Below, piece after piece: positions 1-64,000 of a DNA stretch of 64,000 nucleotides. The position numbers and the translations under genes are program-made. The stretch spans positions 44,232 to 108,231 of the forward strand of contig DATMWB010000003.1 in NCBI GenBank assembly GCA_035562735.1. Direction: 5' to 3'. Position 1 is the stretch's first letter, and each line of letters opens with the position of its first letter. Origin of the DNA: Candidatus Methanoperedens sp. GTDB lineage: Bacteria > Patescibacteriota > Microgenomatia > UBA12405. The notes beneath the pieces were generated by a model that had not been told where the DNA came from, did not search any database, and saw only the letters and a program-made list of their open reading frames with translations.

Positions 1-95
1 TTCAGTATGGAAAAATGGGATGTTATGACGATGCTTATGGAATCCTTTCAAACGTTATGTGTACTGAGCCTGATAAATTTCAACCAAAAAAGTAA
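1..95 (+). CDS. 3' end of an unidentified upstream gene (partial, runs off window start)
   Basis: The frame is open from position 3 to TAA at 93-95 (…GCYDDAYGILSNVMCTEPDKFQPKK*). No recognisable domain. Confidence 0.2.
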   Translation, partial: QYGKMGCYDDAYGILSNVMCTEPDKFQPKK

Positions 96-109
96 TTTTG
101 TGCTATAAT
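81..109 (+). promoter_or_regulatory. Candidate promoter for rpsO with extended -10 TGcTATAAT (101-109)
   Basis: TGCTATAAT at 101-109 and a weak -35-like CAACCA at 81-86. It lies 80 nt upstream of the rpsO ATG. Confidence 0.35.
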
Positions 110-188
110 CCTTTCCTGACTATTAAATCGGTTTTTTGGGAGCCATTCCAAAATATTATAAATTACCGACAAATAGCCAAATAATTAC

Positions 189-458
189 ATGGCATTAACT
201 ACCGAAGAAAAAAGCGAGATTATCTCAAAATACGCCCAAGCTAAGGGTGATACAGGTTCTCCAGAAATCCAAGTTGCGATTCTTTCAAAAGAAATTGAAA
301 AACTCCAAGGTCATCTAGGTGAAAACAAGCACGATTCCCCCGCCAAAAGAGGTTTATTAAGTAAACTCGCCAAACGTCGACGTTTGCTTCGATATCTCTC
401 TATTCACAATGAAGAGCGATATAGCAAGATTGTTAAGGGCCTAAACCTTAAGAAATAA
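189..458 (+). CDS. rpsO: 30S ribosomal protein S15
   Basis: 89 aa with S15-typical conserved motifs (…GDTGSPEVQVA…LxxHL…KHDxxSRRGLL…). It sits in the canonical position upstream of pnp. Confidence 0.9.
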   Translation: MALTTEEKSEIISKYAQAKGDTGSPEIQVAILSKEIEKLQGHLGENKHDSPAKRGLLSKLAKRRRLLRYLSIHNEERYSKIVKGLNLKK

Positions 459-504
459 GTGTCTCGTATTACTCTATAATCAATTTATATTTATTTAATT
501 CATC

Positions 505-2730
505 ATGGCAAAAAATTCTGTCGATATCGTTATTGGTAACAAAAAAATTACACTTACAACTGGTCAATTGGCCCCTCAGGCCAACGCAGCTGTTACGGCC
601 CAAATGGGTAAGACAGTTGTTTTAGCCACTGTTGTCTTAGGAAAAGTTGATAAAACCAAGGATTATTTTCCCCTTTCTGTTGAATTTGCCGACAAACTTT
701 ATGCTGGTGGTTTAATCAAAGGTGGTAAATGGATAAAGCGTGAAGGCGGCCCTTCCGATACTGCCATTCTTTTTGGTCGAATCATTGACCGCTCAATTCG
801 TCCTTTATTTTCCTCTGATTTTAAATATGAAGTTCAAGTTATTGCCACAGTTTTAAGTAATGACAAAGAAAACGATGTCGTTATTCCCGCATTTACTGCT
901 GTTTCTGCTGCCTTGATGCTCTCAGATATTCCTTTTAATGGTCCAGTTTCTATTGTTCGTGTTGGTACAAATGAAGGTGAGTTAACCGTCTTCCCCACGA
1001 TTTCAGAGCTTCAAAAATCCACCTTAGATCTTCTTGTCTGTAAAGACTCTGAAGGTATCAATATGATTGAGGCTGATGCCAATATTGTCGACAACGACAC
1101 TGTTTTAAAAGCCATGCAGCTTGGTTTTGATACTGGTACTGAAATTAATGCTCAATTATCTGATTTTGCTAAAAAGTACGGCAAAAAGAAAGTTGATTAT
1201 CAACCACTATCTCCCTCAAAGGAATTAATTGCTGAAGTTGAAACTTTGGTAAAAAAAGAGCTAACCCAATTCATGATGGATGGTGTTGACGGGGCTCACA
1301 TAGCTGCCGAAGATAAAATAAAAGAAAAAGTTAAAGAGGCTTTTGAAGCCAAAATTAAAGCTGAAGAAGTTGAGGAAAATCAAGTCATTGAATCTGTTGA
1401 TCTACTCGTGCGTCAATATTTGCGAGAAGCTACTCTAAAAGGTACCCGTTATGACAAAAGAACTTTTGATGAAATTCGACCTTTAGAAATCGAGACGGGA
1501 GTTCTTCCTGTCACCCATGGTTCCGCCCTTTTTCAACGTGGTTTAACTCAAGCCTTGACAATTACTACTCTCGGTTCTCTAGCCGAACAGCAATATCTTC
1601 AAGATTCAAACGGAGAAATCACCAAAAGATATCTTCACTATTATTCTGCCGCTCCTTTTTCCACAGGTCAAACTGGTCGCTTTGGTCGTCCTGGAAGACG
1701 CGAAGTTGGACACGGTGCTCTTGCTGAAAAGGCCTTAGTTCCGGTCATTCCATCAATTGAAGAATTTCCTTATACCATTACTTTAACCTCTGAAGTTATG
1801 TCACAAAATGGTTCTTCATCCATGGCTTCTACCTGCGGTTCCACTCTTTCTCTTATGGACGCTGGTGTTCCCATAAAGGACAAAGTCGCTGGCATTTCTA
1901 TTGGTATGGTTTCCGATGATAATGGTAAATATGTTTTATTAACTGATATAGCTGGTATCGAAGACCACTGTGGTGATATGGATTTCAAAATTACTGGTAC
2001 TCGTAGTGGTATTACTGCAATTCAACTCGATATCAAAAGAATGGGTCTTTCCATGCAAATGATAAACGACACCTTTGTCGCTTCGACCAAGGCTCGTCTC
2101 CAAATTTTGGACAAAATTGATTCTGTTATGCCCGCTCCACGAGCCCAATTATCCGAATACGCTCCAAAAATAAAAATGGTTACTCTTCCAGAAGATAAAA
2201 TCGGAGAGGTTATTGGCTCTGGTGGAAAAACTATCAAAGCCTTAATGGAAAAATTTGCTGTTCAAATTGATATTGACGACGATGGACGTGCTTCAATTTG
2301 CGCCATAGATCAAGCTAAAATTGATGCTTGTGCCTACGAAATTGAATGTATGATTAAAGATGTTCAAATTGGTGAAGATTACGAAGGCATTGTCACTCGT
2401 GTTGAAAATTATGGCGCCTTTGTTGAATTCCTCCCCGGTCGTGAAGCTTTACTTCACGTTTCTGAAATGAGTGGGGGATTCCTAAGTGACCCTTCTTCCA
2501 TTATCAAAGTCGGTGACAAATTAAATGTCAAAATCTCCGGATTTAACGATAATCATCAAATAAAATTAAGCTCACCAGAATTTAAAGCAGCACACCCCGG
2601 AGTTCCTCGAGATCCTTCTGAAGCTCCTCGTGCTCCCATGGGTTCACGTCCTCCATTCAGAAATTTTGGTAGCCCAAGCGGTGGTCAAAATCGCTCTTCC
2701 TTTGGAGATCGAAATCGCCGAGGAAGATAA
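505..2730 (+). CDS. pnp: Polyribonucleotide nucleotidyltransferase (PNPase)
   Basis: 741 aa with two RNase PH-like domains plus KH and S1 domains (…KIGEVIGSGGKTIKAL…, …GIVTRVENYGAFVEF…). It ends in an RG-rich C-terminal tail. Confidence 0.92.
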   Translation: MAKNSVDIVIGNKKITLTTGQLAPQANAAVTAQMGKTVVLATVVLGKVDKTKDYFPLSVEFADKLYAGGLIKGGKWIKREGGPSDTAILFGRIIDRSIRPLFSSDFKYEVQVIATVLSNDKENDVVIPAFTAVSAALMLSDIPFNGPVSIVRVGTNEGELTVFPTISELQKSTLDLLVCKDSEGINMIEADANIVDNDTVLKAMQLGFDTGTEINAQLSDFAKKYGKKKVDYQPLSPSKELIAEVETLVKKELTQFMMDGVDGAHIAAEDKIKEKVKEAFEAKIKAEEVEENQVIESVDLLVRQYLREATLKGTRYDKRTFDEIRPLEIETGVLPVTHGSALFQRGLTQALTITTLGSLAEQQYLQDSNGEITKRYLHYYSAAPFSTGQTGRFGRPGRREVGHGALAEKALVPVIPSIEEFPYTITLTSEVMSQNGSSSMASTCGSTLSLMDAGVPIKDKVAGISIGMVSDDNGKYVLLTDIAGIEDHCGDMDFKITGTRSGITAIQLDIKRMGLSMQMINDTFVASTKARLQILDKIDSVMPAPRAQLSEYAPKIKMVTLPEDKIGEVIGSGGKTIKALMEKFAVQIDIDDDGRASICAIDQAKIDACAYEIECMIKDVQIGEDYEGIVTRVENYGAFVEFLPGREALLHVSEMSGGFLSDPSSIIKVGDKLNVKISGFNDNHQIKLSSPEFKAAHPGVPRDPSEAPRAPMGSRPPFRNFGSPSGGQNRSSFGDRNRRGR

Positions 2731-2750
2731 AATTCCTGTATACTTTTCTT

Positions 2751-3806
2751 GTGGATTCGACACTAACTATTTCTGATGCCATTGCCAAATTAAAAGCCAA
2801 AAGTGGAGGTGTCAATTTACCTGATGGCTTGGAAGCCAAGCTTGAGGAAATGTTTGCCCAACTTGAGGTAAATTCTCACTCTGAAACTACCTTCTGGACT
2901 TATTACCAAACAGCCTCAAAATACATTGATTGGATAATTTCTCTTCCTTGGAACAATCGATCCCAAGATATTTTAGATCTTCGTTTTGCCAGCGAGAAAC
3001 TCAACGAAAATCATTTTGGTCTTGATGATGTCAAAGAAAGAATTTTAGAATACATTTCTGTTTTGGCTCTCCAAAAAAATCGTAATCCTGATGTCAGTTT
3101 TCGTGCTCCTATTTTGCTTTTTACTGGTCTAGTCGGTACTGGAAAAACCACCATGGCCAAATCAATTGCTGATGTCATGGGGAGAAAACTTATCCGTATT
3201 CCCTTTGGTGGTTTAGGTGATCCCTTGTATTTACGTGGCCAAAGTCGTCTTCACCCAGAAGCAGAACCGGGTGCTATTATTAGAGCTTTATCTCAGTGTC
3301 AAACAAGAAACCCAGTTATTTTACTAGATGAAATAGATCGTGTCGCTGACGATGCTCTAAATACAATTATGGGTGTTCTAGTTGAATTACTTGATCCAGA
3401 GCAAAATGCCCACTTTACTGATCATTATATTGATTATCCCTTCGATTTATCCGAAGCATTTTTCGTTGCTACATGTAACAATACAACCCGTATAGCTACG
3501 GCAGTTATGGATCGTCTTGAAGTCATTCAGATGCCATCATATACCGATGAAGAAAAAATCGCTATTGGACAAGACTATATTTTCCCAAAAGCCTTAAAAG
3601 ATTCTGGATTAACCCCCGACGAATTAATAATCAAGGAAAATGTTTGGCTTGGAGTTGTGAGACCATTGGGTTTTGACGCTGGTGTAAGAACTTTAAAAAG
3701 AAATATTGAAGGACTCTGTCGAAAAGCTGCTGCCATGGTTCTTGCTGGTACAAAGCAGGTTGTAATCGATGAAACTAACATTAAAAAATTTATACCCCAG
3801 TGGTAA
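2751..3806 (+). CDS. Lon-type AAA+ ATPase module without a protease domain (GTG start)
   Basis: It aligns along its length to the central region of Lon (HFGLDDVKERILEYISV…ILLFTGLVGTGKTTMAKSIA…VILLDEIDRV…LDPEQNAHFTDHY…ATCN…MDRLEVIQMPSYTDEEK…AGVRTL). The ORF stops before any S16 peptidase Ser-Lys region and has no LON N-terminal domain. Confidence 0.7.
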   Translation: MDSTLTISDAIAKLKAKSGGVNLPDGLEAKLEEMFAQLEVNSHSETTFWTYYQTASKYIDWIISLPWNNRSQDILDLRFASEKLNENHFGLDDVKERILEYISVLALQKNRNPDVSFRAPILLFTGLVGTGKTTMAKSIADVMGRKLIRIPFGGLGDPLYLRGQSRLHPEAEPGAIIRALSQCQTRNPVILLDEIDRVADDALNTIMGVLVELLDPEQNAHFTDHYIDYPFDLSEAFFVATCNNTTRIATAVMDRLEVIQMPSYTDEEKIAIGQDYIFPKALKDSGLTPDELIIKENVWLGVVRPLGFDAGVRTLKRNIEGLCRKAAAMVLAGTKQVVIDETNIKKFIPQW

Positions 3807-3810
3807 AAAT

Positions 3811-4248
3811 ATGAAAAATACAATCATTGGTCTTATTTTAGGTTTAATTATCGCCATGTGGGCATTTTATTTGTATACCCAAAAACCAAAAATAACCACA
3901 TCATTACCTCCGGCTACACCCACAACTGCAGAAATTTCGGAGATCCCGGAAAATGTAATATCTGATGACGATTTAATTAGACAAGCCCTTGCGGACAAAT
4001 ATAACAAGGACCTTTCTGACGTCACTTATACATCTTCACAAAATGATGGTACTCACGCCTCAGGCGGTGTCAAGTTTTCTGGAGACATTGCTGGTGCTTG
4101 GGTGTTAGCCGCTAAAGATGATGGAGTCTGGAAAATTGTCCAAGATGGCAACGGTGTAATAATGTGCGAAATTGTTGCCCCATATGACTTTCCTGTTTCA
4201 ATGGTTGCCGAGTGTGTTGATAAAAACGGTAAACTCATAAAATATTAA
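3811..4248 (+). CDS. Hypothetical membrane-anchored protein
   Basis: There is an ATG at 3811 just after the Lon-like stop. It has an N-terminal TM helix (IIGLILGLIIAMWAFYLY) and an extracytoplasmic domain with no recognised family. The track ORF begins at 3769 and overlaps the upstream gene. Confidence 0.45.
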   Translation: MKNTIIGLILGLIIAMWAFYLYTQKPKITTSLPPATPTTAEISEIPENVISDDDLIRQALADKYNKDLSDVTYTSSQNDGTHASGGVKFSGDIAGAWVLAAKDDGVWKIVQDGNGVIMCEIVAPYDFPVSMVAECVDKNGKLIKY

Positions 4249-4250
4249 TT

Positions 4251-5165
4251 ATGAACAAAAAGGAAATTTATCTTTCACTTACACTGTTGGCCTTGGCTTT
4301 TGTCATCCTACTAACTACCCTTCTACCTTATCATCGGGAAAACCCAACCCCCAGTCCGAGTATTATTTCCCAACCGAGTGCTATACCCACCCCTTCCTTT
4401 TCTCCCATTATTATCTTATCCCCAAATATTTCAAAGCCATTAACCTCACCCCTCAAATTAATTGGTCTGATTGACAAAAGTTGGGTTTTTGAGGGATCTT
4501 TTCCCATAGAGCTTCTTGATAATCAAAATAAAAGCTTATTCAAAAGTACTGCTTCGGCTCCAAACTGGTTAGAGGAAGAATCAAAATACACCAGCTTTAT
4601 GGCTGTATTTAATTTTGTCACTTATAGTCCAAGTGGATTTGTCCAAGTGAAAAATTCTAATCCCAGTGGCCTTCCAGAAAACGACAAAAGAGTCACTATT
4701 CCGGTGACTTTCGATTCTACTTCAGTTACAAAAACAGGTTTAAAAACTTATAAAAACAATCAATATGGTTTTGAATTTGAAATACCAATAGACTGGGAAG
4801 CAAAAGAGAAACCACCATATCATACTTATTTTGGAAAAATAGGGGAAAGTTATTATAATGAGGGTTCAGTTTCAGATGGTGAAATTGTTATTTCAGTTGA
4901 GAAAAAAAATCCAAACGAAAATCTAGAAACAATTTTTAAGTCATACTACGATGGATTTTTAAAAAATTCAGATACAACTATTCAGAAAATTAAATTAGGA
5001 GGAATCGATGCTGGCTATTTTGATTATTTTGACGAGACTGCTTTTACCATCAAAGATAATTATAGAATTACAATCCAAGTCACTGCATATCCCCAAATAG
5101 ATCCCAGTGTTTATTCAAAAGATATTTTTCAACAAATTCTTTCAACTTTTAAATTTACAAAATAA
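4251..5165 (+). CDS. Hypothetical N-terminally anchored secreted protein (FKFT-motif paralog family)
   Basis: It has an N-terminal TM/signal anchor, a Pro/Ser-rich linker, an internal NxYGFEFEIPIDWE motif and a C-terminal …FQQILSTFKFTK. It resembles ORFs 24570-25220 and 25224-25988. Confidence 0.5.
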   Translation: MNKKEIYLSLTLLALAFVILLTTLLPYHRENPTPSPSIISQPSAIPTPSFSPIIILSPNISKPLTSPLKLIGLIDKSWVFEGSFPIELLDNQNKSLFKSTASAPNWLEEESKYTSFMAVFNFVTYSPSGFVQVKNSNPSGLPENDKRVTIPVTFDSTSVTKTGLKTYKNNQYGFEFEIPIDWEAKEKPPYHTYFGKIGESYYNEGSVSDGEIVISVEKKNPNENLETIFKSYYDGFLKNSDTTIQKIKLGGIDAGYFDYFDETAFTIKDNYRITIQVTAYPQIDPSVYSKDIFQQILSTFKFTK

Positions 5166-5740
5166 TGCCCTTAACAAAAGTTCAACAATTAGAATATATC
5201 GCCCATTTGGTGGGAAAATGTAAGAAGTGCGATTTATATAAAACTGCTACCAATCCGGTTCCCGGTTTTGGTAATCCCAATGCCGATATCGTCTTTATCG
5301 GTGAAGCCCCTGGAGCCCAAGAAGATAAGGAGGGTTTGCCTTTTGTGGGGAATTCAGGTAAACTATTAGACAAGCTTCTGAATACGATAAGTGTGCCTCG
5401 AAAAGACGTTTTTATCTGTAATATATTAAAACATCGCCCTCCAGAGAATCGAGATCCACTTCCACACGAAATGAAAGTCTGTGTTCCTTATTTAAAGGCT
5501 CAATTAAAAATTATAAAACCGAAAATTATCATTACTTTAGGGCGATTTGCAATGAGTTATTTTTTTCCATCTGAATCTATCAGTCGAGTTCATGGTCAAG
5601 TCAGAAAAATAATCTGGCAGGAACTACCGTTAACAATTGTTCCTGTATACCATCCTTCAGCTGGACTCAGAAATGGTGCCATGCTTAAATCATTACAAGA
5701 AGATTTTCTTAGTATAAGCAAATTATTAAAAGACAATTAG
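5165..5740 (+). CDS. Family 4 uracil-DNA glycosylase
   Basis: It carries the GEAPGxxEDxxGxPFVGxSGxLL motif, conserved cysteines (CKKCDL) and the HPSA motif. Confidence 0.8.
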   Translation: MPLTKVQQLEYIAHLVGKCKKCDLYKTATNPVPGFGNPNADIVFIGEAPGAQEDKEGLPFVGNSGKLLDKLLNTISVPRKDVFICNILKHRPPENRDPLPHEMKVCVPYLKAQLKIIKPKIIITLGRFAMSYFFPSESISRVHGQVRKIIWQELPLTIVPVYHPSAGLRNGAMLKSLQEDFLSISKLLKDN

Positions 5741-5758
5741 CCAGTTTAACTATTTATC

Positions 5759-5779
5759 TTTTTTACTATTTATCTATTA
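5759..5779 (+). promoter_or_regulatory. 21-bp motif TTTTTTACTATTTATCTATTA upstream of rnj (identical copy upstream of fusA)
   Basis: It is an exact 21-mer match to 42296-42316. Both copies end about 20-25 nt before an ATG. Confidence 0.35.
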
Positions 5780-5798
5780 AACTATTTATCAAAAAAAT

Positions 5799-7571
5799 AT
5801 GATTAATCAAAAAACATATCAAAAACCAGCTTTAAATCCAGCTCTTCAAAAGGATTTCACGAGGACACCTCATATACAAAATTTATCTAATGGTCAAGAT
5901 GCTGTCCGCATTTCTTCACTAGGCGCTTTTGGAGATGTAACTCAAAACATGTTCGTTTACGAGTTTGCCCCACGAGGGGACTTCTCAAAATCTCAAATCA
6001 TTATCGTCGATTGTGGTGTTGGTTTTCCTGAAGAAGACGCCTTTGGTGTTGATCTTCAAATTCCTGATACAACTTATTTGCTAGACAAAAAAGAACGGAT
6101 ATTGGGAATTTTTATTACCCATGGTCATGAAGACCATATTGGGGCTATTCGTTACGTATTACCAATATTAGGCAACAATATCCCCATCTTTGCTCCAAAA
6201 TTAGCAGCTGCCTTTATTGAATCGCGACTAGCAGAAAACCAAATTCGAGCCTCGGTTTCTGTCTATCAATCTGGAGATATTTTCAACAAAGGTCCTTTTA
6301 CTATCGAACCCATTAGAGTGACCCATTCAATTCCAGACACTCATCATTTTGCAATCACCACTCCAATTGGCGTTTTTTACCACGGATCTGATTTTAAGTT
6401 TGACGTCTTTCCGATTGACAACAAACCTGCAGAACTGAAAAAAATTGCCAATGCCGGTAACAAAAAAGTTATCGCTTTAATGTCTGATTCGCTAGGTGCC
6501 GACCACGAAGGTTATTCTCCGTCTGAACGAGATATTGCTGAAAACTTTAAGCATCAAATAGTCAACGCCAAGGGGCGAGTCTTTGTTACTTCTATTAGTA
6601 GTAATATTGTCCGTTGGGGTCAGGCTATCGAGTATGGAAAATCAACAGGTAGAAAAATTTGTGTTGTTGGTTATTCTGTCGATAAAGCTATCAATATTGC
6701 CAAAGAATTAGGTTATATTAAATTGGCTGATACCGATATGATTGCCCCAGAACGAGCCAAAAATTTCCCCGACAACAAGCTTTTATTTTTAGTTGCCGGT
6801 TTTGCCGGTCAACCCGATTCGGCATTGAGCAAAATGGTTATGGGTAAGCATCGTGTCAAAATAAAATCAGGTGACAAAGTAATCTTTTCCTCTCCAGACT
6901 ATATTCCTGGAACTACCAGTAATATCTACGAAATGATCGATATTCTTTCCAAAATGGGTGCTGATGTTGCCTATGGAGAAAAAGAAGAACTTCATGTCTC
7001 CGGTCATGGTTACCAAAAAGAACACGCCCTTCTGATGACCCTAACTAACCCTCGATATCTATTACCAATTGGTGGTAATTTCCGACATGTAAAAAGCTAT
7101 TTTTCAATGGCCAAAATAATGGGATTTACTGACGACCAATTTATTACCCCAGATTTCGATTCTGCAGTTACCTTTTATGCTAATGGTAAAGTTGATACCA
7201 ATTTTCATATTCCCATGCATAAGGTTCTAATTGATGGTCTTGGAATAGGTGATGTCGGTGCCACAGTTCTTCGCGATAGGAAAACTTTAGCTGAAGATGG
7301 AATGTTTAGTGTAGTTCTAATGGTCAATAAAGAAGATGGCACAATGTTTAAGGAACCAGTAATTCTCTCTCGGGGTTTTGTGTTTATGAAAGAAAACACC
7401 GATCTTATTGATTATCTAAAAGAAGAGGTTAAAAGACGCTTCGGAGAAGTTACTAGCAAGCCTGCCAACTTTGATTATATTAGAACTGAACTTCAGGCCT
7501 ATCTCGAAAACATTATCAAGGAAAAAACTGGTCGCGAACCCATGGTTCTACCACTGGTTATTGAGGTCTAA
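5799..7571 (+). CDS. rnj: Ribonuclease J (metallo-beta-lactamase/beta-CASP RNase)
   Basis: 590 aa with the HGHEDHIGA motif, beta-CASP region and RNase J C-terminal domain. Confidence 0.85.
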   Translation: MINQKTYQKPALNPALQKDFTRTPHIQNLSNGQDAVRISSLGAFGDVTQNMFVYEFAPRGDFSKSQIIIVDCGVGFPEEDAFGVDLQIPDTTYLLDKKERILGIFITHGHEDHIGAIRYVLPILGNNIPIFAPKLAAAFIESRLAENQIRASVSVYQSGDIFNKGPFTIEPIRVTHSIPDTHHFAITTPIGVFYHGSDFKFDVFPIDNKPAELKKIANAGNKKVIALMSDSLGADHEGYSPSERDIAENFKHQIVNAKGRVFVTSISSNIVRWGQAIEYGKSTGRKICVVGYSVDKAINIAKELGYIKLADTDMIAPERAKNFPDNKLLFLVAGFAGQPDSALSKMVMGKHRVKIKSGDKVIFSSPDYIPGTTSNIYEMIDILSKMGADVAYGEKEELHVSGHGYQKEHALLMTLTNPRYLLPIGGNFRHVKSYFSMAKIMGFTDDQFITPDFDSAVTFYANGKVDTNFHIPMHKVLIDGLGIGDVGATVLRDRKTLAEDGMFSVVLMVNKEDGTMFKEPVILSRGFVFMKENTDLIDYLKEEVKRRFGEVTSKPANFDYIRTELQAYLENIIKEKTGREPMVLPLVIEV

Positions 7572-7594
7572 GTTTTTTTTAGATAAACTTATTT

Positions 7595-7648
7595 TGCCCG
7601 CCTTTGTTTGCGATTTTTTCCCAGACAGGACGGGCATCCTTGTTTTTT
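7595..7648 (+). terminator. Weak hairpin plus T-run after rnj
   Basis: TGCCCGCC …loop… GGACGGGCA followed by TCCTTGTTTTTT. The loop is long, so this is a weak call. Confidence 0.3.
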
Positions 7649-7692
7649 AGGTTTAAATTTGGAGTTTGCAACAAATTTATCCTAAAAACACA

Positions 7693-7722
7693 ATCCCGAT
7701 GAGACTTTAGTCGACATCGGGA
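7693..7722 (+). promoter_or_regulatory. 9-bp inverted repeat (ATCCCGATG / CATCGGGAT) just upstream of a leaderless-type promoter
   Basis: A perfect 9-bp stem with a 12-nt loop, 15 nt upstream of the TGgTAAAAT box. Confidence 0.35.
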
Positions 7723-7736
7723 TATCTCCTAAATTT

Positions 7737-7745
7737 TGGTAAAAT
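7737..7745 (+). promoter_or_regulatory. Extended -10 (TGgTAAAAT) 5 nt upstream of ATG 7751, with no SD
   Basis: TG at 7737-38 and TAAAAT at 7740-45. The ATG at 7751 has no purine-rich SD between them. Confidence 0.35.
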
Positions 7746-7750
7746 ATCTC

Positions 7751-8320
7751 ATGAAAATACTTTCAATTTGCGGTTCCCCCCGAAAAGGCAATTCTGAAAC
7801 CATTCTTTTAGAACTCCAAAAACTTTTTAAAGAAAAAGGCGTTGAAAATGAAATAATTTTACTTCGTCAAAAAAATATCAACCGCTGTCATGGTTGTGTT
7901 GAATTTTGCAACCCTGCTGGGCTTTGTTGTCAAAAAGATGATGTAAGTTCTATTATCGATAAAATGGTGGAATCAGACGCCCTAATTATCATCTCCCCAA
8001 ACTATTTTCAAATGCCACCCGGATTGTTAAAAGACTTAATGGACAGGACCTGCGTAATTTTTGCCAGTGCCAAGGACGAGTTATTAAAAAATAAAAAAAT
8101 CGCTGTTATTGCTCTTGGTGCTGAGGAGGCAAAAGAAAGTCAAGTCTGCGCTGAAAATATTGCCAAGTTATATTGTCGCTATATTGGAAAAGTGGTTATA
8201 ACCAAAAGCTTTCAATCCAACAGTGAGCTAAAAGGAAATTTTAACGATATTCTAGAAAATTCTTATAATCCCGACATTAAAGCATCTCTCAATTCCATTG
8301 TAAAAGCTCTGTTAAAATAA
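7751..8320 (+). CDS. Flavodoxin-like NADPH-dependent FMN reductase / iron-sulfur flavoprotein
   Basis: It has the MKILSICGSPRKGNSE flavodoxin-like N-terminus typical of NADPH-dependent FMN reductases and a Cys cluster (CHGCVEFCNPAGLCCQ). The track start at 7736 is a TTG, and 7751 is the first ATG. Confidence 0.6.
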   Translation: MKILSICGSPRKGNSETILLELQKLFKEKGVENEIILLRQKNINRCHGCVEFCNPAGLCCQKDDVSSIIDKMVESDALIIISPNYFQMPPGLLKDLMDRTCVIFASAKDELLKNKKIAVIALGAEEAKESQVCAENIAKLYCRYIGKVVITKSFQSNSELKGNFNDILENSYNPDIKASLNSIVKALLK

Positions 8321-8323
8321 GCC

Positions 8324-10030
8324 ATGAAGTACTCACAACTTTTTGGTAAAACAAGCAAGACAGTTTCCAAGGATGCTACCGTCGCCAGTCATCGTCTTCT
8401 TCTTCAGGCTGGTTTCATTCGCCAACTTGCCGCAGGACGATACACCCTCCTTCCTCTCGGTCTAAAAGTATGTAAAAAAATTGAAAATATTATTAGAGAA
8501 GAGGTGGAAAAAACTGGAGCCCAAGAGTTAATTGTCCCTACTCTCCATCCAATTGAATTATGGCAACAAGCTAATCGAGATAAAAAATTTGGTGCTGCCA
8601 TGATGATGGTTAATGACCGTAATCAAGCCCAATTTACTTTAGGTGCTACTGCAGAAGTAATAATGTTGGACTTAGTCAAACAATTTGCCCCAAGCTACAA
8701 GGATTTACCTATAAATATCTACCAATTTTCCCAGAAATTTCGCGACGAAGCTCGTCCTTCTGGAGGTCTTTTACGAACCCGTGAATTTGTCATGAAAGAT
8801 GGTTATTCTTTTCATACAAACGAAGCCGACTTAAAAGAAACTTATCAAAAATATTGGGACGCTTATTTGAATATTGCCCAAAAATTAGATTTAAAAATTA
8901 TTGTTGTTGAATCAGACAATGGTGCTATTGGTGGGGCTGTTTCCCATGAATTTATGGTTGAATCTGAGGTGGGGGAGGACACTATTGCTACTTGTACCTG
9001 TGGATATGCTGCTAATTTGGAAAAAGCCTCCTTTGTCAAAAATTCTATTAATCTTGATGAAGCTGAAAAAGAACTAAGTGAAGTTGAAGCAGTCAGAGGT
9101 ACGACCATGGAAGATGGAGTCAAGTTACACAATTTACCTCTTAACTTACAAATCAAAGATGTGGTCTACGTTGACGAAAAAGGTCGCTTTATTTTGGCCA
9201 TTATCCGAGGTGATTTTATGGTTAATGAAACTAAATTAAAAAATTTAGTTCTTTCAAATGAATTACGCCATGCCACCGAAGAGGAAATCATCAACATTCT
9301 TCATTCTGTCCCTGGCTTTATTTCTCCGGTTGGAATAAGACAAAATATTGACCCCAAATCTGAGTTTATAATTGTTGCCGACGACTCTTTGCGCACTGTA
9401 AAAAACTGTTATGGTGGTTCCAACAAGAAAAATATTGACCTTCTCAATGTAAATATTGACCGTGACTATAAGGCCGATCTAGAAGGTGACATCGCCGCTG
9501 CCTGTGAGGGAGATATCTGTCCCCAGTGTAAATCTCAAAAACTACATTTAATAAAAGCCGTAGAGTTTGGCAATATTTTTAATATCGGCTATGCCTATTC
9601 TGATCCCATGAATGGAAACTACACTGACAAAGATGGTTCCCTAAAAAAGCTTTACATGGGTTCTTACGGAATTGGTATAGGAAGAGCAATGGCAATTGAT
9701 GTGGAAGTGCATCATGATGACACTGGGATAGTATGGCCAAAAAGTTTAGCCCCATATCAAGTTCACTTAATTGGTCTTGATGGTATGGGTGAAGATTTTT
9801 ATCAAGAATTACTTTTAAAGAATATTGATGTCCTTTTTGACGATCGCGATAGTGTTTCCGCTGGCGCAAAATTTGCTGACGCTGATTTAATAGGAATTCC
9901 TATTAGATTGGTTATCAGCAAGAGAAGTCAGGAAAAAGGTGGAATCGAATATAAATTAAGATCCCAAAAAGAGTCAGAAATTATAGACAAAAAAAATCTT
10001 ATCTCAAAAATTACTAATTACTTTAACTAA
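8324..10030 (+). CDS. proS: Prolyl-tRNA synthetase
   Basis: 568 aa with a class II aaRS core and ProRS-specific motifs (…HRLLLQAGFIRQ…, anticodon-binding C-terminus). Confidence 0.9.
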   Translation: MKYSQLFGKTSKTVSKDATVASHRLLLQAGFIRQLAAGRYTLLPLGLKVCKKIENIIREEVEKTGAQELIVPTLHPIELWQQANRDKKFGAAMMMVNDRNQAQFTLGATAEVIMLDLVKQFAPSYKDLPINIYQFSQKFRDEARPSGGLLRTREFVMKDGYSFHTNEADLKETYQKYWDAYLNIAQKLDLKIIVVESDNGAIGGAVSHEFMVESEVGEDTIATCTCGYAANLEKASFVKNSINLDEAEKELSEVEAVRGTTMEDGVKLHNLPLNLQIKDVVYVDEKGRFILAIIRGDFMVNETKLKNLVLSNELRHATEEEIINILHSVPGFISPVGIRQNIDPKSEFIIVADDSLRTVKNCYGGSNKKNIDLLNVNIDRDYKADLEGDIAAACEGDICPQCKSQKLHLIKAVEFGNIFNIGYAYSDPMNGNYTDKDGSLKKLYMGSYGIGIGRAMAIDVEVHHDDTGIVWPKSLAPYQVHLIGLDGMGEDFYQELLLKNIDVLFDDRDSVSAGAKFADADLIGIPIRLVISKRSQEKGGIEYKLRSQKESEIIDKKNLISKITNYFN

Positions 10031-10094
10031 TTTTCTAGAATCTAGTTTTTGTATCTAGTTTCTAATTTTTTAATTTTTACTCTATACTCTTCTT

Positions 10095-12230
10095 ATGCCT
10101 CGAGGACGCAAGAAAAATCGAATTTTACCAACACTTAAATTAAAGCCAGATACTGTCAAGTCAATTTTCTTTATCTTTTTTCTAATATTAGCCATACTTT
10201 CCGTATTTTCGTTTCTTCAACAGGGGACCGTTGCTACAGATGTAAACCTTGCTTTAACTAAATTTTTTGGTTGGGGGGCGGTTATGGTTCCTTTTTTACT
10301 GCTTCTAATTTCATTTCTCTTTACCAAAGTAAAATCACCGTTACGTGAGGCAAATGTATTTTTTGGTTTCTCCATAATGTTTTTTGCTCTATTGGGCCTT
10401 TTCAAGCAAGGTTTCGTCGGTTTGTTTTTTTGGGAACAGTTTCTTGCCCTTTTTTCTGAAGCACCGACATTCATAATTTTCTTTTTCGCTCTCATAGTCG
10501 GTTTTGTTGTTCTATTTGATACTAATATTGCCCAAGTTATCAAATTTATTGCTAATGTCTTCAATACAATACGCAAGTATTCTGTTGGCCAAGCAGTCAA
10601 ATTAAAAGAGAAAAAAATTGCCAAAGAATCAGCCAAGAATCCTCTTTATCAATCAGAAATGAATTCAGAAAATTCTGACCCCTTTGCCACAAAGGAAAAG
10701 GATTATGCCAAATCGAGTTCAAAAACAGACTTGGCAGTAGTCGATATTGCCCCAGTTTTTAAAACCACTTCACCCCTTACCTCAACTGGTAATCAGACCT
10801 GGGTTTACCCTTCAATGTCTCTTTTTGATGATACCCCCGGTGCCAAAGCAGATAGAGGTGATGTCCGAAAGAATGCTCAAATTATTGAGCAAACACTTGA
10901 TTCTTTTGGAATAACTGCCCGTGTAGCCGAAGTCAACAATAGTCCTTCTGTTACCCAATACGCCCTTGAAGTCGCTCTCGGTACCAAGCTTGCAAAAATT
11001 TTATCCCTCAGTAACGATTTAGCCATGGCGCTAGCAGCACCAGGTGGACAAATTAGAGTTGAGGCCCCAATTCCAGGACGTTCTTTGGTTGGTATTGAAA
11101 TGCCAAATCGTTCTTTGGAAGTGGTTCCAATTCGAACAATTCTAGAATCTGAAGCCATGAAAAATGCCAAGAGTAAAATATCTGTTCCCTTGGGTCTTGA
11201 TGTTGCCGGCCAACCAAAAGTTGCCGATATTTCCAAGATGCCTCATGTCTTGATTGCTGGTCAAACTGGTTCCGGTAAATCTATTTGTATCAATTCTTGG
11301 ATTTCAACAGTTTTATTCCGTGCTTCCCCCGACGAAGTTAGACTAATTATGGTCGATCCTAAGCGTGTCGAATTATCGGGCTATAATGGCATTCCCCATC
11401 TTCTAACTCCGGTTATTGTCGAACCAGAAAAAGTAGTCTCTGCCTTAAAATGGGCTGTCAATGAAATGGAACGTCGTTATAAAATGTTTACCGAAGTTGG
11501 TGCCAAAAACATTGAGGGTTACAACAATTTATCCGGCTTTCAGTCCATTCCTTACATTCTTATTGTCATTGATGAGTTAGCCGAAATTATGCTTTTCTCG
11601 CCTGCCGAAGTAGAAGACAATATTTGTCGTATTGCTCAAATGGCTCGTGCCACCGGTATTCACTTAGTACTAGCTACGCAGCGACCTTCAGTCAACATTA
11701 TTACTGGTTTAATCAAAGCCAACATTCCAACAAGAATAGCCTTTGCTGTTGCCTCTATGACTGATTCACGGGTTGTTCTTGATACCCCAGGGGCTGAAAA
11801 ATTATTAGGTCGGGGTGACATGCTTTACATCCCACCTGATTTAGCCAAGCCTGTTCGTGTCCAAGGTTGTTTTATTTCAGACAAGGAAGTAAATCGTTTA
11901 ATAGACTTTCTAAAGACTCAACGTACCGGTGAGTACAATGACGAAATTACTCGACAACCAGTAAATAGTCCCACTTCAATGAGCAAAAATGTAATGGTTT
12001 CCGATGGAGAAGAACGTGATTCCATGTTTGAGGACGCCATAAAACTTATCCAAGAAACCGGAAAAGCGTCAGCTTCACTATTACAACGCCGTCTTAAACT
12101 AGGTTATGCCCGCGCCGCCAGAGTCCTTGATGAATTGGAAAAAGCCGGAATAGTCGGCCCAGTCAATGGCGCCAAACCAAGAGAAATATTAATCGATCAC
12201 AGATCACCTTCTGATAATAATCTAGAATAA
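10095..12230 (+). CDS. ftsK: DNA translocase FtsK/SpoIIIE
   Basis: It has N-terminal TM helices, a Walker A motif (GQTGSGKS), a RecA-like motor domain and a C-terminal gamma winged-helix (LLQRRLKLGYARAARVLDELEKAGIVG). Confidence 0.85.
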   Translation: MPRGRKKNRILPTLKLKPDTVKSIFFIFFLILAILSVFSFLQQGTVATDVNLALTKFFGWGAVMVPFLLLLISFLFTKVKSPLREANVFFGFSIMFFALLGLFKQGFVGLFFWEQFLALFSEAPTFIIFFFALIVGFVVLFDTNIAQVIKFIANVFNTIRKYSVGQAVKLKEKKIAKESAKNPLYQSEMNSENSDPFATKEKDYAKSSSKTDLAVVDIAPVFKTTSPLTSTGNQTWVYPSMSLFDDTPGAKADRGDVRKNAQIIEQTLDSFGITARVAEVNNSPSVTQYALEVALGTKLAKILSLSNDLAMALAAPGGQIRVEAPIPGRSLVGIEMPNRSLEVVPIRTILESEAMKNAKSKISVPLGLDVAGQPKVADISKMPHVLIAGQTGSGKSICINSWISTVLFRASPDEVRLIMVDPKRVELSGYNGIPHLLTPVIVEPEKVVSALKWAVNEMERRYKMFTEVGAKNIEGYNNLSGFQSIPYILIVIDELAEIMLFSPAEVEDNICRIAQMARATGIHLVLATQRPSVNIITGLIKANIPTRIAFAVASMTDSRVVLDTPGAEKLLGRGDMLYIPPDLAKPVRVQGCFISDKEVNRLIDFLKTQRTGEYNDEITRQPVNSPTSMSKNVMVSDGEERDSMFEDAIKLIQETGKASASLLQRRLKLGYARAARVLDELEKAGIVGPVNGAKPREILIDHRSPSDNNLE

Positions 12231-12238
12231 AAATTCCT

Positions 12239-12835
12239 ATGAAGCGCGCCTCAACCATATTAGAATCTGCCCGCCTAGATAGAGAACTTGATTTTACAGA
12301 GATTAGTAAAAAGACAAAGATACCGCTTAGATACCTGATTGCCTTTGAAAATGAAAACACTTCAGATTTTCCCAGCGAGCCATATTGTTCCCTAATGGTC
12401 AAGGATTATGCTGAATTTTTGGGAATAAATGGTGAGGAGTTGCTTTCTTTATTTCGGCGTGATTACGATCGTCGACCCCAAAACACTCTTCGTCGTCGTT
12501 TTTGGTTTTCTCTCACCCCACAATTCGCCTTTACTACCTTCATAATTTTTTTGGGAATAGTTTTTACCGCTTATCTAGTAACCGAATATTTAAAATTTAA
12601 CCGCCCCCCGCAGCTAAAAATAAATTGGCCTCAAGACTTCTCTCAAAAAACTGTTGAAATATCAGGTATTACCGACCCTGAATCAACTATTAAAATAAAT
12701 GATTCTCTAGTCATTGTCGATTCTGACGGTAATTTTAAAAAAACTCTTGATATTTCTACTTCAGAAGCAAAAATTATTGTTGAAGCCAAGTCCCCAGCAG
12801 GTGTCATTAGCAAAGATGAAAAAGTTTTAAAATAG
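12239..12835 (+). CDS. RodZ-like HTH membrane protein
   Basis: It has an N-terminal XRE-like HTH with the RodZ signature (…ISKKTKIPLRYLIAFENEN…DYAEFLGI…), a single TM helix and a C-terminal extracytoplasmic domain. Confidence 0.55.
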   Translation: MKRASTILESARLDRELDFTEISKKTKIPLRYLIAFENENTSDFPSEPYCSLMVKDYAEFLGINGEELLSLFRRDYDRRPQNTLRRRFWFSLTPQFAFTTFIIFLGIVFTAYLVTEYLKFNRPPQLKINWPQDFSQKTVEISGITDPESTIKINDSLVIVDSDGNFKKTLDISTSEAKIIVEAKSPAGVISKDEKVLK

Positions 12836-12836
12836 T

Positions 12837-12851
12837 TTATACTGAAGCTAT
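12837..12851 (+). promoter_or_regulatory. Leaderless promoter/start module TTATACTGAAGCTAT(g) (identical 15-mer at 37046-37060)
   Basis: A -10-like TATACT at 12838-43 is followed 6 nt later by ATG 12850. The 15-mer is identical to the one upstream of rfbC. Confidence 0.35.
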
Positions 12852-13092
12852 GGATATCACTCAAATTGTTGTCATTATCAGTCTTTTATCAATTTCAGTC
12901 GTCATTGTTGCCGTTGGAATTTACCTAATAAAACTTATCAAAGATCTTCGCATTACTGTAGGTCAAACCAATCAGATGATCAGTTCTGTTTCTGGACCAG
13001 TGTCTTCCATTTCTGAATTTTTAATGGGTTTTAAAAACGGCATTTCACTTTTTAATTCTTTTTTTAGTAAAGACAAAAAAGAAGAAAAATAA
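12850..13092 (+). CDS. Small membrane protein (80 aa)
   Basis: It has a single long hydrophobic helix (VVIISLLSISVVIVAVGIYLI). No homology is recognised. Confidence 0.4.
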   Translation: MDITQIVVIISLLSISVVIVAVGIYLIKLIKDLRITVGQTNQMISSVSGPVSSISEFLMGFKNGISLFNSFFSKDKKEEK

Positions 13093-13097
13093 TTTTT

Positions 13098-13529
13098 ATG
13101 TCATGTTGTAACAACAAAGAATGCAGTTGCCATCAAAATAGTAGCTTTGTATTTGGGATATTTATAGGCTTAATCATTGGTGCAGTTATTGCTATTGTTA
13201 TCTATAAAAATAATCGTGAAAAGGTCTTTGAGAATTTAAAAAAGAAACTAGAAAAAATATTTAAATCGGTTTTGGAAAGTGAAACTTTTCAAAATATTTC
13301 TACACTAAAAAGAAAAGTGGATATTAACAATTCGGCAAAAATATCCAAAAAAATAGTAAAAAAGTCTTCCTCAAAAAATAGTGCGTTGTCCAAACAAAAA
13401 AGTATGGCAAAAGAAGTACCCTCAACATCTCATAAGATTGCTGTAACTCTTCCAAAAGAATTGATTCAAAGAGAGTTTGAAGTAAAGGCACCCCCTCAAA
13501 AGATTAAACCAAGAGTTTTTAAAAAGTAG
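13098..13529 (+). CDS. Small membrane protein with N-terminal Cys cluster and Lys-rich tail
   Basis: It has CCNNKECSCH, then a TM helix, then a K/S-rich low-complexity tail. Its family is unknown. Confidence 0.4.
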   Translation: MSCCNNKECSCHQNSSFVFGIFIGLIIGAVIAIVIYKNNREKVFENLKKKLEKIFKSVLESETFQNISTLKRKVDINNSAKISKKIVKKSSSKNSALSKQKSMAKEVPSTSHKIAVTLPKELIQREFEVKAPPQKIKPRVFKK

Positions 13530-13557
13530 CCTATAACTTGACTTAAATATCGTCGAT

Positions 13558-13566
13558 TGTTATAAT
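13558..13566 (+). promoter_or_regulatory. Extended -10 TGtTATAAT heading a long structured leader
   Basis: TGTTATAAT at 13558-66 lies 30 nt after the upstream stop and about 270 nt upstream of the lipoprotein ATG. Confidence 0.3.
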
Positions 13567-13582
13567 CACCTAATGCAATTTT

Positions 13583-13623
13583 AAGCGAACCTAAGGCAAC
13601 ACGTCTTTCCGTTCGCTTTTTTT
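13583..13623 (+). terminator. Hairpin (AAGCGAAC…GTTCGCTT) plus T7 run, either a terminator for ORF 13098-13529 or an attenuator in the leader
   Basis: An 8-bp stem with a 20-nt loop is followed by TTTTTTT. Confidence 0.45.
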
Positions 13624-13633
13624 GTATCGATAT

Positions 13634-13660
13634 TTGAATACGCATTATATGCGTATTCAA
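13634..13660. repeat. Perfect palindrome TTGAATACGCA-ttata-TGCGTATTCAA
   Basis: It has 11-bp perfect arms and a 5-nt spacer. It could be an operator-like site or a hairpin. Confidence 0.7.
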
Positions 13661-13672
13661 AGTACCTTAACA

Positions 13673-13686
13673 ATCGAGAGTGAGTA
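13673..13686 (+). repeat. Left copy of the 14-bp inverted repeat ATCGAGAGTGAGTA flanking the lipoprotein cassette
   Basis: It is the exact reverse complement of 14731-14744. Confidence 0.75.
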
Positions 13687-13693
13687 AAAAATA

Positions 13694-13759
13694 TACAAGT
13701 TTAGACTTGCACCAAGGACACAAGAAATTGCTTCCTTGATGCAAGTTTTCAAACTTGTA
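13694..13759 (+). promoter_or_regulatory. Long imperfect hairpin in the 5' leader of the lipoprotein gene
   Basis: TACAAGTTTAGACTTGCACCAAGGA …loop… TCCTTGATGCAAGTTTTCAAACTTGTA forms a stem of about 25 bp with one bulge. An SD (AAGGAGG, 13824-30) lies downstream. Confidence 0.45.
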
Positions 13760-13838
13760 TAAGATAAAGTCTTATCCTCCCTGTTTCTCCACCCCTAGCC
13801 AGCCTTAAAACTGGCAACCGCTCAAGGAGGCGGTAACA

Positions 13839-14669
13839 ATGTTCCACCGTGTGTTTGTTTTTCTCACCGTATTGGCAATGCTCCTCGGAGCTGCTGGTTG
13901 TTCCCCCCAAAACCAAGCCAACGTTGAAGCTTGGAACACTTTGTTTTTTGGTTCAGAAATTGAACTTCAGAACCAACCACCCGAGTACAGCGAGACGCTT
14001 CTGGATGCCATCAATAAGTATATTGGCGAAAATTGTCCAATGAAAAAAGATTATGATATTGATGGTAATGGACAGATGTACACCATTTGTCGTGATTTTG
14101 AAGGTGAGGCAATCGAAGTTAAGTCAGCTGATTTCTTGGGTCTAGGTCTTGTTGGCTTGACTGCCGTCAGCCCAATTCCTGGAGATGAACTCCTTGCTGT
14201 CAAGTGGGCCTGGAACTCAGAAAAGACAATCAAGGTCATTATTGCGGTTGTCTTCACTGTTGAGGTTGCCCACACCATCAATGTTGTTTACAGCAAAACA
14301 AGCAACCCGCTTCACAACCCACATAACTCGCAGGTAGCTCGTGATTACATCAGTAGAATTTGGAACGATATCCAAATAAAGTTGAGTAATCCCAAAAATC
14401 CCACCGGACCTATACTGTATTGCGCTGTCGTCGTCTATCAAAACGGAGTTCAATATGTCCGTGTGTTGAGTACTGTTGATAACGTTACCGGGATCATGTC
14501 CTGGTATGGAAGTGAAGGATGGGTACACGCCTTTGACAACAAAGACGTCTATGGTTTTCTTAATGGCATGCCTCGTGGAGCCATTTCCTACGACGTCAGT
14601 CGTCCCCTGCAAGATTGCTTAAACGCACTTGGTAAAGGTGTCCCCGCCGCGAATCAATACGCACCCTAA
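13839..14669 (+). CDS. Lipoprotein of unknown function (G+C-rich relative to surroundings)
   Basis: It has a signal peptide with a lipobox (LLGAAG|C), a strong SD 8 nt upstream and a visibly higher G+C than neighbouring genes. No family is recognised. Confidence 0.6.
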   Translation: MFHRVFVFLTVLAMLLGAAGCSPQNQANVEAWNTLFFGSEIELQNQPPEYSETLLDAINKYIGENCPMKKDYDIDGNGQMYTICRDFEGEAIEVKSADFLGLGLVGLTAVSPIPGDELLAVKWAWNSEKTIKVIIAVVFTVEVAHTINVVYSKTSNPLHNPHNSQVARDYISRIWNDIQIKLSNPKNPTGPILYCAVVVYQNGVQYVRVLSTVDNVTGIMSWYGSEGWVHAFDNKDVYGFLNGMPRGAISYDVSRPLQDCLNALGKGVPAANQYAP

Positions 14670-14678
14670 AAACCCTAT

Positions 14679-14720
14679 GGTTGGTACTGGCTAACCCCAG
14701 TACCAACCCCCTTCGGGGGA
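14679..14720. terminator. Tandem hairpins between convergent genes (12-bp perfect stem, then a CCCC-cUUCGg-GGGG tetraloop hairpin)
   Basis: The first hairpin is GGTTGGTACTGG-ctaacc-CCAGTACCAACC. The second is CCCCCTTCGGGGG. Confidence 0.5.
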
Positions 14721-14730
14721 CCACAAGCAC

Positions 14731-14744
14731 TACTCACTCTCGAT
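14731..14744 (-). repeat. Right copy of the 14-bp inverted repeat (TACTCACTCTCGAT)
   Basis: It is the reverse complement of 13673-13686, and the pair bracket 1,072 bp. Confidence 0.75.
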
Positions 14745-14749
14745 TTACA

Positions 14750-15367
14750 TTATTCCTCAACTTTTCCAAACACTTCTCTTAGTGATTCATTTACTGTCTT
14801 ATTTTGAACTTGTTCAATTAGTTGTTGTTGATAAGCTACAATTTCCCCATCGGTAATTCCACCCTTTTCCATTATTGTTTTTGCGTGTACTTCGTCTAAA
14901 ATTGATTCTCCGACCTCATCACCAATTCTACCAAGCAAGTTAATCACTATTGGTTTGATTAAAGCTTTTTGTTCCACTGTCAATTCCTCACTTGTCAATC
15001 CCTCAACAATCCACTCCGTAGTTTTATTTTGTAACTCAGCTGGAGGTTCAAAACATTTTCCCTGAGTACTCCAAACCAAAAAGGCGTCGCTAAAAGATTC
15101 TGCCAACACCATTCCCATTCCACTTCTCAATGCGACCCCGTATAAGTCTGTTTGTTCTGAAACATAATTCTCAACCGAAGCTATAACATCTAAATTATTA
15201 TCAATTCTAGCCACGCCATAGACAAATGCTAGTGATTCTACCCCCAATTTATCAATATTTCCCTTATTCATTTCCGTCACCGCTCTCACATCTTCAATTG
15301 AAGACCTTGCTCCGAGTGGTGTCACTTGCATTCCATCAAATATTGAGCGTGATTGTTCTGCAGCCAT
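14750..15367 (-). CDS. Hypothetical acidic protein (205 aa)
   Basis: A clean ORF divergent from alaS. No recognisable domain. Confidence 0.45.
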   Translation of the reverse strand: MAAEQSRSIFDGMQVTPLGARSSIEDVRAVTEMNKGNIDKLGVESLAFVYGVARIDNNLDVIASVENYVSEQTDLYGVALRSGMGMVLAESFSDAFLVWSTQGKCFEPPAELQNKTTEWIVEGLTSEELTVEQKALIKPIVINLLGRIGDEVGESILDEVHAKTIMEKGGITDGEIVAYQQQLIEQVQNKTVNESLREVFGKVEE

Positions 15368-15388
15368 AGCTTATTGTACCGCATTTCT

Positions 15389-15397
15389 TGCTATAAT
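15389..15397 (+). promoter_or_regulatory. Extended -10 TGcTATAAT 6 nt upstream of the alaS ATG (leaderless geometry)
   Basis: TGCTATAAT at 15389-97 with the ATG at 15404 and no SD. Confidence 0.4.
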
Positions 15398-15403
15398 CTC
15401 CCT

Positions 15404-17278
15404 ATGAACGCACGGGATTTGAAAAACAAATTTGTTGATTTTTTCAAAAACTATCAACATGCCGAAATTCCCAGTGCTTCAATTGTTCCCGAAAACGATC
15501 CCACCACTCTTTTCATTTCTGCTGGCATGCACCCCCTCGTTCCTTATCTCTTAGGTCAACCCCATCCTCTAGGCAAAAGGTTAGTTGATGTTCAAAAATG
15601 TATTCGTACTGGCGATATCGATGAAGTCGGTGATACCTATCATCACACTTTTTTTGAAATGCTTGGCAACTGGTCTCTTGGTGACTATTTCAAAAAAGAG
15701 ATGATTGCTTTTTCCTATGAGTTTTTAACCAACAAAAAATATCTAGGTCTTGATGTATCAAAATTAGCTTTCAGCTGTTTTGCTGGTGATCAAGACGCTC
15801 CTCGTGACGAAGAAAGTTTCAATTTTTGGCGTGAACAGGGAGTTAGTCCCAGCAGAATTGCCTATTTACCTAAAAAAAATAATTGGTGGGGTCCCGCTGG
15901 AGCTACTGGCCCCTGTGGTCCAGATACCGAAATGTTTTATTGGACAGGGGAGAGTGAAGCACCCGAAAAATTTGATGCCAATGATAGTCGTTGGTTGGAA
16001 ATTTGGAATGACGTTTTTATGCAGTACAACAAAAAAGCCAATGGTACCTTTGAAGCACTAAAAGCTCCAAACGTTGATACAGGTATGGGGGTTGAGCGAA
16101 CTACTGCAGTTTTATCGGGCTTATCGGATAATTATCAAACCTACATTTGGCAACCAATAATTCAAAAAATAGAGGAAATCTCTGGGAAAAAATATGTCGC
16201 TGCAATGAATAATCCCGTCATTGCGAGTAGCACATCCGTCATTGCGAGCGAAGCGAAGCAATCTTCTAAAAAAATCGCCACCTTATCTTCTACTTCTAAC
16301 GATGACGCCCGAAGTTTTCGCATTATCGCTGACCATATAAAGGCTGCAGTTTTTATGATTGCCGACAGTGTTGAACCCTCAAACAAAGAGCGTGGTTATG
16401 TTCTCCGTCGTCTTATTAGACGTAGTATCCGTCAAGGTAAAATTTTGGGAATAGAGCAAAATTTTTGCTCTATTATTGCCACTACTGTTTTAGACAATCA
16501 AAACAATTATGCTGGTACCTATTCCGAACTAGATTCAAACAAAAATAAAATTTTAGAGACTTTAGAGGCTGAAGAAACCAAATTTCGTCGCACTCTCAAC
16601 AAGGGTCTTAGTGAAATTACAAAATTAATTATCCGTCAAAAAAGTGTCTCCGGAAAAGAAGCTTTTGACTTATACCAATCCTTTGGTTTCCCCGTCGAAA
16701 TGATAGAGGAAGAATTAAGAAGAAACAATTTATCTTTAGATATTGCCGAGTTTAACCGTCTAAAAGAGGAACATCAAAAACTATCTCAAACTCTTTCTGC
16801 CGGAAAATTCAAGTCAGGTTTAGCTGATAATTCCGAAATTATCACCAAATATCACACTACTACCCATCTAATGCACGCCGCTCTTAGAAAAGTTTTGGGT
16901 GAGCATGTTGAACAAAGTGGTTCCAATATTACCTCAGAAAGACTTCGTTTTGATTTTTCCCATCCGCAAAAAGTTGCCGAAGATCAGCTAAAAGAAGTCG
17001 AAAAAATAGTCAATGAACAAATTAATGCCTCACTTTCCGTCACTGTGGAATCTATGAAATTTACTGATGCCCAAAAATCTGGTGCCTTAGCCTTTTTTGG
17101 CGCTAAATACCCAGAAATTGTTACTGTCTATACAGTCGGTGACCCAAAAAGTTTTTTTTCAAAGGAAGTCTGTACCGGCCCCCATGTCGATAATGTTGGG
17201 AAATTAGGTCATTTTGAAATTCAAAAAGAAGAATCCGCAGGCAGTGGCAAGCGTCGGATTTATGCTATTCTTAAGTAA
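15404..17278 (+). CDS. alaS: Alanyl-tRNA synthetase, short form lacking the C-Ala domain
   Basis: Met at 15404 aligns to the AlaRS N-terminus (…FVDFFKNYQHAEIPSASIVPENDPTTLF…). The catalytic and editing domains are present (HxxxH …CTGPHV). The ORF ends right after the editing domain. Confidence 0.88.
   Translation: MNARDLKNKFVDFFKNYQHAEIPSASIVPENDPTTLFISAGMHPLVPYLLGQPHPLGKRLVDVQKCIRTGDIDEVGDTYHHTFFEMLGNWSLGDYFKKEMIAFSYEFLTNKKYLGLDVSKLAFSCFAGDQDAPRDEESFNFWREQGVSPSRIAYLPKKNNWWGPAGATGPCGPDTEMFYWTGESEAPEKFDANDSRWLEIWNDVFMQYNKKANGTFEALKAPNVDTGMGVERTTAVLSGLSDNYQTYIWQPIIQKIEEISGKKYVAAMNNPVIASSTSVIASEAKQSSKKIATLSSTSNDDARSFRIIADHIKAAVFMIADSVEPSNKERGYVLRRLIRRSIRQGKILGIEQNFCSIIATTVLDNQNNYAGTYSELDSNKNKILETLEAEETKFRRTLNKGLSEITKLIIRQKSVSGKEAFDLYQSFGFPVEMIEEELRRNNLSLDIAEFNRLKEEHQKLSQTLSAGKFKSGLADNSEIITKYHTTTHLMHAALRKVLGEHVEQSGSNITSERLRFDFSHPQKVAEDQLKEVEKIVNEQINASLSVTVESMKFTDAQKSGALAFFGAKYPEIVTVYTVGDPKSFFSKEVCTGPHVDNVGKLGHFEIQKEESAGSGKRRIYAILK
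16216..16264 (+). repeat. Interspersed repeat copy A (partial unit plus full unit) inside the alaS coding sequence, in frame
   Basis: CGTCATTGCGAGtagcacatc + CGTCATTGCGAGCGAAGCGAAGCAATCT. It translates as VIASSTSVIASEAKQS within a loop insertion relative to canonical AlaRS. Confidence 0.7.
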
Positions 17279-19467
17279 TGGAGCTGTCCTATTATTGGCT
17301 TATTTCAATCACTACCGAAGTTGTTTCAGTGGGTCTGATAAAACGAGGTAATCCAAATACTTTGGCTGCGCTTGGTCCAGAAACCGAATGGCTTCCCGAC
17401 AATCCTGATTCATTTTTACACTCTGTTGATATTTCTTTATCAGAGGCGGCGCAAAAAGCTTCACTTGAGCCCGAACAAGAACCAGAAACAAGTGCTTTTA
17501 TCCTTCCACCAAAGTGGATCGGCAATGACGGTAAAATTTTTCCAGAATATTTAAAATTACTCGAAAACCTTTGTCGTTCTCTAAAATTAAAACCCCTTGG
17601 TTTTATCAGTAACGATGAAGCCTTCATCGAATCTCTTGGAAAAGAGGATTCATTCCCCCCAAGTTTTATTTTGGTATACCTTGGTATAAAAGAATTCTCC
17701 TTGTCCTTGGTATATCTTGGAGAAGTAAAAAAACGTTTTCATCAAGCCTTAAGTAATGATTTTACCCCTCAAGATTTAGAAAATGCTCTAGTTACTGTTC
17801 GTTTGGATTCAGCCTTACCCCCGAGAATTTTAGTCTTTGGTCATTTGGGATTAAGCATTATTGATGATTTAAAAAATTATTCTTGGATAGGTAAAAAAAA
17901 TGTTGAAACCTTTTTACATTTACCTGATGTTGAAGCCTATCAACCAGAGGAACTTTTTTCTTTGTATTGTAAAACCGTCTCCTCTCAAATTGAAAATAAA
18001 GCTCAAAATGCGTCACCCCCCCCAGTAGAAAAAGTTGATATCTCCGATAATAATCTCGAAGAGATAGCCGAGGAACCCATAGAAGAAATTGAAGAAACAG
18101 AAGAAGCTCCTAAAGACGAAAAAATATTTATCGAGGAAGATATAGAAAATTCCATAGATGAAGTTCCTGCGATGGATTTGGGTTTTTCCCAAATTACTGA
18201 CTCTGACTCTATTGTTTTGACTCCACCAACTTCTATTGATACAGACTCTTTTGCCAAGGAAAATATCGAGACTCAGTTACCCCCCTCAAAGTCCAACATA
18301 AATCTCCCTAAATTTTCCTTTCCCAAGATTTCTTTGCCAAGTTTAAAATTCAATCCTTGGTTCCTCTTTCCCTTGGCTCTTTCACCCCTACTTCTGCTCA
18401 TTCCCTACTATCTAATGAAAGCGGAAATTACGATAAATTTTACTCCAGTTGAGATAAACAAAGACTTCAATGTCACTCTTGATTCAACGGCTACTGATGT
18501 TACGACAAGTACCATTCCTGTTCTTAAAAAAACTCTTGATTTAAAGTTTTCAGAGTCTATTGCTACGACTGGTCAAAAAGAGACTGGTGACAAATCAAAA
18601 GGGGAAATTACCCTTTTTAACAAGGCTGACAAAATTCAAAATGCTCCCAAAGGCACAATACTATCTGACAACTCTGGTAAAAAATACGAACTACTCACTT
18701 CCATTCAAGTGCCCGCAAGTACCTTTGACCTCGCTGTTGGTAGTATTGCCATGGGAAAAATCAATGCCACCATAATTGCTAGTGATATTGGACCTGAGTT
18801 TGATTTAAATAAAGACACTCTTTTGTCCTTCAAAGATAACGCCAACTTACTGGCTAAAGTCAATGAAACAATTACCGGTGGAAGTCGACGTCAAATTAGA
18901 GTCGTCTCTTCCGAAGATAAAAGCAAATTAAATAAGGTCGTTACCGATTCTTTACCTACCCGCATTTCAGAAAAGGTTGACGCAGAATCTTCACTTGCTG
19001 GTCTTATGACTGGCACTCTCTTTGTCGACAAAAAACAACTCGATTTTAATCGTGAGATAGGTGAAGAGGCAGATACTCTTCAAGTAAATGCCAACTTGGT
19101 TCTTTCTTTGCTTCAAGTTGACCCCCAACAAAAAGAAAATATCCTAAAAACATTACTAGTAAATAATCAAGATGTTTTAAAATCTATTTCCTCACCCGCT
19201 GATTTTTCTTTTACTTTTAACGCCACCCAAAACACCTCATTAAAATCAACCGGAAAGTTGACCATAACAGGTAAGACACTTCCCAAAATTGATACTGAAA
19301 GCCTCCGTTCACGCTTAGTTGGGAAAAGTATCACTGACGCCTTGAGCATTGTAGATTCACAGTCCCGAGTTTATGATAGGGACATAAAGATAATTCCTTC
19401 CCCTTTCAAATTTCTCAAGCGTTTACCCCCATCTCGAGATAAAATTACCATTATCCAAAAATTTTAA
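17278..19467 (+). CDS. Membrane protein with a PilM/FtsA-like (actin-fold) cytoplasmic N-domain, an acidic linker, one TM helix and a beta-rich extracytoplasmic domain
   Basis: The N-terminal ~160 aa resemble the PilM/FtsA SHS2 region. An E/D-rich linker, a TM helix (WFLFPLALSPLLLLIPYYLM) and a ~350-aa C-terminal domain follow. The fold assignment is by eye only. Confidence 0.5.
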   Translation: MELSYYWLISITTEVVSVGLIKRGNPNTLAALGPETEWLPDNPDSFLHSVDISLSEAAQKASLEPEQEPETSAFILPPKWIGNDGKIFPEYLKLLENLCRSLKLKPLGFISNDEAFIESLGKEDSFPPSFILVYLGIKEFSLSLVYLGEVKKRFHQALSNDFTPQDLENALVTVRLDSALPPRILVFGHLGLSIIDDLKNYSWIGKKNVETFLHLPDVEAYQPEELFSLYCKTVSSQIENKAQNASPPPVEKVDISDNNLEEIAEEPIEEIEETEEAPKDEKIFIEEDIENSIDEVPAMDLGFSQITDSDSIVLTPPTSIDTDSFAKENIETQLPPSKSNINLPKFSFPKISLPSLKFNPWFLFPLALSPLLLLIPYYLMKAEITINFTPVEINKDFNVTLDSTATDVTTSTIPVLKKTLDLKFSESIATTGQKETGDKSKGEITLFNKADKIQNAPKGTILSDNSGKKYELLTSIQVPASTFDLAVGSIAMGKINATIIASDIGPEFDLNKDTLLSFKDNANLLAKVNETITGGSRRQIRVVSSEDKSKLNKVVTDSLPTRISEKVDAESSLAGLMTGTLFVDKKQLDFNREIGEEADTLQVNANLVLSLLQVDPQQKENILKTLLVNNQDVLKSISSPADFSFTFNATQNTSLKSTGKLTITGKTLPKIDTESLRSRLVGKSITDALSIVDSQSRVYDRDIKIIPSPFKFLKRLPPSRDKITIIQKF

Positions 19468-19469
19468 TC

Positions 19470-20201
19470 ATGAGTTATCTCTATGTTAAATCACCACCCA
19501 AGATTACTGCGCCCAAAAAAGTCATGTCGCCGCTGCGTCGAAAGATATTGGCCTCATTTTTTCTTGTTTCCGGCCTTTTGTTGTTTTTTTCAGTGGTCTT
19601 TCCCATAGTCCAATTTCAGCTTGAATATTCCACAAAGTTTAATCAAATTCTCAATCCACTTTCAAACCAATTCTACAACCAAAATGGTTCAGTTTTAGGT
19701 GATTTGAATACTGATTACACCGAATTATCGAATTGGTTTGTTAATGATTCAGAGGTGGTCTCATCTTCTTCACCAAGCTCCCTTATTACTACTTATTATG
19801 TATCCATTCCCAAATTGAAAATTGAGCAAGCGGCAGTCATTTTTGGTAGTACCGATTTGAAAAAATCACTTATCCAATATCCGAGAACCGCGCTTCCAGG
19901 TCAATTTGGATCTCCCGTTATCTTTGGCCATTCTGTGCTCCCTCAATTTTTCAACCCTAAGTCCTATATCACCATTTTTTCAACCTTACACAAATTGAAT
20001 CAAGGAGACGAAATATTTATTGATTATGATCATATCCGTTATAAATACGTCGTTGAAGAAATGTATGAAGTTCAACCTACCGACTTGTCGGTCTTAGAAC
20101 AGCGTTTTGATGGTCGATATCTAACCTTAGTTACCTGTTCTCCTCCTGGTACATATTTGCGCCGCTTAGTAATTAAAGCCCAAATTACCGACAATACATG
20201 A
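19470..20201 (+). CDS. Sortase family transpeptidase
   Basis: It has an N-terminal TM anchor, a catalytic His region (GHSVLP) and the TLVTC active-site motif. Confidence 0.7.
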   Translation: MSYLYVKSPPKITAPKKVMSPLRRKILASFFLVSGLLLFFSVVFPIVQFQLEYSTKFNQILNPLSNQFYNQNGSVLGDLNTDYTELSNWFVNDSEVVSSSSPSSLITTYYVSIPKLKIEQAAVIFGSTDLKKSLIQYPRTALPGQFGSPVIFGHSVLPQFFNPKSYITIFSTLHKLNQGDEIFIDYDHIRYKYVVEEMYEVQPTDLSVLEQRFDGRYLTLVTCSPPGTYLRRLVIKAQITDNT

Positions 20202-20572
20202 ACTATCTAGCTATTGATTATGGAACCAAAAGAATTGGTCTTGCCTATTCCCTAAACGGAATTATTTTTACTCTGCCCATTGTTCAAAATGACGACAAAA
20301 TTGTCGATATTCTAAAAAAAATTATTACTGAATATCAAATTGAAAAAATATTCATCGGTCTTTGTGAAGGGCCGATTGCAACAAAGACAAAAAAATTTAT
20401 TGATATGCTCACCCCCATGATAAAATTACCTATCGAAACAGTTGAAGAAGCGGTTAGTACAATCGAGGCTGAAAGTATTTTTTTAAAGAGTAAAAAAAAT
20501 ACCAAAAGTTACAAAAAACAAATCGATTCTGTAGCTGCTGCTGTAATTCTGAATCGAGTTATTGGTTTCTAA
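20198..20572 (+). CDS. ruvX: Putative pre-16S rRNA nuclease / Holliday junction resolvase YqgF
   Basis: It has the MNYLAIDYGTKRIGLA N-terminus typical of the YqgF/RuvX RNase H fold. Confidence 0.8.
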   Translation: MNYLAIDYGTKRIGLAYSLNGIIFTLPIVQNDDKIVDILKKIITEYQIEKIFIGLCEGPIATKTKKFIDMLTPMIKLPIETVEEAVSTIEAESIFLKSKKNTKSYKKQIDSVAAAVILNRVIGF

Positions 20573-20577
20573 AAACT

Positions 20578-20775
20578 ATGTTTAAAAATCTTATTTCCCC
20601 AATTCAAGCTTGGTTGTTGTCACAGGGTCGTTGTGTAGGATGTGGTGAAGAACTGTCTAAAGGACAAAGAAAAGTAATTCGAGGTCAAACAACTGTTACT
20701 TGTCGTTGTGGTAGGATATTTATCCATAACCATCAAAGTGACACCTATCGTCGAGCTCTTTTTAATGAAATTTAA
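20578..20775 (+). CDS. Small zinc-ribbon protein
   Basis: It has a CxxC…CxC cysteine arrangement (CVGCG…CRCGR). Confidence 0.35.
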   Translation: MFKNLISPIQAWLLSQGRCVGCGEELSKGQRKVIRGQTTVTCRCGRIFIHNHQSDTYRRALFNEI

Positions 20776-21698
20776 TGAAAAAACTTTTTTTTGTTTTTCC
20801 CCTAATTTTATTGCTTTTATTTGGACTATACATTTATAGTTTAACCTTTGCTCCCTCATCTGATACCACCAAAAAAGTTTTTGTAATAAATCAAGGAGAA
20901 CCTCTTCTGACCATTGCTTCAAGACTGGAAAAATTAAACTTTGTCCGTAGTCGATACGCCTTTATTGTCTATAGTCGATTGTCGGGTTTAAACACTCAAA
21001 TCAAAGCTGGTACTTTTTATCTTACTTCGTCAGAAAAACTTATCGAGCAAGCCCAAAGATTAACCAAGGGGGGTAGTACCGACTATTGGTTTAAAATTAT
21101 CCCCGGGTCTCGAATTGAAGAATTTTCCCCAGATACTGAATTTACCTCTGCTGCCCTTGGTCTTGAAGGTCAGCTTTTTCCTGATAGCTACTTAATTCCC
21201 AAGTATTACGTATCTTCGCAGATTCTTGACTTAATTTTAAAGAATTTTGAAGATAAGCAACTCGAAGCAAAAGGTAATTCTATCACTCCTTTTTCCGATT
21301 CCGAAGTGCTAGTTTTAGCTTCACTTTTAGAACGTGAAGCCAAAACATTGGCTGATAAAAAAATTATCGCTGGAATAATCAAAAATCGCCTAGACGTAGG
21401 CATGCCTCTTCAAATTGATGCCACTGTCCAATACGCCAAAGACTCTTTAGGCAACCCTGAAAAATACTGGAAGCCAATAAGCAAAGCCGATCTAAGCATT
21501 ATTTCTCCTTATAACACCTATAAAAACAAGGGATTACCCCCATCACCAATTTGTAATCCCGGTTTTGATTCACTAATTGCGGCCTATCATCCAACAGAAT
21601 CTAATTATGTCTACTACATCAATGATAATCAGGGAATTATGCATTACGCCAAAAATTTAGAAGAGCACAACACCAACGTGGCTAAATATTTAAGATGA
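20775..21698 (+). CDS. mltG: Endolytic murein transglycosylase MltG (YceG family)
   Basis: It has an N-terminal TM helix and YceG-like motifs (…KAGTFYL…, …LQIDATVQYA…). Confidence 0.8.
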   Translation: MKKLFFVFPLILLLLFGLYIYSLTFAPSSDTTKKVFVINQGEPLLTIASRLEKLNFVRSRYAFIVYSRLSGLNTQIKAGTFYLTSSEKLIEQAQRLTKGGSTDYWFKIIPGSRIEEFSPDTEFTSAALGLEGQLFPDSYLIPKYYVSSQILDLILKNFEDKQLEAKGNSITPFSDSEVLVLASLLEREAKTLADKKIIAGIIKNRLDVGMPLQIDATVQYAKDSLGNPEKYWKPISKADLSIISPYNTYKNKGLPPSPICNPGFDSLIAAYHPTESNYVYYINDNQGIMHYAKNLEEHNTNVAKYLR

Positions 21699-22261
21699 GA
21701 CAAGCCAAGCTAGTAAAAAGAGAAATTTTATTTGATAAATACGGTAAAAAGTTTATCGTTGATAATTTAGAGCAGCTTGATGGTAAGCCCGACTTTTGGG
21801 CTTATGTCTCCGCCCCCAGAGGTTCAATCATTGTCGCTATCGATAAAGACAAAAACTTAATTCTTGTTCATCAATATCGATATACCTTAAAAGATTTTAC
21901 ATACGAAAACCCTGCTGGAGCTGCCGATAAAAATGAAAATCTTTTAGAAACCGCCAATAGAGAGCTTTTTGAAGAAACAGGCTACAAGTCGAATCAATTT
22001 ATAAATCTTGGAAATTTTCATGATCTCCCCAACGAAACAGATCACCAATGTCAAATATTTTTAGCACTAAATTGCCAATTTATAGAAAAACCCGCCCTTG
22101 ATCCCTTTTCCGAAATATATTGTGAAATGACGACCGAAATTCATCCCTTTATTGATATTTACAATTCACTTGGTCAAGATACCTCACTTATAAAAAGCTC
22201 CGAACATACCGCTGCCATTTTCCTCGCCCATCGCTATCTCTCTACTCATAACTTACTTTAA
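21695..22261 (+). CDS. NUDIX hydrolase
   Basis: It carries the Nudix box (…GAADKNENLLETANRELFEETGY…). Confidence 0.7.
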   Translation: MRQAKLVKREILFDKYGKKFIVDNLEQLDGKPDFWAYVSAPRGSIIVAIDKDKNLILVHQYRYTLKDFTYENPAGAADKNENLLETANRELFEETGYKSNQFINLGNFHDLPNETDHQCQIFLALNCQFIEKPALDPFSEIYCEMTTEIHPFIDIYNSLGQDTSLIKSSEHTAAIFLAHRYLSTHNLL

Positions 22262-22266
22262 AAAAA

Positions 22267-22307
22267 CGTCATTGCGAGGAGCATTTGCTGAAGCGATGTG
22301 GCAATCT
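22267..22307 (+). repeat. Interspersed repeat copy B (divergent) between convergent gene ends
   Basis: CGTCATTGCGAGgagcatttgctgaagcgatgtgGCAATCT. Confidence 0.55.
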
Positions 22308-22328
22308 CAAAGGGATTGATTTTGTTTT

Positions 22329-23417
22329 TTATATTTGATTCTTCTTATTTACCAATTCATTCAAAATATTCCATCTCCTCTTTTTCTCACTCATTGGAAT
22401 TTCATCTTTAAAAAGTTTGGCTGATACCGTTCCCCGTCGGGGGGAATATTTATTTAAATAGGCAATCTCAAAACCAACTTTTTTACAGACATCAACCGTA
22501 TTTTGAAAAGCATCTTCATCTTCACCTGGGAATCCAATAATTATGTCAGTCGAAAATCTGACATCAGCGACTTTGCTCTTTATTTTTTTTACCAAATTTA
22601 AATATTCCTGTTTGGTATAGCCCCGATTCATGTTTTTTAAAACTTTATCGTCGCCGGCTTGGAAGGGGAGATGCAACAACCTATCAATATTTGGATATTT
22701 GGCGATAGTTTCAATCAATTCATCAGAAAAATCCCACGGGTTACTGCTCACAAAGGAAACCTTTTTTAATTTTTTCTTGGCTACCTCTTCCAACAGTTTA
22801 GGGAATAAACTTTTTATTCTTTTTTTACCCATATTTACCAATATTTCATCACCAAAATCACTTCCATAACTATTCACATTTTGCCCAATCAAGACTACTT
22901 CTTCAAAACCTTTTTCAATTGCATCATCTATTTCTTTTAAAATATCCTCCATTTTGCGCGATATCTCTTTTCCGCGAGAATAGGGAACAATACAATAAGA
23001 GCAAAAATTATTACATCCCGAGCTAATTGTAATCAATGCCGCTCTTTTTTTATTGCGTATAGGTTTTAAATCGAAACTTATTTCTTTTGTAGGGAGCAAC
23101 TGATCAACTCCCTTAATAGTTTTTTTAGCAATTGGCACCAAGCATCCAGTCAATATAATGGTTTTTAAGCCCCCTTTCCTCAAGGGGGGTACTCCGGAGG
23201 AGTGGGGGATTTTTTCCCACTTTCTTATTTCATTAATCAATCCGTAGACTCTGTTTTCTGCTGATTCTCTAACCACGCAACTATTAATAATTACCTTATC
23301 AGCCTCTTTCCAATTATCAACAAAAACGTCCCCTTTTTCAGCATAAAATGCCTTAACCCTTTCCGAGTCAGATTCGTTTTGAGCACATCCAAATGTTTTT
23401 AAATAAATTTTACTCAC
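22329..23417 (-). CDS. MiaB/RimO-family radical-SAM methylthiotransferase (short, no obvious TRAM domain)
   Basis: It has an MTTase N-terminal domain (KTFGCAQNESDSE) and a radical-SAM CxxxCxxC (CNNFCSYCIVP). At 362 aa it is shorter than canonical MiaB. Confidence 0.7.
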   Translation of the reverse strand: MSKIYLKTFGCAQNESDSERVKAFYAEKGDVFVDNWKEADKVIINSCVVRESAENRVYGLINEIRKWEKIPHSSGVPPLRKGGLKTIILTGCLVPIAKKTIKGVDQLLPTKEISFDLKPIRNKKRAALITISSGCNNFCSYCIVPYSRGKEISRKMEDILKEIDDAIEKGFEEVVLIGQNVNSYGSDFGDEILVNMGKKRIKSLFPKLLEEVAKKKLKKVSFVSSNPWDFSDELIETIAKYPNIDRLLHLPFQAGDDKVLKNMNRGYTKQEYLNLVKKIKSKVADVRFSTDIIIGFPGEDEDAFQNTVDVCKKVGFEIAYLNKYSPRRGTVSAKLFKDEIPMSEKKRRWNILNELVNKKNQI

Positions 23418-23474
23418 TTGCGTTGTAAATATATCATAGTTGCGTCACCTTAGAAAAAATGAGAATATTATTTC

Positions 23475-24566
23475 ATGACTGATACAAATCAAGACCCAAA
23501 CTACCAAGATATTTTAAATAAGTATGCTGATAGTTTAAAACCAAGCGAAGCATTACCATCTCAAGACCAAGCACCTAGTCCTCAAGATCAATTAGAATCA
23601 GTCCCAGAACCATCAGTCTCAGTTCCAGAAATCACCCCCCCTCCAACCATGCTTGAACCAGATCCAACCGCTGAGATGCTTCCAGACACCGAACCCCAAA
23701 CCGCAGTTATGACCGAAGCCAATTCCGAATCAATCGCTTTTTCTCCTCCGACTTCTGACACTACCAGCGATTTCGATAAAAAACCAGCCGAAACAGTCAC
23801 CGAGCCACCCAAAGATTTCTCTATTCCTCAGCCAGAAGTTCAAATTCCTCCATCAATGCAAGATTATGTTGATTCTTCAAAAACAGACAAACTAGATAGT
23901 ATCATTCCTTCACCTCCCATGACTTCAGATTCCTTTATTCCACCAGCTCCTCATCCAATAAATATTGCCCCAGATATCGAGGTACCAAAAGAAAATCATT
24001 TTTTTAAATACCTATTTTTCTTCTCCTTGATAATTTTTATTGTCGTAGCTGCCTTGCTGGCTTATTCATTTTATAGGACTCAAAAATCAACCACTGATGT
24101 AAAAAGTGTTCCCACCAATACCCCTCCGACAGGTCTTCCTGCTTCAAAATGTCTCATAAATGGTGAAGAATATGACATTGGTCAGTCTTTTCCTGCCTCT
24201 GACGGTTGTAATACCTGTTCTTGTGATAAAGACCTCTTGATTGCCTGTACTACTATGGCCTGTGACGCTAGTAATTCAGCAACTCCTACCGAATCTACCA
24301 CTATTTCAGCAGTCTCCAAAACAGCTCAGGAAGCATGTCAGCTAGAAAAATTTACCTGGCTAAGTAAATACTCTGAATGTGAAGATGCCAGTTCTAATCC
24401 GACAAATTTACAAAAACTAAAGACAATCTGTGAAACATACAAGGGTACACTCAATGAAACTGCCGATAGTTGTCGCCATGTTACGGAACCACCTTGTGGA
24501 CCTGAAGCCGTTGCTGTTTGTTCCTTTGCTGTGCCTACAATTCCAAAAACTACAATTGCACCATAA
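23475..24566 (+). CDS. Pro-rich membrane protein with a C-terminal Cys-rich extracytoplasmic domain
   Basis: It has a P/S/T/E-rich N-terminal half, a TM helix (LFFFSLIIFIVVAALLAYSFY) and a C-terminal domain with at least 14 cysteines. Confidence 0.5.
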   Translation: MTDTNQDPNYQDILNKYADSLKPSEALPSQDQAPSPQDQLESVPEPSVSVPEITPPPTMLEPDPTAEMLPDTEPQTAVMTEANSESIAFSPPTSDTTSDFDKKPAETVTEPPKDFSIPQPEVQIPPSMQDYVDSSKTDKLDSIIPSPPMTSDSFIPPAPHPINIAPDIEVPKENHFFKYLFFFSLIIFIVVAALLAYSFYRTQKSTTDVKSVPTNTPPTGLPASKCLINGEEYDIGQSFPASDGCNTCSCDKDLLIACTTMACDASNSATPTESTTISAVSKTAQEACQLEKFTWLSKYSECEDASSNPTNLQKLKTICETYKGTLNETADSCRHVTEPPCGPEAVAVCSFAVPTIPKTTIAP

Positions 24567-24569
24567 AAC

Positions 24570-25220
24570 ATGGACAGGTCAGACTTTTTCAAAATAGACA
24601 AGTCAGTAGTCCTTCTCTTATTTTTAGTTGTCATCCTTATTATCTCTATTATTATGCTGGTAAATTATCAGCGGACATTGGTTCTCTCCCATAACGCCGA
24701 TACTATTATTGCCGCTATTCCAACTCGTTCACCCTCAAATTCAAAAGTCAAAATATCTGCTACTCCTACACCCGACTTTCGTGCCAACTGGAAAGAATAT
24801 GAAAATAGGGAATATGGCTTTATGTTCAGATATCCTGAAAAATTAAATGCTATCAAAGACCCCCACTTTGATGGTAGAAGCATAGTATTAATTACCGATG
24901 ACACCCGAGAAACTGTAACTGCTAGCGGTTGGTTTGGAATTTTTGTCGCCATAAAACCAAATCCATCAAATTATGATTCAAAATCATATATTGAATGGCA
25001 AGTAAAAAATGACCCCCTCAATTCAGGTGTCAAAATCAAAAAGGCAAATGTTGTCGGCATTGATGCCTCAATCACCCAAGGGGAAGTTGTCAATAACAAC
25101 GGTGAAATAGGGCCAAAAGTTTATATCTCCAAAGGAGATAGTATTATTCTTCTCACCCCAAACCATTCTCAATACTTCGAAATACTAAGTCAAATAATTC
25201 CGACATTTAATTTTTTATAA
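24570..25220 (+). CDS. FKFT-motif family secreted protein (paralog)
   Basis: It has an N-terminal TM anchor, a YENREYGFMFRYPEKLN motif and a C-terminal …ILSQIIPTFNFL. Confidence 0.5.
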   Translation: MDRSDFFKIDKSVVLLLFLVVILIISIIMLVNYQRTLVLSHNADTIIAAIPTRSPSNSKVKISATPTPDFRANWKEYENREYGFMFRYPEKLNAIKDPHFDGRSIVLITDDTRETVTASGWFGIFVAIKPNPSNYDSKSYIEWQVKNDPLNSGVKIKKANVVGIDASITQGEVVNNNGEIGPKVYISKGDSIILLTPNHSQYFEILSQIIPTFNFL

Positions 25221-25223
25221 TTT

Positions 25224-25988
25224 ATGAAAAAATCCACTTTTTTTCTATATATCCTCACTGCCTTCTTTTTTGTCTCCGTTCTTATCTTGGCTTACCTTAA
25301 TTATTTTAGCTCTTCAAAAATACCCTCTACCGCAAAGCCTATTGATAATCCGAGCATTCTCCCCACTAAAACCGTCAATTTAACAATATCTCCAAGTATT
25401 ACCTCCTCACCTTTGTCACTTTCAAATTTAAAGACTTATACTGGCCAAGATTTTGTTTACTTAAACAACATATATAGTGCCTATACTTTTAACTATCCTG
25501 ATTTTTGTACTCTAAAAGATGACACCTTAAGCTGTACTCTAAAAAACAGCCTTGCCACTATACAAATAAATGCTGGTGGTCATGGCGGTGGCGAAGGGAA
25601 TTATCAGGTTCTTGTTGATAACCAATCAAAAATTTTTAACTCCATTGAGGGAAAACTAACCGCCATTGAAGACTTAGACAACAAAACTGTTTTTGGAACT
25701 TACTGGATAAACAAAACCCCAAAATTAACCCAAGAACCTATTTTTGGTTTTGAATTCTATGGCCTTTCTTCGTCAGACTTCAATGAATTTAAAACGCTTT
25801 TTGAACAACTATTGTCCACCTTCAAATTTACAGAGAATACGACCCCTTTTTCTTCTCAAGATCTTAATCAAGGCTGGTATTGGGGTCTTGAAAATCAGAA
25901 AAAAATAAATACACCTACAGACTGGGTATTTGCAGAAGCCGGTAAAAGTTCCTGTTGGCATTCTCCTGATAAAAACTGTAATCTTTAA
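25224..25988 (+). CDS. FKFT-motif family secreted protein (paralog)
   Basis: It has an N-terminal TM anchor and a C-terminal region with …FEQLLSTFKFTEN…. Confidence 0.5.
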   Translation: MKKSTFFLYILTAFFFVSVLILAYLNYFSSSKIPSTAKPIDNPSILPTKTVNLTISPSITSSPLSLSNLKTYTGQDFVYLNNIYSAYTFNYPDFCTLKDDTLSCTLKNSLATIQINAGGHGGGEGNYQVLVDNQSKIFNSIEGKLTAIEDLDNKTVFGTYWINKTPKLTQEPIFGFEFYGLSSSDFNEFKTLFEQLLSTFKFTENTTPFSSQDLNQGWYWGLENQKKINTPTDWVFAEAGKSSCWHSPDKNCNL

Positions 25989-25997
25989 TCAACCCCC

Positions 25998-26026
25998 TTG
26001 CGATATGTATAGTATGAGTATATAAT
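25998..26026 (+). promoter_or_regulatory. Candidate sigma70-type promoter for rpoB (TTGCGA-17-TATAAT)
   Basis: TTGCGA at 25998-26003 and TATAAT at 26021-26026 with a 17-nt spacer, 59 nt upstream of the rpoB ATG. Confidence 0.4.
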
Positions 26027-26084
26027 TCCCACATTCGGCGAGCGGTTGGAACATAACTCGTCATTTAAACTTTAATAGTTAAAT

Positions 26085-29000
26085 TTGTCGATGCCTTCCG
26101 CAAAAAGAACTTCTTGGGGTAAAAAATACCCACAAATTCCTGTTTTAGATTTACTCGCTGTCCAAAAAGAATCTTGGGCAAAATTTTTAAAAACTGATCT
26201 CGAAGAAACCGTCCGCTCCATTTCTCCTATATCCGATTACACTGGAAATAACTGGCTTTTAGAACTCGGAGAATTATTTTTCGATAAGATAACTGTCACT
26301 CCAGAAACTGCTAAGCTCAAAGGCCTAAATTACACCGTCCCCGTCTATACCAAAGCAAAACTAACCAACAAAAGAACTGGTCTTGTCCGTGAAGAAGATG
26401 TTTTCCTCCTAAACCTTCCCACCATGACTCCAGAAGCTACTTTTATAGTTAATGGTATCGAAAGAGGAGTTATCAATCAGCTCGTTCGTTCTCCAGGTGT
26501 TTATTTTACTGGCGAAGTCGATCCTGCAACTGGAAAAACTTTGTGTAATGCTGAAATCAGACCTGTTCGTGGTTCTTGGCTCGAATTTTTCATTGGTAAA
26601 AAAGAAGTCATCTTTGCTCGTATCGATCGTAAAAAGAAAGTTCCTGCTACCATCGTTCTACGTGCTGCCTGTGGATTACAAGACAAACAACTAGTTGGCG
26701 AGTTTGGTGATTATATCAACGCCACCATTTCTGCTGATCCCACTAAAAGCCAAGAAGAGGCTTATCTCGAATTTTACCGAAAACTCAGACCAGGTGAACC
26801 CGTTGTTCTCGAAAATGCTGAAAAATTTTTCAATGATAGATTTTTTGATCTTCGCACCTATGAATTAGGTCAAGTGGGTCGCTATAAAATCAATAAAAAA
26901 TTTGGTTTTAATTTTTCCGATTCCGACAAAGAAAATTGGGTCATCAAAAAAGAAGATTTAATCGCTACAATCCGTCAATTAATAAAATTACAAAAAGGTG
27001 AATCAAAACACTTCGATGATATTGATTCTCTTGCCAATCGTCGTCTTCGACGTGCTGGCGAAATTGTCGCCCAGGTTGCTCTTCGTCCAGCTATGGCCAG
27101 ATTCGAAAGAATGGTTAAAGAAAGGATGTCATTAATTTCCACCAAAGAGAAGCCAACTCCTTCTCAAATGATTAATCCTCAACCCCTTATATCTTCCTTG
27201 AATACTTTTTTTAGAAGTAACCAACTGTCCGCAATTTTAGATCAAACCAACCCTCTAGCTGAATTAGACCTTTTACGACGTGTCACTGTTGTCGGTGTTG
27301 GTGGTTTAACCCGTGAAAGAGCTGCTTTCTCTATTCGTGATGTTCATTCTTCCCAATACGGTCGTATTTGTACCGTTCGTTCCCCAGAAGGTCCAAATAT
27401 TGGTTTGGTTAGCTATCTAGCTCTCTATGCCGAAGTTGATAAATATGGTTTTATCGAAGCTCCTTTTAGGAAAGTTATCAAAAATGGTAAAAACTATACA
27501 TTCTCTGATGAAGTAGTTTATATGGATGCTGAGGATGAATATGATCATCGTATCACCCATCTTGGTGTCAAAATTGAAGGCAATGTTATCCAACAAAATT
27601 GGGTTCCTATCCGCTATCAAGGTGAGTTTGCTGAAGGCCCAATTGATCAGGTTGAATTTATCGACATGATTCCAAGTGAAATCGTTGGCGCTTCTGCTTC
27701 CCTTATTCCTTTTATTGATCATGACGATGCTACTCGTGCCCTTATGGGTTCTCACATGCAGACTCAAGCCGTACCTCTTATCCAACCAGAAGTACCTATT
27801 GTTGGTACTGGTATGGAGTCAACTGTTGCCTCCGCTATGAATAGATGTGTTTTAGCCAAAGAATCGGGAGTTGTTTCGTATGCTGATGCTGGTAGAGTTA
27901 TTATTGGTGACATTACCTATGAGGTTACGAAATTTGAAAGAACCTCTCCTTATGGTACTTGTTACAATCAACGCGTTTTGGTTAATGTCGGCGATAAAGT
28001 TAAAAAAGGTGAAGTTATTATCGATGGCCCATCTACCGCAGAAGGTGAACTATCTATTGGTAGAAACTTATTGGTAGCTTACGCTTCTATCGACGGTCTA
28101 GGTTATGAGGACTCATTCTTAATCTCTGATCGTTTAGTTAAGCAAGATGTTTTGACCAATATTCAAATTTTTGAATACAAAGCCGATGTTGTTGAAACCA
28201 AGCTTGGTACTGAAGAACTTACCAAAGACATTCCTAATGTATCAGAAGCTGAATTAGCTAAGTTAACTGACGATGGAATTGTTATGATTGGTGCCACTGT
28301 TGGTCCTAATGATATATTAGTCGGAAAAGTTGAACCTCGTGGTGAAAAAGAATTATCCGCCGAAGAAAGACTTTTACGCGCTATTTTTGGTGAAAAAGCT
28401 CGTGAAGTTAAAGACACTTCTCTCCGTGTTCCAAATGGTGAGGGTGGAGTAGTCATAAAAATCGAAGTGTTGGGTAAAGATGAAGGTGATGAATTAGATC
28501 CAGGAGTCAATAAGGTTGTCAAAGTATATGTCGCTCAAATCCGTCGTATTCAAGAAGGTGACAAAATTGCTGGACGTCATGGAAACAAGGGTGTTATCTG
28601 TCGTATTATGCCCGAGTATGACATGCCTCGTTTAGGTGATGGTACTCCTGTTGACTTAGTCATGTCTCCACTTTCAGTTATTGCTCGTATGAATTTGGGT
28701 CAAATCCTTGAAGTTACCCTCGCCTCTGCTGGTTATCACCTCAACAAGAAATATGCCGTTCCTGTCTTTGAAAAATATAGTGAAGATCAAATTGGTAAAG
28801 AGCTTGCTGAAGCTGGATTAAATCCAACTGGTAAGGCAAAACTTTATGACGGACGTACTGGTGATGCCTATGACCAAGAAGTTGTCGTTGGTGTTGGCTA
28901 CATCCTCAAATTGGTCCACATGGTCGATGACAAAGTTCATGCTCGCTCTACCGGTCCATACTCTTTAGTCACTCAACAACCACTTGGTGGTAAAGCCAGA

Positions 29001-29345
29001 ATGGGTGGTCAACGACTTGGAGAAATGGAAGTTTGGGCTCTAGAAGCACATCAAGCTGCTCACATTTTGCAGGAAATGTTAACCATTAAATCAGATGATA
29101 TCGAAGGTCGTACTCATGCCTTCCAAGCCATTATTAAGGGTCAACCTATTCCTGAGCCTGCCATTCCTGAATCATTCAAGGTTTTAACCAAAGAATTAGC
29201 TGGATTGGCACTCGATATTTCTCCTGTTGGTATGAAGCCAATAATTGAAGAAACCGCAGAAGAAATTGAGACAGAGCTTGAAACTGAAACTCAAGTCGAA
29301 ACTATTCCTGAAACAAATGTTGAAGATTTAAAGGAGGAAAACTAA
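26085..29345 (+). CDS. rpoB: DNA-directed RNA polymerase subunit beta
   Basis: 1086 aa with conserved RpoB blocks throughout (…GPNIGL…, …NMQRQAVPL…-like, …GGQRFGEMEVWALEA…). Confidence 0.95.
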   Translation: MSMPSAKRTSWGKKYPQIPVLDLLAVQKESWAKFLKTDLEETVRSISPISDYTGNNWLLELGELFFDKITVTPETAKLKGLNYTVPVYTKAKLTNKRTGLVREEDVFLLNLPTMTPEATFIVNGIERGVINQLVRSPGVYFTGEVDPATGKTLCNAEIRPVRGSWLEFFIGKKEVIFARIDRKKKVPATIVLRAACGLQDKQLVGEFGDYINATISADPTKSQEEAYLEFYRKLRPGEPVVLENAEKFFNDRFFDLRTYELGQVGRYKINKKFGFNFSDSDKENWVIKKEDLIATIRQLIKLQKGESKHFDDIDSLANRRLRRAGEIVAQVALRPAMARFERMVKERMSLISTKEKPTPSQMINPQPLISSLNTFFRSNQLSAILDQTNPLAELDLLRRVTVVGVGGLTRERAAFSIRDVHSSQYGRICTVRSPEGPNIGLVSYLALYAEVDKYGFIEAPFRKVIKNGKNYTFSDEVVYMDAEDEYDHRITHLGVKIEGNVIQQNWVPIRYQGEFAEGPIDQVEFIDMIPSEIVGASASLIPFIDHDDATRALMGSHMQTQAVPLIQPEVPIVGTGMESTVASAMNRCVLAKESGVVSYADAGRVIIGDITYEVTKFERTSPYGTCYNQRVLVNVGDKVKKGEVIIDGPSTAEGELSIGRNLLVAYASIDGLGYEDSFLISDRLVKQDVLTNIQIFEYKADVVETKLGTEELTKDIPNVSEAELAKLTDDGIVMIGATVGPNDILVGKVEPRGEKELSAEERLLRAIFGEKAREVKDTSLRVPNGEGGVVIKIEVLGKDEGDELDPGVNKVVKVYVAQIRRIQEGDKIAGRHGNKGVICRIMPEYDMPRLGDGTPVDLVMSPLSVIARMNLGQILEVTLASAGYHLNKKYAVPVFEKYSEDQIGKELAEAGLNPTGKAKLYDGRTGDAYDQEVVVGVGYILKLVHMVDDKVHARSTGPYSLVTQQPLGGKARMGGQRLGEMEVWALEAHQAAHILQEMLTIKSDDIEGRTHAFQAIIKGQPIPEPAIPESFKVLTKELAGLALDISPVGMKPIIEETAEEIETELETETQVETIPETNVEDLKEEN

Positions 29346-32300
29346 TGTTTAAATTTAAAAATATGCTCGATTTCACTGGTATCGAGATAAAACTTGCCTC
29401 TCCAGAGGAAATTTTATCCTGGTCTACTGGTGAAGTTCTAAAACCTGAAACTATTAACTATCGCTCTTGGCGTCCAGAAAAAGACGGTCTTTTTTGTGAA
29501 AAAATCTTTGGACCCTCTCGCGACTATGAATGTTACTGTGGCAAATACAAAAAAATCCGATTCAAAGGTGTTATTTGTGATAAATGTGGTGTTGAAGTAA
29601 CTACTAGCAAAGTTCGACGTGAACGAATGGGTCATATTGCCCTTGCCGCTCCTATTGCTCATTTATGGTATCTTCGAAACACCCCATCACCATTAGGTGT
29701 TATTCTCGATGTTCCTCAAAAAGAATTAGAAGCCGTTGTTTATTTCACTAAATATTTAGTGACCGCTGTTGATAACGACAAAAGAAAAGAAGCTTTAAAC
29801 AATTTAGCTATCAATTCTGAAAATCGTCAAAAACAAATCGATGTCGATTCCGCTGCTGCAATTGAAAGATACAAGACTCAAACAGCCAAGGAAAAGAAAG
29901 AACTTGACAACAAAATCAAGAACAAAGATCAGCTCCTAATTGCCAAAGAAGAACGTGATGTTCGTCTAAAACAAGACATTCAAAAAATTGAAAACAAAGC
30001 AACTTCCGAAAAAAATCGCATCGAATCCTTGATCAAATTCTTGGAAGATAAAATCAAAAGCATGGAAGTCCTCTCTGTCTTAACCGACGAAGAAGAATTT
30101 TATCTTGCCCAATTTAAGGCCGATATTTTCTACAAGGCAAAAATGGGTGCCGAAGCTTTATTAGAAGTACTAAAAAATATTGATCTTCCAGAGACTGTAA
30201 AAAATCTAAAAAAAGAATTAGCCAAAACTTCTTCAAAACTCAAGAAAAAGAAAATCATGTACAAGATTAGAATCCTAAATGGCATGATTGAAAATTCTAT
30301 TAATCCTTCATGGATGATAATGCAATATGTCCCAGTTATTCCACCAGATCTCCGTCCTATGGTCCAACTCACTGGAGGCCGATTTGCAACTTCAGATTTA
30401 AATGACCTTTATCGACGTCTTATCAACCGCAACAACCGTCTTAAAAAATTAATCAAACTAGGTGCTCCAGAAATTATTCTCCGAAATGAGAAGAGAATGC
30501 TTCAGGAATCCGTTGATATTCTTATTGATGCTCAAAAAAGCTCTAAGAATAAACGAAAAAGTAGCAAACGTTTACCTCGATCACTTTCTGACCTTCTTCG
30601 TGGTAAAAAAGGACGTTTCCGACGTAATCTTCTTGGAAAACGTGTTGATTATTCAGGTCGCTCCGTTATTGTAGTCGGTCCAGAATTAAAACTAAATCAA
30701 GTCGGTCTTCCAAAAGAGATTGCTCTTGAAATGTATCGACCTTTCGTTTTGAAAGAATTGATGGATAGCGGTCTAGCTGCTAACATCAAATCCGCCAAAA
30801 ACTTGATTGACCACCGTGTCAACGAGGTTTATGACATTTTGGAAAGAGTTACAAAAAATACTTATGTTCTCTTAAACCGTGCTCCAACCCTCCACAAGCT
30901 TTCAATTCAGGCATTCAAACCAGTTTTGACCGATGGTTTGGCTATTAGGCTTCATCCTTGTGTCTGTAAAGGTTTCAATGCTGACTTTGATGGAGATCAA
31001 ATGGGTGTCCATTTGCCTCTTTCCGCCGCAGCTCAAAAGGAAGCCAAACATCTCATGCTTCCTTCAAGAAATCTTCTCAAACCTTCAGATGGTGCTCCAG
31101 TTTCAATTCCATCCCAAGAAATGGCCGTCGGTTGTTACTACATCACTTCCGTAAATTCTGCTGATATTTCCAAAGAAAATCAAGAAGGATTTAAGGACTT
31201 ATCCATTATGGGTGATACTGAGGAATTAACATTAGCCTATCAAACAGGCAAAGTTGGTCTTCGTGAATTGGTCGTTGTCAGAATGGATGGTAAGCTCGTT
31301 AAAACCACCTATGGTCGAGTTTGGTTCAATTCCATACTTCCAAAAGAATTTGAATATATTAATGCACCTATGGCTGGCTCAAAAGCCCTAAACGACCTTA
31401 TCGTCAAGTCTATTGAAATTGCTGGACGTCTAAAAACAGTCCGCTTAATCGATTCTCTAAAAGATATAGGTTTTGCCGGATTTACTCTATCTGGACTTTC
31501 ATTAGCCATGCCTGACATGGGTTATCTATCTGAGAAAGAAGGGATAATTGCCGCCGCCGACAAACGCGTTGTGGAAATTGAAGACAACTATAAAATGGGA
31601 CTTATTAGTAATGAAGAGAAAAAGCGTCTAAGTCAATCTGTATGGATGGAAATTACCGAATCCATCGCTGAAAAAACTTGGGACACTCTTGATATTGATT
31701 CTCCTATCCGAGTAGTTTCTGCAGCTGGTATTAAGCGTGCCTCAAAAGATCAAATCAAACAGCTCTCCGGTATGCGTGGACTTATGGTTGATCCAACAGG
31801 TAAAATCGTTCAACTTCCCACCAAAAGCAATTTCCGTGAAGGTTTATCAGTCTTTGAATACATTACTGGTGCCCGAGGTACTCGTAAAGGTTTGGCTGAC
31901 ACAGCTTTACGTACTGCTGACGCTGGTTATTTGACCCGACGTTTAGTGGATACATCCCACGTAGCTATTACCCGAGAGGATGACTGTGGTACAACTCGTT
32001 TTTGGACCATTGATAGAAACGAAAAAGGTCGTGAGAAATATTTCGGACGTCGACTTTTAGGTCGTGTCTTAGCCAATGACGTTATTGATCCTGCTACAAA
32101 AAAGATTGTTGCCAAAAAAGGCGATCTTATAGATAACAACCTTCAAGCAATTATCGAAGCTACTGAGGTCAAAACAGTTGATATTCGATCCGCACTAACC
32201 TGTAAATCAAAAGTAGGTCTTTGTCGTAAATGTTATGGATGGGATCTCTCTACCCGTCAGATGGTTGGTTTTGGAGTTCCAGTTGGAGTTGTTGCCGCTC

Positions 32301-33085
32301 AATCAGTCGGAGAACCAGGTACCCAGCTTACTCTTCGAACTAAACACACTGGTGGTGTCCTTGGTGTCGACGTTACCCAAGGTTTGCCTCGTATCCAAGA
32401 ACTCTTTGAAGTCAGAATGCCAAAGCTACCTTCTCCATTAGCTGAGATTGACGGTAAGATCAAAGTAAAAGAAAATGTCGATGGTTACGAATTAAAATTA
32501 ACTGGAAAAGATAAAAATGGTGCTGCCAAGACAATAAATTATCTTCTTCCAAGCAATGTTACTCTCTTAGTTGGAGATGGTGACCTTGTGGGTCAGGGAA
32601 CTCAACTATGTTCTGGTCCTATCGATGTTCGTGAAATTCTTGAAGTTTCAGGTTTAGAAGCAGCTCAACGCTATCTCATCAACTCAATTCAAGGAGTCTA
32701 CGAATCCCAAGGTATTGCTATTCACGACAAACACATTGAAGTAATTGTTCGTGAAATGAGTGACAAGCTAAAAATTGAGGATCCAGGTGATACCAATTTC
32801 CTTTATGGTCAAATCGTTACTAGACCAGTCTACGAAGAAGCCAATAATAAAGTAAAGGAAAACAACAAAGATGGTAAAGCCTCAAAAGGACACAAAGTAC
32901 TTTTGGGTCTTATCCAATCATCTCTTACTACTGGATCATGGCTTTCTGCAGCCTCTTTCCAACAAACCACTGGAGTTTTAACCGAAGCTTCCTTACTTGC
33001 CGAGGTTGATAGCTTGATAGGTTTGAAAGAAAATGTTATTATCGGACGTCTGATTCCTGTAGGAAAGGGTCAGGAAATTAAATAA
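29345..33085 (+). CDS. rpoC: DNA-directed RNA polymerase subunit beta'
   Basis: 1246 aa with the zinc-binding CxxC…Cxx[10 protein letters not shown] and trigger loop. Confidence 0.95.
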
Positions 33086-33087
33086 TT

Positions 33088-33510
33088 ATGCCAACTTTTA
33101 ATCAACTAATCAGTAAATGTCGAAAGGTCCGACGTCTTAAATTAAGAACCGGTGCACTTCGAGACAATTTTAATAGTATAAAAAGTACTAGTATTGACAG
33201 TTACAATCCCCAAAAGAAAGGGGTAGTAACAGTGGTCAAGACGATGACTCCAAAAAAACCTCATTCTGCTTTACGAAAAGTAGCTAGGGTAAGATTAAGC
33301 AATCGAGCCACTGTCACCGCTTACATTCCTGGTATCGGACATAATTTAGCCGAACATGGTATCGTCTCTATCCGTGGTGGACGTGTTCGAGATCTTCCTG
33401 GTGTTCGTTATCATATTATTCGCGGTAAATATGACGCTGGTGCTGTTGTCGGTCGTCAACAATCCCGCAGCAAATACGGTGCAAAACGTTCTGCTCCGGC
33501 TAAAAGCTAA
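33088..33510 (+). CDS. rpsL: 30S ribosomal protein S12
   Basis: It has the PTxNQL and KKPNSALRK motifs. Confidence 0.95.
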
Positions 33511-33527
33511 TCCATTTAAAAAAATAT

Positions 33528-34010
33528 ATGTCAAGAAAAGGTCAAATAAAAATTAGAGAAGTCCTACCCGACACTGAATACAAGAGTGTTGTAGTTACCA
33601 AGCTTATCAATCGTGTTATGTATGCCGGCAACAAAAATGCTGCTCAAAAACAGGTTTATGAAGCATTGCAACTTTTTAAAAAAGAAAGTAAAAGTGAAGA
33701 TATTATTACTACTCTCGAACAAGCACTTGATAATTTGAAACCAAAAGTTGAGGTTCGTCCTCGTCGTATTGGTGGCGCTGTTTATCAAGTTCCCACACCT
33801 GTGCGAGGTAGTCGTCAATATTCCCTTGCCATTCGCTGGTTGGTAACTTCAGCTAGAAAAAGACCCAACAAACAATATCATTCCTTTGCCCTAAAGTTAG
33901 CTGCCGAACTCTTAGCCACCCTAAACAATGAGGGCTCTTCTATTGCTAAGCGTCAAGAAATTGAGAGAATGGCCGAAGCCAATCGCGCCTTTGCTCATTT
34001 GCGTTGGTAA
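33528..34010 (+). CDS. rpsG: 30S ribosomal protein S7
   Basis: 160 aa, typical S7. Confidence 0.95.
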   Translation: MSRKGQIKIREVLPDTEYKSVVVTKLINRVMYAGNKNAAQKQVYEALQLFKKESKSEDIITTLEQALDNLKPKVEVRPRRIGGAVYQVPTPVRGSRQYSLAIRWLVTSARKRPNKQYHSFALKLAAELLATLNNEGSSIAKRQEIERMAEANRAFAHLRW

Positions 34011-34027
34011 AAAGCTAATTGCAATAA

Positions 34028-34063
34028 TTCGTCATTGCGAGGAGGTACTCCGACGAAGCAATC
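34028..34063 (+). repeat. Interspersed repeat copy C (between the rpsG stop and a terminator)
   Basis: TCGTCATTGCGAGgaggtactccgacGAAGCAATCT. Confidence 0.7.
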
Positions 34064-34074
34064 TATTTTAAAAT

Positions 34075-34102
34075 AAAAAAGTCCCCTGTATAGGGGACTT
34101 TT
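34075..34102. terminator. Rho-independent terminator after rpsG (bidirectional-type hairpin)
   Basis: AAAAAGTCCCCT-gtat-AGGGGACTTTTT, a 12-bp stem with flanking A and T runs. Confidence 0.75.
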
Positions 34103-34136
34103 TAGTTATTTGTTCTATCATGTATCTGATATATAT

Positions 34137-34145
34137 TGATATAAT
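34137..34145 (+). promoter_or_regulatory. Extended -10 TGaTATAAT 5 nt upstream of ATG 34151 (leaderless geometry)
   Basis: Its spacing to the ATG is identical to that of the 7737 element, with no SD. Confidence 0.4.
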
Positions 34146-34150
34146 AAGTA

Positions 34151-34570
34151 ATGTCGAGGTATGAATTGTTTCAACACTTAGTTGGAGAAGAAATAAGAAA
34201 AAGTAATCCCCATGGCAAATTACAGGTTGTTGGCGATACCTCTACTTTAGAAGACGACGAAAGACTTTTCCATATCGCTGGGGAACTCATTTCAAATTGT
34301 GCCGAAAAGGGAGCTGAAGAGATAACTTTAACTCTAACACCACGGCTAATAGTCGTAGAAGACAATTTAGTTCACACCCCAGAAGAAGTGGAAAAAATTC
34401 TTGAAAATATTCAGCAACCACTACCAGTAACCAATAAAGCTATCGTTGAAAACGGTCAATCAATTCGTGGTTTTGGTATTTTTAGTGTTCGAAACACTCT
34501 CCTTGAAATTGGTGCTTCCTTGTTTTATGAACATCGTGATGGTCGAATAATCGCTAGAGTTGAATTATAA
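34151..34570 (+). CDS. Small GHKL (histidine-kinase-like) ATPase domain protein, anti-sigma-factor/SpoIIAB-like size
   Basis: 139 aa with an N-box-like ELISNCAEKG and a G-box-like GFGIFSVRNTLLEIGASL. There is no sensor or DHp domain. Confidence 0.5.
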   Translation: MSRYELFQHLVGEEIRKSNPHGKLQVVGDTSTLEDDERLFHIAGELISNCAEKGAEEITLTLTPRLIVVEDNLVHTPEEVEKILENIQQPLPVTNKAIVENGQSIRGFGIFSVRNTLLEIGASLFYEHRDGRIIARVEL

Positions 34571-34615
34571 GAAAGAAATCTGGTTAGACTATTTTGTTTT
34601 GTGTTAACATAATTT

Positions 34616-36004
34616 ATGTCATTATTTTCAAAATCAAAAGTTGTTCTCTGGCCAAAAGATGAAAGCCTAGAAATATATTTAGACCGAAGTGACAACAACA
34701 CCTTTTCTTTTGAAACAAATCTTTGGAGTGAACAAGGTGATGATAGTTTAAATAGTTTAGCCAGCTTTTTTAAACAAAATAAAATATCCGAGGCATATGT
34801 TCTCCTAAATGACACTTATGTTATTACCAAGACTTTTATTTACGATTCTGTTGTCACTAAGCTCGATCCAAATGAAGTCATAACCTTGGCCAAAGATTCA
34901 ATAGATTTCAAAATATCACCCGAGTCTGTTACCTTTGATCTTGAGTCTGAAGGAAATCGGACTTTAGTTCGAACAAGAATTTTCAATCAGGATAAATTTC
35001 AAATACTTACTGCCAATCTCCAAAAAATTGGTCTAAAAGTACTTGATTTTGAAACCGTATCTTCATCTGTGGCCAAGCTTTACACCAATTTTGATAACGG
35101 TCAGTATTTTTTCTTTTACCCCATAAATACCCACGATTACGTTGCTATCCTAAGCAACAAAGGAAATGTTTACTTAACCTCAATTATCAAAAAATCTCTT
35201 CCGGAACTTAAGAAGTTATTAAATTACGCTCAAGCCTATTTTAGCAACAAGGAGCCAACCCAATATTTGCCAGATACCAATTACAACGAATCCGAAATTT
35301 GTCAACGTTTTCAAAAAGCGTCAAATCTACCTCTACCAGTTCTATCTTTCTTTATTGGCCAATCGAAGCCTGTTGCTGATATAATAAAGACAGAAACAAC
35401 CCAGACGCTTCCCCCAACGCCTACTTCTAATATTATCGATTCAACAAATAATCCCTTACCAACTATGGAAAACAACAAAAAAAGTCTTTTACCAATAATT
35501 GCTGTTTTTATCATCACCGCAATTGTTGCCTCAATTATTGTTTGGTTTATATTAAACCAAAACAAAGATACTGATTTAAATCCAGGTGGTGAAAACCCGG
35601 CAGAAGAAATAAGTAGTACCCCAATGGCAACCGAAGAACCAACTCCTACTATTGCTGAGCTTAGTAAAACCCTAAAAATACAGGTGCTAAATGCCACCGA
35701 CATAAATGGTCAAGCAGCCACTATCAAAACTGAATTGACCAACCTCGGTTTCACTAGTATCAATACAGGTAACAGCAAAGAAGCAGCAACCAGCAACCAA
35801 ATTCAAATAAAAAAGACCATTGTTCCGGACTATTTTCTTAAAAACGTGGCTCAATTTTCGACAGCAACAGTCAGTGAGTTATCTGAAACTTCAACCTATG
35901 ATGTTGTCTTTATTATTGGGGTAGATCTCAAAACTGGAAGTGCCGCTCCTACAGCGACAACTCCCACTACAACTAGTACCCCATCAGCTACTCCCACTAA
36001 TTAG
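34616..36004 (+). CDS. Membrane protein with a PilM-like cytoplasmic N-domain, one TM helix and a C-terminal LytR_C domain
   Basis: The N-terminal ~290 aa resemble PilM (…FQILTANLQKIGLKVLDFETVSSSVAKLY). A TM helix (LLPIIAVFIITAIVASIIVWFIL) and a LytR_C-like C-terminus (LKIQVLNATDINGQAATIKTELTNLGF…VVFIIGVDL) follow. Confidence 0.5.
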   Translation: MSLFSKSKVVLWPKDESLEIYLDRSDNNTFSFETNLWSEQGDDSLNSLASFFKQNKISEAYVLLNDTYVITKTFIYDSVVTKLDPNEVITLAKDSIDFKISPESVTFDLESEGNRTLVRTRIFNQDKFQILTANLQKIGLKVLDFETVSSSVAKLYTNFDNGQYFFFYPINTHDYVAILSNKGNVYLTSIIKKSLPELKKLLNYAQAYFSNKEPTQYLPDTNYNESEICQRFQKASNLPLPVLSFFIGQSKPVADIIKTETTQTLPPTPTSNIIDSTNNPLPTMENNKKSLLPIIAVFIITAIVASIIVWFILNQNKDTDLNPGGENPAEEISSTPMATEEPTPTIAELSKTLKIQVLNATDINGQAATIKTELTNLGFTSINTGNSKEAATSNQIQIKKTIVPDYFLKNVAQFSTATVSELSETSTYDVVFIIGVDLKTGSAAPTATTPTTTSTPSATPTN

Positions 36005-36021
36005 TAATTAAAAAAATCACT

Positions 36022-37041
36022 ATGAAAATCCTTGTTACAGGAGGTTGCGGTTTTATTGGTAGTAATTTTATCCATTATTGGTTGTCGCGACATCCCGATG
36101 ACACCATTGTAAATTTAGATAAATTGACCTATGCTGCCAATCCAGAATCACTACGTGATTTAGAAAAAAATCCTCATTATCAATTTATCAAAGCTGACAT
36201 TTGTGATGAGGTTGCGGTCGACAAAGTTATGTCCGAAGGTATCGAGCTCATAATTCATTTTGCCGCCGAATCACATGTTGATCGTTCTATCGATGATCCA
36301 CTTCTTTTTGTAAAGACCAACGTTTTAGGAACTTACACCCTTTTAAATTCCGCAAAAAAACACGGCAACATCCGTTTTCACCATGTTTCCACTGACGAAG
36401 TTTTTGGAGCTCTCCCCTTAGATACTGAGGAAAAATTCACTGAAGATACTCACTATGATCCCCGAAGTCCATACTCAGCTTCAAAAGCATCTTCAGATCA
36501 CTTTGTTAGATCTTTCTATCATACATTTAATTTGCCAGTGACTATCAGTAATTGTTCAAATAACTATGGTGCCTTTCAATCTCCAGAAAAATTTGTGCCA
36601 AGAATGATTACTAATCTTATGGATGGTAAAAAAATTCCTGTCTATGGAGATGGTCTCTATGTCCGAGATTGGCTTTATGTTGACGACCATTGTTCTGCCA
36701 TCGAAGCTATTGTCTTAAATGGAAAAATAGGTCAGTCATACAATATTGGCGGTCTTGTCAAAGACTATTCCAACCTAGAAGTTGCCAAGACAATTCTTCA
36801 AATTATGGGTAAAACCGATGCTGAACTTGAATTTGTAGCCGATAGACCTGGTCATGATCGTCGCTATGCTGTCTCTTGGGAAAAAATTCATAATGAATTG
36901 AATTGGTCTCCCAGTCTTACCTTTGAAGAGGGGATAACAAAAACAATCAACTGGTATCAGCAAAACGAAACATGGTGGCGCGAAGCTAAGACCGAAGCTG
37001 AAGCTTTCTATGTCCGACTCAACGCTTCAAAAAACAAATAA
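36022..37041 (+). CDS. rfbB: dTDP-glucose 4,6-dehydratase
   Basis: MKILVTGGCGFIGSNF, YxxxK and an extended SDR fold. Confidence 0.88.
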   Translation: MKILVTGGCGFIGSNFIHYWLSRHPDDTIVNLDKLTYAANPESLRDLEKNPHYQFIKADICDEVAVDKVMSEGIELIIHFAAESHVDRSIDDPLLFVKTNVLGTYTLLNSAKKHGNIRFHHVSTDEVFGALPLDTEEKFTEDTHYDPRSPYSASKASSDHFVRSFYHTFNLPVTISNCSNNYGAFQSPEKFVPRMITNLMDGKKIPVYGDGLYVRDWLYVDDHCSAIEAIVLNGKIGQSYNIGGLVKDYSNLEVAKTILQIMGKTDAELEFVADRPGHDRRYAVSWEKIHNELNWSPSLTFEEGITKTINWYQQNETWWREAKTEAEAFYVRLNASKNK

Positions 37042-37045
37042 TTTG

Positions 37046-37060
37046 TTATACTGAAGCTAT
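37046..37060 (+). promoter_or_regulatory. Leaderless promoter/start module TTATACTGAAGCTAT (second identical copy)
   Basis: TGtTATACT at 37044-52 is followed 8 nt later by the rfbC ATG at 37061. The 15-mer is identical to 12837-12851. Confidence 0.35.
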
Positions 37061-37621
37061 ATGATGAAATTTACCCCACTCTCCATTCCTGGACTAGTTC
37101 TTGTTGAACCTCAAGTATTTGGTGATGAAAGAGGTTTTTTTATGGAAACTTACAGTAAAAAAGAGTTTGCTGAAGCTGGTATAAATGTTGATTTTGTTCA
37201 AGACAACCACTCCCGATCTACCCAAGGGGTGCTCCGCGGACTTCATTTTCAAAAACCACCTTTTGCCCAAGCAAAACTTGTTAGAGTTACTCAAGGTGAA
37301 GTTTTGGATGTGGCTGTTGATATTCGACCCGATTCTCCGACCTTTGGTAAATGGGATTCAGCGCATCTTACCGCTGAAAACAAAAAAATGTTTTATCTTC
37401 CCGAAGGTTTTGCACATGGATTTTATGTCTTAACCGAAACAGCCGATTTCCAATACAAGTGTACCAACTTCTACAATAAGGAATCTGAAGGCGGTCTACT
37501 TTGGAATGACCCTGATATCAATATTGCTTGGATGGCTCCAAGTCCCACTCTTTCCGACAAAGATAAAAACTGGCCAAATCTAAAAGATATTGAAGCCGAG
37601 CTTAAAACCCTCAAGTGGTAA
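37061..37621 (+). CDS. rfbC: dTDP-4-dehydrorhamnose 3,5-epimerase
   Basis: Cupin RmlC motifs (…RGFFMETY…, …RGLHFQ…). Confidence 0.88.
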   Translation: MMKFTPLSIPGLVLVEPQVFGDERGFFMETYSKKEFAEAGINVDFVQDNHSRSTQGVLRGLHFQKPPFAQAKLVRVTQGEVLDVAVDIRPDSPTFGKWDSAHLTAENKKMFYLPEGFAHGFYVLTETADFQYKCTNFYNKESEGGLLWNDPDINIAWMAPSPTLSDKDKNWPNLKDIEAELKTLKW

Positions 37622-37684
37622 CAATAAATTTAACATTAAAAAATCTTATACTTTTTAATGAATTTTCAATAAACAACTTTTTGT

Positions 37685-37716
37685 CCCCCTTATTAAGGGG
37701 GATTAAGGGGGTTTAA
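37685..37716 (+). terminator. G/C hairpin (CCCCCTTA…TAAGGGGG), a duplicated GGGGG arm and then TTT after rfbC
   Basis: CCCCCTTATTAAGGGGGATTAAGGGGGTTT. Confidence 0.3.
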
Positions 37717-37739
37717 ATTATTAATTTAAAAATTTTTTT

Positions 37740-38624
37740 ATGAAAATTATTGGCACAGGTCTCACCGGTTTGGTTGGTTCAAGAATCATTGAGCTTAATC
37801 CAGATGTTGAATTCATCAATATTTCTATTGAAACTGGGATCAGTATCCTTGATCCTATTCAGCTAGAAAAAGTGTTTACCGACAATCCTGACGCAGATGC
37901 GGTTTTACATCTGGCTGCCTTTACTGACACCAACGGTGCCTGGGAGCAAAACGGTGATAAAAATGGTCTATGTTATCAGCTCAATGTCACCGGAACTCAA
38001 AATATTGTTGATTTGTGTAAAAAATACGATAAATATTTAATTCATATTTCCACCGACTTTGTTTTTGATGGAAAAAAAGTTGGAAAATATACCGAAGATG
38101 ACCTTCCAAATCCTATCGAATGGTACGGTCAAACCAAATATTTTTCTGAAAAAGTTGTCCTAGATTCAGGCATTTTATCCTCTATTGTTAGACTGGCTTT
38201 TCCTTACCGAGCCAATTTTGAACCCAAAAAAGATATCATCCGCAAAATTATTGATGGTTTCAAAGCTGGTAAGCTCTATCCCCAATGGACCGACCATTTT
38301 ACCAGTCCAGTCTTTATTGACGATATAGCCAATGCCCTAAAAGTATTTTTTGAAAAAAAACCTATCGGAATCTATCACTTAGTTGGTTCCTCTTCGCAGT
38401 CACCTTTTGAAATGTGTCAATTCATCGCAGAAGTTTTTGGATTTGATAAAAGTATAGTTCAAGCCAGCACCTTGGCAGATTATGTCAAATCATTACCCGA
38501 AGGTTCACGCCCATGGCAATACAATTTATCCTTAAGTAACGAAAAAATAAAATCTCTCGGTATTCAAATCAAAACCTTAAAAGAAGGTCTTGAAGAGATG
38601 AAAAGACAGACGGAAAACACTTGA
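37740..38624 (+). CDS. rfbD: dTDP-4-dehydrorhamnose reductase-like NAD(P)-dependent epimerase/dehydratase
   Basis: It has a Rossmann N-terminus (GTGLTGLVGS) and the YGQTKYFSE catalytic motif typical of RmlD. Confidence 0.65.
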   Translation: MKIIGTGLTGLVGSRIIELNPDVEFINISIETGISILDPIQLEKVFTDNPDADAVLHLAAFTDTNGAWEQNGDKNGLCYQLNVTGTQNIVDLCKKYDKYLIHISTDFVFDGKKVGKYTEDDLPNPIEWYGQTKYFSEKVVLDSGILSSIVRLAFPYRANFEPKKDIIRKIIDGFKAGKLYPQWTDHFTSPVFIDDIANALKVFFEKKPIGIYHLVGSSSQSPFEMCQFIAEVFGFDKSIVQASTLADYVKSLPEGSRPWQYNLSLSNEKIKSLGIQIKTLKEGLEEMKRQTENT

Positions 38625-38647
38625 TGGTTTAGTTGTTACAATTAGAT

Positions 38648-39742
38648 ATGGATAGAGAACCTCCAGCTTCTGTATTTTCTAATGCAAACAAACTGTCTGC
38701 ATTTCCAAAACAAGTCGAATCAGTTTTAAGAGGTGAAACTATTGCTCCAATCACCCTTGAAATTCAACCTAGCTCCGGTTGTAATCACGCCTGTCCCAAA
38801 TGTTCCGGAAAATTAAATAAAGATTCTCCTTATTATGCCGAAATAAGAAAACAATTTACATTTATAAACCCCGATGTGGTTAAGGGAATTGTCGATTCTC
38901 CAAGAGCTCCATTAGGTGTAGTTTTTGCTGGTGATACAGGTGACCCTCTTCTTCATCCCCAGATTGAGTCACTTATAGACATTGTCAGCGATAAAAACAT
39001 TTCTATCTCAGTGATTACTAATGGCCAGGCATTAAATCAGAGTATTTCCCAAAAAATTGTGCAAAGATGTCAGGGTGTAAGGGTCTCATTAGATGCTTTC
39101 GACGCAAAGTCACACCAATTGACACATGGTAGCAATGGTGAACAATGGGAAAGTTTATTAGAAAACATTAGAGAGCTTGTCAGTCTACGGGATAATTCTC
39201 CGAAAAAAAAAGAATGTTTAATTGGTATTGGTTATTTGACCGCAAAACACACACTCGGTGGAATCATTGAGGCTACAAAACTTGCAAAAGATCTTGGAGT
39301 AGATTATATCCATTTTCGCCCATTTTTTTATTCTAATGATGAAATTAGTCAGGAAATTATCGAAAGTTGTAAAGCTTTAGAAGATGAAAATTTCTCTGTA
39401 ATATTTCCCGGCGCCAAATATCAAAATTCAAAAGATAGAAACTATCCAACGTGTAAGGCTGCAAATTTTGTAACAGTTATAAATCCTAAAGGAGAAGCAT
39501 ATATTTGTTGTCATCACATAGGACAAGAAAATGCCAAAATTGATACCATTGGAACAAATCCAGAAGATTGGGATAAATTTGTTATAAGTGATAAAAGACG
39601 CGATCTAATCCAAAAATTTAATTTAACCGAATGTCCGCCATTTTGTCGTCTTCATAGTCATAATCAAACTTTATCCAAAGGAGTTTCCGTAGATTTATTA
39701 AACCAGCCTGTATCCGCCAGTCACCACGCCAAGTTTTTATAA
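38648..39742 (+). CDS. Radical SAM domain protein (possible sugar-modifying enzyme)
   Basis: It has a CxxxCxxC (SSGCNHACPKCSG) and additional C-terminal cysteines (CCHH…CPPFC). The first ATG is at 38648, while the track ORF begins at TTG 38633. Confidence 0.65.
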   Translation: MDREPPASVFSNANKLSAFPKQVESVLRGETIAPITLEIQPSSGCNHACPKCSGKLNKDSPYYAEIRKQFTFINPDVVKGIVDSPRAPLGVVFAGDTGDPLLHPQIESLIDIVSDKNISISVITNGQALNQSISQKIVQRCQGVRVSLDAFDAKSHQLTHGSNGEQWESLLENIRELVSLRDNSPKKKECLIGIGYLTAKHTLGGIIEATKLAKDLGVDYIHFRPFFYSNDEISQEIIESCKALEDENFSVIFPGAKYQNSKDRNYPTCKAANFVTVINPKGEAYICCHHIGQENAKIDTIGTNPEDWDKFVISDKRRDLIQKFNLTECPPFCRLHSHNQTLSKGVSVDLLNQPVSASHHAKFL

Positions 39743-39777
39743 TTATTTCTATTTTTCCCAGCCTTCCATTAAAAGTG

Positions 39778-39806
39778 TTGTTTTTTGCACAATTATAGGA
39801 TATAAT
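39778..39806 (+). promoter_or_regulatory. Candidate promoter TTGTTT-17-TATAAT upstream of the G+C-rich orphan gene
   Basis: A -35-like box at 39778-83 and a perfect TATAAT at 39801-06. An SD (AAGGAGAG, 39846-53) precedes ATG 39858. Confidence 0.4.
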
Positions 39807-39857
39807 ACCAATGCTTGTTTTAGCGTCGCATCTCATTTCCTAAATAAGGAGAGCTTG

Positions 39858-40535
39858 ATGAGCGACAATCGTTCTTTGACAATCGAAGGTGGGTCGACCG
39901 TGACCATCAGTTTCAAGACTGATCCCGCCAATGATTGGCAGCTAACGCTGCAAAACGTTCGGGAAGAGGAAGGCGGAATTTTCGCCGACAATTTTCTTCT
40001 TGCCCGGAAAAACGGTCAACATTTCTTTGCCAAACTCGTAAAAGTTTTGGGGATCAAAGCCGACGGATCAGAATTTCCGTACTGGCTTCCCAGGATTTTT
40101 GACATCGGGAATGGCTACAAATGTGGAGATGTCGTAATTCAGTTTCGCAAACACCCCCAGTCGAAACGCTGGATGGTTGATGTGGAATCAGAATACGGCA
40201 GCAAGTCTCCCGATCTCCTAGAAAAGGTTATCCGAATCAGTCGTTCTTCGCTTGACAATATCAAGCAGGCTGTTAAGAAAACCGTCAAGGAAACCGGACA
40301 AGACTGGCTCAACTCTCAGCGTATTGGTGGAGACAAAGTTTCCATGCATTGCGTTGACGCAGGTTGGTCACCACAGCTTTTTGCTCAGGGCAAGGTAATG
40401 GATGTTTTCGACTTCGTTGCAAATTCCCATGATGGTCCCGGGAAAATCGCACTAGTTGAAGCACTTCAACACCTTCCCACCCCCATCGCCAAGCAAGTCG
40501 CGATGTGTATCATTGTTCCTCCAACCGAGGAATAA
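39858..40535 (+). CDS. Hypothetical protein, G+C-rich orphan gene
   Basis: A 226-aa ORF with a strong SD and markedly higher G+C than its neighbours. No recognisable domain. Confidence 0.5.
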   Translation: MSDNRSLTIEGGSTVTISFKTDPANDWQLTLQNVREEEGGIFADNFLLARKNGQHFFAKLVKVLGIKADGSEFPYWLPRIFDIGNGYKCGDVVIQFRKHPQSKRWMVDVESEYGSKSPDLLEKVIRISRSSLDNIKQAVKKTVKETGQDWLNSQRIGGDKVSMHCVDAGWSPQLFAQGKVMDVFDFVANSHDGPGKIALVEALQHLPTPIAKQVAMCIIVPPTEE

Positions 40536-40631
40536 AAAACTAGCCAGATGCTAGAACAAGCATGCCGACACCCCATGTGTTGACGTTTTAAGCTGACGTC
40601 TCCTACGTTCGGTCGAAGCACAATTTTTTAT

Positions 40632-40689
40632 GTGTCCTCTTCTCTGATTTCAGACTTCGGTCTGTTTAAAAAATCAGGGAAGGGGACAC
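40632..40689. promoter_or_regulatory. Nested hairpin with a 19-bp outer stem (2 G·U if RNA) enclosing a 5-bp stem with a UUCG tetraloop
   Basis: GTGTCCTCTTCTCTGATTT-[CAGAC-TTCG-GTCTG]-tttaaaa-AAATCAGGGAAGGGGACAC. No U-run follows in either orientation, so it is not a canonical terminator. Confidence 0.5.
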
Positions 40690-40698
40690 AGTTATATT

Positions 40699-41934
40699 TC
40701 AAATTCTCTTCCCCACTCTCTCTCCCTCTCTCACAGCATAATTAATACCCCTGTCTTCCGGATATATTTGTGCAAAGTTAACATGAATAACTTTATTTTC
40801 TACATTAGTTTTTCTCTCCGTCTTGTCATTATAATTTTTGGTAACTATATGTTGTGCATATTTAAATCTAAAAACATGTTTTTCAATAAGTCCTTTTTCA
40901 CTAAATTCAGGAAAAATTTTCTTTAAATAGTCAAAAAAATCTTTTTCAATTAAAGAGTCTTTGCATGTAAAATATTTGTGATTTTGGGGCAAATAAGTCC
41001 CCATATAATAAATATTTTTTCCGCCATAATTCTCTGTCCCCATTAGGTTTGTATGTTGAATAAAGGCCAAAAAAGGGGAGTTGATATCATTGATATTATG
41101 CCAATAATAAGGACTTAAACTCTGTTTTGAAGAAAAAACCATCGTCACCGCTCCCAAATAATCAATACCATCTAATGGCGCCGAGCTAATAATTCTATCG
41201 AATCCGTCATCGCGAGTGTAATCACGAAGCAATCTTTCTGGATTGGTCTCAATATTCGTCTTTATCTCTCCTCCCAACTCTTTTATTCTTTTTTCCAATT
41301 CATCAATAATTATTTGAAATCCTCCTTCCATATAACCTAGATACTCTTTCCCCCTTTCACTCGAATTACCTCTTGTATGAATTCTTGCCCACATCCATGC
41401 CATTGAAATATCTTGATATCTATCGTTAAATTTACCTTTTAATAGTGGCTCCCAGACTACTTTATAAGCATTTTCCCCACACCATTTTCTCATCCACTCA
41501 TAAGCCAAAACATCTTCAAATTTCTTCCAATTCTTTTCTCTTTCTAGATAGATTTTAACTAGTCCCAATCTCAACTTATCAAATAAATTTAGAGGTTTAA
41601 ATTTTAATAAATCTATTACCCCTGCAAACGGATATATAGTTCCACTGTAATATAGAGCAGTTTTACTCTCAAACCATTTTAACTTATTTTCCAAACCCAA
41701 CTCCTTGATCAAAGCAATTATTTCTTTGTCAGTTTTAAAAATGTGATGATAAGCTTTCTCTAAATTCGTCCCTTCAATTTTAAATCCCCCCAACAATCCA
41801 CCCAAACTATCACTTCTCTCAAAAATTATTACCTTATGACCCTTTTGAAGCATTCTGTATCCCACCACCAAACCTGTTATTCCTCCGCCGATTATTGCAA
41901 TTTTTTGTTTTTTCACTTCCAAATTATATCTCAA
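40699..41934 (-). CDS. FAD-dependent oxidoreductase (amine-oxidase / UDP-galactopyranose-mutase-like Rossmann family)
   Basis: It has the dinucleotide-binding motif IAIIGGGITGLVVG…E…GGL at the N-terminus and is about 410 aa. It sits in a sugar-nucleotide context. Confidence 0.6.
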   Translation of the reverse strand: MRYNLEVKKQKIAIIGGGITGLVVGYRMLQKGHKVIIFERSDSLGGLLGGFKIEGTNLEKAYHHIFKTDKEIIALIKELGLENKLKWFESKTALYYSGTIYPFAGVIDLLKFKPLNLFDKLRLGLVKIYLEREKNWKKFEDVLAYEWMRKWCGENAYKVVWEPLLKGKFNDRYQDISMAWMWARIHTRGNSSERGKEYLGYMEGGFQIIIDELEKRIKELGGEIKTNIETNPERLLRDYTRDDGFDRIISSAPLDGIDYLGAVTMVFSSKQSLSPYYWHNINDINSPFLAFIQHTNLMGTENYGGKNIYYMGTYLPQNHKYFTCKDSLIEKDFFDYLKKIFPEFSEKGLIEKHVFRFKYAQHIVTKNYNDKTERKTNVENKVIHVNFAQIYPEDRGINYAVREGERVGKRI

Positions 41935-41949
41935 TCAGCTTATAACGGG

Positions 41950-41958
41950 TGTTAGAAT
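41950..41958 (+). promoter_or_regulatory. Extended -10 TGtTAGAAT 7 nt upstream of ATG 41966 (leaderless geometry)
   Basis: TG-n-TAGAAT with the ATG at 41966 and no SD. Confidence 0.35.
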
Positions 41959-41965
41959 TAAAAAT

Positions 41966-42214
41966 ATGGAAAATAAACAAAATAAAAAGAATTTTTTAGC
42001 CTTGGGTCGAACTCATATGGCTAATGAAAGAACTATGTTATCTTATTGGCGCACCGCTCTAACATTTTTAGTTCTTGGCGCCTATCTAATCAGACAAACT
42101 CCCGCCGAAGAATTTATATTACCCGCCACAATTGCTATTTTATTTGGTGTTGTACTCTTTATTTTTGGAACAGTTAAGTTCTATCAATTTAAAAAAATTA
42201 TCAACAACAGTTAG
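41966..42214 (+). CDS. DUF202/YidH-family small membrane protein
   Basis: It has the ANERTMLSYWRTALTFLVLG signature and two TM helices. Confidence 0.55.
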   Translation: MENKQNKKNFLALGRTHMANERTMLSYWRTALTFLVLGAYLIRQTPAEEFILPATIAILFGVVLFIFGTVKFYQFKKIINNS

Positions 42215-42264
42215 CTTTGGAAAATCCTACCCAAACAAGATTTTTCGTGATATCATAATCAAGT

Positions 42265-42300
42265 CAAAAAAAGCGGGTGTCTTGCCCGTTTTTATTTTTT
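42265..42300. terminator. A-run / GCGGG…CCCG hairpin / T-run (bidirectional-type)
   Basis: AAAAAAGCGGGTGTCTTGCCCGTTTTTATTTTTT. Confidence 0.45.
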
Positions 42301-42316
42301 TACTATTTATCTATTA
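42296..42316 (+). promoter_or_regulatory. Second copy of the 21-bp motif TTTTTTACTATTTATCTATTA, upstream of fusA
   Basis: Identical to 5759-5779. Confidence 0.35.
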
Positions 42317-42341
42317 GTCTATTCAACTAATTATCTAAAAA

Positions 42342-44453
42342 ATGGCCGACGCAATTCAAGTCACTAAAAACCGTGTAGTTACCATGGATAAAGTCCGAAA
42401 CATCGGTATTATCGCTCATATCGATGGTGGAAAAACTACCACCACTGAACGTCTTCTTTTTTATACTGGAAAAATTCACAAAATTGGTTCTGTTGATGAA
42501 GGTACTACCACAACTGATTCAATGGTCCAAGAAAAGGAGAGGGGAATTACCATCCAATCCGCCTGTATTACCACCTTTTTTAAGAATTATCGTATCAATA
42601 TTATTGATACTCCAGGGCATGTTGATTTTACCGCTGAAGTTGAACGTTCACTTCGTGTCTTAGATGGTGCCATCATGATTTTTGACGGAAATGCCGGTGT
42701 TCAAGCCCAATCTGAAACTGTGTGGCGACAAGCCGACAAGTATCAAGTTCCTCGCCTCGCCTTTGTCAACAAAATGGACAAGGTTGGAGCATCCTTCCAA
42801 GGAACTCTTGATTCTATTACTCAAAAATTACGTTGTCCTATCGTTCCAGTTGTCTTACCTATTGGTGAAGAGCATGACTTTATGGGTGTTATTGATCTCA
42901 TGGAAATGAAGATGATTGTTTATGATAAGGATGAAGAAGGTATGGAATTTACCACCAAAGATGTTACTCCAGAATTTATAGAAGCTGCCACCAAAGCCCG
43001 CGCTGCCATGGTCGAAAAAATTGCCGGTGAAGACGAAACGCTCATGGAAAAATTCCTCAATGATGAGGAGATTTCGGTTCCAGAGCTTAAAGCTGTCCTA
43101 AGAAAAGCCACTATTGATAGAAAATTATTCCCCGTCTTTTGTGGTGCTGCTTGGAGAAACAAGGGTATTCATCCTATTCTAGACGCTATCGTTGACTACT
43201 TACCTTCTCCAATTGATTTACCTCCAACAATAGGATTTGACGTTACTACTGGCGATAAAATTTCTCGTAAACCAGAAAACAAAGAACCTTTTTCCGGACT
43301 TTTATTTAAAGTTCAATCAGATCCACATGTTGGTACCTTGTCCTATGTCCGTATTTACTCAGGTTCCATAAAAACTGGTCAAGAAGTTTACAATGCTACC
43401 AAGCAAAAAAGCGAAAGAATCGGTCGTTTACTCCTAATGCACGCTGATAAGCGTGAAGGTATAGAAGAAGGTTATGCAGGTGAAATTATTGCCTGTATTG
43501 GTTTAAAAGAATCAATAACTGGAGACACCTTGTGCGATAAATCAGCCCCAATCTCTCTTTCTCCAATCCAGTTTTCCGAACCGGTTATTTCCCTTTCTAT
43601 TGAGCCAGAAACTGCCGATGATCAGGAAAAAATGGGCGCAGCCCTCAATCGTTTAACCTCAGAAGATCCCACCTTTAGAGTTTCATACAACCATGAAACT
43701 GGCCAAACAATTATTGCTGGTATGGGTGAACTATACCTCGAAATTATTGTTGATCGTTTAAAGCGCGAATTTGGAGTTGCCGTTAAAACAGGCGCCCCAC
43801 AGGTTGCTTATCGTGAAACAATTTCTCAAAATGCCGAAGGTGAAGGTAAATATATCCACCAATCCGGTGGTCATGGTCAGTATGGTCATTGTAAAGTCCG
43901 TGTTGAACCCAAGAATCGCGGTGAAGGTATTGAGTTTGTCAATGCTATCAAGGGTGGTGTTATTCCTGCCAACTTTATTCCCGCTATTGAAAAAGGTGTT
44001 CGTGAAACTCTCCAAAAAGGTATTATTGCTGGTTACCCATGTACTGACATTAAAGTTTCAGTTTACGACGGTTCTTACCACGAAGTTGATTCTTCAGAAA
44101 TGTCATTCAAATTGGCCGGTGCTTACGCCATCAAAGATGCTTTTGGACTAGCTAGACCTCTCATCCTCGAACCTATCATGAAGTTTGAAGTTGCTACTCC
44201 TTCCGAATTTTTAGGAACAGTAATTGGTGACCTTTCTTCCAGACGCGGTCAAATTGCTGGTACCACTGAGGCTTTTGGTTTTAGTACCATCGAAGCCACC
44301 ATTCCTCTAGAGGCTGTTCGTGGTTACGCCACCGTTATCCGCTCTCTAACTCAAGGACGCGGTTCATTCTATATGGAACCAAGCCACTACGACCCAGTTC
44401 CTCGTGATATTCAGGAAAAACTAACCATCAAGACTACTGATAAAAAAGAATAA
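42342..44453 (+). CDS. fusA: Elongation factor G
   Basis: It has G-domain motifs (AHIDGGKTT, DTPGH, NKMD) and all five EF-G domains. Confidence 0.95.
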   Translation: MADAIQVTKNRVVTMDKVRNIGIIAHIDGGKTTTTERLLFYTGKIHKIGSVDEGTTTTDSMVQEKERGITIQSACITTFFKNYRINIIDTPGHVDFTAEVERSLRVLDGAIMIFDGNAGVQAQSETVWRQADKYQVPRLAFVNKMDKVGASFQGTLDSITQKLRCPIVPVVLPIGEEHDFMGVIDLMEMKMIVYDKDEEGMEFTTKDVTPEFIEAATKARAAMVEKIAGEDETLMEKFLNDEEISVPELKAVLRKATIDRKLFPVFCGAAWRNKGIHPILDAIVDYLPSPIDLPPTIGFDVTTGDKISRKPENKEPFSGLLFKVQSDPHVGTLSYVRIYSGSIKTGQEVYNATKQKSERIGRLLLMHADKREGIEEGYAGEIIACIGLKESITGDTLCDKSAPISLSPIQFSEPVISLSIEPETADDQEKMGAALNRLTSEDPTFRVSYNHETGQTIIAGMGELYLEIIVDRLKREFGVAVKTGAPQVAYRETISQNAEGEGKYIHQSGGHGQYGHCKVRVEPKNRGEGIEFVNAIKGGVIPANFIPAIEKGVRETLQKGIIAGYPCTDIKVSVYDGSYHEVDSSEMSFKLAGAYAIKDAFGLARPLILEPIMKFEVATPSEFLGTVIGDLSSRRGQIAGTTEAFGFSTIEATIPLEAVRGYATVIRSLTQGRGSFYMEPSHYDPVPRDIQEKLTIKTTDKKE

Positions 44454-44495
44454 AGTTTATCGCGAGCAAATCGAATGGTTATTGCATTCAATAAC

Positions 44496-44524
44496 TCGTC
44501 ATTGCGAGCGAAGCGAAGCAATCT
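44496..44524 (+). repeat. Interspersed repeat copy D (between the fusA stop and a terminator)
   Basis: TCGTCATTGCGAGCGAAGCGAAGCAATCT. Confidence 0.7.
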
Positions 44525-44534
44525 ATAAAAATCT

Positions 44535-44558
44535 AAACCCGCCGAAGAGGCGGGTTTT
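44535..44558 (+). terminator. Rho-independent terminator after fusA
   Basis: AAACCCGCC-gaaga-GGCGGGTTTT. Confidence 0.75.
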
Positions 44559-44560
44559 CA

Positions 44561-44589
44561 TTGACAACCTATAAAATTTGTAATAGATT
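44561..44589 (+). promoter_or_regulatory. Candidate promoter TTGACA-17-TAGATT for the orphan gene between fusA and tuf
   Basis: A perfect -35 TTGACA lies immediately after the terminator, with a 17-nt spacer and a TAGATT -10. Confidence 0.35.
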
Positions 44590-44622
44590 TATGTCAGTTA
44601 ATATTTAAAATTACAAAAAAAT

Positions 44623-45618
44623 ATGCCAGGATTTTTCGATAGATTAAAACCCCAACCAAAAAATATAGCTCCAGCTTCCGAACCAGTTATTTCCACCCCA
44701 GTTGAAGTTACAAAACCTGTTGAAGTAACTCCTCCAGTAGAACCAGATTTCAAAAACAGTCAAATAGGTACTCCATTTGAAACCCCTATTGCCTTTGCTC
44801 AAAGATATTATGAAGCTGTGAAGACAACTGGTGAATTAACTCCAGAAATGCAAACAAAAATGGCCGCCTTTACCGAAGTATCAGGTATTCTGGCTGACGG
44901 TTGGCGATCAGAACAGGAAGAAAATGCTACTCTCGAAAAATCAAAAAGACCATCAGAAAAATTAAAAGATGCTCTAAAGGCTGGTATAAGACCAAATGGT
45001 TCATATTCGGTTGATACTGCAGGAAGAGAAATCGATTGGGCTTTCCAGACTATTGTTGGTGGCGCTGAAACCAAGCTAAGTCAGGAAAAAATAGTCTCTG
45101 ACAAATCTCCAGAAGATATTGTCGCCGATTTATTTAACAGCGGTGGTCTTATCAGAAGAATCGATATGGGTAATCTAATGAGAGGTTATGCAGGAGCTTT
45201 AGAGGAACAATCTCGCGATGGTGGTTTTTTAAGGACAGAACAAATTGCTATGTGGAAATCACTTGGTGTCATTCCAGCTGAAGCTCCGAATGGTGGATCT
45301 TTTCCACTAGGTCAGGAAAATGCCTATCTAATTAGACTCTTAAAAAGAGATGGACAGACAACCGAGACGGAAGTTAAAACTGAAGATGGTCAAGCCCTAA
45401 TAGAATACAAAAGACCAACTAAAGTTGAAGGAGTCTCCGCTGTCATTAGTATAAGAAAAGATTTACTAGATAGTCATCAAAGAGTCTCGAATCCAGACGG
45501 CTACCAAATGGTAAATGGATTTCGCCTCGAATTAAGCCCCGAATTTTATACAGGGACATTAGGTATTAAACCTACGGAGGGGGTATCTGTGACACCAACA
45601 GAAAAACCAACCGAGTAA
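44623..45618 (+). CDS. Hypothetical protein inserted between fusA and tuf
   Basis: A 331-aa ORF bounded by terminators on both sides. Its N-terminus is Pro/Val/Glu-rich, and no domain is recognised. Confidence 0.5.
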   Translation: MPGFFDRLKPQPKNIAPASEPVISTPVEVTKPVEVTPPVEPDFKNSQIGTPFETPIAFAQRYYEAVKTTGELTPEMQTKMAAFTEVSGILADGWRSEQEENATLEKSKRPSEKLKDALKAGIRPNGSYSVDTAGREIDWAFQTIVGGAETKLSQEKIVSDKSPEDIVADLFNSGGLIRRIDMGNLMRGYAGALEEQSRDGGFLRTEQIAMWKSLGVIPAEAPNGGSFPLGQENAYLIRLLKRDGQTTETEVKTEDGQALIEYKRPTKVEGVSAVISIRKDLLDSHQRVSNPDGYQMVNGFRLELSPEFYTGTLGIKPTEGVSVTPTEKPTE

Positions 45619-45637
45619 AATCTCTATCTTTAACTCT

Positions 45638-45661
45638 AACCCCGCCATTCGGCGGGGTTTT
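45638..45661 (+). terminator. Rho-independent terminator
   Basis: AACCCCGCC-attc-GGCGGGGTTTT. Confidence 0.75.
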
Positions 45662-45844
45662 CATTGACCTGATTTTGTGCTATTATCCATAAATTCAGCG
45701 AATAACCTTTTAGTCTTGTTTTTACCTCCACTTCCATCTTGCGAAGCTGGTGTCTTACTGATACAATTCTAAAGTATTTTTCGCTACAATTAATTGTTAT
45801 TAATTTTCCGCGACAAGCGGATTTTTTAAAAAAAACAAAAACAT

Positions 45845-47017
45845 ATGGCTGACACCTATCAAAGAACTAAACCCCATGTTAATGTTGGTACTATTGGTCA
45901 TGTCGATCATGGTAAAACAACCTTAACTGCGGCTATTACCAAAATTCAAGGAAATGCAAAATCTTACGCCGATATCGCCAAGGGTGGTACCGTTCGTGAT
46001 GCTAACAAAATTGTTACTATTGCTATTTCCCACGTCGAATACGAATCTGAAGCTCGTCATTATGCTCATATCGACTGTCCAGGGCACGCTGACTACGTCA
46101 AAAACATGATTACCGGTGCCGCTCAAATGGACGGTGCTATTCTCGTTGTTTCTGCTCCAGATGGTCCAATGCCTCAAACTCGTGAGCACGTACTTTTAGC
46201 CAAACAAGTTAATGTTCCTTCCTTAGTCGTCTTCTTAAACAAAGTCGATCTCGTCACTGATCCAGAATTCTTGGATCTTGTCGAAATGGAAATCAGAGAT
46301 CTTTTAACTAAGTACGGCTATCCAGGTGATACTACCCCAATTGTCCGTGGTTCAGCTCTAAAAGCTCTCAATGGTGAAGCTGATGGTATCGAATCTATCA
46401 AGAAATTGATGGAAGCTCTCGATTCTTTCATTCCTGAACCTGTCCGTGAACTCGATAAGCCTTTCTTAATGCCTATCGAAGACGTCTTCTCTATCAAAGG
46501 TCGTGGCACTGTTGCTACCGGTAGAATCGAACGCGGTATTGTTAAAGTCAACGATGAAGTTGAAATCGTCGGTCTACGTGATACTAGAAAAGCTATCGTT
46601 ACTGGTGTGGAAATGTTCCACAAATCTCTTGACCAAGGTCAAGCAGGTGACAATGTCGGTTTACTCTTAAGAGGTATTGAAAAAGATGATATCGAACGTG
46701 GACAAGTCATGTCCAAAGTCGGTACCATTACTCCTCACACCGAATTCAAAGCTGAAGTACTTTTACTTAAAAAAGAAGAAGGTGGACGTCACACTCCAAT
46801 CTTTGCTGGTTACCGACCTCAAGTCTTCATCAGAACAACTGATGTCACCGGTGAAGTAACCCTTCCTGAAGGTGTTGAAATGGTTATGCCAGGTGATAAC
46901 GCCAATGTTACCGTTAAATTAATCAAACCAGTTGCTATGGAAAATGGTTTCCGCTTCGCTATTCGTGAAGGTGGATTGACCGTTGGTGCTGGTGCTATTA
47001 CCGGAATCATTAAATAA
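45845..47017 (+). CDS. tuf: Elongation factor Tu
   Basis: [22 protein letters not shown]. 390 aa. Confidence 0.95.
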
Positions 47018-47018
47018 A

Positions 47019-47327
47019 ATGAAAGGCAATCGTATTCGTATTAGACTTAAATCTTTTGACCACCGTCTCATTGACGAGGCGGCGGTCAAGATTGTGGAAG
47101 CTGCAGTTACTGCTGGTGCCACAGTTCAAGGACCCATACCTTTGCCCACTTCTCGCAAACTCATTACAGTTTTAACTAGTCCTCATACCGATAAAAATGC
47201 TCGTGATCATTACGAAGTATTGACTCACAAACGTTTAATCGATATCTTCAGCACTAATCTTCGTACCGTCGATAGCCTCCAGCATCTCGACTTGCCCTCC
47301 GGAGTTGAAGTTGAAGTCAAGATGTAA
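47019..47327 (+). CDS. rpsJ: 30S ribosomal protein S10
   Basis: MKGNRIRIRLKSFDHRLID… The ATG at 47019 lies 1 nt after the tuf stop. The track ORF from 46983 is an in-frame read-through artefact. Confidence 0.93.
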   Translation: MKGNRIRIRLKSFDHRLIDEAAVKIVEAAVTAGATVQGPIPLPTSRKLITVLTSPHTDKNARDHYEVLTHKRLIDIFSTNLRTVDSLQHLDLPSGVEVEVKM

Positions 47328-47335
47328 TTACCATT

Positions 47336-47893
47336 ATGATTTCCGGATTTCTTACTCAAAAAAAATTCATGACCAGTATTTTTACCGATGATGGTAAACG
47401 TCTTGCTGTCACTGTTTTGGAAGCAAAACCTCTTACTGTCAATCGATTACGAACCGTTGCCAAAGATGGCTATGATGCTGTTCAAACCAAGTCTCACAAA
47501 AATAAACTAGTTGAATTTCAAGCTGTGTCTGAGACGCCTCTTGAAGTAAAGACCGAAATTACCGCCGATTTAGTTTTCTCTCCAGGCGATCAAGTATCCG
47601 CTACTAGCAAATCAAAAGGTCGAGGTTTTGCTGGTGTTATCAAGCGTTGGGGATTCCGTCGTCAGCCAGTCACTGGTGGTCAATCTGATAGAGTCCGAGC
47701 TCCAGGTTCAATCGGTGCTCAAACTCCAGGTAAAGTAGTCCGAGGTAAAAAAATGCCAGGACATTATGGTAATGCTACAGCTACCGTTACTCATTTGAAA
47801 ATTGTCAAATTCGACAAAGAGCAATCTTTGCTTTATGTTGCTGGCGCTGTTCCAGGTCATGTCAATTCTTGGGTGATAATTTCAAAATCATAA
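47336..47893 (+). CDS. rplC: 50S ribosomal protein L3
   Basis: …GFLTQKKFMTSIFTDDGKRLAVTVLE… L3 signature. Confidence 0.9.
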   Translation: MISGFLTQKKFMTSIFTDDGKRLAVTVLEAKPLTVNRLRTVAKDGYDAVQTKSHKNKLVEFQAVSETPLEVKTEITADLVFSPGDQVSATSKSKGRGFAGVIKRWGFRRQPVTGGQSDRVRAPGSIGAQTPGKVVRGKKMPGHYGNATATVTHLKIVKFDKEQSLLYVAGAVPGHVNSWVIISKS

Positions 47894-47897
47894 ACAT

Positions 47898-48599
47898 ATG
47901 GCAAAAACTATTAAAACTCAAAAAACTGTAAAAACAACCAAGACAGTAAAAACTGTTTCCGCTAGCAAAGCCAGTCTTTACAACATAAATGCCGAAAAAA
48001 TCAAGGATATTTCTTTAGACAAGAATATATTTGAATACAAAATTAATGAAAAATTAATTGCTCAGTCTATAAAAATATATCTCCACAACCAACGTGCTGC
48101 TCACGCCATTGCCAAACATCGCGGTGAGGTTGCCGGTACCACCAAAAAAATGTATGCCCAAAAGGGAACAGGAAATGCTCGTCATTCAACCGCCAAGGCT
48201 CCTCAATTTGTTGGTGGAGGTTCAGCTCACGGCCCTCGTGGTGATCAAAAAACACCTCAACATTTTTCCCAAAAATTACGTCAATCTGCTCTAAAGTCAG
48301 TCTTATCAAAATTTGCTTTAAACAAATCCATTTTAGTCATCGAAAAATTATCGACCATTGAACCAAAAACCAAAACCGCTTGGTCTTTTGTTGATAAATT
48401 AGAAAAACAAAACGAATCATTGGCAAATAGCCGTAAAATTGGTATCATAACCAGTCGTAGCTTAGACAACGTCAAACGAGCTTTCGGGAATATTCCTGGA
48501 ATCAAAATTCTTTCAGTTAAATCACTGAATTCCTATGATTTATCAAGACAGAATTATTTGATGTTTACGCTCTCGGCATTAAAACAATTATCAAAATAA
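47898..48599 (+). CDS. rplD: 50S ribosomal protein L4 (with Lys/Thr-rich N-terminal extension)
   Basis: L4 core (…KGTGNARHSTAKAPQFVGGG…). It sits in the canonical S10-operon position. Confidence 0.9.
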   Translation: MAKTIKTQKTVKTTKTVKTVSASKASLYNINAEKIKDISLDKNIFEYKINEKLIAQSIKIYLHNQRAAHAIAKHRGEVAGTTKKMYAQKGTGNARHSTAKAPQFVGGGSAHGPRGDQKTPQHFSQKLRQSALKSVLSKFALNKSILVIEKLSTIEPKTKTAWSFVDKLEKQNESLANSRKIGIITSRSLDNVKRAFGNIPGIKILSVKSLNSYDLSRQNYLMFTLSALKQLSK

Positions 48600-48600
48600 T

Positions 48601-48888
48601 ATGATTATAAAAAGACCTCTAGTCACCGAAAAATCAATTGCCGCCCAAACAACCGGCAAGTATGGTTTTGTTGTTGACGTCAAAGCTACCAAAAGTCAAG
48701 TTGCTCGTGAATTTGAATCACTTTTTGGTATCAAACCTCTAATGGTCAATATGTTCATTGTTAAGGGTAAAGTTAAAAGTAATTGGAAAACTCGTACCCC
48801 TATCAATCGTCCAAATTTTAAAAAAGCTATTGTTTCTATTGGAAAAGATCAAAAAATTGATATTTTAACTTTGAAAAATGAAAAATAA
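48601..48888 (+). CDS. rplW: 50S ribosomal protein L23
   Basis: 95 aa, in canonical position. Confidence 0.9.
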   Translation: MIIKRPLVTEKSIAAQTTGKYGFVVDVKATKSQVAREFESLFGIKPLMVNMFIVKGKVKSNWKTRTPINRPNFKKAIVSIGKDQKIDILTLKNEK

Positions 48889-49621
48889 ATTATTAACCAT
48901 CAAGAAAAAACGTAGTGGTCGTGATTCTCAAGGACATGTTTCTGTCCGTCACCGCGGTGGTGAGCAAAAACGTTTTCTTCGTCTAATTGACTGGAAAAGA
49001 AATAAGCTCGATGTTAAAGCAAAAGTAATAGCTATTGAATATGATCCTGGTCGCACTGCCGATATTGCCCTTTTATCCTACGAAGATGGTTCCAAATCCT
49101 ACATCTTGGCAAGCGCCAATATGAAAATCAACGATGTTGTTGTCTATTCAGAGTCCGCACCCATCAAAGAAGGTAATAAATTACCCTTAAAATATATTCC
49201 TGTTGGTACCGCTCTTCATTGTTTAGAGTTCCAAGCTGGAAAAGGTGCTCAAATCATTAAATCAGCTGGTTCCGCTGCTTATATTCAATCAATCGATGGG
49301 GAAAAAGTAACCATTAAGCTTCCTTCAGGTGAGCTTCGTCTCTTCCCCGGCTCAGCTTGTGCCACAATTGGTCAAGTTGGAAATGCTAACCATTCAAACG
49401 AAAAATTAGTTAAAGCTGGCGATTCCCGACATCGTGGTTTTAGGCCAAGTGTTCGTGGTGTTGCTCAAAATCCTCATTCACATCCACATGGAGGTGGAGA
49501 GGGTCGATCAAGTATTGGTATGAACCCAAAAACTCCTTGGGGTAAACCAGCAATGGGCAAAAAAACCAGAAAAAGAAAAAAATCTTCAAATAAATTAATT
49601 ATTAAACGTCGTTCAAAATAA
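48878..49621 (+). CDS. rplB: 50S ribosomal protein L2
   Basis: …[10 protein letters not shown]…, …HPHGGGEGR…. Confidence 0.92.
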
Positions 49622-49622
49622 T

Positions 49623-49898
49623 ATGGCTAGAAGTTCACGAAAAGGTCCATACATTGATGCAAAGTTAATCAAAAAAACTGCAGCTAATACGGACGGATCA
49701 TCTATCAAAACCTATGCCCGTGGTAGCCAGATTTCTCCAGACTTTGTTGGTCATCACTATTCTGTTCACAATGGCCACAAATTTATTGAAGTTTACGTTA
49801 CTGAAGACATGGTTGGTCATCGTTTAGGCGAATTTGCCTTAACTCGCACCTTCAAGGGTCACGGCCGTGTTGTTAAACGTGTTATTGAAAAGACCTAA
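49623..49898 (+). CDS. rpsS: 30S ribosomal protein S19
   Basis: …[32 protein letters not shown]…. Confidence 0.93.
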
Positions 49899-49902
49899 AA
49901 AT

Positions 49903-50352
49903 ATGGCAAAAGAAATTGTTAAAAAAACTACTCTAAAAAAAGAAGTTACCAAAAAAGCAACTAATACTCCAGTTGCCGCCACTCCCGTGCTTGTAGCTCC
50001 CGAATACAAAAAATCTGTCTATACCGATAAAAATATCAAAATTTCTCCACGTAAACTTCGTCTTTTAGCCAATTCTATAAAAAAACTAAGTCCAAGTGAA
50101 GCTTCAATAAAGCTTTCTCTCACAAATACAAAAGCCGCTCGCATTTTGACTAGTGCTCTAAAGACGGTTGTATCTGTAGCCAAAAACAACTATAATCTCT
50201 CACCTGAAAGCCTAATCTTCGATTCTATCCAAGTCGATGAAGGTCCAAAAATTAAACGTATGGACAAATCTCATGGTTCCCACTTTTCTCGTGGAATAAT
50301 CATGAAACGTCACAGTCGCTTAATCATAATTGTTAAAGGTCTAGTCAAATAA
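49903..50352 (+). CDS. rplV: 50S ribosomal protein L22 (with Lys-rich N-terminal extension)
   Basis: The ATG at 49903 follows the rpsS stop, and an L22 core lies downstream of a KKEVTKK-type extension. Confidence 0.88.
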   Translation: MAKEIVKKTTLKKEVTKKATNTPVAATPVLVAPEYKKSVYTDKNIKISPRKLRLLANSIKKLSPSEASIKLSLTNTKAARILTSALKTVVSVAKNNYNLSPESLIFDSIQVDEGPKIKRMDKSHGSHFSRGIIMKRHSRLIIIVKGLVK

Positions 50353-50355
50353 TCT

Positions 50356-51000
50356 ATGGGTCAAAAAATTAATCCTATTTCTTTTAGACTTAAGACACAC
50401 TCTACTTCACCTGAGTGGATGTCCTCTTGGTTTGCTCAAAAAAGTCGTTACAAAGAACTACTACTTGAAGATTATAAGATTCGCGAAGCTCTCCAAAAAA
50501 GACTCTCTTCAGCTGGTATTGTCTCAATTAGGATTGAAAGATCTGCCAAAAAAATTAAGCTCATCTTAGCCGTAAGCCGCCCAGGTTTAGTTATCGGTCG
50601 TGGTGGTAAAGAATTAGAAAGTGTCAAAAATGAAGTTCAAAAACTATTGACCAAACAAAGCTCAAAAACAAACATCGATATCCAAGTTGAGGAATTCAAA
50701 AATGTAGATTTATCAGCAAAACTTATCGCCGAAAAAATTTCTTACCAATTAGCCAAGCGCATGCCTTATCGTCGAGTTGTCTTGTCAGCGGTCGAGAAAT
50801 CAATGGCTGCCGGTGTCAAAGGGATAAAAGTAATTCTCTCAGGTCGTATCAATGGTGCTGAAATTAGTCGTCGTGAAAAGTTTCACCAGGGCCAAGTTCC
50901 ATTGAGTACCATCAAAGCTCGTGTAGATTATGCCGAAGTACCTTGTTTAACTCGTTCAGGCTACATTGGTGTTAAAGTTTATCTTTGTTTAGCCGTCTAA
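50356..51000 (+). CDS. rpsC: 30S ribosomal protein S3
   Basis: [12 protein letters not shown]…, KH domain. Confidence 0.93.
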
Positions 51001-51004
51001 AAAT

Positions 51005-51409
51005 ATGTTGCAACCATCACGTACAAAATACAGAAAACAATTTCGCGGTCGAATGAGAGGAAATTCTCAAGGTAATTTAGTTGCCTTTGGTGAATATGGC
51101 CTTAAGTCGATGGCTTGTGGTTGGATAACCAGTAACCAAATTGAATCAGCCAGACGCGCTATCGCTCATGCTACCAAAAGAAGTGGTCGCACCTGGATTC
51201 GTATTTTTCCTGATAAACCATTTACTCAAAAAGGGGCAGGTGCTCCCTTGGGTGCCGGTAAGGGAGACGTCAAAGGCTATGTCGCTGTTATTCGACCAGG
51301 TAGAATTTTATTTGAAGTTACCGGTATTACTGAAGCAGCTGCTCATGAGGCCCTTCGTCTTGCTGCCGCCAAATTACCAGTTATAACCAAAGTAGTTAAA
51401 AGAAAATAA
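51005..51409 (+). CDS. rplP: 50S ribosomal protein L16
   Basis: [19 protein letters not shown]…. Confidence 0.93.
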
Positions 51410-51424
51410 TTTACTCTAGAATTT

Positions 51425-51622
51425 ATGAAAAAAACTGATAAAATTGCCTACAAGCAAAAAAGCACTGCCGAACTAAACAAACTTTTGGCGGAACTCAAAA
51501 AAAAGTATATTGAGTCAAAAAGTAAACAGTATTTGGGAAATCAAAAAGACACCTCTGTTTTCAAAAAAATTCAATCAGAAATTGCATTAATTTTGACATT
51601 ACTAAACCAAAATGACAGATAA
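51425..51622 (+). CDS. rpmC: 50S ribosomal protein L29
   Basis: 65 aa helical, in canonical position between L16 and S17. Confidence 0.8.
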   Translation: MKKTDKIAYKQKSTAELNKLLAELKKKYIESKSKQYLGNQKDTSVFKKIQSEIALILTLLNQNDR

Positions 51623-51878
51623 AATTAAAGAAACCGGAAAAATATTTACTGGCGTCGTTGTCTCTGACAAAATGACCAACACTATTGTTATCTCTTTGTC
51701 CTACACTTCTCGTCACCCTTTATACAAAAAAATTGTCAAGAAAAATAAAAAAATCTATGCCGATAATAATCTAAACGCCAAAGCAGGTGACACTGTCATG
51801 GTAAAAGAAACTCGTCCTCTTAGTAAACTAAAAAGATTTACCACATTAAAAATTGTTAAAACAGGTTTAACTGACTAA
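51612..51878 (+). CDS. rpsQ: 30S ribosomal protein S17
   Basis: …[14 protein letters not shown]…. Confidence 0.9.
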
Positions 51879-51879
51879 T

Positions 51880-52248
51880 ATGTTACAACTAAGAACTCGA
51901 CTAAAACCAGCTGATAATTGTGGTGCAAAATCACTTGAAATTATGCATATCTACGTTGGATCAAAACACAAACAATGCGGTGTTGGAGATATTGTTTTGG
52001 CCGTAGTCAAAGAAGCCATGCCCAATGGACTTGTTAAAAAGAAAGAGAAAGTTAAAGCTGTAATTGTTCGAACAAAAAAAGAATTGGGTCGACCAGATGG
52101 TTCCTATATCCGTTTTTCCGATAATGCTGCAGTAATTATAGATTCTCAAAAAAATCCTCGAGGAACTCGTATCTTTGGACCTATTGCTCGTGAAATCAAA
52201 GATGCTGGTTTTACCAAAATTGCTTCAATGGCCAAGGAGGTTTATTAA
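51880..52248 (+). CDS. rplN: 50S ribosomal protein L14
   Basis: [17 protein letters not shown]…. Confidence 0.93.
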
Positions 52249-52252
52249 AAAT

Positions 52253-52573
52253 ATGAAAATTCAAAAAGGCGATAAAGTAGAAATAATGATTGGTAAAGAC
52301 AAGGGTCGAAATGGTGAAGTTCTCCGTGTTTTTTCTAAAAGCGAAGAAATAGTCATAAAAGGATTAAATATGTTCAAGAAACATATCAAACCAACTCAAG
52401 GCCAAAAAGGTGGTATTGTCGAAAAAGAACGTCCCATAAAAGCCTCAAAAGTAATGCTTATTTGCCCTAGTTGTGGTAAAAAAATTCGAGTAGCCTATTC
52501 CATTGATAAAAACGGTGACAAATCTCGTATTTGTCGAAAATGTAAATCAATAATCATTGCCTCCAAAAAATAA
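52253..52573 (+). CDS. rplX: 50S ribosomal protein L24 (variant with a C-terminal CxxC…CxxC cysteine pair)
   Basis: The ATG at 52253 has an SD (AAGGAGG) 12 nt upstream. A KOW domain (…GDKVEIMIGKDKGRNGEV…) precedes …CPSCGKK…CRKCKS…. Confidence 0.85.
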   Translation: MKIQKGDKVEIMIGKDKGRNGEVLRVFSKSEEIVIKGLNMFKKHIKPTQGQKGGIVEKERPIKASKVMLICPSCGKKIRVAYSIDKNGDKSRICRKCKSIIIASKK

Positions 52574-52578
52574 AATAT

Positions 52579-53112
52579 ATGATGTCAACTTACATAAAAG
52601 AAATTAACCAACAATTGGCCAAGGAATTAGGATCAAAAAATCCAAACTCACTTCCAAAATTAAAAAAAGTGGTCATAAACTATCGTGTTTCCGATGGTCG
52701 TGATTCAAAAGAACAGTTAGCTGCCGCCGAAAAAGAATTGATGGCTATAACTGGTCAAAAACCACGTTTAACTACCTCAAAAAAGTCAATTGCTGCATTC
52801 AAATTACGTCAAGGTGAGCCTTTGGCTTACAAGGTTACCCTTCGAGGTACCAGAATGTATGATTTTATCTACAAACTTTTTCACATTGTCTTACCCCGAC
52901 TTCGTGACTTTAAAGGTCTACCTTCAAGTTCTTTTGACAAGGAAGGTAATTATTCTCTAACTATCCACGATCAAACATATTTTTCCGAGGTGGATTTAGA
53001 TGTTATAAACAAAATTCGTTCCGTTCAAGTTACTATGGGTATTTCTGCCTCTTCAATCGAAGAGTCAAAAATGTTATTATCCACCCTAGGTTTTCCATTT
53101 GAGAAAAATTAA
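52579..53112 (+). CDS. rplE: 50S ribosomal protein L5
   Basis: 177 aa, in canonical position. Confidence 0.92.
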
Positions 53113-53114
53113 CT

Positions 53115-53300
53115 ATGGCTACAACTGCAAAAATTGTTCGTGAAGCAAAAAAACTAAAGTACTCAAATCGACATCATAATCGATGTCAGCTTTGTGGTAG
53201 ACCTCGATCTTATATTCGTCTATTTGGTCTTTGTCGTTTATGTTTTAGAAAATTAGCCAACACTGGCGCTCTCCCTGGAGTTAAAAGGGCCAGCTGGTAA
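53115..53300 (+). CDS. rpsN: 30S ribosomal protein S14, zinc-binding short (type Z) form
   Basis: 61 aa with CQLCGR…CRLCFR. Confidence 0.9.
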
Positions 53301-53307
53301 AAAATAT

Positions 53308-53676
53308 ATGATTAACTCTTTATCTTGCGATTTACTTACTAGAATAAAAAATGGCTCTAGAGCTGGACGCAAAAGTATCAACGCTCCACTTTCAAAATAT
53401 TCATTGAGTATTTTAGAACAACTAAAAAAATATGGATTTATCAGTGATTTCACTGTTAACGCAGAAGATAGAATTATCTCCATCGCCAAGCCACACGTAT
53501 TAGACATCGAAATATTTTCACGACCAGGTCGCCGTTTGTACTGTACTTCCACCTCCTTACCTTGGGGAAAAACACCTAAATCATTAATAATTATCTCAAC
53601 CTCCTCCGGTTTGCTCTCTCAAAGAGAAGCCGCTACCAAAAAACTTGGTGGCGAATTAATTGCCGAGATTTGGTAA
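53308..53676 (+). CDS. rpsH: 30S ribosomal protein S8
   Basis: 122 aa, in canonical position. Confidence 0.92.
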   Translation: MINSLSCDLLTRIKNGSRAGRKSINAPLSKYSLSILEQLKKYGFISDFTVNAEDRIISIAKPHVLDIEIFSRPGRRLYCTSTSLPWGKTPKSLIIISTSSGLLSQREAATKKLGGELIAEIW

Positions 53677-53682
53677 ACACTT

Positions 53683-54222
53683 ATGTCACGTATTGGTCGA
53701 CAAATCATCATTATCCCAGAAAATGTAACCGTTAAAAACGATTCTTCGGTTATCACTATTACTGGTCCAAAGGGGGTTTTAACTTATACTCTTCCCCTTA
53801 AAATCGAAGTTTCTATTTCCGAAAACAAGCTTGTAGTCTCCCGTCTTTCTGAGGACAAACAAACACGTTCCAATCATGGTTCCGCAAGAGCTCATCTAAA
53901 CAACATGATCAAAGGTGTTGTTGAGCCTTGGATAAAAGAATTAGAAATTCGAGGTACTGGTTACAAAGCTTCTGTTGCTGGCAACAAACTTACCGTTTTA
54001 GCTGGTTATATTCATCCTGTATATATTATCGCCCCAGAGGGTATTATCATTTCCGTTGCCGAAGAAACTAAAATTACTGTTTCTGGATGCAACCGTGAAG
54101 TTGTTGGTCAAGTCGCCAGCAATATTAGAAAAATTAGAACTCCAGAACCCTACAAAGGTAAAGGTATTCGCTATCTAAACGAGTTTATAAAATTAAAAGC
54201 CGGTAAGACCGCAAAAGCCTAA
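53683..54222 (+). CDS. rplF: 50S ribosomal protein L6
   Basis: [17 protein letters not shown]…. Confidence 0.92.
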
Positions 54223-54227
54223 ATCAT

Positions 54228-54572
54228 ATGTCAATTGTCAACAATACTAAAATTAGAAGACTTCGAAGAGTACGAGGAAAATTATCACAAAATAAAAGTA
54301 TTCCTCGACTTTCTGTTTTTCGCAGTAATTGTCATATTTGGGCACAAATTATTGATGATAAACACGGTAAAACTTTTGTATCAGCCTCAACAAAAACCGT
54401 AAAAACCAAGGGCACAAAGTCAGAACAAGCTCATGCCGTTGGTGTGGCTTTGGCTTCCCTTGCTACTTCCAAAAAAATAACTTTTGTTAGATTTGATCGT
54501 GGCTCTTATCGTTACCATGGCCGAGTCAAAGCTCTTGCCGAGGGTGCACGTTCAGGAGGTCTAAAATTTTAA
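54228..54572 (+). CDS. rplR: 50S ribosomal protein L18
   Basis: 114 aa, in canonical position. Confidence 0.9.
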
Positions 54573-54579
54573 AAAAAAT

Positions 54580-55035
54580 ATGTATCAAGACAAAGAAACT
54601 AAAATAATAAGTGAATTTACCGACAAGGTTGTTGAAGTTAAACGCGTTTCCAAAAAGACAAAGGGAGGCAATCAAGTCTCTTTTACAGCCTTAGTTGTTA
54701 CCGGTGACAAGAAAAATCGAGTCGGAGTTGGACATGGTCGTGCAAAAAGTGTTGCTGATGCTATCCAAAAAGCCATAAATCGTGCCCGAAAGACACTAAT
54801 CGAAGTAAACATTGTCAATGGTACTATTCCAGCCTCAGTCAAATTAAAATTCAAAGGCGCTGTTGTGTTAATTCGTCCCGGAAAACAGGGAAGTGGTCTT
54901 ATTGCTGGAGGCCCCGTTCGTTCAGTTGTCGAACTTGCCGGTATCAAAGATATTGTCAGTAAAATAATTGGCTCAAAAAACAAATCAATAAATGTTTGGG
55001 CAACACTCAAAGCTTTAGAAATTCTTAAAAAATAA
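54580..55035 (+). CDS. rpsE: 30S ribosomal protein S5
   Basis: …GRAKSVADAIQKA…. Confidence 0.92.
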   Translation: MYQDKETKIISEFTDKVVEVKRVSKKTKGGNQVSFTALVVTGDKKNRVGVGHGRAKSVADAIQKAINRARKTLIEVNIVNGTIPASVKLKFKGAVVLIRPGKQGSGLIAGGPVRSVVELAGIKDIVSKIIGSKNKSINVWATLKALEILKK

Positions 55036-55036
55036 T

Positions 55037-55492
55037 ATGGATATCTTGTCAAACTTACAAAAAACTGTTGCCAAAACCGCCAAGCGAGTAGGTCGAGGTA
55101 TTGGATCTGGAGTCGGTGGTCACACTACTGGCCGTGGTGCCAAAGGTGACAATGTTCGTGGTCATGGTAAATTGACTTTTGATGGAACTAAGATTAAAAA
55201 ATCATGGTTAAAGAGATTACCTTTTCTTAGGGGAAAACATCGATTACTACCAAAGGATGATACTTATATAATTTCTCTATCCCAAATTTCTACATGGTTT
55301 AAAAGTGGGGACATGGTTGACAAAAAATCGATTTTTGAAAAAATAAGTCGCACTACAGTACGAGATTTAACCAAAAAAGTTAAAATTCTTTCCACTGGGG
55401 AATTAGACAAAAAATTAACCTTCAAGGGAATTGAACTTTCTAAAAAAACAGTCGCAAAAATCGTTGCTTCTGGTGGTAAGATAGAGTCATGA
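55037..55492 (+). CDS. rplO: 50S ribosomal protein L15
   Basis: …[19 protein letters not shown]… It directly follows rpsE with no L30 gene between them. Confidence 0.88.
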
Positions 55493-56769
55493 ATTACCTC
55501 TCAAAATCTTTATCTCTCTATTTTGAAGGTCTAAAGACACCACTGCTTCGTAAAAAGATTTTTATAACTCTTGGAATTTTAGTATTTTTCCGCCTAATCG
55601 CTCATATCCCAGTACCAGGTGTCAATTTATCTCTTCTAAAATCATTTTTTGCTCAAAATCAATTTTTATCGTTACTAGATATATTTTCTGGTGGAACATT
55701 AGCCAATTTTTCAATAGCCGCTTTAGGCCTAAATCCCTATATCAATGCTTCTATCATGCTTCAGCTGTTTGGTTTTGTTATTCCCGAATTAAAAGAATTA
55801 CAAAAAGAAGGGGAATATGGTCGTGCCAAAATAAATCAGTACACTAGAATTCTCACTATCCCCCTCTCAATTTTTCAGGCTTTAGCTATGTATGGTATTT
55901 TAAATTCCCAAAATATAATTGGCCAACAATCAATTTTAACTATTATTGCTCTTGTCCTCTCCATGGTTACCGGTACAATGATTATGATATTTCTTGGTGA
56001 GCTAATAAACGAATTTGGAATTGGCAATGGAATTTCGGTTATGATTTTTGCAGGTATTATTTCCCGCCTTCCCATCGCCGCTGTCCAATCACTTAGTCTA
56101 GCCGATTTTTCTAACCCCCAAACTCTCTTTAACTTAATCTTATTTTTGGCCTTAGCTTTTGCCATTGTATTTGCTGTGGTTACGATAGAAGAAGCTGTCT
56201 TTAGAATTCCAATTTCCTATGCAAAAAGAGCTCAAACCACCTATCTTCCCATAAAGGTAAATGTAGCCGGAGTCATGCCAATAATTTTTGCAGTTTCTCT
56301 TGTTTCTATGCCTTCTTTGTTGGGACAATCTCTTAGTCGAGTCAGTAATCCAGCCATTGCCAATTTTGCTAGACATCTCTCAGACGCTTTTAGTAGTACA
56401 AGTGCCACTTATTTAATATTTTATTTTCTTTTAGTTATTGGTTTCACGATATTTTATTCAACTGTCGTCTTTAAACCCAAAGATGTTGCCGAAGAACTTA
56501 GAAAATCAGGCGGTTTTATTCCCGGTATTCGACCAGGGATTGCCACCGAAAAAAGACTCCAATACTTACTCTATCGCGTTGTTTTTATCGGTGCAGTTTT
56601 CTTAGCTCTTATTGCGGTTGTCCCTTCTTTAGTCCAAAACATCACTGGCATCACTTCACTAACAATTGGTGGAACTTCAGTCCTCATTGTCGTCTCCGTT
56701 ATTCTAGAACTCAATCGTAAAATAGAAAATGTTGTTCAAATGTATAATTACGATAAACTAACTTATTAA
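55489..56769 (+). CDS. secY: Preprotein translocase subunit SecY
   Basis: 10-TM SecY; 426 aa. Confidence 0.92.
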
Positions 56770-56771
56770 AA

Positions 56772-57362
56772 ATGTCATTAAATCTTTTTATAATCGGTCC
56801 AAGTGGTTGTGGTAAATCGACCCAAGCCAAGCTCATTGCAAAAAAATACAATCTCACCCATCTTTCAACCGGCCAACTTCTTCGAGACGAAATAGCAAAT
56901 AAAACAGGCTTTGGTGTTGAAGCAAAAACATATATTGATCAAGGAAAATTAGTTCCCGATGATTTAGTTTTTGACGTTCTAGTAGCCAAATTAAAAACAA
57001 TAGATTATCAAAATTTTATTATTGATGGTTTTCCCCGACTTTTAAATCAAGGTAAAATTGTCGAATATTTTCTTAAAAAACAATCAAGACCTTTTTCTCT
57101 GCTAATTCATTTGACCGTAAGTCTTGCCGAAATTTCTACTCGCCGAGCCAGACTCGGAGATGAGTTTCAAGATAAAGACAGGACCGACAATACTCCTGAA
57201 GCTATTGCCTCACGTCAACAATTCTACGATGACGGTATTACTCCAATTCGTGAATACTTTGAATCAAAGGGATTATTTTTTGATGTTGATGGCAACCGGC
57301 CAGTCGAACCAGTTTTTACCGATATTGTTAACAAAATCGAAATAATTAAAAACAAATTATAA
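56772..57362 (+). CDS. adk: Adenylate kinase (short form without a zinc lid)
   Basis: GPSGCGKSTQA P-loop, 196 aa. Confidence 0.88.
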   Translation: MSLNLFIIGPSGCGKSTQAKLIAKKYNLTHLSTGQLLRDEIANKTGFGVEAKTYIDQGKLVPDDLVFDVLVAKLKTIDYQNFIIDGFPRLLNQGKIVEYFLKKQSRPFSLLIHLTVSLAEISTRRARLGDEFQDKDRTDNTPEAIASRQQFYDDGITPIREYFESKGLFFDVDGNRPVEPVFTDIVNKIEIIKNKL

Positions 57363-57373
57363 ATTTAATCTAA

Positions 57374-57577
57374 ATGAAAGAACCACAAGTAAAAGCAATT
57401 GTCACAGAAGTTCTACCCGACCAACTTTTTCGGGTAAAACTTGAGGACGGTCGTCAAATCGTCTGTTATTTAGCGGGAAAATTAAAAATGCACCATATCC
57501 GCTGTTTGGCTGGAGATACCGTATCTCTAGTCCTATCTCCCGATGGTAATAAAGGTCGTATAACTTATCGTGGTTAA
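57374..57577 (+). CDS. infA: Translation initiation factor IF-1
   Basis: 67 aa S1-like OB fold. Confidence 0.92.
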   Translation: MKEPQVKAIVTEVLPDQLFRVKLEDGRQIVCYLAGKLKMHHIRCLAGDTVSLVLSPDGNKGRITYRG

Positions 57578-57649
57578 TCCCCAAAAAAAATGTAATTTAC
57601 TCTTTGATATTATTCGAAGTTTAGGTTACAATACCAAAGTCTAAAGTTT

Positions 57650-57763
57650 ATGAAAGTTAAATCAAGCATAAAACTCCGCTGCAAGAACTGTAAAATCGTC
57701 ATTCGACGGGGTATTAAACGAGTTATTTGTTCTACCAAAAGACACACCCAAAAACAGGGTTAA
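57650..57763 (+). CDS. rpmJ: 50S ribosomal protein L36 (not in the ORF track, under 60 aa)
   Basis: Manual translation gives MKVKSSIKLRCKNCKIVIRRGIKRVICSTKRHTQKQG*. It shows the C-x2-C…C-x5-H zinc-ribbon L36 pattern in the canonical infA-rpmJ-rpsM position. Confidence 0.85.
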   Translation: MKVKSSIKLRCKNCKIVIRRGIKRVICSTKRHTQKQG

Positions 57764-57770
57764 CTTTAAT

Positions 57771-58187
57771 ATGAGAATTTCCGGAATTGAAATCCCCGAC
57801 AACGAAAGAGCCCAAATTGCTCTAACTCGTTTTTACGGTATTGGTCCAAAAAATGTTATCGAATTAGCCAAAAAAGCTGGTATTGAACTTGATACTCGGG
57901 TTAAAACCTTTACTCGTGACAACATTAGCAATCTAATGAAAGCTTTGGAAGAGTTCCAAACAGAAGGTGACCTAAAAAGAGAAATTCGTGAAAATATTGA
58001 TCGTTTAAAAGCAATTAAATGTTACCGTGGTATTCGCCATATTGTTTCTCTCCCTGTACGTGGTCAAAGGACAAAATCTAATTCCCGTACACGCAAGGGT
58101 AAAAAGAAAACAGTTGGTTCTCTTACCAAGGAAGCTTGGGCAAAAATTGAAACCCAGCAAAAAGCTGCTTCAACCGCAAAAAAATAA
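57771..58187 (+). CDS. rpsM: 30S ribosomal protein S13
   Basis: MRISGIEIPDNER…. Confidence 0.92.
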   Translation: MRISGIEIPDNERAQIALTRFYGIGPKNVIELAKKAGIELDTRVKTFTRDNISNLMKALEEFQTEGDLKREIRENIDRLKAIKCYRGIRHIVSLPVRGQRTKSNSRTRKGKKKTVGSLTKEAWAKIETQQKAASTAKK

Positions 58188-58193
58188 AATCAT

Positions 58194-58619
58194 ATGGCTA
58201 AATCAACCAAAACTGAATCATCTTCACAAAAAGTCAAAGCACCTTCAGTTCGAAAGAAAGTTATCAAAAGTATTTCTGAAGGTAGACTTTATATTCAATC
58301 CACCTTCAACAACACCATTGTCACAGTTACTGATGCCAATGGAAATGCTCTTGCTTGGTCTTCCTCAGGTCAGTGTGGTTTCAAGGGTTCGAGGAAATCA
58401 ACTCCTTTCGCCGCTACCACTGCCATCGAAAAAGCTCTTGATGGTGTCAAACAGTATGGTATTAAAAAATTAGCAGTTTACTTAAAAGGTCCAGGTACAG
58501 GCCGAGACGCCGCACTCCGATTCTTGCGTACAAAGCGAGATTTTGAAGTTGACGTAATTGCCGATGTTACCCCAGTTCCACACAACGGCCCCCGACCTCC
58601 CAAGGCCCGCCGAGTTTAA
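58194..58619 (+). CDS. rpsK: 30S ribosomal protein S11
   Basis: 141 aa, in canonical position. Confidence 0.92.
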
Positions 58620-58630
58620 TCTAAACCAAT

Positions 58631-59260
58631 ATGAGAACTACACTAGATACCAAATGTCGTCTTTGTCGAGCAGAGGGCGTTAAGCTCTACCTAAAAGGTG
58701 CTCGTTGTTTTTCACCAAAATGCCCACTAGAAAAAAAAGGCGCTATTAAGCCTGGTATGCACGGTTTGAAAAGAGGTAAAAAACCCACTGATTACGGAAT
58801 TCAACTTCGTGCCAAACAAAAAGCCAAGAGAATTTACGGAGTTATGGAAACTCAGTTCAAAAATTATTACAACGCCGCCAAAAAGCTAAAAGGTTTAGTT
58901 GGTGACAATTTAATGATTCTTTTAGAAAGAAGACTCGACAATGTTGTTTATAATGCTGGTTTGTGTTTATCAAGAAGTCATGCAAAGGAGTTAATCAGTC
59001 ATAAACAAATTCTTGTAAATGATGCTGTCCTCAACATCTCCTCTTATCAAGTTAATGTTGGTGATGTAATTACCTTAAAATCAAAGATAGTTGAAAAGTC
59101 TGGCGATACTTTTAAATATGCCGACAAAGACTTCAAATCCCCAGAATGGATTGATCTCAACAAATCAAAAAATTCTGCTAAAATACTTGCTCTTCCCATT
59201 ATCGATCAAAATCAAAACGGGATCGATGTTAATTTAATCATTGAATATTATTCAAGATAA
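58631..59260 (+). CDS. rpsD: 30S ribosomal protein S4
   Basis: N-terminal zinc-finger-like CRLCRAEG…CFSPKC. Confidence 0.92.
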   Translation: MRTTLDTKCRLCRAEGVKLYLKGARCFSPKCPLEKKGAIKPGMHGLKRGKKPTDYGIQLRAKQKAKRIYGVMETQFKNYYNAAKKLKGLVGDNLMILLERRLDNVVYNAGLCLSRSHAKELISHKQILVNDAVLNISSYQVNVGDVITLKSKIVEKSGDTFKYADKDFKSPEWIDLNKSKNSAKILALPIIDQNQNGIDVNLIIEYYSR

Positions 59261-59276
59261 CAAAAAGGAGACACTC

Positions 59277-60197
59277 ATGATCGACACCAGCCGATTTCAT
59301 ATCAAAACCATTAAACAAAATGCCAATTATGGCAAATTTGAATTAAGTCCTCTTGTTGGTGGATTAGGCCACACTTTAGGAAATAGTCTTCGACGTATTT
59401 TATTAATCACTATTCCAGGTGCTGCCATTACCCGTATCAAAATAGATGGAGCCACCCATCTTTTTACCACCCTAAACGGTGTTAAAGAAGATTTAGTTGA
59501 AGTTTCTTTAAATCTTAAAAAAGTAAAGTTTACCTACACCAAGGAAGAACCCATTACTCTCGTTTTAGATAAAAAAGGTAAAGGTGTCGTTACTGCTGGA
59601 GATATTGCCGACAATACTGTTTGTAAAGTAGCCAATCCTGATCAAGTTATTGCTACCCTTACTGATGACAAAGCCCATCTAAAAATTGAAATAACTGTTG
59701 AACGTGGTGTTGGTTATACTCTGGCTCGTGAACAAAAAACCGATATCGTTGGCGAAATAATTCTAGATGCAACTTTTACCTCTGTTTTAAAAGCTAATTA
59801 CACTGTTGAACCAACCCGTCTTGGTAAAAAGAGTAATTATGACAAATTAACCATGGAAATTTGGACCGACGGTTCTATTGAACCTATGGCCGCACTTCAA
59901 GCTGCAACCAAAGATTTAATCAATGCCCTTAGCCAAATTGTTGATACTCGTGAATTCGACGACGAGGTCATAACTTTAGATTCAATGCCTATCAACCAAA
60001 TGGCAGAAATCAGTGTTGAAGAAATTGAATTACCTCTTCGAGTTACCAATGCTCTTAAAAAAGCAGGTTATCCTACTATTGACGCCCTAGTCAAAGCTGG
60101 TCGTCCTGATGTTAGCAAGGCAAAAAATGTTGGCGAAAAATCATTAAAAATTATTGATGCTTGGCTTCGAGAAAAAGGCTTTTCTTGGAACAAATAA
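59277..60197 (+). CDS. rpoA: DNA-directed RNA polymerase subunit alpha
   Basis: The ATG at 59277 has an SD (AAAGGAG) 7 nt upstream. The track start at 59241 overlaps rpsD and is rejected. Confidence 0.9.
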   Translation: MIDTSRFHIKTIKQNANYGKFELSPLVGGLGHTLGNSLRRILLITIPGAAITRIKIDGATHLFTTLNGVKEDLVEVSLNLKKVKFTYTKEEPITLVLDKKGKGVVTAGDIADNTVCKVANPDQVIATLTDDKAHLKIEITVERGVGYTLAREQKTDIVGEIILDATFTSVLKANYTVEPTRLGKKSNYDKLTMEIWTDGSIEPMAALQAATKDLINALSQIVDTREFDDEVITLDSMPINQMAEISVEEIELPLRVTNALKKAGYPTIDALVKAGRPDVSKAKNVGEKSLKIIDAWLREKGFSWNK

Positions 60198-60200
60198 AGT

Positions 60201-60713
60201 ATGAGACATCGAATATCTGGTCGACAATTAGGACGTAATATCAACGAACGCCAATCTCTCTATCGTTCTCAGTTGCGCAGTCTTTTCACTTATGGTTTTA
60301 TCAAAACCACCACCGCCAAAGCAAAATCTATAATGCCTTTGGCAGAAAAAATTGCTGCCGCTGCAGTAAAAGCAGATCTAAACTCTCGTCGCTATATTTT
60401 TACCTTCTTTCAAGATAGAAATGTTGTCAACAATATTGTCACCGCATTTTCAACCACTTTTTCTGGTCAAACCCAAAATTTTACCCAGATGAACAACGTC
60501 AAGTTTCGACAAGGTGATAATGCCTTGATTGTCAAACTAAGTTTTATCAAAGAAATAAACACCTTACCCAAGGAGATTTCCAAGCAAGATAAAAAAGCTG
60601 CTTCAGACAAAATAAAAACCTCCTTTGGTGGTAAAAAAGTTGCTGTAAAAAAGGAGACTGTAAAAAAAGAAGTTACTAAAAAAGTCGTTAAAAAAGGGGA
60701 AACTAAAAAATGA
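60201..60713 (+). CDS. rplQ: 50S ribosomal protein L17 (with Lys-rich C-terminal tail)
   Basis: MRHRISGRQLGRN…, with a C-terminal KKVAVKKETVKKEVTKKVVKK tail. Confidence 0.88.
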   Translation: MRHRISGRQLGRNINERQSLYRSQLRSLFTYGFIKTTTAKAKSIMPLAEKIAAAAVKADLNSRRYIFTFFQDRNVVNNIVTAFSTTFSGQTQNFTQMNNVKFRQGDNALIVKLSFIKEINTLPKEISKQDKKAASDKIKTSFGGKKVAVKKETVKKEVTKKVVKKGETKK

Positions 60714-61132
60714 AATCAAAAACCACTGTTTTAAAAGGAAGTAATCCAGTCCGTTCCTGGGTTTTAGTTGACTTGTCAGGTAAAACATTGGGACGTGCCG
60801 CCACAGAAATTGCTGCGGTACTCATGGGAAAAAACAAAGCCACTTTTTCATATCATCGAGATGATGGTGATTATGTAGTAGCTATCAATGCCAAGGATAT
60901 TGTTGTTACCGGAAAAAAACTAAAGCAAAAAATATATTATCACCATACTGCATTCGCCGGACATTTAAAAGAAATGAGTCTAAAAGAACTGATGGTCAAG
61001 GATCCTCGCAAAGTAATTGAATTTGCTGTTCATGGCATGCTTCCTAAAAATCATCTTCGACCTCTTAGAATGCGCCGTTTAAAAATTTCTGCAAATGCAG
61101 AACACAAATATACCGAAAAATTAGGTAAATAA
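60710..61132 (+). CDS. rplM: 50S ribosomal protein L13
   Basis: 140 aa, in canonical position. Confidence 0.92.
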   Translation: MKSKTTVLKGSNPVRSWVLVDLSGKTLGRAATEIAAVLMGKNKATFSYHRDDGDYVVAINAKDIVVTGKKLKQKIYYHHTAFAGHLKEMSLKELMVKDPRKVIEFAVHGMLPKNHLRPLRMRRLKISANAEHKYTEKLGK

Positions 61133-61134
61133 TT

Positions 61135-61551
61135 ATGGCAACTCCAAAAACCACCAAAAAAACCGCCAATACTTATGTTTACGCCCTCGGTCGTCGTAAA
61201 TCTGCTGTTGCTACCATCAAATTATTTTCTGGAAAAGGTGATTCAACCATCAACGCTCGAGAAATTAATAAATACTTCCCCTTAACTTTTTCTCGTCTCG
61301 AGCTACCATTCAAAACAACTGGAACGGAAGGAAAATTTCATTTTTCTGCCAAAATTGTTGGCGGTGGAAGAACCGGTCAATTAGCCGCTCTGATTTTAGC
61401 CATATCCCGCGCTCTTAAAAAGGGCAATCCTGACATGACCCTCGCTTTAGCTCAAGCAGGACTTTTGACTGTTGACGCTAGAGTTCGTGAAAGAAGAATG
61501 GTTGGTACCGGCGGTAAAGCTCGTAAACAAAAGCAATCTCCAAAGCGTTAA
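61135..61551 (+). CDS. rpsI: 30S ribosomal protein S9
   Basis: C-terminal …GGKARKQKQSPKR. Confidence 0.92.
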   Translation: MATPKTTKKTANTYVYALGRRKSAVATIKLFSGKGDSTINAREINKYFPLTFSRLELPFKTTGTEGKFHFSAKIVGGGRTGQLAALILAISRALKKGNPDMTLALAQAGLLTVDARVRERRMVGTGGKARKQKQSPKR

Positions 61552-61558
61552 TATTCTT

Positions 61559-61628
61559 GTCATTGCGACCACCTTCGTCATTTTGACTACCTTCGTCATT
61601 GCGAGGAGGTACTCCGACGAAGCAATCT
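61559..61628 (+). repeat. Interspersed repeat copy E (two 18-bp partial units plus a full unit) between the rpsI stop and a terminator
   Basis: GTCATTGCGACCACCTTC | GTCATTTTGACTACCTTC | GTCATTGCGAGgaggtactccgacGAAGCAATCT. Confidence 0.7.
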
Positions 61629-61642
61629 CTCTTAAAACCTCA

Positions 61643-61667
61643 AACCCGCCTCTCCGGCGGGTTTTTT
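61643..61667 (+). terminator. Rho-independent terminator after rpsI
   Basis: AAACCCGCC-tctcc-GGCGGGTTTTTT. The stem is the same as in the fusA terminator, with a complementary loop. Confidence 0.8.
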
Positions 61668-61692
61668 AAATTTTTCATAGTAAAATAAACTC

Positions 61693-62421
61693 ATGTCTTT
61701 TATCCAATCTCTTATTCTTTCTATTATTCAGGGTATTACTGAATTTTTACCCGTATCTTCCTCTGGTCATTTAAATTTATTTCAACACTTTTTTGGCTTA
61801 ACTCCTTCATTAGGTTTTGATATTTTTCTTAACACTGCTACCTTATTATCTGTTCTATTCTTTTTTCGCCTTAGAATCAAGTTCTTTTTTTCTCACTTAC
61901 CCCAAATTATTGTTGCCTCAATTCCGGCTGCCTTTGTCGGTATATTTTTAAATGACAATGTCGAATCAATATTTTCTAATTATTCTCTCTTACCGTTATT
62001 TTTTATAATTAATTCATCAATTTTATTAACCACAAAAAGATCAAGGGGTGAAAAATCAGAAATAACCCTACTACAGGCAATTATAATCGGTATATCTCAA
62101 GCCTTTGCCATACTCCCGGGAGTATCCCGCGCTGGCACTACCATTGCCACTGCTCTTGCCCTTGGTCTTTCACCAGAAACTGCCTTTAATTTTTCCTTTT
62201 GTCTTTTTATTCCCGCCTCACTTGGAGCCATAGTTCTTGGAGTTACCAATCTCGACTTGACTTCTTATCTAAATATCCAATATTTGGCTTCTTTTCTACT
62301 TACTTTTATTGTCGGTTTATTTTCCCTAAACATACTCCAAAAAGTCCTAAAAAATCGTCAAATTTGGTTCTTTGGAATATATACTCTATTTTTAGCTCTT
62401 CTTTTGCTTTTTCTAACCTAA
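61693..62421 (+). CDS. uppP: Undecaprenyl-diphosphatase
   Basis: …GITEFLPVSSSGHL… and PGxSRSG motifs, polytopic membrane protein. Confidence 0.85.
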   Translation: MSFIQSLILSIIQGITEFLPVSSSGHLNLFQHFFGLTPSLGFDIFLNTATLLSVLFFFRLRIKFFFSHLPQIIVASIPAAFVGIFLNDNVESIFSNYSLLPLFFIINSSILLTTKRSRGEKSEITLLQAIIIGISQAFAILPGVSRAGTTIATALALGLSPETAFNFSFCLFIPASLGAIVLGVTNLDLTSYLNIQYLASFLLTFIVGLFSLNILQKVLKNRQIWFFGIYTLFLALLLLFLT

Positions 62422-62654
62422 GCTTCTGCTATTGGACCCTTTAGCTTCACTTCGTTAAACTTTTTTATATTTTTTATGGTTTTTTTAAGCGCCTTATATC
62501 GTTTTTCCACGTCACTGGCTTCGGTAAAGATTTCTGATACCACCAACAATTCCTTATCACTATTTTTCTTTGTCATTTTTTTATATAAATTTTGGTTTCA
62601 GTTTTGAGGAGTTATTTAAAAATAATTTAGATAAAAATTAGTTAAATAATATTC

Positions 62655-62687
62655 TCTCCCCTCCTTTCAAAGGAGGGGCAGGGGAGG
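62655..62687. terminator. G/C-rich hairpin downstream of the convergent korB gene
   Basis: CCCCTCCTTT-caa-AGGAGGGG followed by CAGGGGAGG. Confidence 0.3.
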
Positions 62688-63311
62688 TTAACTTTGTTTT
62701 AATTGTTTTCCAAAACTTACACACAGCTGTTCCAAATCTAAAAGATGAAAACCTTTGTGACTTATGGCCCTTTCCATCGCCTCATTCACTTTTAGAGGTT
62801 CTTTACAATCAAGATGTTCAGCAGTCACTTCTGGATTTACAGTTTTTAGTAACTCCACTGGCATCAAAGCCACACTTGGTACACCGTGAGGTGTCGATTT
62901 TGTCTTGGTCCCCTTTGGAGTAGTAGGGCTACTTTGACCAGTAGTCAGAGAATAGAGATGGTTATTGGCCACGATTACGGTAATATCGATGTTTAATCTA
63001 GCTGCGGCTATCAAGTGACTCAATCCTTCACCATAAATTCCTCCGTCACCACCAATAGCAATCACATTTAGTTCGGGGTTGGCCAATTTTATTCCCACTG
63101 CAGTTGAAATAGATCTACCATGAAGAGAGTGGACTCCCCACCCTTTAACGAAGTCAGCCATGTTACCAATACAACCAATATCATAGACAATAACAGTCTT
63201 ATCTTGGTCAAGATTTAATTTTGCCAAAGTACCCTGTAAACCAGCAAAAATAACATAATCTTCACACCCAGGACACCATGTAGGGATAACCCCTGATCGC
63301 CAATTAGTCAT
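62688..63311 (-). CDS. 2-oxoacid:ferredoxin oxidoreductase beta subunit (TPP-binding)
   Basis: …WCPGCEDY… N-terminus and the TPP-binding GDGG motif (…IAIGGDGGIYGEGL…). Confidence 0.8.
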   Translation of the reverse strand: MTNWRSGVIPTWCPGCEDYVIFAGLQGTLAKLNLDQDKTVIVYDIGCIGNMADFVKGWGVHSLHGRSISTAVGIKLANPELNVIAIGGDGGIYGEGLSHLIAAARLNIDITVIVANNHLYSLTTGQSSPTTPKGTKTKSTPHGVPSVALMPVELLKTVNPEVTAEHLDCKEPLKVNEAMERAISHKGFHLLDLEQLCVSFGKQLKQS

Positions 63312-64000
63312 TTAGTTCCTCCTTTAATTCTTCCGGAAAGAAAGGCCTTCCGTCATATTTTAATATTTTTTTAGTAAACTCAACTGTCATTTTTGATTTT
63401 AAAAGAGATTCAAGTTGGGCTGTGGCATTATTTTCCACTAATATCTTTTCTGAAAAACCATTTATTATTTGACCTATCCTTGGGTCTATTGGCCATAAGC
63501 CCTTGAGCTGTAAAAAGGCAAAATCTTCTTTGTTTTCCATTTCTTTTAAGGCTTCTAAAATCGCTCCCTTTGTCGAACCCCAAGAAACAATTATCTTTTT
63601 AGCCTTATCACTACCATATAAGTTTACCTTTGGCATCGCCTCTAAAATATCCTTTTCTTTATTCAATCTCAAATCCATGGCTTTCTTACTTTCCGCCGCT
63701 TCTTCCACAGAATAACCATCCTCATTATGCTCATAACTATTATATAGTTTAATTGTGTGACCCTTCCCCGGAATTTGTTTGGTACTAACAACGACTTCTT
63801 TCTCATCAATATTAAAGTCTTTTGTATTAGCACTACTTTCTGAGAGATTTTTATCTGAAAGCATTATCACTGGAATATCAAACTTATTGGCCAAATTTAA
63901 AGACAACTTACTAAGTTCATAGGCTTCTTCATGATCACCAGCCGCCAGTACTACCTTGGGAAATTCTCCATGACCGCTATGAATGGCAAACAACAAATCA
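63304..64000 (-). CDS. 2-oxoacid:ferredoxin oxidoreductase alpha subunit (C-terminal part; the N-terminus lies beyond the window end)
   Basis: The frame is open to the window edge, and the C-terminal region is of the KorA/PorA type. Its stop overlaps the beta subunit start. Confidence 0.7.
   Translation of the reverse strand, partial: DLLFAIHSGHGEFPKVVLAAGDHEEAYELSKLSLNLANKFDIPVIMLSDKNLSESSANTKDFNIDEKEVVVSTKQIPGKGHTIKLYNSYEHNEDGYSVEEAAESKKAMDLRLNKEKDILEAMPKVNLYGSDKAKKIIVSWGSTKGAILEALKEMENKEDFAFLQLKGLWPIDPRIGQIINGFSEKILVENNATAQLESLLKSKMTVEFTKKILKYDGRPFFPEELKEELND

Follow-up and report, generated by a model that had tools for sequence, protein, structure and literature searches.

Actin-like folds at the bacterial membrane

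The solved structures closest to the two N-terminal domains described here are those of FtsA, PilM and GspL, which have the actin/ASKHA fold. PilM, with the subdomain layout 1A/1C/2A/2B, is a soluble protein encoded in pilMNOPQ that binds ATP and the N-terminus of PilN, half of the PilN-binding groove being formed by 1C. In FtsA, 1C is the recruitment and polymerisation surface and 2B the site for the FtsZ peptide. GspL (EpsL/XcpY), of the inner-membrane platform of type II secretion, consists of a cytoplasmic nucleotide-free actin-like domain, one transmembrane helix and an outside domain, which is of the ferredoxin-like GspL/PilN type. For the parts outside the membrane, the described systems to be compared are VirR and Cei, which have only a short cytoplasmic tail, and the wedge proteins of phage and tailocin baseplates (P2 J / Mu gp47 / T4 gp6; PF04865, PHROG 6).

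The window analysed here, a 64-kb stretch of DNA from an uncultured Candidatus Shapirobacteria bacterium (Microgenomates, Patescibacteria/CPR), encodes two proteins, ORF1 and ORF2, for which the original prediction had proposed PilM/FtsA-like cytoplasmic heads, a single membrane helix and different extracellular tails. All genes and domains for which start and end positions in the window are given below lie on the + strand. Both proteins are bitopic, with one transmembrane helix each according to hydropathy and the AF2 models, which have a mean pLDDT of 83 and exceed 90 across most of both heads. The models also bear out the actin/ASKHA fold of both N-terminal domains, whose absence the prediction had named as its refutation, so that the proposed likeness to PilM and FtsA holds at the level of the fold, but it does not extend to the sequence models: searches of Pfam, NCBIfam and PDB sequence profiles found nothing for either head, the PilM models (PF11104 / TIGR01175) gave no Pfam or NCBIfam match at E <= 1 for ORF1 or ORF2, and the FtsA models (TIGR01174 / PF14450) gave no direct HMM match for the ORF1 head. 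The direct fusion of an actin-fold head to an outside domain, also put forward in the prediction, is present, but bitopic actin-fold proteins were already known from GspL. Neither architecture was found described in our literature searches.

Comparison of the two heads and loss of the nucleotide motifs

The heads had been treated as alike, which is correct for the shared fold but not for the sequences, since BLASTP between them gave E > 3, with no paralogy detectable by sequence, and hhalign a probability of 2.5% (E 0.019). The weak hhalign alignment falls in a structurally equivalent helix-strand-helix region ('LKLKPLGFISNDEA' vs 'IGLKVLDFETVSSS').

Compared with the four subdomains of PilM, the ORF1 head consists of 1A and 2A, while the ORF2 head has a 1C-type insert and no 2B. 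Unlike PilM, both are membrane-tethered and have neither ATP motifs nor pil neighbours: no gene for PilB, PilC, PilT, PilD, a pilin or a secretin is present in the 64-kb window, and no pil genes adjoin the homologues in the relatives' loci examined. With GspL they share the overall layout; however, similarity to its sequence is undetectable, the outside domains are LytR_C (ORF2) and baseplate-J (ORF1) instead of the ferredoxin-like domain, no type II secretion genes (GspE/F/M or others) lie near ORF1 or ORF2 in the window, and the organism belongs to the monoderm-type CPR bacteria.

In every member examined of both families, other residues stand in place of the phosphate-1, phosphate-2 and adenosine motifs, so that the earlier description of the heads as an ATP-binding scaffold is not supported. 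The corresponding positions read ISIT, YLGIKE and FG--H in ORF1, and the ORF2 family has invariant prolines at both phosphate-loop positions (WPK and YP(L/I)N). From these motifs it is predicted that both heads have most likely lost ATP binding. The opposite reading, in which they retain ATPase or kinase activity by means of non-canonical residues, could appeal to the overall ASKHA fold, kept at high confidence, and to some distant fused members that have an acidic residue at phosphate-1 (LEI/VEI) and, at the adenosine motif, the remnant N-G-G. We consider it extremely unlikely, given that the canonical D-x-G...K, D-x-G-G-G-T and G-G-G loops occur in no member examined, that the prolines of the ORF2 family are invariant and that an actin-like domain free of nucleotide is already known from GspL. 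As the nucleotide-binding loops are lost, the heads would most likely be ATP-independent docking modules, as in GspL.

ORF1: a trimmed FtsA-like head and a baseplate-wedge ectodomain

The cytoplasmic head of ORF1 (aa 1-243; 17278-18006) is a minimal actin/ASKHA core, confirmed as an ASKHA domain by Foldseek, in which Ppx/GppA, EutJ and ParM score level with FtsA and PilM. Because this ranking is generic for ASKHA proteins, the assignment to FtsA depends mainly on hhalign, in which the profile of the head matched an FtsA-like protein of Patescibacteria with E 2.5e-7. In the global alignment with this protein the 1C and 2B regions are cleanly deleted and the ATP motifs replaced. As judged from these profile comparisons, an FtsA paralogue was trimmed to give the head, with 1A and 2A kept and 1C and 2B lost.

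The head is followed by an acidic, disordered cytoplasmic linker (aa 244-358; 18007-18351; pLDDT <50 for aa 243-348) with a conserved D-L-G-F motif, in which G302 and F303 vary little or not at all, and with juxtamembrane hydrophobic-Pro-Lys repeats. The transmembrane helix (approximately aa 359-381; 18352-18420) corresponds to a model helix of aa 360-379 and to the only hydrophobic 19-mer window of the protein that scores above 1.6.

The remaining part (aa 382-729; 18421-19464) had been described as a beta-rich extracellular domain of 350 aa. It is indeed an extracellular domain, but its identity had gone unrecognised: it has the complete wedge fold of phage baseplates (Baseplate_J / gp47 / phrog_6), with full-length Foldseek alignments to the wedge proteins of phi812, XM1 and Mu. 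The copy in the window matches neither Baseplate_J nor the PHROG models itself, but it is linked at E 1e-30 to 1e-37 to relatives that do; 25 of 63 family members matched Baseplate_J (PF04865; best 3.5e-7) and 4 of 9 matched phrog_6 (best 7.6e-10). A conserved 'TGG...(V)S.ED' motif of the ectodomain is presumably similar to one found in the J family. Although the fold is shared over the whole length with the phage and tailocin wedge proteins, the ORF1 domain differs from them in being anchored outside the cell membrane, fused to a cytoplasmic FtsA-like head and encoded in a housekeeping operon without other tail genes. On the basis of the structural models, we regard the ectodomain as a domesticated phage baseplate-wedge (J/gp47) fold.

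The phage-like fold could also indicate a structure for host contact or adhesion of an episymbiont, or the remnant of a tailocin or prophage baseplate, in either case with no role in the assembly of the bacterium's own wall. Baseplate proteins mediate surface contact, and to our knowledge all cultivated Patescibacteria are episymbionts. This alternative is nevertheless very unlikely, since no sheath, tube, spike or other tail gene, nor any other phage gene near ORF1, was found in the window, no tail genes were found in 70 related loci, and ORF1 keeps the same place among housekeeping genes (alaS-ruvX-mltG) in 68 species and in distant lineages. A constant place of this kind is typical of a core gene and not of a prophage remnant or a fast-evolving host-range gene.

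The ORF1 locus and its sortase

Upstream of ORF1 lies alaS (alanyl-tRNA synthetase; 15353-17278; Pfam tRNA-synt_2c, E 2e-129), whose stop codon overlaps the start codon of ORF1 (TAATG). The sortase that had been noted immediately downstream from its TLVTC motif was correctly identified (19470-20201; PF04203, E 5.9e-22): it is a protein of 243 aa with an N-terminal transmembrane anchor, begins 2 nt past the ORF1 stop codon (junction TAA-tc-ATG) and contains the catalytic His/Cys/Arg triad within VIFGHS, TLVTC (the TLxTC motif) and YLRRL. None of the NCBIfam sortase classes (A-F) reaches its cut-off for this protein. It is followed by ruvX/yqgF (20198-20572; Pfam RuvX, E 2.4e-23) and mltG/yceG (20775-21698; Pfam YceG, E 6.6e-63).

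The order alaS-ORF1-sortase-ruvX-mltG is kept in all 68 evaluable GTDB species loci (68/68), in each of which a sortase follows the ORF1 homologue, as it also does in the window and in four further loci (L001, L008, L009 and L013). RuvX and mltG come after the sortase in nearly all of 70 loci. In 11 relatives, extra unrelated small genes lie between sortase and ruvX, which on a first reading of the sequence are DUF559-type endonuclease-like, NUDIX-like and multi-pass transporter-like; none carries a sorting signal. A conserved position in a housekeeping operon, for ORF1 as for ORF2, shows co-inheritance and probably means co-expression, and no shared function is concluded from it.

Sortase substrates whose C-terminus carries a sorting signal, defined as an LPXTG-like motif with a hydrophobic segment and a short tail behind it, were sought in the window and in the flanks of the relatives; none was found, the candidates being spurious ORFs only. 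As a possible sorting signal, the C-terminus of ORF1 itself (RLPPSRDKITIIQKF) was dismissed, as no transmembrane segment follows it and its conserved proline is also present in forms of the system without a sortase.

The split form in other Patescibacteria

In other Patescibacteria the same slot is occupied by two genes, the first FtsA-like with intact motifs and the second for a TM-baseplate-J protein, and the sortase is absent. This split form, with the FtsA-like gene directly upstream, was seen in L002/L003 and in L012, where it is placed between alaS and ruvX-mltG. The best model for the FtsA-like genes (L002, 4766-5977; L012, 3735-4997) is TIGR01174 ftsA, with E 7e-28 and 7e-35, and their scores of 98-121 bits stay below the FtsA equivalog cut-off of 175.85. 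Two further candidate partners of this kind, the proteins encoded upstream of P0221 (339 aa) and P0218 (267 aa), proved not to be FtsA-like. By analogy with GspL on the one hand and PilM plus PilN on the other, fused ORF1 and the split form are a fusion/split pair.

ORF1 might be seen as a component of the divisome. As an FtsA paralogue integrated in the membrane, it would tie filaments of FtsZ or FtsA to an extracellular domain in the manner of an FtsQ/FtsN-like bridge, the link to the sortase being secondary. We consider this rather unlikely. The fused ORF1 head lacks 2B and 1C, and with them the FtsZ-peptide site and the recruitment and polymerisation surface of FtsA, and its gene lies outside any dcw/ftsZ division gene cluster, with no ftsZ in the window. 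It further differs from FtsA in the loss of the nucleotide motifs and in the fusion to an ectodomain.

ORF2: an actin-like head with a LytR_C domain

The cytoplasmic head of ORF2 (aa 1-250; 34616-35365) has an actin fold of the PilM/GspL/FtsA type, with PilM and GspL as the top structural matches and an alpha/beta subdomain inserted at the 1C position (approximately aa 66-138). The transmembrane helix (approximately aa 291-315; 35486-35560; model helix aa 292-318) coincides with the hydropathy maximum of 3.0. The extracellular LytR_C domain (approximately aa 350-440; 35663-35935), which the prediction had rightly named, exceeds the Pfam gathering score (PF13399), has the LytR_C fold and is followed by a Thr/Pro-rich tail. 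No Pfam match to the catalytic LytR_cpsA_psr domain was found in ORF2, which makes it one of the LytR_C 'solo' proteins as the term is used in PMC11832169, from which the role of LytR_C is also taken. Whereas VirR and Cei have only their short tail in the cytoplasm, ORF2 adds an actin-fold head of 250 aa; its score against the NCBIfam model of Cei is 35 bits at a cut-off of 150, and phylum and wall chemistry differ.

The family is narrow. The head profile retrieved 36 clusters among 1.84 billion representatives and no PilM, FtsA or GspL, and nearly all clusters with full-length proteins measure 436-525 aa. In the four lineages examined, ORF2 homologues are located in the str operon between rpsG and fusA, right after rpsG. 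In the window, rpsL and rpsG (33088-34010, identified from their translations) are the conserved upstream neighbours, with fusA at 42342 and tuf at 45845 downstream, and the order rpsL-rpsG-ORF2 homologue is also present in L004, L006 and L015. The genes rmlBCD lie near ORF2 in the window, L004 and L006; as a universal link they were rejected because they are not near it in L015.

The GHKL ATPase that had been reported as a neighbour of ORF2 is an orphan HATPase_c-like ORF of 139 aa (34151-34570), scoring 26.8 bits where the cut-off is 26.4. It is absent at the same position in L004, L006 and L015, and in the window a terminator-like hairpin (34076-34103) precedes it, for which reasons the adjacency is taken to be incidental. 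LCP genes, which the prediction had suggested seeking together with pilin and PilB/PilC genes, were likewise absent from the window, including the surroundings of ORF2.

ORF2, alone or together with ORF1, could also be read as an alignment subunit of the PilM-PilN/GspL type in a type IV pilus or in a filament machine akin to it, with the head docking a PilB/GspE-type ATPase and the ectodomain replacing the periplasmic domain of PilN/GspL. The structural matches of ORF2 and the bitopic layout of GspL agree with such a role, type IV pili are common in Patescibacteria, and at one split-form locus (L012) an N_methyl pilin-like gene lies approximately 4 kb upstream. Against it stand the missing pilus genes in the window and next to the homologues at the loci examined, the LytR_C and baseplate-J ectodomains, and an ORF1 head without the 1C half of the PilN groove. 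A pilus role is therefore distinctly unlikely, and ORF1 and ORF2 are probably envelope-assembly scaffolds.

Proposed role and significance

On balance, we suggest that ORF1 and ORF2 are lineage-specific bitopic envelope proteins, whose heads would serve, by analogy with GspL, as nucleotide-independent docking modules or scaffolds for the assembly of wall and surface. Both would connect a partner in the cytoplasm with the assembly of wall or surface on the outer side of the membrane: ORF1 would position the sortase next to MltG-linked peptidoglycan synthesis, and ORF2 would organise the attachment of wall glycopolymers.

Much of bacterial diversity belongs to the Patescibacteria/CPR, and how they build their envelope and divide is largely obscure; annotation is lacking for most of their conserved membrane proteins, and two 'hypothetical' or minimally annotated families are now given a concrete anatomy. 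A tempting mis-annotation is also corrected, as these are not PilM proteins and the ORF1 and ORF2 loci give no evidence of a pilus system. Judging from the sequences, the FtsA/PilM/GspL-type actin fold appears to have been put to use on at least two further occasions as a transmembrane coupler free of nucleotide. ORF1 adds a complete baseplate-wedge fold in a non-phage use on the cell surface and a strictly conserved partnership with a sortase, and the fusion/split pair names a testable partner for it, the FtsA-like paralogue. Were the split form to be present in Saccharibacteria that can be cultivated and genetically manipulated, its function would be open to experiment.

A more far-reaching possibility, which we regard as speculative and unlikely to hold in full, is that ORF1, sortase and MltG form a new envelope machine of the Microgenomates. 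An FtsA-derived, membrane-integrated pseudo-ATPase would read the position of the division or elongation cytoskeleton and pass it to the domesticated wedge domain, which, by its likeness to the wedge proteins in baseplates, may oligomerise outside the membrane into a platform that places sortase-mediated anchoring at new wall. ORF2, with its actin-fold head and LytR_C domain, would be a second, independent invention for the attachment of wall glycopolymers. If this is true, CPR bacteria have turned degenerate actin folds into transmembrane couplers more than once.

The two proteins and their host lineage

ORF1 (17278-19467, + strand, 729 aa) and ORF2 (34616-36004, + strand, 462 aa) are both intact, and hydropathy places a single transmembrane (TM) segment in each, at about aa 359-381 in ORF1 and aa 291-315 in ORF2. 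Full-length conservation extends over 90 database clusters for ORF1 and 238 for ORF2, and at least ten contigs, judging by their matching lengths, apparently carry both families, which reflects a shared genomic region. A sortase (PF04203, E 5.9e-22, His/TLVTC/Arg triad) starts on the + strand 2 nt after the ORF1 stop codon, and ORF2 carries a LytR_C domain above the Pfam threshold. Since intact reading frames, one TM segment each, the sortase, LytR_C and a HATPase_c match beside ORF2 were all recovered, the observation behind the original prediction, two single-TM proteins of which one precedes a sortase and one bears LytR_C, is confirmed.

MAGs of Candidatus Shapirobacteria and other Microgenomates (Patescibacteria/CPR) contain an identical ORF1 as well as closely related versions of both proteins. 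The public record of the exact match is labelled 'Candidatus Methanoperedens sp.', while 'uncultured Gammaproteobacteria' or 'Bdellovibrionales' is the label on many MAG contigs related to it; such labels are unreliable, because both the genes present and the nearest named relatives indicate Shapirobacteria. The window has about 38% GC. Although nearly all its genes lie on the + strand, its GC skew stays below zero over almost the whole length (cumulative -2.28), contrary to the bias usual for leading strands. An unusual strand composition disparity is reported for a Microgenomates genome (PMC7143001). The window also encodes a 363-aa protein (23475-24566) with a single TM helix; its N-terminal half is rich in Pro, and its ectodomain, rich in Cys, has sub-threshold matches to eukaryote-type Pacifastin (E 8e-6) and VWC (6e-4) modules. 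Two N-terminally anchored proteins (24570-25988) with no family match follow.

Actin-fold heads

Neither N-domain is recognised by Pfam or NCBIfam, nor by searching PDB sequences with a profile. The predicted actin fold was nevertheless recovered in both by AlphaFold2 (mean pLDDT 83 in both models, above 90 over most of each head). In ORF1, the model of aa 1-243 has both beta-beta-beta-alpha-beta-alpha-beta-alpha halves by which the ASKHA/actin fold is defined; Foldseek supports this fold without singling out FtsA or PilM, as Ppx/GppA, EutJ and ParM score similarly. PilM, GspL and FtsA are the three families with a subdomain 1C. At the 1C position, the model of ORF2 contains an alpha/beta insert (about aa 66-138), the most conserved part of the head (TKSFIYD...EV..LA...FKI, alignment A2, 80 sequences), while 2B is lacking, and on this secondary-structure order we infer that its head is closest to GspL in size and subdomain content.

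The motifs expected of an ATP-binding scaffold, as proposed originally, are replaced in both families. A Patescibacteria FtsA-like protein has the canonical D-V-G-T-S, D-I-G-G-G-T-T-D and C-G-G-G-T; the ORF1 family (alignment A1, 63 sequences) has I-S-I-T at the phosphate-1 turn (L-E-I-H/N in distant members), Y-L-G-I-K-E at phosphate-2 and F-G-(gap)-H as adenosine motif, and the ORF2 family has invariant W12-P13-K14 and Y168-P169 at the two phosphate-loop positions. That these actin-fold proteins are active ATPases is very improbable beside such replacements. Membership in PilM likewise fell away: searched against 1.84 billion representatives, the ORF2 head profile retrieves 36 clusters, nearly all full-length ones having 436-525 aa, which fits a head-TM-LytR_C layout, and no PilM, FtsA or GspL. 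We regard a pilus or secretion platform as unlikely. Because the ATP motifs are replaced and PilM is not matched by sequence, both heads are better described as degenerate, probably nucleotide-free actin-fold docking domains; a relationship between the two is undetectable by sequence. A bitopic actin-fold coupler that binds no nucleotide is already known in GspL. P0256 (317 aa, E 6.5e-4), weakly related to the ORF2 head and encoded on a 1.1-kb contig (L014), consists of head, linker and C-terminal TM helix without LytR_C and is, to judge from its sequence, a tail-anchored version of this head.

ORF1 as a fused two-gene module

Distant relatives of ORF1 (P0089, P0090 and P0221-P0223) have only the TM helix and ectodomain in common with it, whereas the cytoplasmic part of each is an unrelated ~90-aa domain. 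In two independent lineages, a separate FtsA-like gene (403-420 aa) lies directly 5' of the TM-ectodomain gene, namely of P0089 at loci L002/L003 and of P0223 at locus L012, where the pair is located between alaS and ruvX-mltG. These upstream genes are mutually orthologous (hhalign E 1.5e-55), retain all ATP motifs and match TIGR01174 FtsA best (E 7e-28 and 7e-35, under the equivalog cut-off), with PilM at just ~1e-10; no sortase occurs at the split-form loci. The ORF1 head profile aligns with the split-form protein (hhalign probability 93%, E 2.5e-7) in register across subdomain 2A and a common C-terminal 'PW...(F/L)P(E/D)VE' region, and in global mode the ORF1 head shows a clean deletion of the 1C block and a 2B-like block. 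Because the head matches the FtsA-like protein and the TM-ectodomain part is shared, ORF1 is, from these sequence comparisons, the fused version of this two-gene module, an evolutionary relation the same as that of GspL to PilM plus PilN. We hold the architectural and evolutionary statements on ORF1 and ORF2 with high confidence.

Between head and membrane, an acidic disordered linker (18007-18351, aa 244-358) contains a nearly invariant D-L-G-F motif (G302, F303), and its membrane-proximal part has repeated hydrophobic-Pro-Lys units (LPKFSFPKISLPSLKF), kept even in 25%-identical relatives; both could be partner-binding or membrane-interface motifs. Outside the membrane, Pfam Baseplate_J is matched by 25 of the 63 family members (best E 3.5e-7) and PHROG 6 'baseplate wedge subunit' by 4/9 diverse ectodomains (best 7.6e-10). 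The window copy itself has no direct match to these HMMs; relatives that do match them are linked to it with E 1e-30 to 1e-37. With Foldseek, the ectodomain aligns over 344-357 columns with the phi812, XM1 and Mu wedge proteins (347-404 residues; E 1e-7 to 5e-6). As modelled, the ectodomain is a domesticated wedge fold. No further phage tail genes lie near ORF1, and a host-contact structure built on this fold seems very unlikely.

Gene neighbourhood of ORF1

The ORF1 start codon overlaps the alaS stop (TAATG), and the order alaS-ORF1-sortase-ruvX-mltG is kept in distant fused homologues with 24-35% identity (loci L001, L008, L009 and L013). In the window, ftsK and a RodZ-like HTH_25 protein with a Glucodextran_B/Ig-like C-domain (10095-12835) lie upstream of alaS-ORF1; the same pair does so at these four loci, and therefore the conserved block is larger, from ftsK to mltG, and to rpoBC downstream in the window, L001 and L008. 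We give a divisome bridge, which partly overlaps with the reading favoured below, a small but appreciable chance. Among 70 loci, one genome per GTDB species, tblastn found the sortase directly 3' of the ORF1 homologue in 68, the other two being contig ends, and it is more conserved (53-85% identity) than ORF1 (33-75%). Neither the window nor the relatives' flanks yielded a protein with a sorting signal. In some relatives (L045, L046, L049, L052, L071, L080 and L086), small unrelated genes lie between sortase and ruvX, including a helical protein of about 175 aa and one of about 125 aa, DUF559/endonuclease-like on first reading, which suggests a hotspot for selfish insertions inside the conserved block.

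ORF2 in the str operon

The str operon of the window (rpsL-rpsG ... fusA-tuf) is split by about 7.8 kb of cargo (34151-41934), comprising ORF2, rmlB, rmlC, rmlD, a radical-SAM protein (38633-39742), an unknown 226-aa ORF and lastly a flavin amine-oxidase-like gene (40699-41934, - strand). The genes rpsL-rpsG lie directly upstream of ORF2 homologues in L004 and L006 (42-45% identity) and in L015, the most distant full-length homologue found. The ORF2 family is an insertion within the str operon, because in L015 fusA follows directly and the homologue is the sole insert; the interval to fusA holds rmlB-rmlC-rmlD plus a few variable genes in the window as well as in L004 and L006. A strong terminator-like hairpin (34076-34103, 12-bp stem, then a T-run) comes right after rpsG. 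The GHKL ATPase noted beside ORF2 is a 139-aa ORF (34151-34570) between hairpin and ORF2 that barely matches HATPase_c (26.8 vs threshold 26.4 bits). It is present in the window only, being missing at the equivalent position of related genomes, and resembles a lineage-specific insertion or the remnant of a histidine kinase.

Proposed functions

In M. tuberculosis, envelope integrity is maintained by VirR and Cei, which are LytR_C solo proteins; VirR is located where wall is nascent, associates with itself and uses LytR_C to contact LCP ligases (PMC11832169). By analogy, ORF2 would be a LytR_C wall-assembly scaffold to which a docking head of GspL type has been added on the cytoplasmic side. 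ORF1 would link a partner in the cytoplasm, via its FtsA-derived head or the linker D-L-G-F motif, to an extracellular wedge-fold platform acting with the co-encoded sortase beside the glycan-strand terminase MltG. We put forward these functional readings tentatively, at somewhat less than even probability.

Neither architecture was found described in the literature searched, and homologues are publicly annotated as 'hypothetical protein' or 'LytR C-terminal domain-containing protein'. An FtsA-derived head with a baseplate-wedge ectodomain and an invariant sortase is more surprising than the ORF2 architecture. While function in these uncultured organisms is inferred, the anatomy of both proteins is solid and undescribed, and it indicates a testable partner.

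Follow-up and report, generated by a model that had tools for sequence, protein, structure and literature searches.

In the stretch of DNA analysed here (64,000 nucleotides, hereafter the window), the str operon is interrupted: rpsG ends at 34010, fusA starts at 42342, and the 8,331 bp between them hold nine ORFs, eight on the plus strand and one on the minus strand (Table 1). Is this segment an accessory, laterally acquired island, as the original prediction proposed, or an old arrangement of the lineage? The nine predicted genes on both strands were confirmed by the ORFs, and searches against Pfam and NCBIfam returned domains that agree with the identities first given to them.

Layout of the interrupted operon

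Table 1. Features of the rpsG-fusA gap and its surroundings (window positions)
Feature	Position	Strand	Evidence or remark
rpoB	26085-29345		upstream of rpsL
rpoC	29345-33085		between rpoB and rpsL
rpsL	33088-33510	+	ORF and translation; upstream half of str operon
rpsG	33528-34010	+	ORF and translation; upstream half of str operon
REP-like hairpin repeat	34028-34063		left edge, 3' of rpsG
Terminator-like hairpin (A-tract/GC-stem/T-tract)	34076-34103		terminator scan; after REP-like repeat
GHKL mini-protein, 139 aa, stand-alone	34151-34570	+	HATPase_c, marginal, 26.8 bits (cut-off 26.4)
LytR_C protein, 462 aa	34616-36004	+	Pfam LytR_C; core gene 1
rmlB	36022-37041	+	TIGR01181, 474 bits (cut-off 365)
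rmlC	37061-37621	+	TIGR01221, 250 (cut-off 156)
rmlD-like	37740-38624	+	Pfam RmlD_sub_bind, 145 bits; TIGR01214, 144 bits, below cut-off 224
Radical SAM enzyme	38648-39742	+	Pfam Radical_SAM, 42 bits; CX3CX2C motif, Cys-rich C-terminus
Self-contained orphan cassette (variable gene 3)	39778-40698	+	promoter, RBS, ORF, structured 3' region
Sigma-70-like promoter TTGTTT-17-TATAAT	39778-39806	+	consensus match; followed by AAGGAG ribosome-binding site
Orphan ORF, 225 aa	39858-40535	+	no Pfam/NCBIfam family
Structured 3' region of orphan	40536-40698	+	MFE -56.9, z -5.6
FAD oxidoreductase	40699-41934	-	Amino_oxidase/NAD_binding_8; PRK07233, 421 bits (cut-off 252)
DUF202 membrane protein, 82 aa	41966-42214	+	Pfam DUF202
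fusA leader	42248-42341	+	-10-like element, hairpin, AT-rich repeats
Extended -10-like TGATATCAT	42248-42256	+	conserved in fusA leader
Terminator-like hairpin in fusA leader	42269-42293	+	
AT-rich CTAWTTATC repeats, including the 21-bp motif	42296-42338	+	fusA leader
fusA	42342-44453	+	downstream half of str operon
Strain-specific orphan, 331 aa	44623-45618	+	between fusA and tuf
tuf	45845-47017	+	downstream half of str operon

The rpsL-rpsG segment (33088-34010) shares 96% identity with the Shapirobacteria loci L003 and L004. Gene order in the gap is reproduced by two independent assemblies, L056 (SRR7550492), which spans the GHKL gene to the start of fusA, and L057 (SRR7550491), which spans the end of rmlD to fusA. 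The junction between rpsG and the GHKL gene is bridged by neither, as contigs end at the repeat; its support comes from the window's own sequence and from the identical order rpsG > GHKL > LytR_C in L012. Unrelated contigs fused during assembly or binning at this multi-copy repeat beside rpsG would fit with short-read contigs stopping exactly there (L001 and L002 47 nt past rpsG, L056 116 nt before the GHKL gene), but about 20 independent assemblies from different species, including contigs of 0.5-0.9 Mb, carry the same LytR_C gene after rpsG. Together with the order in L012, this reduces the probability of a chimera to almost nothing; the layout of the locus is not an assembly artefact. Further downstream, duplicated terminator-like repeats (44529-44565 and 45632-45668) lie on both sides of the 331-aa orphan, an ORF that L008, L009, L014, L016, L023 and L066 lack between fusA and tuf.

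The repeat and terminator predicted at the left edge and the 21-bp motif predicted at the right edge are all present, but the left-edge repeat, together with its terminator, is a generic intergenic element of the whole genome and was rejected as an island border. Six copies of the repeat occur in the window (16209, 16237, 22260, 34029, 44497 and 61593), the one at 61593 being an exact duplicate of the left-edge repeat and the other four members of the same family. The 21-bp motif (42296-42316) has a second window copy at 5759-5779. Downstream of rpsG, the window and its nearest relatives have a terminator-like hairpin. On the right, TG-n-TATCAT and a hairpin are kept 5' of fusA in the window, L009, L016, L020, L023, L025, L066 and L067, and TGCTATGAT holds the equivalent position in L005, L008, L011, L013, L014 and L015, so that, throughout the clade, one or the other lies 50-110 nt before fusA. 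These leader elements form a putative promoter of fusA, promoter and terminator calls being consensus matches only, from a scan whose yield was no greater than in shuffled sequence.

The rpsG-fusA gap in related genomes

A search with RpsG, using one genome per GTDB species, gave 52 loci. A LytR_C homologue was found downstream of rpsG in all 22 informative Shapirobacteria loci (RpsG identity 62-96%) and, where the contig is long enough, the genes run rpsG > LytR_C protein > (rmlB-rmlC-rmlD) > FAD oxidoreductase (minus strand) > fusA. The minus-strand oxidoreductase lies directly 5' of fusA in 17 of the 17 related loci that reach far enough (15 from the RpsG scan, plus L066 and L067). The gap measures 2.8-11.5 kb in insert-bearing loci; among loci with RpsG identity of ≤59%, mostly from other Patescibacteria, 25 of 28 have 15-283 bp between rpsG and fusA. 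Synteny in relatives, the check proposed along with the island, thus revealed a clade-wide separation, with adjacency in sister Microgenomates and other Patescibacteria.

In a neighbour-joining tree of rpoC, the insert-bearing loci form one clade, whose sister L047 has rpsG and fusA adjacent and whose basal member L025 has the LytR_C gene and the oxidoreductase only. Clade limits and original gene content, as read from this quick tree of one protein and from loci taken one per species and often ending at contig ends, are provisional; the rml genes could be either ancestral, with loss in L025 and L019, or a later addition.

Two groups of gap genes can be distinguished: (i) a core of five, comprising the LytR_C protein, rmlB, rmlC, rmlD (usually present) and the FAD oxidoreductase, and (ii) the other four (GHKL, radical SAM, G+C-rich orphan and DUF202), which occupy three variable junctions. 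When compared with 60 window genes, G+C and GC3 are native in eight of the nine (|z| ≤ 1.6). The G+C-rich gene of the original prediction proved real and is the sole outlier (GC 0.479, z 3.0; GC3 0.50, z 4.8), being compositionally foreign. No tRNA, integrase or island-specific flanking repeat was found at the locus.

The accessory-island reading fails because the whole lineage shows the separation of rpsG and fusA with the same core, shared by every sampled Shapirobacteria species (rmlBCD usually). A recent lateral acquisition of the whole 8.3 kb, interrupting an intact str operon in one strain or species, would account for the interruption, the one G+C-rich gene, the repeat and terminator at the left edge and the four genes missing in some close relatives. 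We consider it highly improbable, given a core in the same place and order in sampled species down to 69% RpoC identity, native composition in eight genes, the absence of mobility genes and tRNA, and an edge repeat found genome-wide. The proposal of a mosaic, laterally acquired origin stands for parts of the segment, not for the whole: the orphan is foreign, four of the nine genes vary between close relatives, and the alleles of rmlC and rmlD disagree with the rpoC tree. With its arrangement common to every sampled member, the core is best read as an old, fixed feature of Shapirobacteria, a lineage signature rather than a recent island. This synteny signature is apparently unreported.

Core genes, variable cargo and their predicted functions

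The functions of the gap genes proposed here are predictions from domains and folds. The first core gene encodes a bitopic membrane protein of a family confined to the Shapirobacteria clade, with a PilM/GspL-like actin-fold cytoplasmic domain (residues ~1-250), a single membrane-spanning helix (292-315), a linker rich in Pro and Thr, and a LytR_C ectodomain resembling that of Cei (~353-435). Pfam searches of this 462-aa protein gave no PilM or GspL family match and no LCP catalytic domain (LytR_cpsA_psr); an identity as LCP ligase was rejected because only the accessory LytR_C domain is present, a domain for which we know of no established biochemical activity. In contrast to PilM of the type IV pilus alignment complex and GspL/EpsL of type II secretion, the ectodomain is LytR_C and not PilN/GspL periplasmic, and pilus or secretion genes are not adjacent at this locus. 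Against Cei, the envelope integrity protein of M. tuberculosis (Rv2700), the protein scores 35 where the equivalog cut-off is 150, and its large PilM-like cytoplasmic domain finds no room in the 212-position Cei model. Only ~17-20 nt separate rpsG from this gene in L005, L006 and L008, where the core may be co-transcribed with rpsG; transcription units may therefore differ between species.

By family scores, rmlB and rmlC are clear and rmlD is a divergent relative, and the three correspond to steps 2-4 of dTDP-L-rhamnose synthesis. Their order is kept in all loci reaching that far except L016, L019 and L025, and no rmlB homologue was detected in L016. The FAD-dependent oxidoreductase belongs to the amine-oxidase/PPOX/CrtI superfamily and is oriented towards the rml genes and away from fusA; among solved structures, P. 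furiosus PF1083 (3nrn, E 1.8e-10) comes closest to it.

The variable genes lie in three slots: rpsG/LytR_C gene (in the window, the GHKL mini-protein), rmlD/oxidoreductase (the radical SAM gene and the G+C-rich orphan cassette) and oxidoreductase/fusA (DUF202). The GHKL mini-protein was found only in the window and L012, at 30% identity, and is absent from L003, L004, L009, L066 and L067, where rpsG and the gene that follows it are ~80 nt apart. The orphan has only seven homologues among 5.8 billion proteins. It occupies the locus in the window, L009 and L066, its promoter being conserved in the latter two and its 3'-region hairpin motif restricted to orphan-carrying loci. A further Patescibacterium, L055, has a 49%-identical homologue at a different site. 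DUF202 occurs in the window, L009 and L066; L067 has DUF2164 in its place, and most relatives have no DUF202 gene. Unrelated cargo at these junctions includes Nudix-like paralogues with a 655-693-aa protein (L004, L012, L067) and rmlA (L023), among others.

The radical SAM gene, with 62 homologues in total, occurs at the window site otherwise only in the close relatives L066, L067 and L068. Homologues of 38-43% identity lie directly 3' of a 650-695-aa SIR2_2 protein in five of six sampled contexts, overlapping it or at ≤1 nt in four of the five and after a 53-nt gap in L061. A glycan role for this gene is uncertain because its closest out-of-clade relatives mostly adjoin SIR2 proteins, in regions of mobile or defence-like character. 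The cargo between rmlD and the oxidoreductase might instead be remnants or parts of mobile anti-phage cassettes, in which case the str gap would be a hot spot for integration across the clade and the radical SAM gene would come from a SIR2_2-radical SAM(-Nudix) module. Consistent with this are a Nudix gene adjacent in two SIR2_2 contexts (L058, L064/L065), resolvase, integrase, HNH, Mrr, FRG and TCAD9 genes nearby (L058, L059, L061-L065), and weak PADLOC matches of the SIR2_2 partners to ThsA and LmuA. Nudix or Nudix-like genes also follow the radical SAM gene in L067 and L068; L067 has three such paralogues with the 693-aa protein, a set that fills the slot without radical SAM in L004 and L012. 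We regard this reading as tentative and rather doubtful, since the association is one of neighbourhood only, a SIR2 gene is absent from the window and every Shapirobacteria locus, no SIR2 similarity was detected in the 655-693-aa proteins (hhalign probability 0.1%), PADLOC recognises no known system, its pVip matches being limited to the generic radical SAM core, and other radical SAM homologues are glycan-linked. ThsA (Thoeris) and DSR proteins are SIR2-based anti-phage systems (bioRxiv 10.1101/2025.09.30.679545). The likeness to them concerns relatives only, in which radical SAM genes are apparently in operons with SIR2_2 in regions rich in mobile elements; the window lacks a SIR2 gene, and the SIR2_2-radical SAM pairing matches no known PADLOC system and was not found in the searchable literature.

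The gene mix was predicted to represent a cell-surface glycan or teichoic-acid-like module; as one pathway of all nine genes, it would have conserved flanks, a variable middle, and a radical SAM enzyme and flavoenzyme tailoring a dTDP-deoxysugar. In favour of this are rmlBCD, central in the locus, and rmlA inside it in L020 and L023. Alleles of rmlC and rmlD are swapped independently of the species tree, as is typical of surface-glycan loci: L005 and L008 have RpoC identities of 92-93% yet RmlC identities of 39-40%, and for L017 and L021 RpoC is at 81-83% and RmlC at 75-77%. Some radical SAM kin point the same way, one Patescibacterial homologue adjoining FdtA and a sugar nucleotidyltransferase (L060), another of 30% identity lying among glycosyltransferases (L069), and weak PDB matches of the radical SAM enzyme itself including the nucleotide-sugar enzyme BlsE cytosylglucuronate decarboxylase (E about 4e-4). 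Comparable loci are those with rmlABCD for dTDP-L-rhamnose and those for surface polysaccharides such as O-antigen and capsule, which have conserved flanks and a variable interior; the present locus resembles them in its equivalog-level RmlB and RmlC, domain-level RmlD, allele exchange and variable content. It differs in its translation-gene flanks, in the usual lack of rmlA and in a variable content made up mostly of orphans. No rmlA or glycosyltransferase gene was found in the window's locus or in its 64,000 nt, and glycosyltransferase, flippase and polymerase genes were seen in none of ~25 loci. The LytR_C protein lacks the LCP domain, no GLF/UGM domain was found in the oxidoreductase, the nearest out-of-clade radical SAM kin are mostly SIR2-linked, relatives' cargo consists of orphans, Nudix-like paralogues and a protein with a weak ParB-CE match rather than sugar enzymes, and the minimal loci L025 and L019 have no sugar genes. 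A single pathway of nine genes is therefore unlikely.

Proposed history and comparison with known operon insertions

We consider it likely that the str operon was split in an ancestor, with a vertically inherited core and strain-specific slots. On this reading the window comes from a genome of Candidatus Shapirobacteria (Patescibacteria, Microgenomates), a clade in which the operon is permanently split. One ancestral insertion would have placed the LytR_C membrane protein and the convergent FAD oxidoreductase (PRK07233) between rpsG and fusA, with rmlB-rmlC-rmlD between them in most members; this five-gene core would have been inherited vertically since, strain-specific genes entering and leaving at the three junctions. 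The core would serve the cell envelope, with RmlB, RmlC and RmlD supplying dTDP-L-rhamnose for a wall glycopolymer and the LytR_C protein acting as a non-catalytic transmembrane scaffold that links a cytoplasmic partner to the wall. Now, rpsL-rpsG(-LytR_C-rml) and fusA-tuf are probably separate transcription units, transcription of fusA would start from a conserved extended -10 promoter of its own, and the accessory genes would be independent cargo rather than steps of one glycan pathway.

Insertions known in or between such operons include tusDCB (rpoBC/str), bfd-bfr (str/S10), nrdHEF (inside the rpoBC operon) and ilv-leu (str/S10), from a paper in which gene insertions lay behind 67% of the events. 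The present case is similar in its few non-ribosomal genes, one ancestral insertion, clade-wide inheritance and absence of signs of long-distance transfer. It differs in lying within the str operon (rpsG/fusA) rather than between operons and in occurring in Patescibacteria. The arrangement here is retained in every sampled descendant and has not decayed to full separation; in addition, one gene family of its core is unique to it, and its junctions have turned into slots for variable cargo.

The rpsG-fusA gap across Shapirobacteria

Annotation of the window by ORF listing, translation, and Pfam and NCBIfam domain scans bore out the original prediction's description of the genes lying between rpsG and fusA, which are listed in the table together with gene pairs and gene sets from compared genomic loci (L numbers). 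ARAGORN found no tRNA in the 64-kb window, no Rfam family reached its gathering threshold there, and no Pfam recombinase domain was found among the nine gap ORFs.

Features of the window around the rpsG-fusA gap, and related gene pairs and cargo sets in compared loci
Feature	Locus	Position	Remark
rpoB, rpoC	window		left of gap, before rpsL
rpsL	window	33088-33510	left of gap
rpsG	window	33528-34010	left of gap
rpsG-fusA gap	window	34011-42341	8,331 bp, nine ORFs
HATPase_c mini-protein (GHKL), 139 aa	window	34151-34570	marginal match
LytR_C-domain protein, 462 aa	window	34616-36004
RmlB	window	36022-37041	above equivalog cut-off
RmlC	window	37061-37621	above equivalog cut-off
RmlD-like reductase	window	37740-38624	full-length Pfam match; below TIGR01214 cut-off
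Radical SAM enzyme	window	38648-39742
Family-less 225-aa protein (orphan)	window	39858-40535
FAD oxidoreductase, amine-oxidase superfamily	window	40699-41934	minus strand; NCBIfam PRK07233 ("hypothetical protein")
DUF202 protein	window	41966-42214
fusA	window	42342-44453
Insert between fusA and tuf	window	44454-45844
331-aa orphan ORF	window	44623-45618	between fusA and tuf
tuf	window	45845-47017
SIR2_2-radical SAM pair	L058	5951-9749
SIR2_2-radical SAM pair	L059	1-1829
SIR2_2-radical SAM pair	L061	5992-9092
SIR2_2-radical SAM pair	L063	6011-9119
SIR2_2-radical SAM pair	L064	5917-9663
Nudix-like cargo set	L004	14598-19208
Nudix-like cargo set	L012	15479-20200
Nudix-like cargo set	L067	11268-15927

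A scan with RpsG over one genome per GTDB species yielded 52 loci with 10-kb flanks, which were compared by tblastn with all window proteins, by gap measurement and by ORF clustering. The top matches to the window were MAGs of Candidatus Shapirobacteria (96% identity for both RpsG and RpoC). A LytR_C homologue lies downstream of rpsG in all 22 informative loci with RpsG identities of 62-96%, usually at a distance of 17-100 nt; in four loci (L016, L017, L019 and L021) the two are kept further apart by additional sequence or genes, about 0.5-3.4 kb in all. Wherever the contig reaches, the LytR_C gene is followed by rmlB, rmlC and rmlD, then by the oxidoreductase gene on the minus strand and by fusA. 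The gap varies in this clade from 2.8 kb (L025) to 11.5 kb (L067), its commonest form being about 5.1 kb long and holding five core genes only. Among the 28 loci with RpsG identities of 59% or less, which belong to Woesebacteria, Pacebacteria and other Microgenomates as well as to Parcubacteria, Saccharibacteria, TM6 and others, rpsG and fusA lie 15-283 bp apart in 25; the exceptions are L044, with a 2.3-kb gap, and two Planctomycetota loci that have no fusA within 10 kb.

On a rough neighbour-joining tree of RpoC, the loci with the insert group together under a single node, whose sampled descendants all have it while the sisters lack it; in L047, the sister of this clade, rpsG and fusA are adjacent. 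The insert of L025, the basal member, consists of the LytR_C gene and the oxidoreductase only, and L019, nested inside the clade, has no rml genes and carries a tyrosine recombinase-like ORF adjoining the oxidoreductase. The separation of rpsG from fusA is ancestral to the Shapirobacteria lineage. The original prediction had taken the segment for a laterally acquired accessory island splitting the str operon, a reading that synteny overturns: all sampled members of the lineage share the split and its core content, the outcome that the prediction itself had named as refuting an island.

An assembly artefact was also considered as the cause of the layout, and short-read contigs from the same population do end at a multi-copy repeat beside rpsG. 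It is ruled out by two independent assemblies, of which L056 reproduces the layout from the GHKL gene to the start of fusA and L057 from the end of rmlD to fusA, by L066, a close relative whose 503-kb contig has the layout of the window without the GHKL gene, and by L012, which repeats the order rpsG, GHKL gene, LytR_C gene.

A recently acquired genomic island was rejected as well: the core occupies the same site in every sampled Shapirobacteria species, and four of the nine genes are variable. Compared with 60 window genes, the orphan is the sole compositional outlier (GC 0.479, z 3.0; GC3 0.50, z 4.8) and the other eight gap genes have |z| of at most 1.6. The atypical G+C-rich gene pointed out in the original prediction is thus confirmed, and the atypicality does not extend to the rest of the segment; composition follows the division into core and cargo, the outlier being among the variable genes. 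Neither a tRNA or integrase at the edges nor flanking direct repeats specific to the segment were found. The repeat noted earlier at the left edge is a REP-like hairpin repeat of about 35 nt (CGTCATTGCGAG...GAAGCAATC) with six copies in the window (16209, 16237, 22260, 34029, 44497 and 61593), and the copies checked (34029, 44497 and 61593) have a stop codon on one side and a terminator hairpin on the other, so that it is no sign of an island border. The segment is neither an accessory nor a recent island.

Conserved genes and putative transcription signals

Five genes are clade-wide, namely the LytR_C gene, rmlB, rmlC, rmlD and the oxidoreductase gene. In the first of their products, Pfam detects the accessory LytR_C domain only (residues 353-400). 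AlphaFold2 modelling from 41 family members gave a pLDDT of about 90 in residues 1-250 and in the C-terminal domain, and the model shows a single helix at 292-315 and disordered Pro/Thr-rich linkers. Foldseek against the PDB retrieved PilM (E 6e-12) and the cytoplasmic domain of GspL/EpsL (TM-score 0.53 on target), followed by weaker matches to FtsA ranked below both (E about 6e-9 and weaker), which places the protein in the actin-like fold of the PilM/GspL/FtsA branch. Like GspL, it combines an actin-fold cytoplasmic domain, one transmembrane helix and an ectodomain, the latter being LytR_C here. No PilM or GspL sequence family of Pfam or NCBIfam matches it, and no pilus or secretion genes (PilN/O, GspE ATPase partners) were seen in the compared loci. 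An LCP (LytR-CpsA-Psr) glycopolymer ligase was considered and rejected: the catalytic LytR_cpsA_psr domain is undetected, the remainder of the protein being the PilM/GspL-like fold and the transmembrane helix, and the protein is therefore not such a ligase. It would rather act as a non-catalytic transmembrane scaffold joining a cytoplasmic partner to the wall.

The LytR_C family is small and confined to the lineage. It comprises 238 clusters at 90% identity, whose named members are all Shapirobacteria or loosely labelled Microgenomates, and a search with the N-terminal domain among 1.84 billion proteins returned only 31 representatives at 50% identity, the near-complete ones being about 435-525 aa long and the others apparently fragmentary.

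Of the dTDP-L-rhamnose pathway (RmlA-D), the rml genes encode the dTDP-glucose 4,6-dehydratase RmlB (TIGR01181, 473.9 bits against a cut-off of 365.1), the 3,5-epimerase RmlC (TIGR01221, 249.9 bits against 155.75) and a putative 4-keto reductase of RmlD type that matches Pfam RmlD_sub_bind over its full length (145 bits) and falls below the TIGR01214 cut-off (144.5 against 224.05). RmlA, the glucose-1-phosphate thymidylyltransferase, has no tblastn match in the 64-kb window with the RmlA of L023 as query; rmlA sits within the locus in L020 and L023. In L005 and L008, RpoC is 92-93% identical to that of the window, yet RmlC and RmlD reach only 39-40% and 48-56%; in L017 and L021, RpoC is 81-83% identical, yet RmlC and RmlD reach 75-77% and 74-77%. 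Because the RmlC and RmlD identities run against those of RpoC, the mosaicism of the rml genes between species points to allelic replacement in situ. The original prediction suggested a cell-surface glycan or teichoic-acid-like modification module; a complete glycan pathway in the locus is not demonstrated by this evidence.

With 421 bits, the oxidoreductase is an equivalog-level match to NCBIfam PRK07233, and its closest solved relative is the uncharacterised PF1083 of P. furiosus (3nrn, E 1.8e-10). Its likeness to protoporphyrinogen oxidase, phytoene desaturase, amine oxidases and UDP-galactopyranose mutase lies mainly in the FAD-binding N-terminus, and the PADLOC model "C-3',4' desaturase" also matches it. 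Identification as UDP-galactopyranose mutase, by analogy with rhamnose-galactan walls, was discarded: the alignment covers residues 8-73 only and the protein is without the GLF domain. The position of the gene is fixed, convergent with the LytR_C and rml genes and divergent from fusA, and forms the right border of the core.

Upstream of fusA, every clade member carries one of two elements. The first, TG-n-TATCAT followed about 10 nt on by a hairpin of A-tract, GC-stem and T-tract, occurs in the window (42248-42293), L009, L016, L020, L023, L025, L066 and L067, among them loci without a plus-strand gene upstream; the second, TGCTATGAT, abuts the start codon of the oxidoreductase gene in L005, L008, L011, L013, L014 and L015. 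Both look like extended -10 promoters, although consensus scans found promoter and terminator sites no more numerous than in shuffled sequence. These putative promoters fit an independent fusA-tuf transcription unit in the clade. The -10 element of the TGCTATGAT form may be symmetrical and serve the oxidoreductase gene as well, and TG-n-TATCAT with its hairpin could function in promoter-proximal attenuation or in stabilising the 5' end. What is conserved in this hairpin is chiefly its sequence, with 1 compensatory pair among 9; covariation being almost nil, we do not claim a structured regulatory RNA in the fusA leader.

A terminator-like hairpin lies 3' of rpsG in the window and its nearest relatives. 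In L005, L006 and L008, rpsG and the LytR_C gene are likely to be co-transcribed, judging from a spacing of merely 17-20 nt. A conserved TGTGTTAACATAATTT stands directly 5' of the LytR_C ATG in the window (34597-34615), L003, L004, L009, L066 and L067, in a start region without a Shine-Dalgarno sequence; it could represent an extended -10 element from which a leaderless or near-leaderless mRNA would start. AT-rich CTAWTTATC repeats, to which the 21-bp motif noted earlier belongs, are found in the window at 5743-5793 and 42296-42338, directly 5' of the starts of RNase J (5799) and fusA, neither of which has a visible Shine-Dalgarno sequence; similar repeats recur in the fusA leaders of L011, L013, L014 and L015.

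Variable genes at the junctions

The four variable genes of the window are found at three junctions. Between rpsG and the LytR_C gene, the GHKL gene is present only in the window and L012 (30% identity); L017 and L021 have three or four minus-strand genes there, one of them for a Nudix hydrolase; those of L017 also include a 2-hydroxyacid dehydrogenase fusion. Relatives free of the GHKL gene have about 80 nt between rpsG and the LytR_C gene, with a terminator-like hairpin. The junction of rmlD and the oxidoreductase gene, where transcription converges, holds the radical SAM gene and the orphan in the window and L066, the orphan alone in L009, the radical SAM gene with three Nudix-like paralogues and a 693-aa protein in L067, the same Nudix-like set, this time lacking the radical SAM gene, in L004 and L012, different orphans in L003 and L007, and rmlA in L023; it is empty in L005, L008, L014 and L015. 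Between the oxidoreductase gene and fusA are found DUF202 (window, L009 and L066), DUF2164 (L067) and other small ORFs (L016 and L020). PADLOC recognised no known defence system among the proteins of the gap and the cargo of relatives.

The Nudix-like cargo set consists of two or three diverged paralogues (227-298 aa) and a divergently oriented protein of 655-693 aa, which belongs to no family apart from a weak ParB-CE match in L004. Divergence of these larger proteins, found in L004, L012 and L067, from SIR2_2 was rejected by hhalign (probability 0.1%).

The radical SAM enzyme matches PF04055 with 42.1 bits (cut-off 29.5), and its translation shows the CX3CX2C motif as C-NHA-C-PK-C. It has no full-length match to models of prokaryotic viperin (pVip), the NCBIfam viperin model scoring 42 bits against a cut-off of 180 and PADLOC pVip covering profile positions 9-112 of 257 only. 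Homologues number 62 in total, and those 69-86% identical are Shapirobacteria genes at the junction of rmlD and the oxidoreductase gene. In the group with 38-43% identity, five of six sampled contexts, from Magnetococcales and others (L058, L059, L061/62, L063 and L064/65), have the gene directly following that of a 650-695-aa SIR2_2 protein. The two genes overlap or lie at most 1 nt apart in four of these five contexts (53 nt in L061), a Nudix gene adjoins the pair in two (L058 and L064/L065), and the surroundings are rich in resolvase, integrase, HNH, Mrr, FRG and TCAD9 genes. PADLOC matches the pair to no known system and no description of a SIR2-radical SAM pair was found in the searchable literature; recurring in unrelated bacteria, it is a candidate conflict system. 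In the sixth context, that of the Patescibacterium L060, genes for FdtA, a Nudix-like protein and a sugar nucleotidyltransferase adjoin the radical SAM gene, and a 30%-identical homologue in L069 lies among glycosyltransferases and other radical SAM genes. With five SIR2_2 contexts and sugar genes in L060 and L069, the evidence is therefore split between SIR2/mobile and sugar settings. A nucleotide-diphospho-sugar-like substrate (dTDP-sugar, ADP-ribose or NAD) would reconcile both, and the gene should not be counted toward a glycan-modification pathway.

A search of 5.8 billion proteins yielded only seven homologues of the orphan. The orphan is preceded by a strong AAGGAG ribosome-binding site and a putative promoter of canonical form (TTGTTT-17-TATAAT in the window, TTGAAA or TTGATA-17-TATAAT in L066 and L009), and followed by a highly structured 3' region (40536-40698; MFE -56.9 kcal/mol, z -5.6) whose hairpin motif occurs in orphan-carrying loci only. 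In L055, another Patescibacterium, a 49%-identical homologue (10001-10648) stands between thrS and rplA in a split rplKA/rplJL region. In its behaviour the orphan resembles a small, self-contained mobile unit. The L055 homologue is the only distant relative on a long contig, and its neighbourhood also consists of ribosomal and translation genes. No Pfam, NCBIfam, PADLOC or PDB-profile match was obtained for the orphan, an AlphaFold2 model from seven sequences reached a pLDDT of only 58, and Foldseek returned nothing below E 0.45. Its derivation as a diverged paralogue of the Nudix-like cargo of relatives was dismissed (hhalign probability 0.1%).

A second, strain-specific insert parts fusA from tuf in the window. 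Its 331-aa orphan, without Pfam, NCBIfam or PADLOC matches, is bracketed by copies of a terminator-like hairpin (44529-44565 and 45632-45668, 76% identical), with a REP-like repeat at 44497. fusA directly adjoins tuf in L008, L009, L014, L016, L023 and L066, and other inserts are found between them in L013, L015 and L067, so that this junction is also variable in the clade.

Use of the locus and comparison with known insertions

The order rpsG then LytR_C gene, with the oxidoreductase gene facing fusA, provides an assembly-independent synteny marker for Candidatus Shapirobacteria, which can aid binning and taxonomy. Five public contigs (L004, L008, L010, L013 and L023), which RpoC/RpsG identity and synteny clearly place in Shapirobacteria, bear the titles Gammaproteobacteria or Pseudobdellovibrionaceae, and a protein identical to the orphan of the window (P0121) is named under Candidatus Methanoperedens. 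Such names are likely the result of mislabelling or mis-binning.

The locus also reveals that the str operon, among the most conserved in bacteria, can stay split inside rpsG-fusA across a deep lineage, and such a permanent split implies a rewired fusA-tuf promoter. In this uncultured lineage, it highlights the PilM/GspL-like-LytR_C protein and the PRK07233 flavoenzyme as targets for envelope biology. A far-reaching reading would make the gap no mere frozen accident but a clade-defining envelope module, whose unique PilM/GspL-like-LytR_C scaffold, expressed together with the ribosomal protein genes or shortly behind them, would couple wall growth to translation capacity. The internal junctions of the module would at the same time be the hot spot where conflict cargo preferentially integrates in this lineage, including an as yet undescribed system of SIR2_2-radical SAM-Nudix type from which the radical SAM gene of the window would derive; we regard this combination as rather improbable. 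The locus is a solid and useful synteny signature with two uncharacterised proteins, and no new kind of system.

Literature searches on Shapirobacteria with rhamnose, on LytR_C with PilM and on the str operon in CPR returned no earlier description. Inserts in the ribosomal operon cluster have been reported, with tusDCB, bfd-bfr, nrdHEF and ilv-leu as examples, and 67% of the rearrangement events trace to insertions (PMC8046335). The Shapirobacteria split is of the same kind, a clade-wide fixed insertion in the ribosomal operon cluster. In contrast to those cases, it severs the rpsG-fusA bond itself, persists in all sampled descendants of a deep CPR lineage, has a clade-restricted PilM/GspL-like-LytR_C protein in its core, and offers junctions that serve as cargo slots.

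What the first reader, a model, noticed from the sequence alone, without database searches (positions are those of the whole stretch)
39778..40698. G+C-rich orphan gene with its own sigma70-like promoter and a nested UUCG hairpin that is not a canonical terminator
ORF 39858-40535 stands out compositionally from the whole window, with a strong SD and a TTGTTT-17-TATAAT promoter. It is followed by a 58-nt element (40632-40689) with a 19-bp outer stem (perfect in RNA, with two G·U pairs) enclosing a CAGAC-UUCG-GUCUG hairpin. No U-tract follows on either strand, so it is not a typical intrinsic terminator. It could be a recombination site, an sRNA, or an RNA stability or processing element of a laterally acquired cassette. 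The lipoprotein gene at 13839 shares the G+C excess, so both may come from the same donor.
Basis: seen in the sequence. Interest (0 to 1): 0.5.

Follow-up and report, generated by a model that had tools for sequence, protein, structure and literature searches.

The report
Self-closing structured mRNA, Nudix-fold gene
The G+C-rich gene and its odd hairpin are parts of one conserved transcription unit, found only in ultra-small (CPR) bacteria, whose messenger RNA pairs its first bases with the bases just after the stop codon and encodes an unannotated Nudix-fold protein that lacks the usual catalytic motif.

Summary
These are the G+C outlier ORF (GC3 0.50 against a window mean of 0.29, rank 1 of 61), TTGTTT-17-TATAAT, the SD, and the 58-nt nested UUCG hairpin with no U-tract. 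They are not separate features. They belong to one module conserved in 12 loci from divergent Patescibacteria (protein identity down to 25%).

The module runs as follows:
- a near-consensus promoter;
- a transcript whose first nucleotides (G[C/G]TT[T]GTT) form a 12-20 bp helix with the segment 1-25 nt after the stop codon, with compensatory changes and G.U only on the + strand;
- an SD hairpin;
- a CDS far more structured than synonymous shuffles (z -6.2);
- a ~70-nt 3' domain that is 99% conserved where EF-G is 89%;
- a terminal hairpin that occupies the same position and shares the CCCUC arm motif with canonical terminators in relatives.

The gene co-diverged with its neighbours, so I attribute the G+C excess to selection for RNA structure, not to recent transfer. 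The most likely role is a stabilised, translationally restrained mRNA, closest in logic to type I toxin mRNAs. Function is inferred, not shown.

The parts
39778..39806 (+). Sigma-70-type promoter: -35 TTGTTT (39778-39783), 17-nt spacer, -10 TATAAT (39801-39806), inside the conserved TTATAGGATATAAT
   Evidence: Sequence. All 12 family loci have TATAAT or TATATT. In 10 of 12 a TTGnnn lies 16-17 nt upstream.
39812..39827 (+). P1 5' strand: the predicted first transcribed nucleotides (TGCTTGTTTTAGCGTC). The conserved G at 39813 lies 6 nt after the -10.
   Evidence: The MFE fold of the full 889-nt transcript pairs nt 1-16 with 40547-40562. The gap from the -10 to the conserved G is 6-7 nt in 12 of 12 loci. 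Covariation is shown.
39836..39852 (+). SD hairpin: the pyrimidine stretch UUUCCU pairs with AGGAGA (the SD). The RNAalifold consensus extends the leader pairing over the AUG and codons 2-3.
   Evidence: 93% of cells paired; both-side changes at several pairs. Local fold is -18.2 kcal/mol, rank 2 of 58, but accessibility is only slightly below average.
39858..40535 (+). CDS, 225 aa: a Nudix-fold protein without a Nudix box. It is the G+C-rich outlier, and its RNA is unusually structured.
40547..40562 (+). P1 3' strand (GATGCTAGAACAAGCA), 12 nt after the stop codon, complementary to the 5' end of the transcript. It overlaps a local alternative hairpin CUAGC-CAGAU-GCUAG (40540-40554).
   Evidence: The P1 core has 0 broken cells out of 84, 3 pairs with compensatory changes, and 5 lineage-independent G.U pairs, all oriented for the + strand.
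40563..40631 (+). Conserved 3' domain: an outer stem (GCCGA/UCGGU), an inner hairpin GACGUU-UUAAGCU-GACGUC (40582-40600), the single-stranded GAAGCACAA motif (40615-40623), and a U6 tract (40624-40629).
   Evidence: 95 of 96 nt (40536-40631) are identical to L013/L014, where EF-G is 89% identical. In the inner hairpin, 4 of 6 pairs show compensatory change. Covariance model R1 hits once per locus, only after the family gene. No Rfam match.
40632..40689 (+). Terminal nested hairpin (19-bp outer stem plus CAGAC-UUCG-GUCUG) with no 3' U-tract. It ends 9 nt from the stop codon of the convergent amine-oxidase gene (40699-41934, - strand).
   Evidence: Same position and shared CCCUC arm motif as canonical terminators in L011, L006 and L098 (position only in L100, L101), and as nested hairpins without a U-tract in L008, L099 and L103.

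Best explanation
The region 39778-40689 is one self-contained transcription unit. It belongs to a small family found so far only in Patescibacteria (CPR).

A near-consensus promoter starts the RNA at a conserved G[C/G]UU(U)GUU. This 5' end pairs with the 12-20 nt that follow the stop codon, forming helix P1, so the whole ORF is closed into a loop. The SD lies in a small conserved hairpin stacked next to P1. The coding region carries far more base-pairing than its protein sequence and codon usage require. After P1 come a conserved ~70-nt 3' domain and a long terminal hairpin.

I propose that this architecture makes a long-lived, RNase-resistant and translationally restrained mRNA. Its 5' end would be hidden from 5'-end-dependent decay, and its 3' end protected or defined by the terminal hairpin. 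Output would be set after transcription, by refolding, processing or a factor that binds the 3' domain. The closest known logic is the 5'-3' long-distance interaction of type I toxin mRNAs (hok, AapA1).

On this view the G+C excess is the compositional footprint of selection for RNA structure in an A+T-rich genome, not a sign of foreign origin. The product is a Nudix-fold protein whose catalytic Nudix box is absent. It is more likely a nucleotide, nucleotide-sugar or RNA-end binding protein than a standard pyrophosphohydrolase.

Shown here: the anatomy, its conservation and covariation, the fold, the absence of the box, and co-divergence with neighbouring genes.
Inferred: transcription start and end points, stability, translational restraint, the cause of the G+C excess, and the protein's activity.
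For: - Twelve loci with protein identity down to 25% and host GC from 0.35 to 0.57 all share the layout. The -10 is TATAAT or TATATT, the gap to the conserved G is 6-7 nt, and the P1 duplex is 12-20 bp (-17 to -26 kcal/mol). P1 starts at the first transcribed nucleotide, and its 3' strand starts 1-25 nt after the stop codon (sequences).
- MFE folds of six whole transcripts (~880-895 nt) each recover P1 independently. RNAalifold on seven transcripts recovers P1, the leader/SD hairpin, the 3' hairpin and the terminal hairpin. Of 133 predicted pairs, 42 have compensatory changes.
- Pair counts: P1 is 91.5% paired with 3 compensatory pairs. The 3' hairpin has 4 compensatory pairs out of 6. Slid controls give 33-47% paired, against 85.8% observed.
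- All 5 lineage-independent mismatches inside P1 are G.U on the + strand, and none is A.C.
- CDS structure against synonymous-codon shuffles gives z -6.2 for the window and -5.6, -6.1, -7.8 and -6.7 for four other lineages. Six control genes range from +1.1 to -2.7.
- The 3' non-coding region (40536-40689) differs at 2 of 154 nt between window and L013/L014. Four-fold sites of the same gene differ at 25.5%, and EF-G is 89% identical.
- Hairpin substitutions keep pairing on the + strand only. dG is -34.5 on the + strand and -25.8 on the - strand.
- Four-fold divergence equals that of EF-G and EF-Tu, so the gene is resident, and GC3 stays high (0.50, 0.52, 0.43).
- Protein: pLDDT 91.4. Fold matches include ADP-ribose pyrophosphatases, NUDT5, YffH, NrtR, NadQ, AraR, the MutY C-terminal domain and EvaA. 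No Nudix box in 30 of 30 members.
- Published analogue: in AapA1 mRNA, a 5'-3' long-distance interaction sequesters the SD and gives a stable, poorly translated transcript that is activated by 3' processing (PMC5416894).
Against: - There are no expression, end-mapping or structure-probing data, so TSS, termination, stability and translation control are all inferred.
- Predicted accessibility of the initiation region (0.47 unpaired) is only slightly below the window mean of 0.55. Translational locking is therefore not demonstrated, even in silico.
- Inside the window alone, P1 is not extreme. It ranks 2 of 59 by flank duplex energy, and its longest strict Watson-Crick run of 9 is ordinary. Its support comes from only about 12 loci in about 8 independent lineages.
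- The primary sequence of the 5' end is conserved, not only its complementarity. That also fits recognition by a protein or by RNA polymerase.
- Synonymous divergence is not clearly reduced, which is unexpected if specific CDS helices were strongly constrained.
- Unlike hok and AapA1, the 3' strand of P1 is internal, about 140 nt from the 3' end. The product is a 225-aa soluble protein, and no antisense promoter was found.
Confidence: 0.5

Rival explanations
1. The inverted repeats act at the DNA level. The protein would be a Nudix-related transcription factor like NrtR, NadQ or AraR. It would bind the conserved G[C/G]TTTGTT motif at +1 and its inverted copy after the stop codon, and so autoregulate the unit, possibly by DNA looping. 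Covariation of the two copies would then reflect co-evolution with the protein's specificity, not RNA pairing.
Against: The fold matches cover only the Nudix domain (105-145 residues). No HTH or winged-helix domain was found by Pfam in any of 30 members. All 5 independent mismatches between the two repeat copies are G.U on the + strand and none is A.C; chance gives about 0.03 if strand did not matter. Full-transcript MFE folds recover the helix in 6 of 6 cases. This model does not explain the structured CDS, the conserved 3' domain or the hairpin.
Confidence: 0.12
2. The unit is a toxin-like or abortive-infection module. The locked, stable mRNA would store a harmful Nudix-fold protein, for example one that depletes or binds an essential nucleotide. 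The protein would be made only after RNA processing or refolding under stress or phage attack, as for type I toxins.
For: The 5'-3' long-distance interaction plus the SD hairpin resembles hok and AapA1 (PMC5416894). The family is sporadic and rare: 32 representatives among 1.84 billion. It occurs in at least 6 different genomic contexts, twice next to toxin-antitoxin genes: YafQ/ParE in L011, and MazE-PIN in L103/L104.
Against: No PADLOC hit. No antisense promoter. The product is a 225-aa soluble protein, not a small membrane peptide. The 3' strand of P1 is internal, so simple 3' trimming cannot free the 5' end. The gene is stably inherited next to housekeeping genes in Shapirobacteria. The catalytic Nudix box is absent.
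Confidence: 0.13
3. The 3' non-coding region (3' domain plus terminal hairpin, about 150 nt) is the functional product in its own right. It would be a stable 3'-UTR-derived small RNA, or an RNA partner of the encoded protein, released by cleavage at or next to P1.
For: It is the most conserved stretch of the locus, at 98-99% identity where the CDS is 92% and EF-G 89%. It has its own covarying hairpin and sequence-conserved single-stranded motifs such as GAAGCA-CAAA and UGCAUAA. It is strictly linked to the gene, with one copy per locus.
Against: No evidence of a separate RNA species. P1 is short for an RNase III substrate. There is no independent conserved promoter; the weak TCGCCA-16-TATCAT inside the CDS is not above chance. 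The domain diverges beyond recognition in L100 and L101.
Confidence: 0.15
4. One reading: a laterally acquired G+C-rich cassette from a foreign donor, whose 3' hairpin is a recombination or integration site.
For: The G+C excess. Family members occur at different loci in different genomes. A radical-SAM gene is present or absent next to the unit. A 13-nt direct repeat flanks the unit in L098 and L006.
Against: Four-fold divergence matches the neighbouring housekeeping genes. The G+C excess is kept in every A+T-rich host and is absent in G+C-rich hosts. No recombinase or transposase lies within +-6 kb. No attC core sites. No relatives in phage, plasmid or IMG/VR collections. Hairpin substitutions are strand-specific, as expected for RNA. 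Codon usage is not closer to ORF 13839 than to the background.
Confidence: 0.07

Closest known systems
Type I toxin mRNAs with a 5'-3' long-distance interaction (hok/Sok fbi-tac; AapA1/IsoA1 of Helicobacter pylori, PMC5416894)
   Same: A constitutive promoter. The very 5' end of the mRNA pairs with a downstream segment beyond the ORF. The SD lies in secondary structure. The predicted result is a compact, stable, poorly translated full-length transcript.
   Different: Here the ORF is 225 aa and soluble, not a membrane peptide under 60 aa. The enclosed loop is about 730 nt, whereas those whole transcripts are about 250-400 nt. The 3' pairing strand is internal and is followed by about 140 nt of further structured RNA. 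No antisense RNA gene was found. The CDS itself carries excess structure.
Nudix superfamily: ADP-ribose pyrophosphatases/NUDT5/YffH, and the non-catalytic Nudix-like domains of NrtR, NadQ, AraR, MutY and EvaA
   Different: None of 30 members has the Nudix box GX5EX7REUXEEXGU. No Pfam Nudix hit. Profile comparison with MutT is insignificant. A different set of conserved residues is present: R97, R104, R126, R129, S131, N134, N152, R155 and the RIGG motif.
Rho-independent (intrinsic) terminators
   Same: A G+C-rich hairpin at the end of the unit. In L011, L006, L012, L098, L100 and L101 the equivalent hairpin is followed by a proper U-tract. All but L100 and L101 share the CCCUC motif in the 5' arm.
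   Different: In the window, L013, L001, L099 and L103 (L008 has a partial U-rich tail) the hairpin is long and nested, and no U-tract follows it. In the window, L001 and L099 a U6-7 tract lies immediately 5' of the hairpin instead.
3'-terminal mRNA stabiliser hairpins (REP-type elements and 3' stem-loops that block 3'-5' exonucleases; from general knowledge)
   Same: A long, very stable stem-loop at the 3' end of a transcript, without terminator features. It is selected on the transcribed strand.
   Different: This one is single-copy and gene-specific rather than a dispersed repeat. It is part of a larger conserved 3' domain.

Membership tests
Intrinsic terminator | Stable G+C-rich stem-loop at the 3' end of a transcription unit | tested here: met
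   19+5 bp, dG -34.5 kcal/mol. It lies between convergent genes.
Intrinsic terminator | U-rich tract directly 3' of the stem | tested here: not met
   The tail is AGUUAUAUUUC. It is not called by the scan, while the genome's other terminators are. The feature is met in the homologous position in L011, L006, L012, L098, L100 and L101.
Intrinsic terminator | Transcripts actually end there | not testable with these tools
   This needs Term-seq or RNA-seq.
Nudix hydrolase superfamily | Nudix alpha/beta/alpha fold | tested here: met
Nudix hydrolase superfamily | Nudix box GX5EX7REUXEEXGU (the catalytic metal-binding helix) | tested here: not met
   Strict and relaxed patterns are absent in 30 of 30 members. 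No Pfam PF00293 hit. hhalign against MutT gives probability 0.3%.
Nudix hydrolase superfamily | Pyrophosphohydrolase activity on an X-linked nucleoside diphosphate | not testable with these tools
   This needs a biochemical assay.
NrtR/NadQ/AraR Nudix-related transcription regulators | N-terminal Nudix-like effector domain | tested here: met
NrtR/NadQ/AraR Nudix-related transcription regulators | C-terminal winged-helix DNA-binding domain and a palindromic operator | tested here: inconclusive
   Only a ~50-residue helical C-terminus is present. No HTH family was found by Pfam. The fold matches align only 106-114 residues. The repeats are about 730 bp apart, not one palindrome.
Type I toxin-antitoxin (hok/Sok, AapA1/IsoA1) | 5'-3' long-distance interaction in the full-length toxin mRNA | tested here: met
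   P1 is found in 12 of 12 loci with covariation.
Type I toxin-antitoxin (hok/Sok, AapA1/IsoA1) | SD sequestered, so the full-length mRNA is translationally inert | tested here: inconclusive
   A conserved SD hairpin exists, but predicted accessibility is 0.47 against a window mean of 0.55.
Type I toxin-antitoxin (hok/Sok, AapA1/IsoA1) | Small (<60 aa) hydrophobic toxin peptide | tested here: not met
   The product is a 225-aa soluble Nudix-fold protein.
Type I toxin-antitoxin (hok/Sok, AapA1/IsoA1) | Cis-encoded antisense RNA antitoxin | tested here: not met
   No - strand promoter faces the leader or the 3' region. The only - strand matches are at chance level. A weak or atypical promoter cannot be excluded.
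Integron gene cassette / attC | Promoterless ORF followed by attC with RYYYAAC ... GTTRRRY core sites, next to an integrase | tested here: not met
   The unit has its own promoter. No core sites occur in 40501-40760 on either strand. No integrase lies in the flanks.
IS / MITE-type mobile element | Terminal inverted repeats at the element ends, a transposase, and a target-site duplication | tested here: not met
   The repeats lie inside the conserved unit: the promoter is upstream of the left repeat, and the 3' domain and hairpin are downstream of the right one. No transposase is present.
Any described RNA family (Rfam 15) | Match at or above the gathering score | tested here: not met
   No hits in the whole window at gathering thresholds. 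Only chance-level hits (E 2.5-9) appear in 39700-40800.

The most novel reading that the evidence does not exclude
The ~890-nt transcript is not merely a regulated mRNA. It would be a bifunctional structured RNA forming a dedicated ribonucleoprotein with the box-less Nudix-fold protein it encodes. The protein would recognise the base-paired 5'-triphosphate end (P1) and/or the conserved 3' domain. Together they would make a previously undescribed, CPR-specific RNA-protein module, for instance a self-guarded RNA-end-binding or sensing system. Its whole-length folding is what drives the G+C excess.
Probability: 0.12. Interest if true: 0.8.

Novelty: new variant of a known kind. Interest (0 to 1): 0.6.

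Why it matters
Candidate Phyla Radiation bacteria have tiny genomes, much unannotated gene content and almost no described RNA biology. This finding defines, with exact coordinates, a compact and testable unit with four features:
- a conserved promoter;
- an ORF-enclosing 5'-3' helix supported by covariation;
- a coding region with excess structure;
- a 3' RNA domain more conserved than EF-G.

Until now, mRNA closure of this kind has been described mainly for very short toxin messages. Seeing it around a 225-aa Nudix-fold protein would extend that principle to ordinary-sized genes.

It also offers a cautionary example for genome scanning. A strong G+C and codon outlier can reflect selection on RNA structure rather than horizontal transfer.

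Finally, it adds an unannotated branch of the Nudix fold that has lost the catalytic box. That branch is a candidate nucleotide or RNA-end binder.

Tried and rejected
- Pfam, PHROGs, NCBIfam and PADLOC scans of the protein gave nothing. Pfam on all 30 family members also gave nothing.
- PDB sequence searches with both profiles gave only chance hits.
- The first AlphaFold run, with 6 sequences, gave pLDDT 51.6 and was discarded.
- The afdb50 fold library was unavailable. BFVD gave only weak Nudix hits.
- tblastn against phage and plasmid collections found no match. IMG/VR had no protein relatives.
- A promoter+leader DNA pattern found 81 hits in IMG/VR, about the chance expectation. None lies in a unit like this one: only scattered partial reverse complements turn up, at unrelated distances.
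- The hairpin core has no hits in IMG/VR.
- Rfam gave nothing at gathering or permissive thresholds.
- No tRNA or tmRNA is present as an integration target.
- Integron attC: rejected.
- Antisense promoter: none found.
- 'Same donor as ORF 13839' by codon usage: not supported.
- Reduced synonymous rate as independent proof of CDS structure: not seen.
- SD occlusion as an outlier: not seen.
- hhalign against MutT, to place the conserved RSSxDN/QAxK segment on the Nudix box: insignificant.
- A link to nucleotide-sugar genes was considered: rmlBCD here, an rmlB-like start after the gene in L100 (my reading of its first residues), and GT2 in L099 and L103. It is not universal; L101, L008 and L011 lack it.
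Full report
**1.

ORF 39858-40535 (+, 225 aa) has GC 0.479 and GC3 0.502. The 61 long ORFs of the window average 0.378 and 0.290. The ORF ranks first on both measures, with GC3 z = 4.4. The promoter TTGTTT (39778-39783), a 17-nt spacer and TATAAT (39801-39806) are as described, and the SD AGGAG lies 6 nt before the ATG.

The 58-nt element at 40632-40689 folds into a 19-bp outer stem with two G.U pairs. It encloses CAGAC-UUCG-GUCUG, and dG is -34.5 kcal/mol. The 175-nt 3' region folds with z = -5.6 against dinucleotide shuffles. No U-tract follows on either strand. The same genome uses ordinary U-tract terminators elsewhere, for example at 34076-34103, 42269-42293 and 44535-44557.

**2. The protein family**

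The ORF is a real gene. Against the 97%-identical copy in L013 there are 42 synonymous and 6 non-synonymous codon changes, and differences by codon position are 8, 3 and 43.

It has no hit in Pfam, PHROGs, NCBIfam or PADLOC. Only six clusters turn up among 5.8 billion proteins in a word-indexed search. A full HMMER profile search of 1.84 billion representatives finds 32 proteins (25 with E < 1e-10). Most are near full length at about 200-240 aa, and a few shorter hits look like fragments. Where sources name an organism, it is Shapirobacteria, Falkowbacteria or 'Patescibacteria group', and every product name is 'hypothetical protein'. There are no relatives in phage, plasmid or IMG/VR collections.

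With 30 sequences AlphaFold gives a confident model, with pLDDT 91.4 and pTM 0.82. The 6-sequence model was poor and was not used.

- E 9e-5 to NUDT5, plus YffH;
- the non-catalytic Nudix-like domains of NrtR, NadQ, AraR and MutY;
- EvaA.

The defining Nudix box is absent in all 30 members, even in relaxed form. Profile comparison with MutT is insignificant. The family instead conserves several arginines (R97, R104, R126, R129, R155), S131, N134, N152 and an RIGG motif. This is a Nudix-fold protein that is probably not a standard pyrophosphohydrolase.

**3. The flanks are conserved as one unit**

I retrieved 12 informative loci. Protein identity to the window goes down to 25%, and host GC ranges from 0.35 to 0.57. 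Every locus shows the following (sequences):
- a -10 TATAAT or TATATT, with TTGnnn 16-17 nt upstream in 10 of 12;
- exactly 6-7 nt further on, a conserved G[C/G]TT(T)GTT, which is therefore the predicted first transcribed sequence;
- a duplex of 12-20 bp (-17 to -26 kcal/mol) between that 5' end and a segment starting 1-25 nt after the stop codon.

In the window this helix, P1, joins 39812-39827 to 40547-40562.

**4. Evidence that P1 is an RNA helix**

MFE folding of six whole transcripts of about 880-895 nt recovers P1 in each one independently, across about 730 nt. RNAalifold on seven transcripts recovers it again.

On a joined 5'/3' alignment, P1 is 91.5% paired and has three pairs with compensatory changes: GC<->CG, AU<->GC and GC<->AU. 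The whole tested structure is 85.8% paired, against 33-47% when partners are slid.

In the 12-pair core of P1, none of 84 cells is broken. The five lineage-independent non-Watson-Crick cells are all G.U as read on the + strand, and none is A.C. That argues for RNA pairing and against a pair of DNA binding sites.

A caveat applies. Within the window alone, P1 is only rank 2 of 59 genes by flank duplex energy, and its strict Watson-Crick run of 9 is ordinary. The case rests on conservation in a modest number of lineages.

**5. Other RNA features**

*SD hairpin.* The SD pairs with an upstream pyrimidine stretch in every copy, with 93% of cells paired. In the consensus, the leader pairing extends over the AUG and codons 2-3, with compensatory changes. 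The local fold energy is -18.2 kcal/mol, rank 2 of 58. Predicted accessibility of -15..+3 is 0.47 against a mean of 0.55, so translational 'locking' is an inference and not a result.

*Structured CDS.* The coding region is far more structured than synonymous-codon shuffles that keep the protein and the codon usage. The window gives z = -6.2, against -2.0, -1.7 and +0.3 for three control genes. Other lineages give -5.6, -6.1, -7.8 and -6.7. More distant members give -2.8, -1.6 and -2.3, and controls give +1.1, -2.7 and +0.6.

*3' domain.* After P1 comes a ~70-nt domain with an outer stem, an inner hairpin and a single-stranded GAAGCA-CAAA motif. The inner hairpin is GACGUU-UUAAGCU-GACGUC at 40582-40600, and four of its six pairs are compensatory. 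Between window and L013/L014, the stretch 40536-40631 is 95/96 identical and the terminal hairpin 57/58. For comparison, the CDS is 92% identical, EF-G 89%, the radical-SAM gene 90% and the amine oxidase 82%.

A covariance model of the domain hits once per locus, always just after the family gene. It hits nowhere else in the window or in about 400 kb of unrelated loci. Rfam has nothing, at gathering or permissive thresholds.

**6. The hairpin itself**

Its substitutions among window, L013 and L001 all preserve pairing on the + strand: UA>UG>CG, CG>UA, UG>CG, CG>UG and GC>GU. On the - strand they would create A.C mismatches, and dG is -34.5 on the + strand against -25.8 on the - strand. It is therefore selected as + strand RNA.

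Its position, and in most cases the CCCUC motif of its 5' arm, are shared with the terminal hairpins of all relatives:
- In L011, L006, L012, L098, L100 and L101 these are canonical terminators with U-tracts.
- In L008, L099 and L103 they are, as here, long nested hairpins without a proper U-tract.
- In L099, as in the window and L001, a U6-7 tract lies just 5' of the hairpin.

The element is thus a lineage variant of the unit's terminal stem-loop, not a degenerate accident. There are no attC-like core sites, and the hairpin core is absent from IMG/VR. The hairpin ends 9 nt from the stop codon of the convergent amine-oxidase gene.

**7. Foreign origin or structure?**

In Shapirobacteria the gene sits at the same locus, inside a block of genes inserted into the str operon: S12-S7-...-rmlBCD-(radical SAM)-unit-amine oxidase-DUF202-EF-G-EF-Tu.

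Four-fold-site divergence is 0.255 against L013. The same measure is 0.329 for EF-G and 0.171 for the radical-SAM gene. Against L001 it is 0.442, compared with 0.526 for EF-G, 0.424 for EF-Tu and 0.629 for rmlB. The gene has therefore co-diverged with its neighbours. GC3 nevertheless stays high, at 0.50, 0.52 and 0.43.

Across the family the gene exceeds host GC by 0.04-0.14 in A+T-rich hosts and by nothing in G+C-rich hosts (L008, L101).

Taken with the CDS structure excess, selection for base-pairing explains the composition better than recent transfer does. Even so, the family is rare and occurs in at least six different contexts, twice beside toxin-antitoxin genes. Occasional movement over longer timescales is therefore likely.

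Codon usage does not tie this gene to ORF 13839: r is 0.43 between the two, and 0.33 and 0.57 against the background.

**8. Interpretation**

The best-supported reading is a self-closing, heavily structured mRNA. Its paired 5' end and terminal hairpin would protect it, and its translation would be restrained and regulated after transcription.

The nearest described mechanism is the 5'-3' long-distance interaction of type I toxin mRNAs. In AapA1, that interaction sequesters the SD and yields a stable, poorly translated transcript that is activated by 3' processing (PMC5416894).

This unit fails membership of that class on three counts: the size and nature of the product, the absence of an antisense RNA, and the internal position of the 3' pairing strand. 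It works like those systems in part, but it is not one of them.

The rivals are listed with their tests in the separate fields: DNA operators for an NrtR-like regulator, a toxin or abortive-infection module, an independent 3' sRNA or RNP, and a lateral cassette with a recombination site.

**9. Verdict**

The finding is a previously undescribed, CPR-restricted RNA-plus-protein unit: a new variant of a known regulatory principle, wrapped around a new box-less branch of the Nudix fold. Function remains inferred, and the decisive experiments are simple and are listed separately.

Noticed in passing
window 13538-14745: ORF 13839-14669 is lipoprotein-like (MFHRVFVFLTVLAMLLGAAGC...) and is the second GC3 outlier of the window. 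It has a near-consensus TG-extended promoter TTGACT-17-TATAAT at 13538-13566 and a ~272-nt structured leader. A perfect 15-nt inverted repeat brackets the ORF: AATCGAGAGTGAGTA at 13672-13686 and TACTCACTCTCGATT at 14731-14745. The best strict match for any other of 59 genes is 11. Its 3' flank has a 12-bp hairpin and a CCCC-UUCG-GGGG hairpin, with no U-tract. CDS structure z is only -2.3. This may be a second ORF-bracketing helix in the same genome.
   Followed up: partly
window 40530-40554 (- strand): On the - strand, the terminator-like CTAGCATCTGGCTAG followed by TTTTTTATTC lies just at the stop codon of the family gene. On the + strand the same bases form a local hairpin, CUAGC-CAGAU-GCUAG, which competes with the 3' strand of P1. 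It is present in window, L013 and L001 but not in L008, L011 or L006.
   Followed up: partly
whole window; P0001 source name: NCBI labels the identical protein as 'MAG TPA: Candidatus Methanoperedens sp.' (an archaeon). The gene order (rpoC-S12-S7 ... EF-G-EF-Tu-S10), bacterial promoters and SD sites, and the closest relatives (Shapirobacteria) all show that the contig is Patescibacteria. This is probably a mis-binned or mislabelled MAG contig.
   Followed up: partly
window 33088-47017: The str operon is split. Between S7 (33528-34010) and EF-G (42342-44453) lie about 8 kb holding a HATPase-like ORF, a LytR_C protein, rmlB/C/D, a radical-SAM/SPASM gene, the unit studied here, a convergent amine oxidase and a DUF202 gene. 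The radical-SAM gene is present in the window and L013 but absent at the same place in L001.
   Followed up: partly
window 58027-58473: This is the third GC3 outlier (0.43). Its translation looks like low-complexity junk, and its codon usage correlates with nothing else in the window (r about 0). It is probably a spurious out-of-frame ORF over a real gene, not a third G+C-rich gene.
   Followed up: no
L098 about 4910-4935 and 5785-5800; L006 equivalent: A 13-nt direct repeat, TTTAGTCCTATAA, occurs in the promoter spacer of the unit and again just after its terminator, upstream of the next gene's promoter. It could be a duplication scar from insertion of the unit into a promoter region.
   Followed up: no
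L102 (SRR7550491 contig, 953 nt): A second, divergent family member (P0015, 33% identical) comes from the same sequencing sample as the window's own contig (L010). It has the same promoter, leader and post-stop complement. Either a co-occurring organism or a second copy carries the module.
   Followed up: no
L011 154-414; L103 4087-4779; L104 15-437: Family genes lie directly downstream of toxin-antitoxin genes in two unrelated contexts: YafQ/ParE-like in L011, and MazE-PIN in L103 and L104.
   Followed up: no
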